A stretch of DNA of 64,000 bases from Scyliorhinus canicula (GCF_902713615.1 NC_052162.1:125574653-125638652), one strand, 5' to 3'. Counted from the stretch's first letter, positions 1 through 64,000 are shown. Made by a program: numbers and translations. Notes: generated from the sequence alone by a model not told the origin.

Positions 1-169
1 TTTATGAGCCTCTTCCTTTGATCTAATGAATTTTTAATATTTCTTGTTCGCCACGGTTGCATCACTTTTCCTGTCTCAGATTCCCTGAGAGAGAAAGAGA
101 AGAGAGAACGAAATGCAGTCCTGGATGTAATTGAAGCAGAAACAATATCAGCAGAATCCATCACTGTAA

Positions 170-761
170 TCAATTGTGAACTTGTCGGTGTCTCAGCAGG
201 GACGAGGAAACACAGAATCCCTTCCCACACTGAGAGCAGGTGAACTAGCCTCTCCCCAGTGTGAACTCGCTGGTGTCTCCGCAGGCTGGATAACTCAGTG
301 AATCTCTTCCCACACTGAGAGCAGGTGAACGGCTTCTCTCCTGTGTGAACTCGCTGGTGTTTCTTCAGGCTGGATAACTCAGTGAATTCCTTCTCACACT
401 GAGAGCAGGTGAACAGCCTCTCCCCTGTGTGAACTCGCTGGTGTTTCTTCAGGCTGGATAACTTAGTGAATCCCTTCCCACACTGAGAGCAGGTGAACGA
501 CCTCTCCCTGGTGTGAATTCGCTGGTGTTTCTTCAGGCTGGATAACTGAGTGAATCCCTTCTCACACTGAGAGCAGGTATATGGCCTCTCCCCAGTGTGA
601 ACTCGCTGGTGTGTCTTCAGGCTGGATAACTCGGTGAATCCCTTGTCACACTGAGAGCAGGTGAATGGCCTCTCCCCAGTGTGAATGCGTCGATGAGCTT
701 CCAGCTCTGATGGAGTTCTGCATCCCTTCCCACAGTCCCCACATTTCCACCGTTTCTCCAT
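170..761 (-). pseudogene. C2H2 ZNF gene A: 6 intact fingers plus a 7th finger broken by a +1 frameshift
   Basis: ATG at 761 reads [13 protein letters not shown]...HRRIHTGERPF, followed by CSQC..HQRVH repeats. GAGAGGCTAGTTCACC at ~246 has one base more than the canonical GAGAGGCCGTTCACC. The ancestral stop (cf. gene D) is at 170-172, a span of 592 nt = 3n+1. The shifted frame stays open to the window edge, which explains its absence from the ORF track. Confidence 0.85.
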
Positions 762-1345
762 ATTTTGGGTTTCCTCGAGTCTCTCCAGGTCGGCCAATCA
801 GTTGAAGCCTCGTCCACACACAGAACACGTGTGCAGTCTCTCCCCGCTGTGAATGGTGTGGTGTTTTTCAGGCTGTGTAACTGGTTAAAGCTCTTTCCAC
901 AGTCAGTGCTCTGGAACACTCTCATTTGGGTGTGTGTGTCTCGGTGCTTTTCCAGTCACAATGATGTTTAAAATCTTTTGAAGCCAACAGGTTGGGCAAA
1001 CATTACTCCTTCTAGATAATGGCCAATGAAACGAGTGACTGTCAGAACGAGACGTGACGTTTAAGATTTCTGTCTGTAAATCCCATCCTTTTAACATCCT
1101 GTAAAAGCAGTTTACAAAAGACATGACAGTCAGTACAGGATAGAAATTCAGAACTGATTATTTTAAATTCTCTGGAACATTCTTTCGTCTCTCGTTCCCC
1201 AAAAGCTGTAAATCTCCATCCCACACACTCTCCCTCCATTCTCACTCTGCTGTATCTAATATTCACCCTCCCAATTCTCCTGAAGGTTCTGATTCAGGCT
1301 GATTGACAGATCCCTGCTCACTGCTTCCTGTCCTGGACACAGAGA
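762..1345 (-). other. Conserved ZNF 5' leader module of gene A (small exon, ~170-bp intron, fossil fingers, uORF)
   Basis: Homologous to 10660-11227, 23207-23818, 38805-39387 and 59741-60295. Has a GGAGG|GTGAAT donor, ACTGAC branch-like site, TTTACAG acceptor and degenerate finger codons. Confidence 0.8.
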
Positions 1346-1747
1346 TCATAACAAACAGGAGCTGTAGTCGGCCATTCAGCCCATCGAGCCTGCTTAACCA
1401 TTCAATGGGATCAGTGGCCGATCTACCTCAGCACCATTTTCCCACACTATCCCCCATCTCCCTCACTGTCTTCAAAATCCAGAAACCTGTCAATCTCTGT
1501 CTTGAAAATACTTGATGACTGAGGCCCCACAATCCTCTGGGGCAGAGAATTCCAAAGCTTCACTACATTGTCTTTAAATTCATTGAAGATCCCGGCCCCG
1601 TGTCACTGCCGTGTGGAGTCTGCACATTCTCTCCATGTCTGCATGGGTCTCACCCCCACAACGTAAAACGATGTGCAGGGTCAGTGAAGTGGCGATGCTA
1701 AATTTCCTCTTAATTGGAAAAAAGAATTGAGTCTTCTAAATTTTTTT

Positions 1748-2010
1748 TTAAATAAATGAATTTACGGGATTTGGGCGTCGCTGGTTCGACCAGTATTTGT
1801 TGCCCATCCCGAGTTGCCCTTCAGAAAGTGGTGGTAAGTGGCCTCCTTGCACACCCACTGTGCTGTTAGCGAGGGAGTTCCAGGATGTTGTCGCAGCGAC
1901 AGTGAAGGAACGGCGATATCTTTCCAAGTCGGTCTGGTGAGTGACTTGGAAGGGAACCTCCAGGTGGTGGGGTTCCCAGGTATCTGCTGCTCTTGTCCTT
2001 CTAGATGGCA
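1748..2010 (-). mobile_element. 3' end of a CR1/L2-group LINE
   Basis: Same 3' tail as 24130-24420 and 39780-40040. Confidence 0.7.
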
Positions 2011-2084
2011 GTGATCGCTTTGCTGAGCACTTTCGGTCTGTGCGCATTCAGGACCCTGACCTTCCCTTTGCTCGCCATTTTATT

Positions 2085-2310
2085 TATTTATATAAATTTG
2101 GAGTACCCAATTCATTTTTTCCAATTAAGGGACAATTTTACCGTGCCAATCCTCCTACACTGCACATCTTTGGGTTGTAGGGGCCAACGCCAAGCAGACA
2201 CGGGGAAAATGTGCAGACTCCACATGGTCATTGACTCAGAGCCGGGATCGAACCTGGAACCCCGGCGGCATGAAGCAGCAGTGATTAACCACTATGCCAC
2301 CATGCTGTCC
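2085..2310 (-). mobile_element. HE1/V-SINE-like tRNA-derived SINE
   Basis: tRNA-like head and V-domain core, flanked by near-identical ctcgccatttt/cttgccatttt TSD. Confidence 0.8.
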
Positions 2311-2789
2311 CTGCTTGCCATTTTAACACAAGACCCTGCTCCCACGCCTTCCCTTGACTTGCCCTTGCAATGTTCCATTGACGCTCAACACAAACTGGAG
2401 GAACAGCATATCATCCTCCGGTTAGGAACACTACAGCCTTTCAGTCTCAACATCAAATTCAACAACTTCAGATGATTAGCTCTACCCCACCTCAACCCCT
2501 TTAGTTTCATTCTATTTCATTTGAACTGTCTATTACCTTTTATTTCTTTCTTGTCTTTCTTATATATATTTCCCCCTCACTCTTTCCCCCTATCTTATCC
2601 CCCCTTTCTTTACCTTTTGTCCCATTTGCTTCCCCTCTTTTTCTCATTTCCCTCTCTCCCATCCATGCCACCCTCCCCCCACATCTACATCTGTCACAGC
2701 TTACCCTCTGATTTTAGTTTCTCTGCTGTTTCGGTCTTTCTCACCTTTTATTCGCTCTGGGGACTGCCATTATAATCTTTATTTTATTA

Positions 2790-3078
2790 ATAATCTTTAT
2801 TGTCACAGGTAGAATTACATTAACACTGCAATTAAGTTACTGTGAAAAGCCCGTAGTCGCCACATTCCGGCACGTGTTCGGGTACACAGAGGGAGAATTC
2901 AGAATGTCCAAATGACCTAACAGCACATCTTTCGGGACTTTTGGGAAGGAACTGGAGAACCCGGAGAAAACCCACACAGACACGGGGGAAAAGTGCAGAC
3001 TCCACACAGTGACCCAAGCCGGGAATTAAACCCGGGACCCTGCGCTGTGAAACCACAATGCTAACCATTGTGCTGCCC
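2790..3078 (-). mobile_element. V-SINE variant with alternative 3' tail
   Basis: V-domain plus the tail also seen at 26520-26695, 46083-46380 and 52220-52310. Confidence 0.75.
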
Positions 3079-3467
3079 TTCTTTTTCCTTTGTTTCTGTA
3101 CTTATGACTGATCTTTCTTTCCCTCGCCCTATGGTATAAATGTCTCCCACTTTCTATCCTTTTTAGCTTTGACAAAGGGTCATCTGGACTCAAAAACAAT
3201 AGCTCTTTTCTCTCCTCACAGGTGCTGCCAGACCGGCTGAGAATTTTCCAGCATTTTCTCTTCTGGAAATATATAATGTAGCTACAGTACGATGTTACAC
3301 AACTAGAAATAATAATAAATGTACTTTATTACAGAACCAATAATATATCTAATCTGTACAATATAACAACATTACACTTATTTCAATTAATTTACTGTCC
3401 CTTTACATGTCAGCCATCTCCTGGGGAAACCAGCCCTTTAATTGTGAACACTAGAAAATAGACCGTA

Positions 3468-4535
3468 TGGGGCAGCAAGGTAGCACAGTGGTTAGCCCAG
3501 TTGCTTCACAGCTCCAGGGTCCCAGGTTCGATTCACAGCTTGGTTCACTGCCTGTGCGGAGTCAGCATGTTCTCCCCGTGTCTGTGTGGGTTTCCTCTGG
3601 GTGCTCCAGAGAACATTACAGAGCAGTACAGGCCCTTCAGTCCTCGATGTTGCGCCGACCTGTGAAACCACTCTAAAGCCCATCTACACTATTCCCTTAT
3701 CATCCATATGCTTATCCAATGACCATACTACTCTCTGAGTAAAGAACCTACCTCTGACATCTGTCCTATAGCTATCTCCCATCAATTTAAAGCTATGTCT
3801 GAGGAAGTGAACAAACAAATATGATAGACAGTAGGGTTATTAATTAGAATAATGTAGATGATAGTGCAGGCCTGAGGGTAGTGAGTTCACAGACAGAGAA
3901 CAAAGGGATGAGCACAACATGGCTAGGAAGGGGGGAGGGGAGCTTTGCCTCGTGGAGGGAATGATGAAAAGGATGCTGGATAACAAGAGGCCCAGGATTG
4001 GGAAATGCGAAGTGAGCCAATCAGGATATATGGCCAGGTCAGAAGGTGTATAGAATGACCTATGGGAAGCTTGTATGCGAATCTTGATGTGATTTGAACT
4101 ATATGTGCTGTGATTTCTTTGTGTTCTCTCTCACTTGCTTTTGGGAGCTTAGAAGACGGCTGTGTGTTCTGAGGTCCTACAAGTGAGTCAGCCTTGCAAG
4201 CTGGTTAAAATAAACAATAATTGATACATGCAAATCCGTCTCAAATTTTATTGAGCCCAGACTGGCAGCAAAAGAATCAGGGATTGTCATGTCCCCTCGT
4301 GCTAGAAATTACCATCCGAGGAAAAAGGCTCCCATGTCCTCCAGTTTCCTCTTCCAATCCAAAGATGTCCAAGTTAGGTGCATTGGCCATGATAAATTGC
4401 TCTTTGTGTGCAAAAAAGTTTCGGTGAGATTACTGGGTTAGGGGGATGCGTTGGGCTTAAGTAGAGTGCTCTTTCCAAGGGCTGGTGCAGAGTCAATGGG
4501 CCAATTGGCCTCCTTCTGCACTGTAAATTCTATGC
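3468..4535 (+). mobile_element. HE1/V-SINE split by a CR1 3' fragment (3610-4338, - strand, TSD CTCCAG)
   Basis: SINE halves at 3468-3609 and 4339-4535. The uninterrupted paralogous SINE is at 40325-40655. Confidence 0.85.
3800..4289 (+). mobile_element. Solo LTR (490 bp, TG...CA, 4-bp TSD TGTC)
   Basis: TGTC at 3796-3799 and 4290-4293, with the host CR1 continuous across the site. CCAAT at ~4017 and AATAAA at ~4209. Confidence 0.85.
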
Positions 4536-4615
4536 ATCGTTTTAGCCAGACAAATAAATGTGTCAAGCTGAGGGAGCAAAGCGTGTCAATGTCTTTAAGA
4601 GAGAGAGAGAGAGAC

Positions 4616-5060
4616 CTGGGCCAAGCTTTGCAGAGTCTGCACCCTCCCTGGATTCACTTCCTTTCCCTTCATTTGCTGCAAGTGACCAATTGAAGGTGAG
4701 AATGAGAAGAGAAATGAAAGTGTTTTACTCACAGATGTTGGGCACAGCAGGATTTTTCAGTCTGTATGAAGCTGAAACGTGGTTAACACAAAGTCCACGC
4801 TCTGATTGGCTGGAGGACCAGAGTCCTTCCGGTCCTCCAACTCTTCTCATTGGTTGCTGGCCGACAGAAAAATTAGGCAACGGATGTGACGTCATGATGA
4901 ATGCCCTTTTGACCTCAATAGGAATAACCGCCACTGCTCATGCGCAGAACTTCCTCTCCTTTGGACATGCGCAGTACCGGCCTGTCCCGCGCCCGGTGAA
5001 TAGAGCGGTTTCTCCAGGCGATTGGCATTATGGGTCATTCAGCCGCCATTAACTCTCGTC
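4616..5060 (-). promoter_or_regulatory. Putative promoter, first exon and 60-bp second exon of ZNF gene A
   Basis: Two CATGCGCAG (NRF1-like) motifs, TGACGTCA at ~4887, several ATTGG/CCAAT boxes and GCCGCCAT (YY1-like). T|GTGAGT donor at 4732 and TTGCAG acceptor at 4676. Homologous to 25639-26230 and 40730-41180. Confidence 0.65.
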
Positions 5061-7714
5061 AAACCAGTCTCCAAACCCCTGGGATTGGGATGAAAGTGGG
5101 AGTGGGGGGCAGTGACCCCATTCCGGACACAAAGTACATGTCACTACGTTTGATTGGGTTTGATTCTGACGTCCCCCGTAGAAAACAGTTTGTTAACTTC
5201 AGACACCTGGGTGACATATTGGGGAGGGCAATAGCTGAGAGTGAAGCTGAACCCAAGAGTCAGCCCTTTCAGGGGAGGAGGATTGTGGGAAAAGCAGAAG
5301 GATAGAGGGATGAATTAGTGTTACAATCAATAGGGAAGGAGTGTGTGGAGGCAGAGACAGAACGAAGCAGTGCTTTCTATCACATGAGCTTGGACAATTT
5401 TATCAAATCATTTGTGAAATCTGGATTTCCAATGTCCCTGTGAAACACCTTGGGATGTTTAATTACATTAAATGTGTTGTATAAATGCGTATTAATCTGT
5501 TATTGAAGGCTGTCACTTGGGCTCCTCCACTACCCAGAACACCAAGTCCCCGATCATTGGCACTCTGATTAACCAGTTTATTCACACAGATCCGACCAGC
5601 TCACCCAATCTCAGTGAATCTGCTGTTCTCGGGCTCCCTTGTAACTCCATCCCTGCTCTCACTGCGCTGAGTTCAAGTGTGAACAAAGCATTTTTGTCTT
5701 TAGATTTTAAGTGTGAGAGGTTAAACCTATCAGGAGGCGATGCATAGGCCGGGTCACTGCTCTCGTCAAAATACAAGACTCAGGAGCTAATGGAGGGCTG
5801 TAAATTATGAAAGATTTTGATGCACATGAAGAATGTTTTCTCTTGTAATGGTAAGACAAAAACTAGAAGCTATGAATGTGAGACAATCTAATCAGGAATT
5901 CAGGAGAAGCTTCTTACCCAGAGAGTGGTGGAAATGTGGAACTTGCCACCTGAAGGATTGGTGGAGGTGAATAAGGCGCGAATGGGACTGAATGGATGAT
6001 TTACACAGGGTTAGCATGGACTCGATGGGTAGAATGGCCTCCTCCACTGACCTAATGACTCTCTGTCGATTGTTACCATCGCTGTAGAGATTGATAACTT
6101 ATTAAATGACAGGAATCTCCAATGGTAGAAAACCATGGACAAAATTTCACATTTTCAAACTTTCACTCAACAAAGCAAATAAAATCGACGCAAACCTGAA
6201 TTAACAGGGACTGGATATTTCACAGAACAAGAGAAATTTCACTTTAATAGTCAGTACAACAAAGATACATTCCATATTGTTCTGAGCCCTCACATTACTT
6301 CCTGTAGAAATGTTGCACCATGGACAATCTCACAGTCTTCCCAATCTCCCTCTGCAATGTCGGATCCCTCACTTCCCACCCAATGGACTTGGCCTTCGAG
6401 TCACTTCCACCAAAAGCCGCATTCTAGCCAAGATCCGTGAATATTGTGAACACCAACAAAGTGCACGTCTGTAAATGCTCCCTGTCGGGTTCTGACGCTC
6501 TTATGTCCCCAGAGACTCCATTTTTGGATCTCTTTAAACAGTATGGTTGGATTTCGCATAACTGAAATAGAAGCAAGTGGTGTTTTCCGATCCACAACCC
6601 CCTGCTCTCCTAGCCTTCAGCTAGCTGTCCTTTCCAACTGTGTAACACACGACGTAACACACGACGTAACACAGTCCCTGCTGTATTCTCAGTGCACTGC
6701 TTCAACACCCAGATCTGTTGGAAGCTCCACGCTCTGTTTTGAACTGCAGGTTTCCTTATTAACTGTGTCTGTCCTTTACCCCCAGCAACCGAACCTGCTT
6801 CAGTGGGACGGAAAGTGTAACTGAATTTAGGATGATCTGTCTATTCAGTCTTGGCTTCTTCAGCTTTACGTTCCCACAGCAACATCAGGTCACATGGTCA
6901 TTTCTTGGAACTGATGACCTCAGAACCAAGAAATCAATTCCTCTCCTTCAGAAGAATCTCCAGTTTCACTTTGGGTCTTAAAGGGTTCATTGCACAAAAA
7001 GTCTTTCCCCAAAATAATAATAAAACTATACTAATAATTATTATTAATCTTACTATTAAATTATTAAAGGTGTTTCCCAAAGTACCTGGGTCATCACATG
7101 CCCTCCCATCCCCAAGGAATAAAGCTTCTGAAGTAAGCATGTTTTCAGAATCCTTTCATGCTACAACACATGTGAACATTATAAATACTGTAACAATGTC
7201 TTTATTACACACTGTTCAGGTAATGGTTTCTCTTTTTCCCATTTTACAATGAAACATATCACATTGGCAATACTATAAGCTTAACCCTGAACAAAACTAA
7301 CCCAATGTGACAATGAGGTTTGAAAGTTCAGCCTGCTCGAGAGTCCCAGTGCTCTTGTCAACAAGAGTTCACTTTACTATTGGTTGATTCACTTTCTTTG
7401 AACCTTCCCAAGAGATCTCCTTGCCCACTCACACAGTCTTCCCAGTTTTCCTTTGTTAAGAGGTTGTGCTTCCTGTTGCTGTAAAAAATTCCGATTGGAT
7501 TGTGGACAGTCTGGACCCTGGGATAAGATTTGTGATGGCTTCAAAGGTTTTCCATATCTGAGGTCAGGTTAACTTGGTCAGGACCACACTGCTGATTGCT
7601 GGCGATCGATCTGGATTTTGAGAGCTGCCTGTGAGGAATTGGACTCTGAGAGGAAATTCCGTCATGTTGCTTTTTCCCTCTGAGTTCAGCAATTTGTGTG
7701 GACGGTGGGATCTG

Positions 7715-9263
7715 TGTACACAGCGGGATACAGTCGGGAGGGAGTGACCTGAGAGTTCTCAACATTGACTCGACCCCAAGAGGTCTCGTGACATCGGGTA
7801 AAATATGGGCAAGGAAACCTCCTGCTGATTATCACCTACCGCCCCATCCCGCTGGTGAATCAATATTCCTTAATGCTGAACATCACTTTGAGTCAAGGAC
7901 ACAGAATGTATTCTGGGTGGGGGACTCCAATGCCCATCACTGGCTCAGTAGCTTCACTACTCAGTGAGCTGGCTGAGTACTAAAGGACACAGCTGCTCGA
8001 CTGGGCCTCCAGCAGGTGGATGAGGGAAGTAACAAGAGGGAAAAACCTCCTGAACTTCATCCTCACCAACGTTCCTATTGCAAATAGATCCGTCTGTGAG
8101 AGTATTGGGAGGAGTGATCATCACACAGTTCTTGAGCAAAGTATGATCTTCACATGGAGAATAATGCCCCCCCCCCCCCCTCCCCCACATTTGTGTTGTG
8201 TGGCACTGCCACTGTGCTACATGGGATAGATTTCAAACAGATTTAGCAACTCAAAACTGGGTATCCATGAGTCGCTCTGGACCAGCAGCAGCAGAATTGA
8301 ACTAAATCACAACCTCCTGGCCTGGTATATCCCCCACTCTACCATTAAGATCAAGCCAGGGGATCAACCCAGTTCGATGAAGAGTGCAGGAGGGTATGCT
8401 AGGAACAGCACCAGCCAAACCTGAATATGAGGTGTCAACCTGGTGAAGCTACAACACAGGACTCCTTACCTGCAAACAGCAAAAGCAACTTGTTATAGAA
8501 AGGGCAAAGAGACCCCACAACCAAGGGATCAGATCTAAGCTCTGCAGTCCTGTCACACCCACTGGGAATGGTGATGGACAATTAAACAACTAACAGGAGG
8601 AGGAGCCTGCACACATACCTCCATCCTCAATGATGAGGGAGCCCAGCACTTCAATATAAAAGACAAGGATGAAGCATTCACAATAATCTTCAGCCAGAGG
8701 TGCCGCATTGATGATCCATCTCCACCTCCTCCTGAGGTCTCAAACATCTCAAACGGCAATCTTCAGTCAATTCGATTCACTCAGAAACTGAACTGAACCA
8801 GCCATATCAATACTGTGGCTACAAGAGTAGGTCAGAGGCTGAGAATCCTGCAGTGAGGAACTCACCTCCTCACTCCCCAAAGCCTGTCCACCATCTGCAA
8901 AGCACAGGTCAGGGGTGTGATGGATTATTCTCACTGTCTGGATGAGTGCGGCTCCATCAACATTCAGGAAGCTCGACACCATCCAGTACAAAGCAGACCA
9001 CTAGTTTGGGACCCAATCCAACACCTTCAACACTCACTCCCTCCACCACCATCACACAGTGGCAGCAGTGTGTGTACCACCGACAAGATTCACTGCAGGA
9101 ATTCACCATGGCTGTATCACCAGCAACTTCCAAACCCACAGCCTCTGCCACCTAGAGAAGGACAAGAGCTACAGACACACAGGAACACCATCATCCGCAA
9201 ACTCCCCTCTGAGCCACACATCATCCTGACTTGGAAGCATATCGCCGTTTTTCACTGTCGCGA
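7715..9263 (+). mobile_element. Decayed CR1/L2-group LINE ORF2 (EN to 3' region, internally deleted)
   Basis: EN-like motifs (WVGDSNAHH, TRGKNLLNFILTN, GRSDHHTV). Same family as 24130-25500. Confidence 0.7.
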
Positions 9264-9269
9264 GGTGAA

Positions 9270-10160
9270 ACCCTCGAACATTATTAAGGAAGTAATAACA
9301 GGACATTTGGAAAGTCAAAACACAATCCATCAGAGTCAGCATGGTTTTATGAAGGGTAAATTATGTTTGACTAATTTGCGAGCGGTCTCCGGAGGTGTAA
9401 GAAGCCAAGTAGAGAATGGGGATCCTGTAGATGTAGTATCTCTGGACTTCCTGAAAGACATTTGATAAGGTGCCATAAAGAAGGTTAATGAACAATGTTC
9501 GATCACACGGGATTCGGGGTAATTTATTAGCTTGGATAGAAGATTGACTGACGGACAGAAGACAGAAAATCAGGAAGAATGGGTCTTTTTCTGGATGGCA
9601 AGATGGAACTATTGGAGTGTCACAAGGTTCAGTCCTTGAATCCCAGCTATTTACAATCTATATCAATGACTTGGATACAGGGAATAGATGGTTCTGTAGC
9701 CACATTTGCAGATGGCACTACAATAGGTGGGGCAGTAAGTTGCAATGAGGAAATAAGACCCTTACAAATGGATATAGATAGGTCAGGTAAGTAGGTCAAT
9801 ATGTGGCAGATGGAGTTTAATGTGGATAAGTGTGCGGTCATCCATTTTGGTCAGAAAAATGGAAACACAACTTATTATCTAAATAGAGAGAGACTTTGGG
9901 GTGCTCCGGTGCAGAGGGATCTGGGTGTCCTTGTGCACGAATCGCAGAAAACTAGCATGGAGGTATGGCAGGTAGTAAGGAAAGTGAATGGAATGTTGGC
10001 ATTTGCAGCTAAAGGCACAGAGCATAAAGGTAAGGAAGTGTTGTAACTGTACAAGGCATTGGTGAGACCGCACCCTGGAGTACAGTGCACAGTTTTGGTC
10101 CCCTTATTTGAATAAAGGTGTGGTGGCATTGGAGACAGCTCAGAGGATGTTCCTCGGAAC
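9270..10160 (+). mobile_element. CR1 LINE RT fragment
   Basis: SQHGFMKGKLCLTNL, FADGT and WQMEFNVDKC motifs with stops. Confidence 0.85.
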
Positions 10161-10444
10161 ATAGAAATTAGGAGTAAGCAATTCAGCCCCTCGAGCCTGC
10201 TCCGCCATTCAATCAGATCATGGCCGATCTTTTCCTGGTCTCAAATCCACTTCCCTACCTGTTCCCCATATCCCTTTAACCTGTTTTTTAAATCAGAAAT
10301 ATATCTATCTCCCTCTTGAAACCATTTAATGATTCAGATTCCACCGCACTATGGGGCAGCAAGTTCCACAAATTCACCATCCTCTGCGAGAAGTAGTTTC
10401 TCTCCATCTCATTCCAAATTTACCGACTCTCAACCTATATCTGA

Positions 10445-11227
10445 TCTTCAATTGGTGACTTGCAACATCCAAAGGAAAAGAAAGTGAATCCAGGGAGGGT
10501 GCAGAGCCTCGATGATTCTGTTCTGATACTGTATAAGTATTGAGGATTTCTGTTGTTCAGTGGAGAAGGTTTACTCCCCGCCGGCATAATCATTAAATGT
10601 TTGAAGTTTGGAGCAGACCTGAAAGAGTGATTCTTTCCGATTCATTCCCGCTAACAGGAGATTTTCAGGTTTGGAAAGAAAGGGATCAGCATGGATCCGT
10701 CAAATTAGTTTGAATCGACACCTTCAGGAGAATTGGGAGGGTGATTATTAGACGCAGCAGAGTGAGAATGGAGGGAGAGTGTGTGGGATGGAGATTTACA
10801 GATTTTCGGGATCGAGAGAGGAAAGAATGTTCCAGAGAAACTAGAATTGTTTGTTCTGAATTTATATCCTGTACTGACAGTGATGTCTTTTGTAAACTCC
10901 TTTTGCAGCCTATTACAATGTGAGATCTATAGACAGAAATCTCACACCAAATGTCACGTCAAGATCTGACAGAGTCACTCAATTCACCGGGACCCGAATA
11001 TCATCGGCTTTTGCATCTCGAAGGAGAAATGACTGGAAAAGCACCGAGACATACACATCCGAGTGAGAGTGTTCCAGAGCACTGACTGTGGAAAGAGCTT
11101 CAACCAGTTACACAGCCTGAAAAAACATTGCACCATTCACAGTGGGAGAGACCGTACGCATGTTCTGTGTGTGGGATAAGTCTTCAACTCATCAGCGATC
11201 TTCGATGGTAACAAGGACACCTGCACC
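10445..11227 (+). other. Diverged ZNF leader module of gene B
   Basis: Exon-2 homologue at ~10463, GGAGG|GTGATT donor at 10741, TTTTGCAG acceptor at ~10908, and fossil fingers. Confidence 0.75.
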
Positions 11228-11238
11228 ATGAAGAAACC

Positions 11239-11904
11239 ATGCGGAAATGTGGTGACTGTGGGAAAGGATTCCAGTCCCCATCTGCACTTGAAACCCATCG
11301 ACGCAGTCACACTGGGGAGAGGCCATTCACCTGCTCTCAGTGTGGGAAAGGTTTTACTCAGTTATCCGCCCTGCAAACACACCAGCGGGTCCACACTGGG
11401 GAGAGGCCATTCATCTCCTCTGAGTGTAGCCAGGAATTCAGTCAGTTATCCCACCTTGTGACACACCAGCGAGTTCACACTGGTGAAAGGCCATTCACCT
11501 GCTCTCAGTGTGGGAAGGGATTCACTGATCCATCCTACCTGTTGATACACCAGCGGGTTCACACTGGGGAGAAGCCATTCACCTGTTCTCAGTGTGGGAA
11601 GGGTTTTAGTCAGTCATCCCAACTGCTAACACACCAGTGGGTTCACACCGGGGAGAGGCCATTCATCTGCTCCGAATGTGGAAAGGGATTCACTGATTCA
11701 TCCGCCCTGCAGAAGCACCGGCGAGTTCACACTGGGGAGAAGCCGTTCACCTGCTCTGACTGTGGGAAAGGATTCGCTCAGACTTCCCAACTGCTGACTC
11801 ACCAGCAGGTTCACACAGGGGAGAGACCGTTCTCCTGCTCTGACTGTGGGAAGAGATTCACTCAGGTGTCCAACCTGCTGAGGCACCAGTGTGTTCACAA
11901 GTGA
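11239..11904 (+). CDS. C2H2 zinc-finger protein B (8 fingers, finger 3 lacks the first Cys), no effector domain
   Basis: 221-aa ORF with TGERPF/TGEKPF linkers. Confidence 0.85.
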
Positions 11905-11969
11905 TTAAAGGGGTTGGAATCTGTTGTTATTGCTGCTGTTAATCACATCCACAATTGAATTGTAACATA

Positions 11970-13244
11970 GAATCATATAATCTCTACAGTGCAAAAAGAG
12001 GCAATTTGGCCCATCGAGTCTGTACCGACCCTTGGAAAGAGTACCCCACATAGGCCCATGCCCTGACACTTATCCCCGTAACCCAGTAACCTCACTTAAT
12101 CTCTCTCAGACACTAAGGGACAATTTAGCACCTAACCTGCACATCTTTGGTCTGTGTGAGGAACCCGGAGCACCCGGAGGAAACCCACGCAGATACTGGG
12201 AGAAAGTGCAAACTCCACACAGACAGTCACCCATGACCGGAATTGAACCCGGGTCCCTGGCGCTGTGAACCAGGAGTGTGAACCACTGTGCCACCGAGCT
12301 GTCCCTGTGCCACCAAGCCGTCCCTGGGCCAGAGCCGTCCCTGAGCCACCGAGCCGTCCCTGGGCCAGAGCCATCCCTGTGCCACCGAGCCGTCCCTGTG
12401 CCACCGAGCCGTCCCTGTGCCACCGAGCTGTCCCTGTGCCATCCATGTGCCACCGAGCCGTCCCTGTGCCACCGAGCCCTCCCTGTGCCACCGAGCCGTC
12501 CCTGTGCCACCGAGCCGTCCCTATGCCACCGAGCCGTCCCTGTGCCACCGAGCCGTCCCTGTGCTACCGAGCCATCCCTGTGCCACCATGCCGTCCCTGT
12601 GCCACCGAGCCGTCCCTGTGCCACCGATCCGTCCCTGTGCCACCGAGCCGTCCCTGTGCCATCATGCCGTCCCTGTGCCACCGATCCGTCCCTGTGCCAC
12701 CGATCCGTCCCTGTGCCACCGAGCCGTCCCTGTGCCGTCCCTGTGCCACCGAGCCGTCCCTGTGCCGTCCCTGTGCCACCGAGCCGTCCCTGTGCCACCG
12801 AGCCGTCACTGTGCCATCATGCCGTCCCTGTGCCACCAATCCGTCCCTGTGCCACCGAGCCATCCCTGTGCCACTGAGCCGTCCCTGTGCCACCGAGCCC
12901 TCCCTGTGCCACCGAGCCGTCCCTGAGCTAACATGACGTCCCTGAGCTAACATGACGTCCCTGTGCCACCGAGCTGTCCCTGTGCCACCGAGCCGTCCCT
13001 GTGCCACTGGGCTGTCCTGGTGCCACTGATTCATCCCTGTGCCACTGAGCCGTCCCTGTGCCACTGAGCTGTCCCTGTGCCACCGTGCTGCCCATGTCAT
13101 CGTGCCGTCCCTGTGCCACCGAGCCTTCCCTGTGCCACCGAGCCATCCTTGTGCCAGCGTGCCGACCCTGTACCACCGCGTTGTCCCAGTGCCACCGTGC
13201 CGTCCCTGTGCCACCGTGCCATCCCTGTGCCATCGTGCTGCCCC
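11970..13244 (-). mobile_element. HE1-type SINE with CR1-like tail whose 5' head is expanded into a minisatellite
   Basis: V-domain at 12130-12260, with the head ending in GTGCTGCCCC at ~13243. Confidence 0.8.
12286..13235. repeat. GC-rich minisatellite, 19-bp unit CCGTCCCTGTGCCACCGAG (~50 copies)
   Basis: Directly visible tandem array that accounts for the many repetitive ORFs here. Confidence 0.95.
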
Positions 13245-13533
13245 AAACATAAAGGATTAACAGCTGGGATGTACTAATGTATGAGACGGATGATGATGTC
13301 CCGGTGGCATCAGCCCATCGTGTGTTAGACTCCGAGAGATTGGAATCCTGTCTCTGAGCAGCATGCCTGCTCTGTAACCTGTTCAGATGTTGTTCTAATA
13401 AACTATTTTTAAGCAGATATCAAAAGATGTCTCTAGTTTGTGTCGGAGCCGATAGTCCAATATAGAAGGACATATCAAAGAACATGGTGGTAGCGTTGAA
13501 GATGTTGATGTAAAAAACATTTTGGCCATATCG

Positions 13534-13742
13534 AAGGAGGAGGTTCACTGGGGGGAGAGGTAATGATGACCCTCCCTGCTGAGCAATCCCTGTCCTTGTT
13601 CTGGAGGAGGGGGTTCACTGGAGGGAGAGTTAATGATGACCCTCCCTGCTGAGCAATCCCTGTCCTTGTCTTGGAGGAGGAGGTTCACTGGAGGGAGAGG
13701 TAATGATGACCCTCCCTGCTGAGGGACAGTCCCTGTCCTTGC
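13534..13742. repeat. ~70-bp tandem repeat x3 inside the LTR element
   Basis: GGAGGAGGTTCACTGGAGGGAGAGGTAATGATGACCCTCCCTGCTGAG repeated three times. Confidence 0.85.
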
Positions 13743-14249
13743 CCCACCCGCAGAGAGGCCAGCAGTGCGGGTTGTGGAAACACCATTTTCTCTGGTACCA
13801 AGCTTCATCAGGTCTTCACAAAATGAAGCAAAAGCTTCAAGTCAGCACCTTTCTTGTCTGTTACTGGACCGACTGCATCAACGTTCTCAAAGGCAGGTGT
13901 GCAGGCGTCACTGCAGACTTTGTGTACATTCTCTAAAATGTTGACACGTATTTTAGACGGCTACAGAACCCCTGGAGACTAATTTGGGAGGGGGTGGGGA
14001 GAGATGTAGTATAACGGGTTAACAGATGGCACATGTTACTGTATGATGTGGATGCTGATTTATTAACATGTGTTAGACTCTCAAGGGAGGGTTGAAATCG
14101 CGCCGAGGAGTAACAGGCCCACTCTGTAACTTATTTAGATGTAGAACTAATAAACAAGTGTTAAACAGACACCGGAGTAAGTCTATAGCCTATGAACCAA
14201 GTCCCATGTCTAGAGTCCAATCTAAAGGACACATCTCAGAATAGGGATG

Positions 14250-14500
14250 TTTGGTTTGTGTTTCCTGTCTGCAAAAACCTCTCTACTCATCGCCTGGGAA
14301 AGGAGATTACAAAGGACATCGCTGTAAATAAAGGGCAGAAATCCAGAACTGACAATTCCAGTCATCAGAGAACATCCTTTTCCTTCTCAAACTATAAATC
14401 ACTGTTCCCCCGCACACTCCCTATTGATTGTAACCCTAATGTATCCTCCCATCACCCTGCCATGGGCACCTCACTAACAGAGAGACAGGAAGGTGCTGGA
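14250..14500 (-). pseudogene. Highly diverged relic of the ZNF leader intron/exon module
   Basis: Weak colinear similarity to 23540-23760. Confidence 0.45.
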
Positions 14501-14936
14501 GGATGGACTGGGAAAGGGGCCTCCACCAATCAGGGCCTGAGGGGGGTGGGCGTGGTGTTATTGGGGCTGATGGTGCCGTGCCCACAGGGTTCAGTGCCCG
14601 TGTCCAAAGCAGGGAGTCACAGGAACAGGGTACACAGGAACCAAAGAGAAACCATTTGGATCCTGAGCATTGTGAACATCCTTTACTCTGGTTGTCTTTG
14701 ATCCTCAAATTATTTTCTATTTCTCACCTTGTCTGTTTGATTAATAAACGTTTATTATGAAAATATTTGATTTTCTGGACTTTTCATGATTAGATTGATG
14801 CACTTTAGGGAAAGTGGGTGAGAGGGGTTGACAGGCTCTTTGACAGAAAGTGCGTCCCTCCAAGGTAATTGGCAAAGGAGCCAGAGGGGGAGATGAGATA
14901 TTGTTTTTGACACAGCGATGTTAGGAATGGGGTTCA

Positions 14937-15140
14937 GGGGCGACACGGTTGTGCAGTGGTTAGCACTGCTGCCTACGGCACTGAGGACCTGGAGTCTATC
15001 CCGGCCCCAGGTCACTGTCTGTGTGGAGCTGCACATTCTCCCCGTGTCTGCGTGGGTCTCACCCCCACAACCCAAAGATGTGAAGATAGGTGGATTGGCC
15101 ATGCTAAATTTACGCTTAACTGGAAACTCTAAATTTTAGG
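14937..15140 (+). mobile_element. HE1/V-SINE
   Basis: tRNA-like head plus V-domain. Confidence 0.8.
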
Positions 15141-16694
15141 GAGGCAATTAGCCCATTTTCCCCTTTTCCCAAACTCTGAAATGATTCACAGTGATAACCC
15201 TTATTGGTGACAGTGGTTAGATGTTATTCAGTATAAACAAGAGCTGACACAGGCTAATGTCTGAGCAGTAATATCAAAGGGCAGCAGCATTCCCATTACA
15301 CTCTGGGTAGAAGCACCATCTCCAGGTAAATGCTCCCTGCTCTGCCCCAGATGCCATGGTACCAATCAGTGGAATATGTAAAACCTCAACAAATCTCTGC
15401 TCGGGGAATCCCTTCTTATACTTTATTACATCACAAAGTCTATGGAGACTGATTTAACCCAATCATTGCCGAGCTAACATTACAAAACCTGTCATTGAAC
15501 TATCTGTACCCGCCCAAGCCACGTCAAACTCTCAAACAATTGTCTTCCCCACGCTCCGTCCCCGGTACAGGGAGTCAGCATTCCCATGCCAAGCAGTGAA
15601 AACATGGTGGCCTTGACACCCAGGTGTTGTCTAGGATTCCAGGCACTCATTTTCTCTGTCCTCTGGGAGCTGTTTATCTCCCTGTTCCCACACAGCAAAT
15701 CGTCTGTTCTCAGCTCTGCTCGATTTCTGCTGGAGTTTGGTCCCTTTTACACCTTTCGGATCAATAAAACATTTGGTCAGTGAAGACCCAAACCACAATT
15801 TCCCATCCTGTCACCTGTCAACCATCCTTACCCAGAGCGTAATCACAACAGGAATAAAAACAGGAGAAGTGTAACAATCGAATTCAAAATAAATCCACAG
15901 CCAGTCATAGAATTTAATTTAATGTTCACTAATTAGCAAGAAAACCCGAAGTAGGGAGTCTCCCAGGAATCTTACAGTCCGCACTTCGAGGGGGAGGAGA
16001 ACTCTCTCTCCAACCCCTCATTCAATTTCACTCCGTTATTTTCCCGTTCTGTTCTGGCTCCGCCTGGGACAACATCGATTTAATCTTTTCTTCTCCTGAA
16101 GGAGCACCACGAGTTCCAGGTTCCTGGTACATTAGGACAGATGCTTCAAGGAACAGATCAAACATGGATGTAAAAGATTCTCCAGCTCTCTCTTTGTGGA
16201 CAGTTCTTACACAGTATTATTTCTCCCAAGCCCTTCATTGTCCCATTATCGCTTTAATTTCACTCCCACTTTGCCCATGTCCAGTGTGTTTAATTCTATC
16301 CGGATTGTTTTAAAGTCAGTTTCTCTCTGGAGTGTGTGTCAATGTCTTGATGATGTCACAATGGTGTCTCAATCCCCTGGCCACATTAACCATTTCATCT
16401 CCTGCTGTGTCTCCAGTAGCTGTGTGTGTTTGGGACCCAGTCTTCAGTCCATTTCACCATGAATTTAGACTTGTTATTTTTCACATGTAACAAATCACAT
16501 CTGCACACCCACACCGGGATCCCAAAATCATGTCACATATACTTAACTCTCAGATGCGCTGATGAAAATATCAAAGTGAGTGTCTGTCTTTCTGATCTGC
16601 CCTGTTATGGAGCTGATATTTCATGTCGTGGCCGGGCTTTCAAATGTGGATTTCTTTAAAACAAAGTTCATGGGCCAGGATGTAAATATATCTG

Positions 16695-16903
16695 GGTGGC
16701 ACAGTGGTTAGCACTGCTACCTCACAGCGCTGAAGACCCGGGTTCGATCCCAGCACCAGGTCACTGTCTGTGAGGAGTTTGCACATACCCCCGTGTCTGC
16801 GTGGGTCTGACCTCCACAACCCAAAGATGTGCAGGGTAGGAAGATTGGCTAAATTGCCCCTTTATTGGAATAAAATAATTGGGTCCTCTAAATTTTTTTT
16901 TAA
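16695..16903 (+). mobile_element. HE1/V-SINE
   Basis: A/B-box-like head plus V-domain. Confidence 0.8.
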
Positions 16904-17231
16904 AGCATGTAAATATTTCCAAGAGGAAGTGATCAACTTATTCATCCCATCTACACATTCCAGACTTTCACTAAAGCATCAAAGGATACCAGACTGATAT
17001 ATTCCATTCAACCACACCCAAGGTAAACGTTCCAATCATTCATTATCCAGGACAATATTCCCAGTATCTTTCAAACAAAAATTAAACATTCCCGTCCGAT
17101 CCCAGGTATTAACATATTCTGTTTGTTTGTTCAGGTCAGGCTGGGATTGTTCACCTTGGAGCAAAGGAGGTCGAGGGGAGATTTGAGAGAGGTGGAAAAG
17201 ATTATGACAAGTTTATTTGATGTATTATTGT

Positions 17232-19117
17232 CACATAGAACATAGAGATATAGAGAAATACAGCACAGAACAGGCCCTTCGGCCCACGATGTTGTAACAA
17301 ACTTTTGTCATAGGTTAATCATAGATCATAGAATTTTGGACACGAAGGGCAATTTATCATGGCCAATCCACCTGACCTGCACATCTTTGGACTGTGGGAG
17401 GAAACCGGAGCACCCGGAGGAAACCCACACACAAACGGGGAGAATGTGCAGACTCCACACAGACAGTGACCCAAGCCGGAATAGAACCTGGGACCCTGGA
17501 GATGTGAAGCAATTCTGCTATCCACAATGCTACCGTGCTGCCCTTAAGAACAAATTAATCAGGGCAGCACGGTGGCCTAGTGGTTAGCACAGCTGCCTCA
17601 CGGCGCTGAGGTCCCAGGTTCGATCCCGGCTCTGGGTCATTGTCCGTGTGGAGTTTGCACATTCTCCCCGTGTCTGCGTGGGTTTCACCCCCACAACCCA
17701 AAAATGTGCAGAGTAGGTGGATTGGCCATGCTAAATTGCCCCTTAATTGGAAAAAATAATTGGGTAATCTAAATTTTAAAAAAAAGAACAAATTAATCTA
17801 CACTCCATTATTCTACCATAATCCATGCACCTATCCAATCGCCACTTGAAGGTCCCTAACGTTTCCGACTCAACTACTTCCACAGGCAGTGCATTCCATG
17901 CCCCCACTACTCTCTGGGTAAAGAACCTACCTCTGACATCCCCCCCTATATCTTCCACCATTCACGTTAAATTTATGTCCCCTTCTAATGGTTTGTTCCA
18001 CCCGGGGAAAAAGTCGCTGTCTATCTATTCCCCTGATCATCTTATAAACCTCTATCAGGTCACCCCTCATCCTTCTCCTTTGCACCTTTTCCAAAGCTTC
18101 CACATCCTTCCTAAAATGAGGCGACCAGAACTGCACACAGTACTCCAAATGTGGCCTTACCAAGGTTTTGTACAGCTGCATCATCACCTCACGGCTCTTA
18201 AATTCAATCAATCTGGTAATGAACGCTAGCACACCATAGGCCTTCTTCACAGCTCTATCCACTTGAGTGGCAACTTTCAAAGATCTATGAACATAGACCC
18301 CAAGATCTCTCTGCTCCTCCACATTGCCAAGAACCCTACCATTAACCCTGTATTCCGCATTCATATTTGTCCTTCCAAAATGGACAACCTCACACTTGTC
18401 AGGGATAAATTCCATCTGCCACTTCTCAGCCCAGCTCTGCATCCTGTCTATGTCTCTTTGCAGCCGACAACAGCCTTCCTCACTATCCACAACTCCCCCA
18501 ATTTTCGTATCATCTGCAAATTTACTGACCCATCCTTCAACTCCCTCATCCAAGTCATTAATGAAAATCACAAACAGCAGAGGACCCAGAACTGATCCCT
18601 GTGGTCCACCACTGTAACTGGGCTCCAGGCTGAATATTTGCCATCCACCACCACTCTCTGACTTCTATTGGTTAGCCAGTTTGTTATCCAACTGGCCAAA
18701 TTTCCCACTATTCCATGCCTCCTTACTTTCTGCATAAGCCTACCACGGGGAACCTTATCAAATGCCTTACTAAAATCCATGTACACTACATCCACTGCTT
18801 TATCTTCATCCACATGCTTGGTCACCTCCCCAAAGAAGTCAATAAGACTTGTAAGGCAAGACCTACGCCTCACAAATCTGTGCTGACTATCCCTAATCAA
18901 GCAGTGTCTTTCCAGATGCTCAGGAATCCTATCCCTCAGTACCCTTTCCATTACTTTGCCTACCACCGAAGTAAAACTAACTGGCCTGTAAGTCCCAGGG
19001 TTATCAACAGGGACACAACATTCGCCACTCTCCAATCCCCTGATACCACCCCTGTTGATAGTGAGGACGAAACGATCATTGCCAACGGCTCTGCAATTTC
19101 ATCTCTTGCTTCCCATA
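17232..19117 (-). mobile_element. CR1 LINE 3' portion (RT) carrying two SINE insertions in its 3' UTR
   Basis: ORFs 17927-18571 and 18568-19035 contain YMDFSKAFDKVP and KFADDTK. SINEs at 17320-17543 (-) and 17561-17783 (+, 15-bp TSD AAGAACAAATTAATC). Confidence 0.9.
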
Positions 19118-22027
19118 AGTATACAGTGAAACGTATTGTTTCTTGCATGCTATACAGACAACGCATACTGTACATAGGAAAGGAAGGCGAGAGTGCAGAA
19201 TATAATGTTACAGTTATAGCTAGGGTGTAGAGAAAAGATCAACTTAATACGAGGTAGGTCCAAAGTCTGATGGCAGTAGGGAAGAAGCTGTTCTTGAGTC
19301 GGTTGGTACGTGACCTCAAACTTTGGTATCTTTTTCCTGACGGAAGAAGGTGGAAGGGAGTATGTCTGAGGTACGTGGGGTCCTTAATTATCCTGGCTGC
19401 CTTTCCGAGACAGCAGGAATTGTAGGCAGAGTCAATGGATGGGAGGCTGATTTGCGTGATGTATTTGGCTACATTCACGACCTTTTGCAATTTACTGCGT
19501 TCTTGGGAAGAGTAAGCTCCATCCCAAGCTGTGATACAACCAGAAAGAATGCTTTCTATGGTGCATCTGTAAATGTTGTTGAGACATGCCAAATTTCCTT
19601 AGTCTTCTGAGAAAGTAGAGTCATTGGTGGGCTTTCTTAACTATAGTGTCAGCATGGGGGGGACCAGGGCAGGTTGTTGGTGATCTGCACACCTAAAAAC
19701 TTGAAGTTCCCGACCCTTTCTACTTCGTTCCCATTGATGTAGACAGGGGCATGTTCTCCATTACGTTTCCTGACATCGATGACAATCTCCTTCGTTTTGT
19801 TGACATTGAGGGGGAGATTATTGTCGTTGCACCAGTTCACCAGATTCTCTATCTCATTCCTGTACTCTGTCTCGTCATTGTTTGAGATCCGACCCACTAC
19901 GGTGGTGTCATCAGCAAATTTGAAAATCGAGTTGTAGGGGCGGGGGGGTGGGGAAATATTTTGATGCAGCGAATGGTAATGACCTGGAACTTGCCAACTG
20001 TGAGGGGGAGGTGTTGTGTGGAAATGAAGACAATGGAGAATTTCAAACGGAAATTGGATCGGTATTTGAGGGAACTAAATTGCAGGGCTGCAGGGATAGA
20101 ATGGGGCACTGGGAACATATCAGCCATGACAGAGTCAATGGATGGGAGGCAGGTTCGTGTGAGGGACTGGGCCGCAGTGTTGACGTTGGTGGACCAGGAC
20201 AGATTGTTGGTGACTTGCACACCGAGCAATTTGAAGCTGTCAACCATCTCCCCCTCGGCACCACTGATGCAGACAGGGGTGTGTAAGATATTTTGCTTCC
20301 TGAAGTAAATGACCAGCTCCTTAGTTTTGCTGACATTGAGGGAGAGATTGTTGCCATTACGCCACGCCACTAGGTTCTCTATCTCCCTCCTGTACTCTGA
20401 CTCATCGTTGTTTGAGATCCGACCCACTGCAGTCGTGTCATCGGCAAACATGGAGCGGGAGCCAAATTTTGCCACACAGTCGTGTGTGTACAGGGAATAC
20501 TGTAGGGAGCTAAGTACACAGCCTTGTGGGGCCCCTGTATTGAGGACTAACGCAAAGGAGGAGGCATTGTTGTTTATCCTTACTGATTGTGGTTTATGTA
20601 TCAGGAAGTTGAATATCCAGTTGCAGGGGGAGGAGCCAAGTCCTAGGTTTTGATATGAGCTTGGCTGGGATTATGGAGTTGAAGGCAGAGCTGTCGTTAA
20701 TGAATAGGAGTCTGACATAGGAGTCCTTGTTGTCGAGATGCTCCAGGAATGAGTGTAAGGCCAGGGAGATGGCGGTGGCGTCTGTGGTGGACAGGTAGGG
20801 CCATGGCATCTGTGGTGGACAGGTAGGGCCATGGTGTCTGCGGGGGACAGGTAGGGCCATGGCGACTGCGGTGGACCGCTTGCGGCGGTATGCAAATTGC
20901 AGTGGATCAAGGCACTCTGGAAGTCTGGAGTTGACGTGTCTCATGGCCAACCTCTCGAAGCTCATGATAATGATCGATGCCAAGGCCACCGAATGGTAGT
21001 CGTTGAGGCACGTTGCCTGGTTCTCCTTTGCCACCGGTATGGATGGTGCTCGTCTTGAAGCAGGTGGGAATCTCGGAATGGAGTAGGGAGAAGTTGAGGA
21101 TGTCCGGAAACACGTCCGCCAGTTGGTCCGTGCAGTATCTGGGTGCAGGACGAGGGATCCCGTCAGGACCTGCCGCTTACCGAGGGTTCACTTTCAAGAA
21201 GGCCGATCTGACTTTGGAGGCTGTGACGGTTGGTATGTCACAGGTTTGTGTGTCCAAGGTTGCTGGAGCAGTTGTCAAAGGTTTGTTGGTTTCCTGTTGA
21301 AGTGAACAGAGAATGCATTGAATTTGTCGGGGAGGGGTGCCCTGTTGCCAAAGATTCTTTTCGGCTTCGCAGCTCATTATGTTGTTGAATCCTTGCCTCA
21401 ACCGAGGAGAGTCCATGTCATTAGTCTGTGACTCTAGCTTAGTCTGGTATTGTTTCTTGACGTCCCTAGTGGCTTTGTGGAGGTCGTACCTAGATTTCTT
21501 GTATAGGTCAGGGTCACCTGTCTTGAATGCCTCAGACGTGGCCTTCAGTACGGAGTGAATCTCCCGATTAAACCATGGTTTCTGGTTGGGTAACATAGAT
21601 ATTACTTTCTTTGACACACAATCTTCTACACACTTGCTGATGAAGTCTGTGATGGTGCTGGCAAACTCGTTTAGGTTGGCTGCTGGGTTCTTGAATATGG
21701 ACCAGTCCACTGACTCCAAGCAGTCACGGAGGAGCCCTTCTGTTGCCTCGGACCAGCATTTGCACGACATTCTTAACCAGATTCTCCCGTTACGTTTCTG
21801 CTTGTATGCCAGGAGAAGGAGATCCATCTTATGGTCCGATTTTCCGAAGTGCGGTTGGGGGATGGATTGAGAGGCGGCCTTGATGTTTGTGTTGCAGTGG
21901 TCAAGGTTGTTGGGGCCCCTGTTGGGACAGGAGATGTGGTGGTCGAATTTTGGCTGTACACTCGAGGTTGGCCTGGTTAAAGTCCCCGGCCACGATGAAC
22001 AAGGCCTTCGGGTATTCTGCTTCATTG
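19118..22027 (-). mobile_element. Rex1/Babar LINE remnants (two partly redundant copies: ~19118-19935 and ~20125-22027)
   Basis: [62 protein letters not shown] and GKSDH motifs. Confidence 0.85.
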
Positions 22028-23206
22028 TTAGGTATGACCTCGCTCGTGTTTGATCAGGTTGGATGAGGTTCTAAAGCTCTTTGTGCAGTGAGAGCAGCTG
22101 AACGGTCTCTCCTCAGAGTGAATGCGCTGGTGGGACATCAGTAGCTGAGAGCTTTTGAAACCCCTCCTGCAGTCAGAGCATTTAAAGGCCCTGCTCTTGG
22201 TGTGAGTGACATTGTGTTTCAGCAGGCTGGATGATTGAGTGAATCCCTTATCACACACGGAGCAGATGAATGGCCTCTCCCCGGTGTGAAGTCGCTGGTG
22301 TGTCTGCAGGCTGGATAACTGAGTGAATCCTTTATCACACACAGAGCAGATGAATGGCTTCTCCCCAGTGTGAACGCTCTGGTGTCTCTTCAGGTAGGAT
22401 AACCGAGCGAATCCCTTATCACACACAGAACAGATGAATGGCCTCTCCCCAGTGTGAACTCGCTGGTGGTTCTGCAGGTTGGATAACCGAGCGAATCCCT
22501 TATCACACATGAAGCAGATGAATGGCCTCTCCCCAGTGTGAACACGCTGGTGTGACTGCAGGCTGGATAACTGAGTGAATCCCTTATCACACACAGAGCA
22601 GATGAATGGCCTCTCCCCAGTGTGAAGTCGCTGGTGCCTATGAAGGTAGGATAACTGAGTGAATCCTTTATCACACACAGAGCAGATGAATGGCCTCTCC
22701 CCAGCGTGAAGTCGCTGGTGTCTCTGCAGGTTGGATAACTGAGTGAATCCCTTATCACACACAGAGCAGATGAATGGCCTCGCCCTGGTGGGAGAGCTCT
22801 GGTGTCTCTTCAGGTCGGATAACTGAGCGAATCCCTTATCACACACAGAGCAGATGAACGGCTTCTCCCCGGTGTGATATCGCTGGTGTGTCCGCAGGTG
22901 GGATAACCGAGTGAATCCCTTATCACACACAGAGCAGACGAATGGCCTCTCCCCGGTGTGAACTCGCTGGTGGTTCTGCAGGTTGGTTAAATGAGTGAAT
23001 CCCTTCCCACAGTCTGAGCAGGTGAATGGCCTCTCCCCAGTGTGAACTCGTTCATGTCTCCGCAGGTTGCCAATGACAGCGAATCCCTTTTCACACTGAG
23101 AGCAGGTGAAAGGCCTCTCTCCAGTGTGATTGTGTTGATGACTTTCCAGCTGGCACAGGGCTGTGAATCCCATCCCACAGTCCTCACATTTCCATGGTTT
23201 CTCCAT
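22028..23206 (-). CDS. C2H2 zinc-finger protein C (392 aa, 14 fingers, finger 5 lacks the last His), no effector domain
   Basis: ATG at 23206 (MEKPWKC...). The ORF track starts at an upstream GTG. The stop codon lies at the Rex1 junction. Confidence 0.9.
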   Translation of the reverse strand: MEKPWKCEDCGMGFTALCQLESHQHNHTGERPFTCSQCEKGFAVIGNLRRHERVHTGERPFTCSDCGKGFTHLTNLQNHQRVHTGERPFVCSVCDKGFTRLSHLRTHQRYHTGEKPFICSVCDKGFAQLSDLKRHQSSPTRARPFICSVCDKGFTQLSNLQRHQRLHAGERPFICSVCDKGFTQLSYLHRHQRLHTGERPFICSVCDKGFTQLSSLQSHQRVHTGERPFICFMCDKGFARLSNLQNHQRVHTGERPFICSVCDKGFARLSYLKRHQSVHTGEKPFICSVCDKGFTQLSSLQTHQRLHTGERPFICSVCDKGFTQSSSLLKHNVTHTKSRAFKCSDCRRGFKSSQLLMSHQRIHSEERPFSCSHCTKSFRTSSNLIKHERGHT

Positions 23207-35349: not shown

Positions 35350-37700
35350 CATTTGATCTATAGAAATCTACAAGTTGTGCATCATTGGAATTCTCTACCC
35401 CAGAGGGCTGTGGGAGTTCAGTCATTGAGTGTGCTTAAAGCAGAGACTGACAGATTTCTAAATCCCAATAACACAAAGGGACATGGGGATAGTGTGGGGG
35501 GAAAAGGCATTGAAGTGAATGATCAGCCATGATCGTATTGAATGGTGGAGCAGGCTCAACGGGCTGAATGGCCAAATCCTGCTCCTATGATCCTATTATA
35601 CAAAGATAGGGAGGAAAGTAAATTGTGAAGAGGACATAATGAGGTTACAAAGGGATACAGATAGGTTACATGAATGGGAAAAGATCTGTAAAATCTAGTA
35701 TTATGTGGCAAAATGTGACATTGTCTATTTTGGCACAAAGAATAAAAAAGCTTCTTATCTAAATGGTGAGAGATTGCAGAGCTCTGAGACTCAGAGGGAT
35801 CTGGGTGTCCAAGAGCATGAATCACAAAAGGTGAGTTTACAGGTACAGCAAGTAATTAGGAAAGCTAATAGAATGTTATTGTTTATTGTGAGGGGAATTG
35901 AATACAAAAGTAGGGAGGTTATGCTTCAATTATACAGGACATTGGTGAGACCACATCTGGAGCACTGTGTACAGTATTGCTCTCATTTAAGGAATGATGT
36001 CAATGTGGTGGAAGCAGTTCAGAGAAGGTTTACTGGAAGGTTTACCTGGAATTGGAGGCTGGTCTTATGAGGAATGATTGGACAGGCTGGGCTTGTGTCC
36101 GATGGAGTTTAGGTGACTTGATTGAACCGTATAAGATCCTGAGGGGCCTTGACAGGCTGGATGTGGAAAGGATGTTTCCCCTTGTGGAAGAATCTAGAAA
36201 TGGAGTCACTTTAAAAGTAATAGCTTGCTCGGTTAAGGCAGAGGAGAACTTTTTCTCTCCGAGGGTTGCGAGTCTTTGGAACTCTCTTCCTCAAAGGGCA
36301 GTGCAAGCAGAGTTGTGAATATTTTTTAGGGAGAGCTGGACAGATTCTTGCCAAGCAAGGGGGTGAAAGGTTAATGGGAATGGTGGGCTTAATGGCCTCC
36401 TTCTTTGCCCTTTGATTCTCATTTACATTTGAAGAAATGGTTAATCCCAGAACTGAAGGGGTTGGATTATGAGGAGAGGTTGAGTAGACTGGGACTGTAC
36501 TCGTTGGAATTTAGAAGGATGAGGGGGGATCTTATAGAAACATTAAAAATTATGCAGGCAATAGATAGGATAGATGTGGGCAGGTTGTTTCCACTGGCGG
36601 GTGAAAGCAGAACTAGGAGGCATAGCCTCAATATAAGGGGAAGTAGATTTAGAACTGAGTTTAGGAGGAACTTCTTCACCCAAAGGGTTGTGAATCTATG
36701 GAATTCCTTGCCCAGTGAAGCAGTTGAGGCTCCTTCATTACATGTTTTTAAGGTAAAGATAGATAGTTTTTTGAAGAATAAAGGGATTAAGGGTTCTGGT
36801 GTTCAGGCCGGAAAGTGGACCTGAGTCCACAAAAGATCAGCCATGATCTAATTGAATGGCGGAGCAGGCTCGAGGGGCCAGATGGCCTACTCCTGCTCCT
36901 AGTTCTTATGTTCTTATGTTCTAAAATGTGGTTTTGAGGTTATAATCACATCAGCCGTGAACTTATTGAATGGTGGAGCAGGCTCAAGGGGCCGAGTGGC
37001 CTACTCCTGCTCCTAATTCGTACATTATCACATCCTTTATAATAGATAGTAGCATTTTCTCTCCGACGGATGTCTGTGACTGAAGGGTCTGTGGTTCTCC
37101 ATTTTCTCTCTCTCTGCTTAAATAGTGGGGTTACATTTACCGCCATCCAATCTGCAGGAACTATTCCAGAATTGATAGAATTTTGAAAGATGATCACCAA
37201 TGTATCCACAATCTCGACAGCCACCTCTTTCAACACTCTGGGATATTGAGCATCAGCTTTTGGGGATTTATTAACTTTCAACCACATTAATTTCTCCAGT
37301 GCTAATTTTAAACTAATACTAATCTCTTTCAGTCCCTCGTGTTCACTGGTCCCCTTCAATTTCCTGTATCTTTCGCCGTGAAGACAGACACACATTGTTT
37401 AGTTTCTCTGCCATTTCCTTATTCCCCATTATAAACTCTCCTGTCTCTGCCTGGAATGGACCCACATTGGTCTTTATTAATCTTTTCCTTTTCACATTTC
37501 CATAGGAAATTTTCCAGTCAGTTTTTATCTTTCTCGCCAGTTTTCTCTTGATCAGTTTATTGATCCTTCTTTGCTGAATTCTAAAACAAGTTCCCAATCC
37601 TTAAGCTTACACTCATTTTGGCCATTTTATGAGCCTCTTCCTTTGACCTAATGAATCTTTAATATTTCTTGTTCGCCACGTTTGCATCACTTTTTTCCTG
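35350..37700. mobile_element. Cluster of CR1 fragments (+ strand 35350-36960, - strand ~37020-37700)
   Basis: CR1 ORF2 C-terminal motifs (LVRPHLE.CVQ, RNFFTQRVVNLWNSLP) and CR1-type tails. Confidence 0.85.
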
Positions 37701-37796
37701 TCTGAGATTCCCTGAGACGGAAAGAGAAGAGAGAATGAAATGCAGCCCTGGATGTAATTGAAGCAGAAACAATAACAGCAGAATCCGTCACTGTAA

Positions 37797-38804
37797 TCAA
37801 TTGTGAACTTGTTGGTGTCTCAGCAGGGACGAGGAAACACAGAATCCCTTCCCACACTGAGAGCAGGTGAACGGCCTCTCCCCGGTGTGAACTCGCTGGT
37901 GTGTCAGCAGGTTGGATGAATCACTGAATCCCTTCCCACACTGAGAGCAGGTGAACGGTTTCTCCCCAGTGTGAACTCGCTGATGTTTCTTTAGGCTGGA
38001 TGAGTCCGTGAATCCCTTCCCACACTGAGAGCAGATGAACGGTTTCTCCCCAGTGTGAATTCGTTGGTGTACCATCAGGCTGGATAACTCAGTGAATCCC
38101 TTCCCACACGGAGTGCAGGTGAACGGCTTCTCCCCAGTGTGAACTCGCTGGTGTCTCTGTAGGTTGGATAAGTAAGTGAATCCCTTCCCACACTGAGAGC
38201 AGGTTAACGGCTTCTCCCCAGTGTGAATGCGCTGGTGTGTCTGCAGGCTGGATAACTGAGTGAATGCCTTCTCACACACAGAGCAGGTGAATGGCTTCTG
38301 ATTGTGAACAAGTTGGTGTCTTCGCAGGTTGGTTAAGTCATTGTATCCCTTCTCACACTGAGAGCACGTGTACGGCTTCTCTGCAGCATGAACAAACCTG
38401 TGTCTTCGCAGTTTGGACATGTTAGTGAATCCCTTCTCACACTGAGAGCAGGTGAACGGCCTCTCCCCTGTGTGAACTCGCTGGTGTGTCTGCAGGTTGA
38501 TTAACCGACTGAATCCCTTCCCACAGTCAGAGCAGGTGAACGGCCTCTCTCCAGTGTGAATTCGCTGATGTAAATTCAGGCGAGATAACTCAATGAATCC
38601 CATTCCACACTGAGAGCAGGTGAATGGCCTCTCCGCAGTGTGAATTTGCTGATGTAAATTCAGGTGGGATAACTGAGTGAATCTTTTCTCACACTGAGAG
38701 CAGGTGAATGGCCTTTCCCCTGTGTGAATGCGTCGATGAGTCTCCAGCTCTGATGGGAATCTGAATCCCTTCCCACAGTCCCCACATTTCCACCTTTTAT
38801 CCAT
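37797..38804 (-). CDS. C2H2 zinc-finger protein D (335 aa, 12 fingers), no effector domain
   Basis: Intact ORF with 12 CxxC..HxxxH units. Paralogue of gene A. Confidence 0.92.
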   Translation of the reverse strand: MDKRWKCGDCGKGFRFPSELETHRRIHTGERPFTCSQCEKRFTQLSHLNLHQQIHTAERPFTCSQCGMGFIELSRLNLHQRIHTGERPFTCSDCGKGFSRLINLQTHQRVHTGERPFTCSQCEKGFTNMSKLRRHRFVHAAEKPYTCSQCEKGYNDLTNLRRHQLVHNQKPFTCSVCEKAFTQLSSLQTHQRIHTGEKPLTCSQCGKGFTYLSNLQRHQRVHTGEKPFTCTPCGKGFTELSSLMVHQRIHTGEKPFICSQCGKGFTDSSSLKKHQRVHTGEKPFTCSQCGKGFSDSSNLLTHQRVHTGERPFTCSQCGKGFCVSSSLLRHQQVHN

Positions 38805-40729
38805 ATTTTGGGTCTCCTCGAGTCTCTCCAGGTTGGACTATCAGTTGAAGCCTTGACCACACACATAACACGTGTATGGTTTCTCCCCGCTATGAAAGGT
38901 GCAATGTTTTTTTCAGGGTGTGTAACTGGTTAAAGCTCTTTCCACAGTCAGTGCTCTGGGACACTCTCACTCAGGTGTGTGTGTCTTGGTGCTTTTCCAG
39001 TCACAATGACGTTTAAAATCTTTTAAGGCCAACAGGTTGGGCAAACATTATTCCTTCTAGATAATGGCCGATGAATCGAGTGACTGTCAGAACTAGACGT
39101 GATGTTTGAGATTGCTGTCTGTAAATCCTATCGTTTTAACATCCTGTAAAATGAGTTTACAAAAGACATCACAGTCAGTACAGGATAGAAATTCAGAACA
39201 GATTATTTTAATTTCTCAGGAACATCCTTTCCTCTCTTGTTGCCCAAAAGCTGTAAATCTCCATCCCACACACTCTCCCTCCATTCTCACTCTGCTGTAT
39301 CTAATATTCACCCTCCCAATTCTCCTGAAGGTTCTGATTCAGGCTGATTGACAGATCCCTGCTCACTGCTTCCTGTCCTGGACACAGATCATAACAAACA
39401 GGAGCTGCAGTCGGAGATTCAGCCCATCAAGCCTTCTCAACCATTTAATGGGATCATTGGCCGATCTACGTCAGCACCATTTTCCTACACTATGCCCCAT
39501 ATCCCTCGATATGTTCAATATTGAGAAACATGTCAATCTGTCTTGAAAATACTTGAAAATACAATCCTCTGGGGTAGAGAATGCCAAAGCTTCACTACAA
39601 TGTCTTTAAATTCATTGAAGATCCCGGCCCCGTGTCACTGTCCGTGTGGAGTCTGCACATTCTCTCCGTGTCTGCATGGGTCTCACCCCCACAACGTAAA
39701 ACGATGTGCAGGGTTGGTGAATTGACCATGCTAAATTGCCCCTTAATTGGAAAAAAAAATTGGGTACTCTAATTTTACTTTAAAAAAATGAATTTACTGG
39801 ATTTGGGCGTCGCTGGTTAGGTGAGTATTTGTTGCCCATCCCGAGTTGCCGTTCAGAAAGTGGTGGTAAGTGGTCTCCTTGCACACCCACTGTGCTGTTC
39901 GGGAGGGAGTTCCAGGATGTTGCCCTAGTGACAGTGAAGGAACGGCAATATATTTCCAAGTCGGACTGGTGAGTGACTTGGAAGGGAACCTCCAGGTGGT
40001 GGGGTTCCCAGGTATCTACTGCTCTTGTCCTAGATGGCAGTGGTCGCTTTGCTGAGCACCTTCGGTCTGTGCGCATTCAGGACCCTGACCTTCCCGTCTT
40101 CAATTAAGGGACAATTTTACCGTGCCGATCCTCCAACACTGCACATCTTTGGGTTGTAGGGGCCAACGCCAAGCAGACATGGGGAAAATGTGCAGACTCC
40201 ACATGGACAGTGACTCAGAGCCGGGATTGAACCGGGACCTCGGCGTCGTGAGGCAGCAGAGATTAACCACTGTGCCACCATGCTGTCCCTGCTTGCCATT
40301 TTAACACAAGACCCTGCTCCATCAGGGGCAGCAAAGTAGCACAGTTGTTAGCCCAGTTGCTTCACAGCTCCAGGGTCCCAGGTTCGATTCGCAGCTTGGT
40401 TCACTGCCTGTGTGGAGTCAGCATGTCCCCCCCCCCCGTCTGCATGGGTTTCCTCCGGGTGCTCCGGTTTCCTCCTACAGTACAAAGATGTGCAAGTTAG
40501 GTGGATTGGCCATTATAAATTGCCCTTTGTGTGCAAAAAGTTTAGGTGAGATTACTGTGTTACGGGGATGAGGTGGACTTAAGTAGGATGCTCTTTCCAA
40601 GGGCCGGTGCAGACTCAATGGGCCAATTGGCCTCCTTCTGCACTGTAAATTTAGTGAATCCTTTTAGCCAAATAAATGTATCAAGCTGAGGGAGCAAAGG
40701 ATGTCAATGTCTTTAAGAGAGAGAGAGAC

Positions 40730-41180
40730 CTGGGCCAAGCTGTCCAGATCTGCACCCTCCCTGAATTCACTTCCTTTCCCTTCAGTTGCTGCAAGTGACC
40801 AATTGAAGGTGAGAATGAGAAAATAAATGAAAGGGGGAGAAAAGAAAGTGTTTTACTCACAGATGTTGGGCACAGCAGGATGTTTCAGTCTGTCTGAAGC
40901 TGAAACGTCATTAACACAAAGCCCGCGCGCTGATTGGCTGGAGGACCAGAGTCCTTCCGGTCCTCGAATTCTTCCGATTGGCTGCTGGCCGACTGAAAAA
41001 AATGGGCAACGGATGTCACGTGGTCATGGATGCCCTTTTGACCCTAACAGGAATAACCACCACTGCGCATGGTTACCTCTCCTTTGGACATGCGCAGTCC
41101 CGGGCCGCCCCACGCCCGGTGGATAGAGCGGTTTCCCCGGCGAGGCGGATTATGGGTGATTCAGCCGCCATTAACCATCT
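40730..41180 (-). promoter_or_regulatory. Putative promoter/first exons of ZNF gene D
   Basis: Same motifs and splice sites as 4616-5060. Confidence 0.65.
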
Positions 41181-42649
41181 CCTAACCAGTCTCCAAACTC
41201 CTGGGACTTGGATGAAAGTGGGAGTGGTGGGGCAGTGACCCCATTCCAGACACAAAGTACATGTCATTGGGTTTGATTTTGACATCCCCCGTAGAAAACA
41301 GTTTGTTAACTTCAGACACCTGGGTGACATATTGGGGAGGGCAACAGCTGTGTGAAGCTGAACCCGAGAGTCAGCACCTTCGGGGAGGAGAATTGGGGGA
41401 AAAGCAGAAGGATAGTGGGATGAATTAGTGTTACAATCAATAGGGAAGGAGTGTGTGGAGGCAGAGACAGAAAGAAGCAGTATTTTCTGTCACATGATCA
41501 TGAGCTGGGACAATTTTATCAAATCATTTGTGAAACCTGGATTTACAATATCCTTGTGAAACACCTTGGGATGTTTAATTACATTAAATGTGGTGTATAA
41601 ATGCAAATTAATCTGTTATTGAAGGCTGTCACTTGGGCTCCTCCACTACCCAGAACACCAAGTCCCTGATCATGGACAGTCAGATTAACCGGTTTATTCA
41701 CACAGATCCGACCAGCCCACCCAATCTCAGTGAATCTGCTGTTCTCAGGCTCCCTTGTAACTCCATCCCTGCACTCGCTGCGCTGAGCTCAAGTGTGAAC
41801 AAAGCATTTTTGTCTGCAGATTTTTAGTGTGAGACTTTAAACCTATCAGGAGACGGTGAATCGGCCGGGTCACTGCTCTCATCAAAATACAAGGCTGAGG
41901 GGCTAATGGAGGGCTGCAAATTATGAAAGGTTTTGATACACATGAAGAATGTTTTCACTTGTAAGGGTAAGACAAAAACTAGAAACAATGAATGTGAGAT
42001 AATCTAATCAGGAATTCAGGAGAAACTCCCCAGAGAGTAGTGGGAATATGGAACTCGCTACCACAGGGATTGGTGGAGGTGAATAACATCGATATATTTA
42101 TGGGGAAGCTGGATGAACACATGAGGGAAAACTGAACAGAGGGATACACTGATAGAGTCAGATGGGAAAGCATGAGAGGAGGCTCAAGTGAAGTATAAAC
42201 ACTGGCATGGATTGGTTGGGCTGTTTCTGTGCTGTATATGCAATGTAATTTAGCCGTGTATTGCCTTTAACTCTCACATAGTAGATTCCGGGTTAAAGAG
42301 AAACAGTTTCACTCCCAGAAAAACATTTCAGTTCATTGAACAATAGCTGGAAACAATCAGTGCCTCTTGTCAGCCAGGTGTCCGTGTGAGGAGTCAAGAT
42401 ATTCAATTCAACTACAAAGATTCATGTAATTTGTACCAATATATCTTTGAAGAGCAGCTCTTTCCTTTCAAATGGACTGGATTATTTTAATTTATCAGGT
42501 TTTAATCAATTCTTTAAAGTGCTTAATTATCAGTCTTATTCAAATCGGAATTTGTTTTATACAAGACAAAGTAGGCACATGATCAGCACCCCATTCACCA
42601 TCTCCACCATTGATACCCAGTGGCAGCAGTGTGTCGCATCTACAAGCGA

Positions 42650-42895
42650 CACAGTAACACAGTGGTTAGCACCTTTGCATCACATTGCCAGGGACCGAGG
42701 TTTGATTCCGGGATTGGGTCACTGTCTGTGAGGAGTCTGCACATTCTCCCTGTGTCTGCGTGGGTTTCCTCCGGGTGCTCCAGTTTCCTCTCACAAGTCC
42801 TGAAAGTTGTGCTGTTAGGTGAATTGGACACTCTGAATTCTCCCTCAGTGTACCTGAACAGGGACCGGTGTGTGGCAACAAGGGGATTTTCACAG
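42650..42895 (+). mobile_element. V-SINE variant
   Basis: V-domain plus alternative tail. Confidence 0.75.
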
Positions 42896-44773
42896 CATCC
42901 TTTAACGGCAGAGGGCGCTGTGGCCGTTGGATAGATTCACTGTGGAGCTCCAGTGAACGAGTCTGCCCACGGTCCCCTCCCCCAGTCTCACCTCGCCAGC
43001 TTCCGTCCTTCATCAACCCAACCCTGCGCAAAGAGCAGCAAAGACGGGAGCATGGAGTCGAGGTGTAGATCAGCCAGGAGCTGAATGAGTAGAGGAGATC
43101 CCCTTATTAAACTTCCCGTAAATGTGTTTTAATGGGGATTGGGGCCAGTTCTAATGTTTGTCTGTCTGTCTATCTCAAATATTTTAACGTGTTAACTTAC
43201 AGCTTCAGCATCTCAGATACACCAACCCTATTGGATGTCCCCATTTTTTTGACCTGATCCAGGTTTGACTTGTTTATTAACTAAACACCTTATTATCTTC
43301 CAGGTCTTAATAATAAACAGCGGATGTGCCAGATTCAACTGGATTTCCTTTAGTTCCTCCCACCTTTCCCAGATATCAAAAGGAAATTGGATGGGGAATT
43401 GAGAGCAATAAACTCACAGGGGTACGGGAATAGAAGGCGCGAATGGGACTGAATGGATGATTTACACAGGGTTAGCATGGACCCGATGGGTAGAATGGCC
43501 TCCTCCACTGCCCTAATGCCTCTCTGTCTATCGTTACCATCTCTGTAGAGATTTATAACTTATTAAATGAAAGGAATCTCCAATGGAAAGAAAACCAATG
43601 GACAAAATTTCACATTTTCAAACTTTTACTCAACAAACCAACTAAAATCGACACAAACCTGAATTAACAGGGACTGGATATTTCACAGGACAAGAGAAAT
43701 TTCACTTTAATAGTCAGTACAACAAAGATACATCCCACATTGTTCTGAGCCCTCACATTACTTCCTGTGGAAATGTTGCACCATGGACAATCTCACAGTC
43801 TTCCCAATCTCCCTCTGCAATGTCGGATACCTCACTTCCCACCCAATGGACTTGGCCTTCGAGTCACTTCCACCAACAGCCGCATTCTCGCCAAGGTCCG
43901 TGAATATTGTGGACACCAACAAAGTGCACGTCTGTAAATGCTCTCTCTTTCGGGTTGTGACGCTCTTATGTCCCCAGAGACTCCATTTTTGGATCTCTTT
44001 AAACTGTATGGTTGGATTTCGCATAACTGAAATAGAAGCAAGTGGTGTTTTCCGATCCACATCCCCCTGCTCTCCTAGCCTTCAGCTAGCTGTCCTTTCC
44101 TACTGTGTAACACGCGACGTAACACAGTCCTTGCTGTATTCTCAGTGCACTGCTTCAACACCCAGATCTGTTGGAAGCTCCACGCTCTGTTTTGAACTGC
44201 AGGTTTCTTTATTAACTGTGTCTGTCCTTTACCCCCAGCAACCGAACCTGCTTCAGTGGGACGGAAAGTGTAACTGAATATACGATTATCTGTCTATTCA
44301 GCCTTGGCTTCTTCAGCTTTACGTTCCCAGAGCAATCTCAGGTCACATGGTCATTTCTTGGAACTGATGACCTCAGAACCAAGAAATCAATTCCTCTCCT
44401 TCAGAAGAATCTCCAGTTTCACTTTGGGTCTTAAAGGGTTCATTACACAAAAAAGTATTTTCCTAAAATAATACTAAAACAGTACTAATAATTATTATTA
44501 ATCTTACTATTAGATTATTAAAGGTATTTCACAAAGTACCTGGGTCATCACATGCCCTCCCATCCCCAAGGAATAAAGCTTCTGAAGTAAGCATGTTTTC
44601 AGAATCCTTTCATATTACAACATATTTGAACATTATAAACACGGTAACAATGTCTTTATTACACACTGTTCAGATAATGGTTTCTCTTTTTCCCATTTTA
44701 CAATAAAACATATCACCTTGGCAATACTATAAGCTTAACCCTGAACAAAACTAACCCAATGTGACAATGAGGT

Positions 44774-45056
44774 TGTGGTGAATGTATAATGCTTAATTCA
44801 CACTATATAGCATTGTGTCCTTGTGGGCTAGGTCTGTGAGCCGTTGCGCGACTCTGCCCACAGGGGGAGATGAGGAGCTTGTACAGGGCTCCACCCTTGG
44901 CTCCGTCCATGGCCCCTCCCACTACCAGAAGTATAAAGTGCTGCGGTCTTGTGAGTCTGCCCTCAGTTCTTCTGGTCGCAGGCAGGCTCAGTTGTAGGTC
45001 TATTAAAACCACAGTTTACTTCCTCTCGTGTCTCGAGTGAATTGATGGTCATATTA
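44774..45056 (+). mobile_element. Solo LTR (283 bp), 5-bp TSD GAGGT/GATGT
   Basis: Absent from the paralogous site at ~7315. Starts with TG and contains TATAAA (~44932) and ATTAAA (~45002). Confidence 0.8.
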
Positions 45057-45689
45057 GATGTTTGAAAGTTCAGCTTGCTCGAGAGTCCCAGTGCTGTTGT
45101 CAACAAGAGTTCACTTTACTATTGGTTGATTCACTTTCCTTGAACCTTCCCAAGAGATCTTCTTTCCCAGGTCACACAGTCTTCCCAGTTTTCCTTGGTT
45201 AAGTGGTTGTGCTTCCTGTTGCTGTATAAAATTCCGATTGGATTGTGTACAATCTGGACCCTGGGATAGGATTTGTGACGGCTTCAAAGGTTTTCCATAT
45301 CTAAGGTCAGATTAACTTGGTCAGGAACCACACTGCTGATTGCTGGCGATCCATCTGGATTTTGAGAGCTGCCTGTGAGGAATTGGACTTTGAGAGAAAA
45401 TTCCATCATGTTGCTTTTTCCCTCCGAGTTCAGCAATTTGTGTGGACCCGATTAAAAATCTGTCTAATTCCTCCCTAAATTTACTCAGTGTCCCAGCTCC
45501 ACCGCACTCTGGGGTAGTGAATTCCACAGATTCACAGCCCTTTGAAGAAGCAGTTTCTCCTCAACTCTGTTTTGAATTTGCTACTTCTTATCCGAAGACT
45601 ATTACCTCTCGTTCTCGAATGGCCCACAAGAGGCAGCAGCCGCTCCAATTCTACTTTATCTTTCCATTTCTTTTCTCATTCTGAGGGGA

Positions 45690-46400
45690 CATTGATGACT
45701 TGCAGCAACTGAAGAGAAAGGAAGTGAATCCAGTCTGTGTGTTGCACACATTTTGAGTTCAGTAATGTACATATTTCTGTCTGGCAGTCTGCATGGAGAT
45801 TTTCAGGCCTCTGTCCAGGACCGGGAAGCAGTGAGCATGGATCTGTCAGACTGAATCAGCACCTTTAGAGAATTGGGAGGATGAATATTAGATACAGCAG
45901 GGAGAGAATGGAGGGAGAGTGTGTGGGATGGAGATTTACAGCTTTTGAGGAATGAGTGAGGAAAGAATGTTTCATAGGAACTAGAATTGTCTGTTCGTCA
46001 TTTCCATTTGTTGTACAGGATATTAGATGATCATTTACCGAAAAAAGGACATCAGGATTTGGAAGAGTCACTTGGTTATGAGTGGCGTGGTGGTTAGCAC
46101 TGTTGCTTCGCAGCTCCAGGGTGCCAGGTTCGATTCCCGGCTTGGGTCACTGTGCCGAGTCTGCACGTTCTCCTCGTGTCTGCGTGGATTTCCTTCGGGT
46201 GCTCCGGTTTCCTCCCACAAGTCCCGAAAGGCGTGCTGTTAGGTAATTTGGACATTCTGAATTCTCCCTCTGTACCCAAACAGGTGCCGGAATGTGGCGA
46301 CTAGGGGCTTTTCACGGTAATTTCATTGCAGTGTTAATGTAATCCTACTTGTGACAACAGAGATTATTATTATTATTTATCAGGACCTGAATATCATCAG
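45690..46400 (+). pseudogene. Finger-less ZNF relic F (leader exons only), interrupted by a SINE at 46083-46377
   Basis: Exon-2, exon-3 and intron homologues with the donor mutated to ATGAAT. Shares GGAGATTTTCAGG with gene B. No finger array follows. Confidence 0.7.
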
Positions 46401-46659
46401 GAGAACCATCACTGCAAAAGACGCCTCTGGGGTTAAGGGTTGCCAGTCAGGCTAAGGAATAGAATGGAAGTAAACACAGGAACGAAGAATCACATTGGGC
46501 TGGTTCCAGGAGAATTGAGTGGCAACTTCAGCGACGTAACCATGGAGTGTGGTTTTTTATTGTGTTAAAAATGAAAGGGCAATGTTCTATTTATAGTTTA
46601 AGGCATACATTCCCCATAAAAATAGTGTTCAGGCATTGTTGCTTCTAGTTTCAGCAGGG

Positions 46660-49628
46660 GCATGGGAACCTGGAGATTAGTTTTGGGGTACGGGAGATTG
46701 AGAGTATAGAGGTCAGGAGCACAGATTTGACTTCGCAGGAGGGTGCCAGTGTTCAGGTAGGTGGTTTGAAGTGTGTCTACTTCAATGCCAGGAGTATACG
46801 AAATAAGGTAGGGGAACTGGCAGCATGGGTGGGTACCTGGGACTTCGACGTTGTGGCCATTTCAGAGACATGGATAGAGCAGGGACAGGAATGGTTGTTG
46901 CAGGTTCCGGGGTTTAGGTGTTTTAGTAAGCTCAGAGAAGGGGGCAAAAGAGGGGGAGGTGTGGCGCTGCTAGTCAAGGACAGTATTACGGTGGCGGAAA
47001 GGATGCTAGATGGGGACTCTTATTCTGAGGTAGTATGGGCTGAGGTTAGAAACAGGAAAGGAGAGGTCACCCTGTTGGGAGTTTTCTATAGGCCACCGTA
47101 ATAGTTCTAGGGATGTAGAGGAAAGGATGGCGAAGATGATTCTGGAAAAGAGCGAAAGTAACAGGGTAGTTGTTATGGGAGACTTTAACTTTCCAAATAT
47201 TGACTGGAAAAGATATAGTTCGAGTACATTAGATGGGTCATTCTTTGTACAATGTGTGCAGGAGGGTTTCCTGACACAATATGTTGACAGGCCAACAAGA
47301 GGCGAGGCCACATTGGATTTGGTTTTGGGTAATGAACCAGGCCAGGTGTTAGATCTGGAGGTAGGTGAGCACTTTGGAAACAGTGACCACAATTCGGTGA
47401 CCTTTACGTTAGTGATGGAAAGGGATAAGTATACCCCGCAGGGCAAGAGTTATAGCTGGGGGAAGGGCAATTATGATGCCATTAGACATGACTTAGGATG
47501 TGTTGGTTGGAGAAGTAGGCTGCAAGGGTTGGGCACACTGGATATGTGGAGCTTGTTCAAGGAACAGCTATTGCATGTTCTTGATAAGTACGTACCAGTC
47601 AGGCAGGGAGGAAGGGGTCGAGCGAGGGAACCGTGGTTTACCAAAGAAGTGGAATCTCTTGTTAAGAGGAAGAAGGAGGCCTATGTGATGATGAGGCGTG
47701 AAGTTTCAGTTGGGGCGCTTGATAGTTACAAGGAAACGAGGAAGGATCTAAAGAGAGAGCTGAGATGAGCAAGGAGGGGACATGAGAAGTCTTTGGCAGG
47801 TAGGATCAAGGAAAACCCAAAAGCTTTCTATAGGTATGTCAGGAATAAAAGAATGACTAGGGTAAGAGTAGGGCCAGTCAAGGACAGTGGTGGGAAGTTG
47901 TGTGTGGAGGCTGAGGAAATAAGCGAGATACTAAATGAATACTTTTCGTCAGTATTCACTCAAGAAAAAGATAATATTGTGGAGGAGAATGCTGAGACCC
48001 AGGCTATTAGAATAGATGGCATTGAGGTGCGTAGGGAAGAAGTGTTGGCAATTCTGGACAAGGTGAAAATAGATAAGTCCCCTGGGGCCAGATGGGATTT
48101 ATCCTAGGATTCTCTGGGAAGCCAGGGAAGAGATTGCTGAGCCTTTGGCTTTGATTTTTAGGTCATCATTGGCTACAGGAATAGTGCCAGAGGACTGGAG
48201 GATAGCAAATGTGGTCCCTTTGTTCAAGAAGGGGAGTAGAGATAACCCCGGTAACTATAGGCCGGTGAGCCTAACGTCTGTGGTGGGTAAAGTCTTGGAG
48301 AGGATTATAAAAGATACGATTTATAATCATCTAGATAGGAATAATATGATTAGGGACAGTCAGCATGGTTTTGTGAAGGGTAGGTCATGCCTCACAAACC
48401 TTATCGAGTTCTTTGAGAAGGTGACTGAACAGGTAGACGAGGGTAGAGCAGTTGATGTGGTGTATATGGATTTCAGTAATGCGTTTGATAAGGTTCCCCA
48501 CGGTCGGCTATTGCAGAAAATACGGAGGCTGGGGATTGAGGGTGATTTAGAGATGTGGATCAGAAATTGGCTAGTTGAAAGAAGACAGAGAGTGGTAGTT
48601 GATGGGAAATGTTCAGAATGGAGTTCAGTTACGAGTGGCGTACCACAAGGATCTGTTCTGGGGCCGTTGCTGTTTGTCATTTTTATAAATGACCTAGAGG
48701 AGGGCGCAGAAGGATGGGTGAGTAAATTTGCAGACGACACTAAAGTCGGTGGAGTTGTAGACAGTGCGGAAGGATGTTGCAGGTTACAGAGGGACATAGA
48801 TAAGCTGCAGAGCTGGGCTGAGAGGTGGCAAATGGAGTTTAATGTGGAGAAGTGTGAGGTGATTCACTTTGGAAAGAATAACAGGAATGCGGAATATTTG
48901 GCTAATGGTAAAATTCTTGGTAGTGTGGATGAGCAGAGGGATCGCGGTGTCCATGTACATAGATCCCTGAAAGTTGCCACCCAGGTTGATAGGGTTGTGA
49001 AGAAGGCCTATGGTGTGTTGGCCTTTATTGGTAGAGGGATTGAGTTCCGGAGCCATGAGGTCATGTTGCAGTTGTACAAAACTCTAGTACGGCCGCATTT
49101 GGAGTATTGCGTACAGTTCTGGTCGCCTCATTATAGGAAGGACGTGGAAGCTTTGGAACGGGTGCAGAGGAGATTTACCAGGATGTTGTCTGGTATGGAG
49201 GGAAAATCTTATGAGGAAAGGCTGATGGACTTGAGGTTGTTTTCGTTAGAGAGAAGAAGGTTAAGAGGTGACTTAATAGAGGCATACAAAATGATCAGAG
49301 GGTTAGATAGGGTGGACAGCGAGAGCCTTCTCCCGCGGATGGGGGTGGCTAGCACGAGGGGACATAGCCTTAAATTGAGGGGTAATAGATATAGGACAGA
49401 GGTCAGAGGTGGGTTTTTTACGCAAAGAGTGGTGAGGCCGTGGAATGCCCTACCTGCAACAGTAGTGAACTCGCCAACATTGAGGGCATTTAAAAGTTTA
49501 TTGGATAAGCATATGGATGATAAGGGCATAGTGTAGGTTAGATGGCCTTTAGTTTTTTTTTCCATGTCGGTGCAACATCGAGGGCCGAAGGGCCTGTACT
49601 GCGCTGTATCGTTCTATGTTCTATGTTT
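46660..49628 (+). mobile_element. Young CR1 LINE, nearly complete ORF2 (EN+RT) with two stops and one frameshift
   Basis: Consecutive ORFs 46727-47101, 47127-47768, 47793-48107 and 48145-49536 with YFNARSIRNK, GDFN, SDH and KFADDTK motifs, ending in a (TTCTATG)n tail. Confidence 0.95.
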
Positions 49629-50499
49629 GTATGTTGCAGTAAAAGTCATAATCTTGAAGTTTTTGTCTTATGATTCTTTAGTTTGTTCACTGGGTTTAGA
49701 ATTTATATTTTGAAGTTACTGATCTTTTCAGAGACCTTAAACAGTTGGTTTAGAGCCACAAGTTTCAACTTTCCATTTAAGCCTCAGGCAACTTGCTGTC
49801 TCCCTGTTGCTCATGTCAATGACAGCCCAGTAACAGAGCTGAGGGCTGGAGATGCTGTGACCCCTTGTCAGAGCTGGAATCAGAAAGAAGAACCATCGTT
49901 TCTAGTTCAGCTTTGTGTTATCTGTCCGACCATGATGACCATATATAAATAGTTAACCAGCTAATATGCTGTGATGAGGGTTTAGAAACAGACCCTGGGT
50001 AGACGGGTTCACTGAAGCTGTGGGCTTGTCAGCTGTACAGTGAAACCAGGCATCCAACAGCAGAGACCTCTAATATTGGACACTTGTTTAACCCTGTTCT
50101 GTATTAAACAAACTTATCTGATACTGGGGTTGTTATAATTAATCTGATCCTTAATTCATTTGATTCCAAAAGTGAATAACATTGATTTAAGTACAGTGAT
50201 TATTCTGTTAATCTGTGAACAAAGTAATGTCAGTTCATGCAGATCTGTGTCTGAATTCAATTTCATTACTTATTTTTGTTACTGACGAGGGTCTCTCCCA
50301 CTCTCTCTCTCCTCTCCCCTTTCTCCTGCCTCTCTGTCTCTGACGCTCCTCTCTCTGGTGCCTATCTCTCCCTCTGCTGCTTCTTTTGCCGTCTGTCTCT
50401 CCGTTCTCTCTCTCCTGCCTCAGTCTCTGGTGCTCCTCTCTTCTCTTTGGTGCCACTCTCTCTCAACTGCCTCTCTCTCTTCAATGCTTAGAAAGGCAG

Positions 50500-50800
50500 G
50501 TGGGGGCAGAACGATGGCACAGTGATTAGCATTGTTGCCTCACGGAGCCGATGTTCCAGGTTTGATCCCGGCTCTGGGTCACTGTCTGTGTGGAGTTTGT
50601 ACATGAAATGAAACTGAAAAATGAAATTAAATGAAAATGAAAACGAAAAATGAAACAAAATTAAATTAAATTCACCCTTGTTTGCGTGGGTTTTGACCCC
50701 ACAACCCAAAGATGCGCAGGGTAGATGGATTGGCCACAATAAATTGCCCCTTAATTGGAAAAAAGTAATTGGTTACTCTACATTTATTCTTAAAAAAAGG
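50500..50800 (+). mobile_element. V-SINE containing an (AAATG/AAATT)n microsatellite
   Basis: V-domain interrupted at 50603-50672. Confidence 0.75.
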
Positions 50801-51124
50801 AAGGCAGGTGGGATTGTTCCCTTTGCTAGCTGAGTGCCGAGAATATAAGAACAGGGAGATTGTGCTGGAACTGCTTCAAACACCAGTTAGACCACAGCCA
50901 GAGCACTGTGGACAGTTCTGGTCACCACATTACAGGAAGGCTGTGATCACACGGGAGAGGCTGCAGAGGGGATTCATGATGATGTTACCCAGGATGGAGA
51001 ATTTTAACTATGAGGAAAGATTGGAGAGGCTGGGGTTGTTCTCATTGGAACAGTGGAGGCTGAGGGGAGATTGAATTGAGTTGTGTGTAATTCTGAGGGG
51101 CTCAGATAGAGTGAATATTTCCCT

Positions 51125-51385
51125 CAGCAGAGTCCAGCCCCTGCAGTCAAACATGAAGTGGCTGGTGTATCAGGAAGTGGGATGGGTGAGTGACTCTCTA
51201 TCCGCACAGAGAACATGTAAACAGCAGCTCCCCAGTTTGAACTCGCTGGTGTGTCAACAGGCTGGAGGATTGGCTGAATTCCATCCCACTCCTGGAACAT
51301 TTTTCAATGTCCTCTCCCCAGGGCCAGCAGGCTGCCGACTGAGAGAAGCTCTGTCCACAGACAGAGCAGATGAATGGCCTGTCAT
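51125..51385 (-). pseudogene. Degenerate C2H2 finger remnant
   Basis: Minus strand shows RPFICSVCGQSFSQS and HQRVQTGE remnants with indels. Confidence 0.6.
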
Positions 51386-51427
51386 TAATATGTTGATGCT
51401 GGTGTCATATTGATATTGTTCATTCCG

Positions 51428-52830
51428 GGGACTTCCGGTGACAACATGTCGGTGGATGTCACACGTTAGGTAGCTCCTGCGAGAGTCTCGGCGGATCTTT
51501 GGACTTTTATGCCCGGTTTAGGGAGTTTTTAGATGAGTTGTTGAGGGACATCATAAGGAGGCTGACGAAGTCCCAGAGGAAAGGTGCTGGAAAGAAGGGG
51601 GTGAGCGAAGGTCCGCCGGTGAGTGCTGCTATGAGTCCTGCAGGAAGGAAGATGGCGGGGGCTGGGTCGCCGGGTGGGGCCGCTCCCCTCACCGGGGAAA
51701 CTCTGACTGAGGTGATGTCAGAGCTTCAGACATAAGTAGATTTTACCCCTTTGAACTGAATTGCCCATATTCCTCTCGGAGGTCTGTTCTATTCTCTGAG
51801 CCATCACCCATTTGTCCCGGTTGATCCTCAGTCGTTGCTGAAACAGAATCTTCGATGCTTGGTTCTTATACTCCTTCTGACCCGTGTCCCAGACAGGTCA
51901 AATTTACTCTACTTCGAACTGTCAAATGACATCTTTCTTCTAACCACAAGCCATTCGTCAGACATTGTGATTAAAGGTGTCAACTCAGGCTCTGCTCGGC
52001 ATTTCATCGGGTGGTTTGGGAGGCTCTGAAAGCGGTGGTGAAGAGGGAGGTGATCCTGTTTTAAGGACAAGGTGGATAGGAAGGAGAGGGAGGAACGGCA
52101 ACAACTGATCGAAGAGATTTTCGAGGTGGATGGGAGGTAGGTGGGGACACGGACCCAGGGCTCCTGGCAGAGGACGGAGTTGCAGGCGAGGTTTAACCTA
52201 TTGAAAGTGAAAGTGAAAATCACTTATTGTCACGAGTAAGCTTCAATGAAGTTACTGTGAAAAGCCCCTAGTCGCCACATTCCGGCGCCTGTTCGGGGAG
52301 GCTGGTACAGGTGGTACCTGCTATCATCCACAGGGAAAGTGGTGCATCAGCTGAGAAGGGTGAGTGGGGCTGTCTGAGTATGCGGGGGAAGGCAGAGTGT
52401 AGGTCAGCTACGTAGGGAGGCCTCAAGCAAGGGAGAGTTTAGTTGCGGCACAGGGTGGAGGAGTTGGTGGTGGCTCCGGAACAGATTAATAAGGTGTTTG
52501 AGGAGTTCTACTGGGACTTGTATAAGTCGGAGCCACCAGAGGAGGAGTGGGAGCTGATGGAGTTTCTGGGTGGGTTTGAGTGCCCGAGATTGAGGGGGGT
52601 GGAGAGGGCAGGGTTGGAGGAGCCGATGGGGGTGGGGGAGGTGAAGGTGGTGATTGGGAGGATACAGGCAGGCAAGGCAGCGGGGCCAGATAGGTTCCCA
52701 GTTGAATTTTATAAAAGACTTAAGGATAGGCTGGCGCTTTTGATGGTTAATGTTCAAGGACGCAATGAAAGTGTTGCCTTGCCACAAACGATGGGGCAGG
52801 CGTCCACTTTCTTGTTGCTTCAGAAGGGCA
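51428..52830 (+). mobile_element. L1-clade fragments (5' end/ORF1 start, ORF2 pieces)
   Basis: GACTTCCGG start and a GKAAGPDRFPVEFYK motif. Confidence 0.7.
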
Positions 52831-52835
52831 AAGAT

Positions 52836-55800
52836 GACTTCCGTTGGTGGCCATGGAGTGAGAGGTTGCTTATTTGGTAGCTCCCGCTCGTGTTGGACTT
52901 TTGGGACCTTTTCCCCCAACTTATTGGGGATTTGATCGGCAAAGTTGGAGACTGGTGAGGTAGAGGAGAAGAATCCCCCACCAGTTTATGGAGTCGTGGA
53001 CCAAAAGTGGTCTGAAAAGGAGACATTGTTGGGCAAAGAAGGTAGTGAAGACTGCCCAGGAAAACATGGCGGAGGCTCAGGGACTGGGATTGCCGGCCCA
53101 GTGGTCAACGGAGCAGCTGGTGAAATTCCTTCAGCAGAGCTTCGCCAAGCAAAGACAAGAGGATCTGGACCCGATTAAGCCGGGGATTGACCGGGTGGAG
53201 CAAAGATTGGAAGCCCAGGGACAGGCAATCCAGAAGGTGGAAGAGGCGGTGGCTGAGCACGAGGACCAGCTAACCGCGATGGCAGTGGAGCTGATGAGGG
53301 ACCATCAGAAAAGGCTGCAAGAGAAGGTGGAGGATCTGGAGAACAGTCACGCAGGTAGAACCTGAGGATCGTTGGCCTCTCGGAGGGCATTGAGGGATCG
53401 GACGCAGGGGCAAACGTGGCGGGTATGTTCGAGAATCTGCTGGGGGAAGGTTTACTCGACCCTTGGAGGTGGACAGGATGCACAGAGTGCTTGCAAGGAA
53501 GCCACGGATGAATGAGGCGCCAAGGGCGATGGTGGTACGAATGCCCCGGTTCCTGGATAAGGAACAGATCTTGAGGTGGGCCAGGCAGCCGAGCTGCGGT
53601 AAATGGGAAAATAACAAACTGCATTTACCAGGACTTGGGTGCAGAACTGGCCAAAAGAAGGTCGAGCTTCAACAAAGTTATAACGACCCTCTTTAAGAAA
53701 GGGGTGAAGTTCGGCATGTTGTAACCAGCTCGTTTATGGGTTACTTATGAAGGGCAAGAACTTTATTTTGGATCGCTGGATGAGGCGAAGAACTTTGTTA
53801 AGGACAGGGGACTGGCAGGTGATGGAGGACATTGAACTTGGGGGCGAGTAATTCTGTACCTATGCTGCTAAATTTATTTTCATTATGGGCTGTGTATGTC
53901 GTGTTTTCGTACCAATTTTTGGGCCGTTGTTCAGTTTTGTTGCGGGTTAACTTTGTTCCTGTGGGGGGGATGGTGGGTGGAATTTTATTCTTTGTGTTTG
54001 TTGGGAATTGTTATGTTTTGCATCTGTCTGTTCGAGCGGGGGGGGGGGGGGGGGGGGGGCGGGGGGGAGGCTGCCTGGCGTGATGGGCGGGGGTTCCCAG
54101 GCTAGCTGGGTGGGCTGGCTCAGTGGGGGCCGAGCAGGTGACTAGTTTGGTATAGGGGGGGTGGGGGTTGGGATTGCTGTTTGTTAGTGTGGGGGGTGGG
54201 GGGTGGGGGGAGGAAATTGTTCTGCTGACAGGGGAGGGACTGGTGTTGGGAAACAAATTGGAGGCCGATGACGGTGGGCACCCGAGGGCGGGCCTGAGGA
54301 GGCGGGGACGCAGGCTGGAGGCTGGCCGAGGAAGGGTGATGGTTGATCGGCAGTGGGGAGGGAGCAGGGGGGGGGGGTGCCCCCCGACCAGGCTGATCAC
54401 ATGGAATATGGAACGTGAGAGGTGCTGACTGGGCCGGTCAAGAGGGCTCGTGTGTTCGTGCATTTGAAGAGGTTGAAGGCGGACGTGGCAATGTTACAAG
54501 AGACACACCTGAGGGTAGTGGATCAGACTTGGCTGAGGAACGGGTGGGTCGGGCAGATATTTCATTCAGGGCTCGACTCTAAAACTAGGGGGGTTGCGAT
54601 CTTTTTTTAAATATAAATTTTGAGTTCCCAATTAATTATTCTCCAATTAAGGGGTAATTTAGTGCGGCCAATCCACCTAACCTGCACATCTTTGGGTTGT
54701 GGGAGTGAAACCCACGCAGACATGGGGAGAAAGTGCAAACCCCACATGGACAGTGACCCTGGGCCGGGATTCAAACCCGGGTCCTCAGCGCCGCAGTCCC
54801 AGTGCTAACCACTGTGCCACATGCCGCCCCTCAGGGGGTTGCGATCTTGATTAATAAGCGGGTGTTATTTGAGGCAGGGAATATAGTGGCGGACTCAGGG
54901 AGTAGGAATATCTGGTGAGTGGGAAGCTGGAGGGGATGCCGGTGGTATGAGTGAATACTCACGCACCAAATTGGGACGACGCGGAGTTTATGAGGTGGGT
55001 GTTGGGGCAGATTCCGGACCTGGATTCGCACAAGCTGATCATGGGGGGATGGGGGACACTTCAATACGGTTAGAGATCAGAGGTTGGATCAGTTGAGTTC
55101 AAGGACAGGGAGGGTGCGAGCTGCGGGAAAGGAGCTAAAGAGGTTTATGGAACAGATGGGGAGAGGGGGGGTGGGGGGGGGGGGGGGGGGTGACCTGTGG
55201 AGGTTTGGACGGCCAAGAGCAAAGGAGTTTTCTTTTTTTCCCCCACGTGCACAAAGTGTATTCCTGGATTGATTTTTTTCATTTTGAACAAGGCTTTGCT
55301 GGCGGGGGTGGTGGATACCGAGTATGCGGCGATTGTTGTGTCGCACCCTGCCCCCACACTGGGTGGATCTACGGGTGAGCAAGGAGTAGGGTCAGCGACT
55401 GCAATGGAGATTGGATGTAGGACTGTTGGAGGACGAGGGGGTGTGCTGGCAGGTGAGGGAGGCCATCCAGAATTATTTGGAGATAAATGACACGGGAGGT
55501 TCCGGCAGCAACGGTTTGGGAAGCGCTGAAGGCGGTGGGTAGGGGGGAGCTAATTTGGATACGGGCTTATAGGGAGAAGGTGTAGCTGGTAGAGATGAAT
55601 AGGCTGGTTAGGGAAATACTCCAGGTGGACAGAAGGTATTCTGAAGCCCTGGAGACAGGGTTCTTGAAGGAGCAGCAGAAGCTGCAGATGGAGTTTGGTC
55701 TGTTACCCACAGGGGAGGCGGTGGGGCAGCTGAGGAAGGCGGTTTATGAGTATGGGGAGAAGGCCAGTATGATGCTAGCACACCAGCTAAAGAAGAGGGA

Positions 55801-58245
55801 GGTGGCCAGGGAGATAGGAAGAGTGAAGGACAGAGGGGGGAACACGATCTTGGACCCAGCGGGATGAATGGGGTGTGTAAGGAGTTTTATAGTCGGCTGT
55901 GTGAGTCGGAACCCCCAGCTGGGGTGGAGGGGATTCGGTAGTTTTTGGAAGGGTTGGAGTTTTCGAAGGTGGAGGAAGGGTTAGTTGAGACCGTGCAGTG
56001 GAACACAGGGTCATTATATGCAGACGACCTACTCCTATACATTTCTGCCCCATTAGGGGGGATGGCGGAGATTATGCGGATCTTAGGGGAATTTGGCCGG
56101 TTCTTGGGGTACAAATTGAAGATGGGTAAGAGCGAGGTTTTTGTGATCCAGGCGAGCGGGCAGGAGAGGAAACTGGGGGAACTGCCGTTTAAAATGTGGG
56201 AGAGAGTTTCCGTTACTTGGGAATTCAGGTGGCACGGGGATGGGAGCAGTGACATCAATTAAATTTGACCCCGTTAGTCGAACAACGAAGGAGGACTTTC
56301 GGAGATGGGACATGCTCCCGTTGTCACTGGGAGGGTACAGACCGTAAAAATGACGGTCCTCCCAGGATTTCTGTTTGTTTTCCAGTGCCTCCCTATTTTT
56401 ATACCAAAGGCCTTTTTTAAGCGGGTGAACAGGGTGATTTCTGGTTATGTGTGGGCGGGTAAAACCCCGCGAGTAAAGAAGGTGCTGTTAGAGCAGAGCC
56501 GGGGGGGGGGGGGGGGGGGGGGGGGCTGTTAGAGCGGAGCCGGAGGGGGGAGGGGGGCTGTTAGAGCGGAGCCGGGGGGGGGGGGGGCTGTTAGAGCGGA
56601 GCGGGGGGGGGCCTGTTCGAGCGCAGCTGGGGGGGGAGGGGCTGTTAGAGCGGAGCCGGGGGGGCTGTTAGAGCGGGGGGGGGGGAGGGGCTGTTAGAGC
56701 AGAGCCGGGGGGGGGGGGGGGGGTGCTGCTAGAGCGGAGCGGGGGGGGCTGTTAGAGCGGAGCCGGGGCGGGTGGGGGCGGGGGGCTGTTAGAGCGGAGC
56801 CGGGGGGGGGGGGCGCTGCCCACCTTTAATAACTACTACTGGGTGGCAAATACAGCCGTGATCAGGAAGTGGGTAGCAGGGGAAAGGTCAGTGTGGGAGC
56901 GGGTAGAGGCGGAATCATGTAAGGGCACAACTTTGGGGGCATTGGTAATGGCTCCTCTGCCGTTCTCCCCAGCCCAGTACTTCACAAGCCCAGTGGTAGT
57001 GGCGGCTCTGAGAGTTTGGGGGCATTGGTGACGGCTCCTCTGCCGTTCTCCCCAGCCCGGTACTTCACAAGCCCAGTGGTAGTGGCGGCTCTGAGAGTTT
57101 GGGGGCAGTGTCGGAAGCATACGGGAGTGGAGGGAGTGTTGGTGTGGGCTCCAATTTGTGGAACCACTGGTTTGTCCCGGGGAGGCCGGATGGGGGGCTT
57201 CGGAGGTGGCAGAGAGCAGGGATTGAGAGGCTGGGGGATCGAGTTATTGATGGGAGCATTCCATGTTTCGAGGATTTGGTGGAGGAGGAGTTGCCGCGAG
57301 GGAATGGGTTTCGATATCTGCAGATAAGGGATTTTGTGCTAAGGCAGGTTTCGACCTTTCCGCTTCTACCGCCACAGGGGATACAGGACAAGGTAGTTTC
57401 TGGAACGGGGGAGGGGGAGGGGGGAGGTTTCGGAAATTTACAAAGAATTTATCGAGTGGGAGGAAACCCAGTTAGGTGAGCTAAAGGGTAAATGGGAAGA
57501 TGAGTTGTGAGGGGAGGTAGAGGCAGGTCTGTGGGAGGATGCTCTGAACAGAGTCAACACGTCCTCACCATGTGCCAGGCTCAGCCTGATACAATTCAAG
57601 GTGGTTCACCGGGCACACATGACGGTGTCCCGGATGAGCAAGTTGTTTGGGATAGAGGATAGTGTGTGAAGTGAGCAGGAGGGCCTGCAAACCATGACCA
57701 CATGTTTTGGGCATTCCCGAAGCTTAGGGGACACTGGCAGGGATTTGCGGATGTCATATCCATTGTGCTAAAAACAAGGGTGGCGCCGAGTCCAGAGGTG
57801 GCGATTTTTGGAGTTTCGGAAGATCCAGGAGTTCAGGGGGCGAGAGAGGCTGACGTCTTGGCCTTTGTCTCCTTGGTAGCCCGGAGATGGCTATTGTTAG
57901 CATGGAGGGGCTCGAAGCCCCCAAAATCAGGGGTGTGGGTTAGCGACATAGCCGGGTTTCTTAGACTTGAGAAAATTAAGTTCGCCCTGAGAGGATCAAC
58001 GTTAGGGTTCGTTCGCAGGTGGCAGCCGTTTATCGACTTCTTCAGAGAAAACTAAACTTTCAGCAGAGGCAATAAAGGGGGGGGGGGGGGGTGATGGGAT
58101 AGGGGGGAGTTCGGCTATTTTGTGTCTAGAGTAGGTGGGAGCAGTGGGAGATGGAGGGATGTTTACGCACTGAACTATGTTTACATTTGTATTTGTATCG
58201 CTTATTGTTATAAAAGCATAAATGCCTCAACAAAATTTTTTTTTA
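52836..58245 (+). mobile_element. Decayed near-full-length L1-clade LINE (ORF1, EN, internally deleted RT, C-terminus)
   Basis: ORF1 coiled-coil with EDLENS motif, then ITWN, MLQETHL, YADDLLLY and HMFWAFPKL. SINE at 54605-54830 with ~16-bp TSD GGGGGTTGCGATCTT. Confidence 0.85.
56484..56815. repeat. G-rich minisatellite GCTGTTAGAGCGGAGCC(G)n inside L1 ORF2
   Basis: About 11 units visible. Confidence 0.9.
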
Positions 58246-58249
58246 AAAA

Positions 58250-58680
58250 CTTTGCCCCTCGCACCTTAAACCTATGTCACCTGGTAATTGACTTTTCCAA
58301 CCTGGGAAAAAGCTTCTGACTATCCACTCTGTCTGTGCCACTCATAACTTTGTAAACTTTGATCAGGTCGTCCCTCAACCTCTGTCGCTCAAGTGAAAAC
58401 AATCCGAGTTTATCCAACCTCCCCTCATAGCTAATACCCTCCAGGCCAGGGAACATCCTGGTAAACCGCCTCTGTACTCTCTCCAAAGCCTCCACATCCT
58501 TTTGGTAATGTGGTGACCAGAATTGTCGGCAATATTCCATGTGTGGCCTAACTAAGGTTCTGTACAGCTGCAGCATGACTGGCCAATTTTTATACTCAAT
58601 GCCCCGACCAATGAAGACAAGCATGCCGTCTGCCTTCTTAGCGACCTTATCCACCTGCATTGCCACTTTCAGTGATATGT
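58250..58680 (-). mobile_element. CR1 fragment
   Basis: ORF 58277-58753 carries CR1 C-terminal motifs. Confidence 0.85.
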
Positions 58681-59067
58681 TTATTGTAATTTCCCAATCT
58701 ACCACAGACAACTTGCCCCTCAAACCACGACAGTTTCCTTCTGCGAGAAACACCCAGATAAATGAGACAAAAGAACCCTGTAACCACCATAGCCCATCTT
58801 CATGGCAATGTGGCTGCTTTGGGAACTAAATATCTTCCAACATGCAAACACCTTTTCATTCTGTGCTCCTCGTCAAACTTGGAGCCAGGTAATCGCAACG
58901 AGGCTCAGAAATGGTCAGCCCACCGGAGGCAGAGGTGTTAGACCGGCCAGTCCAGCAGAAAGAAACCCTCCAATCATCACCATTCACCAGATGTCAGAAT
59001 GAACAAAATGCAGTCCTGGATGTCAGTGAGAGCAGAAACAATAACAACGGAGCCAACATCTGGAATT

Positions 59068-59740
59068 TATTGTGAACTTGTTGCAGTCACAACAGGTGCG
59101 ATGAATCACAAAACCCCTCCCCACATTGAGAGCAGATGAATGGTCTCTCCCCAGAATTAACTCGCTAGTGTCTCCGTAGTTGGGACGGATCACTGAATGT
59201 CTCCCCTGCTCAGAGCAGGTGAATGGCCTCGTCCAGGTGTGAACTCGCTAGTGTTCCCGCAGGCTGTATGGATATCTGAATCACTTCTCTCACTAAGAGC
59301 AGGTTAACGCCTTCTCCCCAGTATGAACTCGCTGGTGTGTCCGCAGGTTGGATAACTGAGCGAATCCCTTCTCACACTGAGAGCAGGTGAACGGCCTCTC
59401 CCCAGTGTGAACCCGCTGGTGTATCCGCAGGTCGGATGAGTGAGTGAATCCCTTTCTCACACTGAGAGCAGGTGAACGGCCTCTCCCCAGTGTGAACTCG
59501 CTGGTGTATCCGCAGGTCGGATGAGTGAGTGAATCCCTTCCCACACTGAGAGCAGGTGAACGGACTCTCCTCAGAGTGAATTCGCTGGTGTTTCGACAGG
59601 CTGGATAACTGAATGAATCCCTTCCTACACAAAGTGCAGGTGAACGGCCTCTCCCCAGTGTGACTGCGCCGATGAACTTCCAACTAAGATGGGGTCCTGA
59701 ATCCCTTCCCACAGTCTCCACATTTCCATGGTTTCTCCAT
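59068..59740 (-). pseudogene. C2H2 ZNF pseudogene E (~8 fingers)
   Basis: ATG at 59740 (MEKPWKC), TAG in finger 1, a frameshift at ~59452 and several further stops. Confidence 0.9.
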
Positions 59741-60399
59741 GTTTTGGGTCTCCTCTTGTCTCTCCAGGTTGGACAATCAGTTACAGAACACGTGTACGGT
59801 CTCTCCCCGCTGTGAATGGTGTGATGTTTTTTCAGGCTGTGTAACTGGTTAAAGCTCTTTCCACAGTCAGTGCTCTGGAACACTCTCACTCGGGTGTGTG
59901 TGTCTCGGTGCTTTTCCAGTCACACTGATGGTTAAAATCTTTTGAATCCGACAGAAAAGACAAACATTTCTCCTTCCAGATTCAAAGGCCGGTGATATTC
60001 AGTTCCAGGGAATTGAGAGACTGTCTGTAATTCCTCTGCTTCTAATACCCTGTAAAAACAATTTACAAAAGACATCACTGTCAGTACAGGATAGAAATTC
60101 AGAACAGACAATTGTAGTTTCTCTGAAACATTCTTTCCTCTCTCATTCCCCAAAAGGTGTAAATCTCCATCCCACACACTCTCCCTCCATTCTCACTCTG
60201 CTGTATCTAATATTCACCCTCCCAATTCTCCTGAAGGTGCTGATTCAGGCTGATTGACAGATCCATGATCACTGTTTTCTGTCCTGGAAACAAGAGATCA
60301 TAACAAATAGGATCTGCAGTTGGCCATTCAGCCCATCAAGCCTGCTTGTCTATTCTGTGGGATCATTGGCCGATCGATGTCAGCGACATTCTCTGTGTT

Positions 60400-63385
60400 A
60401 CTGACTAGAGGCTGAGTGAGCTGACTCAATATATGTGAGCTTATGAGGCCGAGCTGTAAAACACCATGAAGAGGCTCGATGATCCGGAGGAGAGAATCGT
60501 GAACATTGAGCGAGATGCCTCCTCGGCGGAGGCAAGAATTTAATCCTTGGAAAACCGGCTGAGTGGGGTGGTGGACTCCTGGAGAACTTAGAGAACCGAG
60601 GGTCAGAGAAAGAACATCCCAGTCGTCGGCCTGCCAGAAGGTGTGGAGGGTGAGGCTCCCGTAAGGTTCTTTGAGGACCGGCTGCCACGTTTTCTCCAGC
60701 TGGATGTGAAGCCTGGGTGTTTCCAATTAGAAAGGACATCGGATCCTGTCTTTGAGGCCGAGGGATAGTTTTCATCCCAGGCCTGGAATCATTCCCTTCC
60801 ACAACTTGAAAGATCAGCAGAAGGTCCTGGAGACGGGTAAGGTGAGGTGGGACCTGGCTCCATGAGGGAATGAGGATTTCCTTCTTCCAGGACTTTTCGG
60901 CAGCCACACAAACGAAGCATCGAGGCTTCGATGAAGTTTGAAGGGACCTCAAGGCTGCGGGAGTGAATTATGTCGCTTTATCCAGTGACCCTGAAAATTG
61001 TATCCGACAATCCGTCAAGTCTTTCGATAATCCGACTACTGCCTTGGTCTTCGGTAAATCCTTAAAGGGCAAGGATTTGGAGTGATGATTTGCAGCTGAT
61101 GGTTAAAATCTTTTGAATCCGACAGAAAAGACAAACATTTCTCCTTCCAGATTCAAAGGCCGGTGATATTCAGTTCCAAGGAATTGAGAGACTCTGTCAG
61201 ATCGAGATGTGAAGTTTGAGATTTCTGTCTGTAATTCCTCCTCTTCTAATATCCTGTAAAAACAATTTAACTCAGGCTCTAATCCAGACTCTTTCCCTAT
61301 CGTGGTGTTGTTGTCTGAATTTGTTATCTTTTATCCTGTTGAAGGGAGTTGTTATTCTCTGAGCACCGATTGAATGTCATCTTCTCCTCGAGTGTTACAG
61401 GGACTCGTATTATCTTTTCTCAGTTATGGTAGATGTGCCGTGTGCTGATTATCCGTCGTCTTTCTTCTATTATCCGAGTGTTAATCATGGCAGAACCGAG
61501 TGGTGCCATTGCCGAAGGGTGGGTGGTGGTGGATGCAGGTCTTCACAGGTGGGTCTAAAATGTGGGAGGGACATTCGATCCCCATTCCCTTGTTGGCCCT
61601 TCTTTTCTTCCCCTCATTTTGGAGAAGGTATCCTGAGGGTAACGACAGTCTGGCCGTGGGGTTAATCCTCCGGGTCCTCAGTCTTATTGAGGAATGTCCC
61701 CATGGATCTATTGTGGTGGTGATTCTTCTGTATTTTTGTTATTATGGGAGGGTTTATGTGTTGTTAACTTTATCTTACTCTGGTGCAGACGGTGCTTTTA
61801 TCCGTTAAAGGAGCAGTTTGGGGAGACATTGGTGCCTCTAGTGTAAAGTGAGTTGGAGGAGGGGGTAATGGCCCACACCCGATTGTGGTGTGAAAATATG
61901 TTCCTGTTCTCTCTGTCGCCTAACTAATAGCGGTAGTTAATCTGCAAATTTTCTCAGGGAATGTACGGAGCATCCATCACCCTATCAGAAGGAAAAAGAT
62001 CCTCTCCTTTCTTAGGGAGAAAGTCGACATAACCTTAGTGCAGAAAACTCAGCCTATTATGGGAAGGATATTGTTAAACGAGAAAGAATGCAGAAGAGAA
62101 TTACCAGGATGCTGCCAGGACTTGATGGTCTGAGTTATAAGGAGAGTCTGGGTGGGCTGGGGCTTTTCCCCCTGGAGCGTAGGAGGCTTCGGTGTGATCT
62201 TATAGAGGTCTATAAAATAATGAGCAGCATAGATAAGGTATACAGTCGACATTTTCCCTGAGATAAAGGAGTCTAGAACTAGAGGGCATAGGTTTAAGGA
62301 GAGAGGAGAGAGATACAAAAGAGATCAGAGGGTAACTTTCTTCACACAGAAGGTGGTGAGCATCTGGAACGGCTGCCAGAGGCAGTGGTAGAGGCGGGTA
62401 CAATTTTGTCCTTCAAAAAGCAGTTAGACAGTTACATGGGCAGGGTGGGTATAGAGGGATCTGGGCTAAATCCTGGCAAGTGGGACTAGCTTAGTGGTAG
62501 AAACTGGGCAGCATGGGCAAGCTGGGCCGAAGGGCCTGGTTCCATGCTGTAAACATCTATAACTCTACCTGGAACAAAAAGAAACCTCGCCTCAAGTTTG
62601 TTCAGTTCCAATCACCAGGAGCTAAGGGAGGGCAGGGTCTCCCAAAAATCAGGCTTCATTAATCGGCCTCTCGTCTTAGGTTCATAAGGGATTGGGCTAG
62701 GATGGAGCCAACATTCATCTGGCTCAATACAGAAGCAGACCAGTCAGTTCTCCCTCGATCTAAAACTGGCAGAGGCTAATTATGGAATGCATCTCCATGC
62801 AATTTTTCATGTCTGTAATTCATGTCTGATGCATTGGGTAAAGTATGGGACTCCTATCTCAAATATATCGGCTCCAATGTGACTGACTTGCACCTCCTGG
62901 GCTTTCCATGAGTGAATTCAATTCAACTTAGGGCAGGGGTAAGGCACAATGGTTAATGCTGCTACCTCAGCGCCAGGGACCCAGATTGAATTGCAGCCAT
63001 AGGTGGCTGTCTGTGTGGAGTTTGCATATTCTCCTCGTGTCTTTGTGTTTTTCCTCCGGGTGCTCCAGTTTCCTCCCATTGTCCAAAGATGTGCAGCTAA
63101 AGTGGATTGATCACACTAAATTGTCCCTTAATGTCCAAGATGTGTAGGTTAGGTGGGTTGACCATGATCAATGCACCGGGTTACGAGGATAGGATGGCGA
63201 GTGGGCCTCAGTGAAGTGTTATTTCTGAGGCTCAGTGCAGACTTGAGGGGCGAATGGCCTTCTGTACTATAGGAGTTCTATGTCATCTATGTTGTGTTAT
63301 TCATTTGAATTTGTATATGCAGTTAGTCTGTTTGTAATACTTTACAAACTGAACTGTTATCCTTTGTTTTTATAGAATCTTACCC
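60400..63385 (+). mobile_element. Decayed L1-clade element (ORF1 ~60450-61085, ORF2 start ~61930, 3' end) with CR1 (62065-62565) and SINE (62930-63290) insertions
   Basis: LENRG..KNI.VVGLPEGVEG-like ORF1 remnant and NVRSIHHPIRRKKILSFL EN start. Confidence 0.7.
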
Positions 63386-63570
63386 TCTGTAGTTTCTCTG
63401 GAACATTCTTTCCTCTCTCATTCCCCAAAAGTTGTAAATCTCCACCCCACACAATCTCCCTCCATTCTCACTCTGCTGTATCTAATATTCACCCTCCCAA
63501 TTCTCCTGGAGGTTCTGATTCAGGCTGATTAACAGATCCATGCTCACTGCTTCCTGTCCTGGACATGGAA
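63386..63570 (-). other. Additional copy of the ZNF leader exon/intron
   Basis: Near-identical to 60113-60295 and followed by the same CR1 tail. Confidence 0.8.
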
Positions 63571-64000
63571 ACCATAACAAATCGGAGTTGCAGTCGGCCA
63601 TTTGGCCCATCGAGCCTGCTCAACCGTTCAATGAGATCATTGGCCGATCTACCTCAGCATCATTTTCCCACACTATCCCCCATATCCCTTGATATGTTCA
63701 ATATCTAGAAACCTATCAATATCTGTGTTGAAAATACTTGATGACTGAGGCTCCACAGTCCTCTTGGGTGGAGAATTCCAAAGCTTCACCACATCCGCGA
63801 GTGAAGAAATCTGTGCGGAGTCTGCACGTCATAAGAACATAGAACATAGAACAGTACAGCACAGAACAGGCCCTTCGGCCCTCGATGTTGTGCCGAGCAA
63901 TGATCACCCTACTTAAACCCACGTAACCCGTATACCCGTAACCCAACAATCCCCCCATTAACCTTACACTACGGGCAATTTAGCATGGCCAATCCACCTA

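Follow-up and report, generated by a model that had tools for sequence, protein, structure and literature searches.

A shark cluster of fingers-only C2H2 zinc-finger genes with a probable fossil N-terminus and two constrained blocks in its 5' leader

Zinc-finger genes of the catshark window

The analyzed window, a 64-kb stretch of Scyliorhinus canicula DNA, contains five C2H2 arrays with 6–13 fingers each, found by a scan for tandem C-x2-C-x12-H-x3-H patterns with TGE(K/R)P-type linkers:

Array A, 176-743, minus strand
Array B, 11248-11898, plus strand
Array C, 22034-23188, minus strand
Array D, 37803-38786, minus strand
Array E, 59323-59722, minus strand

Both the pattern scan and Pfam identify them as Krueppel-type poly-zinc-finger (poly-ZNF) arrays, and the window ORFs matched zinc-finger families only (zf-C2H2 and zf-H2C2_2, E-values down to 1e-96). 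The 84-nt finger repeats have a self-identity of 77%–90% across the arrays (85% in gene C). Self-comparison of the window revealed A and D as the sole young pair of segmental duplicates. A previous sequence-only reading of this DNA described five ORFs made of fingers alone; this composition was confirmed, but only B, C, and D are intact.

Gene A, 1..761, minus strand: MEKRWKC and 6 fingers, frameshifted
Gene B ORF, 11239..11904, plus strand: intact, 221 aa, 7 fingers and one degenerate finger
Gene C ORF, 22028..23206, minus strand: intact, 392 aa from MEKPWKC, 13 fingers and one degenerate finger
Gene D ORF, 37797..38804, minus strand: intact, 335 aa, 12 fingers, start MDKRWKC
Gene E, 59066..59742, minus strand: dead array

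Gene A is probably damaged: a 1-nt insertion lies in the linker ahead of the last finger, and the shifted frame exits the window start. Gene E contains an in-frame stop within the first finger, followed by more stops and frameshifts. As previously read, the arrays of A, C, D, and E begin with M(E/D)K(P/R)WKC, and gene B uses a shifted ATG; a 2-nt insertion has taken the ancestral ATG out of frame, and the one used instead lies 10 nt further downstream and is again followed by the hallmark first finger. The ORF start codon is a strong-context ATG inside a former linker. The MEKPWKC start is also present in the relatives Pristiophorus (P0001) and Mustelus (P0122), and in S. torazame a 308-aa single-exon product is called inside a 6.4-kb leader-isoform gene.

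Only 3–4 residues precede the first finger in the window ORFs, which leaves no room for a domain of the FiNZ type, a translated, acidic, 28-aa N-terminal domain found in cyprinids only (PMC10547256). Pfam searches of the ORFs, the leader translations, and 150 upstream ORFs on the same strand (47 aa or longer) found neither KRAB (PF01352) nor SCAN, BTB/POZ, ZAD, or any other effector domain, in agreement with the earlier statement that the genes carry no known effector. The leader translations had no Pfam domain at all, and the 150 upstream ORFs matched dead fingers only. Whole-protein word searches were dominated by generic ZNFs, while a search with the dead finger 2 peptide among proteins of 109–346 aa returned no shark protein, only a tortoise ZNF. 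The long acidic N-terminus of the RefSeq model P0125 was rejected as a family domain, since it has no Pfam match and the leader is its only homologue in the window.

Anatomy and origin of the 5' leader

A homologous upstream unit is common to all five genes. It is a multi-exon 5' region ending in three dead fingers, which precede the array in every gene, as had been noted. The features of this unit are as follows:

Gene C promoter-like region and putative exon 1, 25759..26023, minus strand
Promoter and putative exon 1 equivalents: A 4722-4973, D 40850-41096
Gene C putative exon 2, 25639..25698, minus strand: 60 nt, AG/GT flanks
Gene A putative exon 2, 4616-4675: AG/GT flanks
Gene D putative exon 2, 40730-40788: AG/GT flanks
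Gene B exon 2 homologous core, 10482-10505: without AG acceptor
Gene C putative exon 3, 23740..23805, minus strand: 66 nt, or to 23818 (79 nt) if the upstream AG is used
Exon 3 equivalents: A 1267-1332, B 10674-10740, D 39312-39377, E 60218-60283
Gene C putative intron 3, 23569..23739, minus strand: 171 nt, with a GTGAAT 5' end, TACTGAC branch site, pyrimidine tract, and CAG
Gene C last-exon leader, 23209..23568, minus strand: pre-finger segment (..ITSR.D..EYHRHLNLEGE) and three dead fingers
Gene C leader TGA, 23243-23245, minus strand
Last-exon leader equivalents: A 764-1098, B 10909-11238, D 38807-39143, E 59743-60049

The promoter-like region of gene C contains two TGCGCATG motifs and two CCAAT boxes, and its putative exon 1 has the donor ATCT|GTGAGT at 25770/25769. 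The small shared exons proposed earlier were recovered in part: the 60-nt exon 2 has AG/GT flanks in A, C, and D, but B lacks the acceptor and no exon 2 was found for E within the 64-kb window. Likewise, the reported 79-bp exon holds for C if the upstream AG is used, the exon otherwise being 66 nt. Intron 3, of the GT..AG type, measures 168 nt in A, B, D, and E. Since the S. torazame models P0125 and P0127 read straight across it, its retention may be frequent. From these sequence signals and the RefSeq models of another species, we infer the use of exons 1–3, the transcription start, and the removal of intron 3.

The last-exon leader (309–362 nt, including the three dead fingers) can be aligned with predicted proteins from S. 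torazame, Pristiophorus, and Cetorhinus, which supports its interpretation as a decayed N-terminal coding region. That of gene C matched S. torazame P0127 with an E-value of 5e-6 (tblastn), and dead finger 3 aligns with the live first finger of Cetorhinus P0137 at 50%–60% identity. P0125, P0127, and P0242-P0244 align with the pre-finger segment, whose form EEELQTEISNQTSR.DLT.SLNS.G.EYHR.LN.EGK recurs across shark orders, although among 1.84 billion representatives only three proteins contain it at E ≤ 1e-3. The same could not be extended to the upstream exons, for which a former coding frame had also been proposed. Exon 2 is homologous to residues 59–84 of S. torazame P0243, its only protein-level homologue, in the frame QLKGKEVNPGRVQTLESL, which differs from the one read before, and exon 3 had no significant protein match in any frame. 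These protein searches were run exon by exon. Exon 3 was rejected as the source of the P0244 N-terminus, the alignment scores being within the shuffle range. Because exons 1 and 2 contain no ATG, the joined exon frame has no start codon.

Partial copies of the leader were also found away from the arrays, along with a candidate alternative 3' exon:

Orphan leader copy F, 3' half, 61097..61269, minus strand: acceptor and pre-finger segment open in frame (RILEEEELQTEISNFTSRSDRVSQFLGTEYHRPLNLEGEMFVFSVGFKRF)
Orphan leader copy F, 5' half, 63390-63565: exon 3 and block i
Orphan leader copy G, 45809..46007, plus strand: exon 3 and block i only
Candidate alternative 3' exon, 15713..15757, minus strand: ERCKRDQTPAEIEQS and then a stop, same strand as gene C and 6.3 kb downstream of it

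The latter encodes 15 residues, 14 of which are the same as at the C-terminal end of P0243, a leader-ORF isoform of S. torazame.

The leader is not confined to catsharks. In the sevengill shark Heptranchias, a locus (L001:15269-15795) matches the leader region at 76%–80% identity across some 525 nt. Its dead fingers and TGA are the same, the branch site and acceptor of intron 3 are conserved, and the hallmark first finger is present; exon 3 was not found there. This comparison, made at DNA level with one locus beyond the catshark order, dates the conversion of the N-terminus to before the split of Squalomorphii and Galeomorphii, the deepest among living sharks. The TGA is thus an inherited scar, being already present in Heptranchias. 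The suggestion that the family expanded rapidly while converting its N-terminus was not upheld, since the conversion is old, the paralogues differ at 24%–31% of near-neutral sites, and A/D is the only young duplicate.

Mosaic conservation of the leader

Conservation of the leader is a mosaic. Most of it is 68%–78% identical, no better than synonymous sites, and the segment from TGA to ATG is its least conserved part (68%–72%). For the neutral proxies, taken from the live fingers, identity is 76% at third codon positions and 80.7% at the synonymous third positions of fingers 1 and 2. Two short blocks stand out:

Block i core, gene C, 23680..23710, minus strand: 31 nt, GGAGGGAGAGTGTGTGGGATGGAGATTTA(C/G)A, near the exon 3 junction
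Block i core, other copies: 1207-1237, 10770-10800, 39252-39282, 60158-60188
Block i core, orphan copies: 45910-45940, plus strand; 63433-63463, minus strand
Block ii, gene C, 23305..23399, minus strand: 95 nt covering the dead finger 1 helix, linker, and dead finger 2
Block ii approximate equivalents: A 860-954, B 11034-11128, D 38905-38999, E 59824-59918

The block i core is about 95% identical, and in the catshark copies its near-invariant run reaches 5' across the exon 3 donor. Block ii is 93.5% identical across deep pairs and 94.7% between the catshark copies and Heptranchias, while its flanks are at 72%–79%. The longest invariant run comprises 44 columns against a maximum of 28 in 20,000 column shuffles. 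Block ii differs from its flanks in every deep pair, including the cross-species ones, with Fisher P-values of 1e-4 to 1e-6, which are optimistic because the blocks were delimited after looking at the data. Its substitutions fall on codon positions 1, 2, and 3 in the numbers 6, 8, and 4; this absence of codon periodicity means that the constraint is not protein-coding. A Cys-to-Ser change is common to all five catshark copies and, together with the codon-position counts, led us to reject block ii as live coding sequence. Two CpGs of block ii are kept in B, C, E, and Heptranchias; block i contains no CpG. Gene E, though dead, keeps block ii no less well than the intact genes do, pointing either to a recent death of E or to a cause other than selection on its expression.

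If a conserved non-coding element is taken to be one that, in independent lineages, changes clearly more slowly than nearby neutral proxies and shows no codon pattern, only blocks i and ii qualify. The proposal that the leader is conserved beyond neutral DNA consequently applies to the two blocks (93.5%–95% against 76%–81% at third positions) but not to the remainder, and its description as "stop-locked" is not supported, given the low conservation between TGA and ATG and the presence of the TGA in Heptranchias.

Several other functions of the leader were considered. Selenocysteine insertion or read-through at the TGA was set aside, as the codon lies in the least conserved segment and gene B has TCA there. 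Upstream ATGs, counted in the joined string of exons 3 and 4, number from one (C) to seven (B) in the spliced leaders, and none is common to all. Neither B nor C has the uORF that begins with MFV; intron 3 contains the MEGECVGWRF ORF, which stays open over 15–65 codons and has no ATG in Heptranchias. Because positions and lengths vary in this way, a conserved uORF was rejected. Rfam returned no match anywhere in the window, and the predicted fold of exon 3 with intron 3 was no better than that of shuffled sequences (z 0.24). RNAalifold analysis of six leaders predicted a 14-bp helix inside block ii that lacks covariation support (term +3.11), the observed changes breaking pairs, although this test has low power because the block is nearly invariant.

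Interpretation and relation to known systems

We consider it probable that the window holds an old fingers-only shark C2H2 cluster whose leader is a fossil N-terminus containing two blocks constrained at the nucleotide level. Transcription would start from a promoter of the CCAAT/TGCGCATG type 2–3.5 kb upstream (seen for A, C, and D), and short non-coding exons would be spliced onto one large exon, whose first 309–362 nt would be the remains of an acidic pre-finger segment and three fingers. The AUG that arose in the linker ahead of the hallmark first finger would serve as the translation start, so that the product would consist of 7–13 fingers and nothing else. The N-terminus would have been lost once, before the deepest split of living sharks, and inherited by every copy; most of the leader, including the in-frame TGA and the upstream AUGs, would then have drifted at a near-neutral rate, with blocks i and ii held by purifying selection. 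Block i, which covers the exon 3 donor together with the G-run-rich beginning of the putative short intron, most likely governs splicing or the choice of start site. For block ii, the most likely role is that of a binding platform, at the RNA or DNA level, regulating expression across the family.

Alternatively, the whole leader could be an unselected relic in which gene conversion among paralogues, a slow substitution rate in sharks, and blocks poor in CpG combine to mimic conservation. The near-synonymous identity of most of the leader (68%–78%), the TGA and upstream AUGs acting as inherited or variable features, the lack of CpG in block i, and the preservation of block ii in dead gene E would all fit. 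However, there is no gene conversion between species, and yet block ii is 94.7% identical between Heptranchias and catshark against 73%–79% in the flanks. In addition, the invariant run is longer than in all 20,000 shuffles, block ii keeps its two CpGs in B, C, E, and Heptranchias, and block i has changed more in orphan copies F and G than in the gene-linked copies. We regard this explanation as rather unlikely.

Continued translation of the leader, through an upstream start, alternative splicing that bypasses the dead fingers, or read-through, into an undescribed N-terminal shark effector appears quite improbable. The window exons 1 and 2 offer no ATG, the leader stops differ among paralogues, its indels are non-triplet (2, 5, and 17 nt), and the substitutions in block ii lack codon periodicity. 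The S. torazame and Pristiophorus RefSeq models P0242-P0250, P0125, and P0127 do have ORFs through leader exons, but different models read the same DNA in different frames, and the 139-aa ORFs terminate in an alternative 3' exon without any finger. The pre-finger segment recurs across orders and is open in frame in orphan copy F; against this stand its rarity among known proteins and the lack of a shark protein of 109–346 aa in the dead finger 2 search. Least probable is an effector domain supplied by a distal exon outside the shared unit or below the ORF cut-off. The screen started at ORFs of 47 aa, and in the Heptranchias RefSeq model P0121 an upstream ORF of 261 aa is joined to an AG lying 20 nt ahead of the lost start codon. 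This N-terminus, however, lies 5 kb upstream, has no Pfam domain, and has the look of a chimeric prediction; self-comparison found no conserved upstream block besides exons 1–3 and transposable elements, and the ORF census contained no effector family. Moreover, the KRAB box domain is reported to be enriched among the gene families missing from cartilaginous fishes (PMC8455134).

The fossil-leader cluster shares several properties with tetrapod KRAB-ZNF clusters, namely, tandem fast-changing C2H2 arrays interleaved with transposable elements, finger duplication within arrays, dead copies, and segmental duplicates. Unlike them, the shark genes yielded no KRAB exon or other effector; their ORF opens in the linker directly ahead of the first finger, downstream of non-coding 5' exons. 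Cartilaginous fishes carry very large zinc-finger families and, to our knowledge, have no KRAB zinc-finger genes. The FiNZ genes are also a lineage-restricted, very large non-tetrapod poly-ZNF family with a family-specific 5' part (PMC10547256), but in the shark family described here this part is untranslated and conserved as nucleotides rather than codons. The human gene ZNF252 of the 8q24.3 cluster keeps its former effector exons in the transcript, out of frame or broken by stops, and fingers are also left in its untranslated sequence (PMC2865497). It resembles the shark genes in retaining former N-terminal exons; however, it is a single gene with decayed KRAB boxes, whereas in sharks a whole old subfamily has a decayed N-terminus made of fingers, part of which is under nucleotide-level constraint across orders.

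The 3' ends of mammalian ZNF genes are marked by ZNF274/TRIM28 at a site in live finger-coding sequence. By analogy, the shark leader may also contain a family-wide cis sequence in finger-derived DNA suitable for docking of a regulator, although the candidate site is a dead finger in the 5' leader. An unlikely possibility is that block ii is a piece of a dead finger exapted, by the common ancestor of living sharks at the latest, as a family-wide control site, for example, as the docking sequence for a poly-ZNF protein of the same family that represses the family by negative feedback, with block i setting the form of the transcript. Negative feedback of a ZNF family on its own genes has been raised for FiNZ (PMC10547256).

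The cluster does not reveal a new kind of system, contrary to the sequence-only reading, which saw in it a candidate for an undescribed one. Fingers-only poly-ZNF genes are an ordinary class, and a 335-aa sequence identical to the gene D product is already recorded in assembly GCA_902713615.2; a literature search found no paper on the fingers-only shark family or its leader. The window provides a clean gene model for one old shark subfamily, in which the 5' leader is the family's own decayed N-terminus, and, instead of the entire "stop-locked leader", only two short nucleotide blocks now stand out as worth testing. If these blocks do have a control role, the fingers-only genes of this family would share a single regulation, exerted through the fossil of their own coding sequence. 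That would make a tidy case of a dead coding region put to regulatory use, and it offers reporter and binding assays a concrete target.

Finger genes and their shared upstream unit

Pattern scan of the window, which contains no N runs, revealed five C2H2 finger arrays (genes A to E), and the ORFs of these genes matched zinc-finger families only (Pfam). The sequence-only reading had described five fingers-only ORFs; this holds for the domain content, but only genes B, C and D are intact when read in the finger frame (221, 392 and 335 aa, the second counted from MEKPWKC). Gene A carries a 1-nt insertion in the linker preceding its last finger and then continues out of frame beyond the window start, while the first finger of gene E contains an in-frame stop, followed by more stops and frameshifts. 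The sequence of gene D exactly matches a gene product recorded in assembly GCA_902713615.2. The arrays of A, C, D and E start at M(E/D)K(P/R)WKC, as had been noticed, and the shifted start of gene B was also confirmed: its ancestral ATG is disabled by a 2-nt insertion and the ATG used is located 10 nt downstream. The 84-nt repeats within the arrays are 77%–90% self-identical, reflecting in-array duplication.

Features of the cluster (window positions and strand; arrays located by pattern scan, exons 2 and orphan leader copies by alignment)
176-743, minus: finger array of gene A
11248-11898, plus: finger array of gene B
22034-23188, minus: finger array of gene C
37803-38786, minus: finger array of gene D
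59323-59722, minus: finger array of gene E
51153-51392, minus: isolated, stop-containing relic (two or three zinc fingers), no leader attached
4616-4675, minus: exon 2 of gene A
25639-25698, minus: exon 2 of gene C
40730-40788, minus: exon 2 of gene D
63390-63565 plus 61097-61269, minus: leader copy F, lacking a finger array
45809-46007, plus: leader copy G, lacking a finger array
15713-15757, minus: candidate alternative 3' exon, ERCKRDQTPAEIEQS then stop, preceded by AG; shares 14 of 15 residues with the C-terminal end of the 139-aa leader-ORF isoforms of S. torazame

Window self-comparison and alignments showed that all five genes have a common upstream unit. It comprises a putative 66-nt exon 3 with the 3' end GGGAGG/GTGAAT, a predicted intron of 168–171 nt with a TACTGAC branch site, pyrimidine tract and CAG, and 309–362 nt of leader in the last exon, where three dead fingers follow a pre-finger segment (..ESLNS.G.EYHR.LNLEGE). 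The linker behind dead finger 3 carries the main ATG, whose context is strong, with A at -3 and, except in B, G at +4. The other small upstream exon proposed earlier, the 60-nt AG/GT-flanked exon 2, is common only to A, C and D, 1.3–3.3 kb further upstream of the exon 3 unit; in gene B its core is present, but an AG acceptor and promoter homology are missing, and exon 2 of gene E was not found within the window. Upstream of exon 2, across a 70–80-nt intron, genes A, C and D share a GTGAGT donor, and beyond it a promoter-like stretch that contains CpGs, two TGCGCATG motifs and one or two CCAAT boxes. Upstream of exon 3 in A, D, E and copy F, the homology enters the tail of a repeat, which is why the alignments of B and C end there; the window holds 18 copies of the tail motif GATGGGCTGAATGGCC, versus 0.7 expected.

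The 139-aa ORFs of S. torazame terminate in an alternative 3' exon. Its copy located 6.3 kb downstream of gene C probably allows transcripts of this gene to skip the fingers. At one S. torazame locus with a 139-aa ORF, the 6.4-kb gene also encloses a second annotated product, of 308 aa and encoded by a single exon, which fits a fingers-only main product accompanied by a leader-only side isoform.

Coding origin and age of the leader

Alignments with proteins of other sharks identify the last-exon part of the leader as a former coding region. Dead finger 3 is 50%–60% identical to the live first finger of the Cetorhinus protein P0137, the pre-finger segment and dead finger 1 of gene C align to the S. 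torazame protein P0127 (74 aa, E=5e-6), and copy F aligns to P0127 and P0125. When the 50 aa of copy F that are open in frame were searched with HMMER against a set of 1.84 billion representative proteins, three matched, all of them shark RefSeq "uncharacterized proteins" (Pristiophorus P0242 and S. torazame P0243 and P0244) containing ..EEELQTEISNQTSR.DLT.SLNS.G.EYHR.LN.EGK. The coding frame read earlier through exons 2 and 3 is not supported. P0243 aligns to the exon 2 sequences of genes A to D in frame QLKGKEVNPGRVQTLESL, not TEGKGSESREGADSGKLGP, and joins exon 2 directly to the pre-finger segment, skipping exon 3. Exons were searched individually, the joined exon 3 and exon 4 string being used only to count upstream ATGs; exon 3, in whatever frame, matched none of the fetched proteins significantly, and exons 1 and 2 contain no ATG. 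Leader indels among the paralogues (2, 5 and 17 nt) are not multiples of three, and identical leader DNA is read in differing frames by different RefSeq models.

The cross-order comparison was made with one Heptranchias perlo locus (L001), positions 15269–15795 of which align to all four query leaders (B–E) with 76%–80% identity over ~525 nt. The intron 3' end is as in the catshark copies and the same three fingers are present: finger 1 has one stop, finger 2 keeps both cysteines, and finger 3 carries the same TGA as the catshark leader, while ACG stands in place of the catshark start ATG. Heptranchias belongs to Squalomorphii and Scyliorhinus to Galeomorphii, two lineages that parted a few hundred million years ago in the deepest split within living sharks. 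Near-neutral sites of the leader show 17%–25% difference between Heptranchias and the catshark copies, versus 24%–31% between B, C and the A/D/E group, and therefore the paralogues are at least as old as that split. Judged from these comparisons, the N-terminus was lost once and the loss was then inherited; the event is not recent, contrary to the conversion by a rapidly expanding family envisaged in the sequence-only reading. Genes A and D lie within a young 7.7-kb segmental duplication (1–7703 and 37626–45447, 87%–94% identity), which includes the leaders, exon 2 and promoter-like regions; the other gene pairs are old.

Effector search and genomic surroundings

As previously suggested, no known effector was found. 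KRAB, SCAN, BTB and other effector families were absent from the finger-gene ORFs, from the translated leaders and the leader ORFs of related RefSeq models, and from the 150 longest same-strand stop-to-stop ORFs in the 4.3–6.8 kb upstream of the five genes (at least 47 aa), among which only dead-finger ORFs and two chance-level ones gave matches. The Heptranchias RefSeq model P0121 (L001 10001–10783 and 15734–16669) joins a 261-aa ORF without domain, located 5 kb upstream, to the finger exon at an AG located 20 nt upstream of where the start codon has been lost (ACG here; ATG in catshark genes), and is probably a chimeric prediction. The 261-aa ORF has a transmembrane-like tail. The whale shark genome paper (PMC8455134) reports an enrichment for the KRAB box domain among the gene families that cartilaginous fishes lack.

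The cluster resembles KRAB or FiNZ clusters in its tandem genes among LINE fragments, in-array duplication, dead copies and a segmental duplicate, but unlike them it lacks an effector. Human ZNF252 is a known case of a ZNF transcript that retains a decayed N-terminus (PMC2865497). A literature search on this shark fingers-only family or its leader found no paper.

The surrounding sequence contains a LINE at 47127–49536 (+), encoding an endonuclease (213 aa, Exo_endo_phos) and a reverse transcriptase (463 aa, RVT_1) in different frames, with older related fragments at 17927–19035(-) and 58277–58753(-). The finger relic is placed between a LINE and a G-rich region. A G-rich 29–30-nt tandem repeat GGGGGGGGGGGGGCTGTTAGAGCGGAGCC (~10 copies) and an 83-nt two-copy repeat occupy 56512–56818 and 56932–57107; the 52–58 kb stretch housing both repeats has a strong GC skew of 0.36–0.43. 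Just downstream of gene B, a minisatellite at 12286–13232 (19-nt unit CTGTGCCACCGAGCCGTCC, ~51 copies, 82% matches) yields long spurious ORFs on both strands. A 282-aa ORF without Pfam match (21177–22025, -) directly follows the gene C stop on the same strand, and the 3' flank of gene C has no homology to those of the other four genes.

Mosaic conservation and possible roles of the conserved blocks

The leader exceeds neutral conservation only in parts, namely two blocks, while most of its remainder is near the yardstick given by live fingers 1–2, where third codon positions are 76% identical (80.7% for codons of the same amino acid).

Identity of leader segments (means over deep pairs)
Block i (33 nt, intronic ATG to TTTACA): 95%
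Block ii (95 nt: dead finger 1 helix, linker, dead finger 2): 93.5%; 94.7% to Heptranchias
Branch site to acceptor: 86%
Intron middle: 76-78%
Pre-finger segment: 72-76%
Dead finger 1 body: 75%
TGA-to-ATG segment: 68-72%

Since the TGA-to-ATG segment is so much less conserved than the blocks, the conservation does not lie in the "stop-lock" proposed earlier. Across all five genes, up to 44 consecutive columns are invariant, versus at most 28 when the columns were shuffled 20,000 times. Every deep pair, among them the five with Heptranchias, shows fewer differences in block ii than in its flanks (Fisher P = 1e-4 to 1e-6, optimistic values as the block limits were set after viewing the data). The 18 variable columns of block ii are distributed 6/8/4 over finger-frame codon positions 1/2/3, and therefore the constraint is on nucleotides, not protein. 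In the catshark copies, block i reaches 5' across the exon 3 donor; with this extension it covers ~87 nt, over which B shows three changes relative to the identical copies of A, C, D and E. The extension and exon 3 were not found in L001. Block i has changed more in the orphan copies F and G than in those linked to a gene.

No Rfam family matched, and the fold of exon 3 with the intron was not more stable than shuffles. RNAalifold proposed a 14-bp helix within block ii (UGUGACUGGAAAAGC paired with GCUUUAACCAGUUACA), which was rejected: the few substitutions present disrupt pairing, and covariation counts against the helix. Conserved upstream AUGs were likewise dismissed, as their positions are not kept and spliced leaders hold from 1 (C) to 7 (B). 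The strong-context ATG of block i (MEGECVGWRF..) is intronic, opens frames of only 15–65 codons and is absent in Heptranchias.

Block i is probably a splice or start-site control element. It spans the donor of a short intron and the beginning of that intron, which is rich in G runs. G triplets are intronic splicing enhancers. Block ii is probably a primary-sequence binding platform in the leader, which may act on the mRNA or as DNA; its length would suit the footprint of a many-fingered protein, and for FiNZ and KRAB genes it has been discussed that such families feed back on their own members (PMC10547256).
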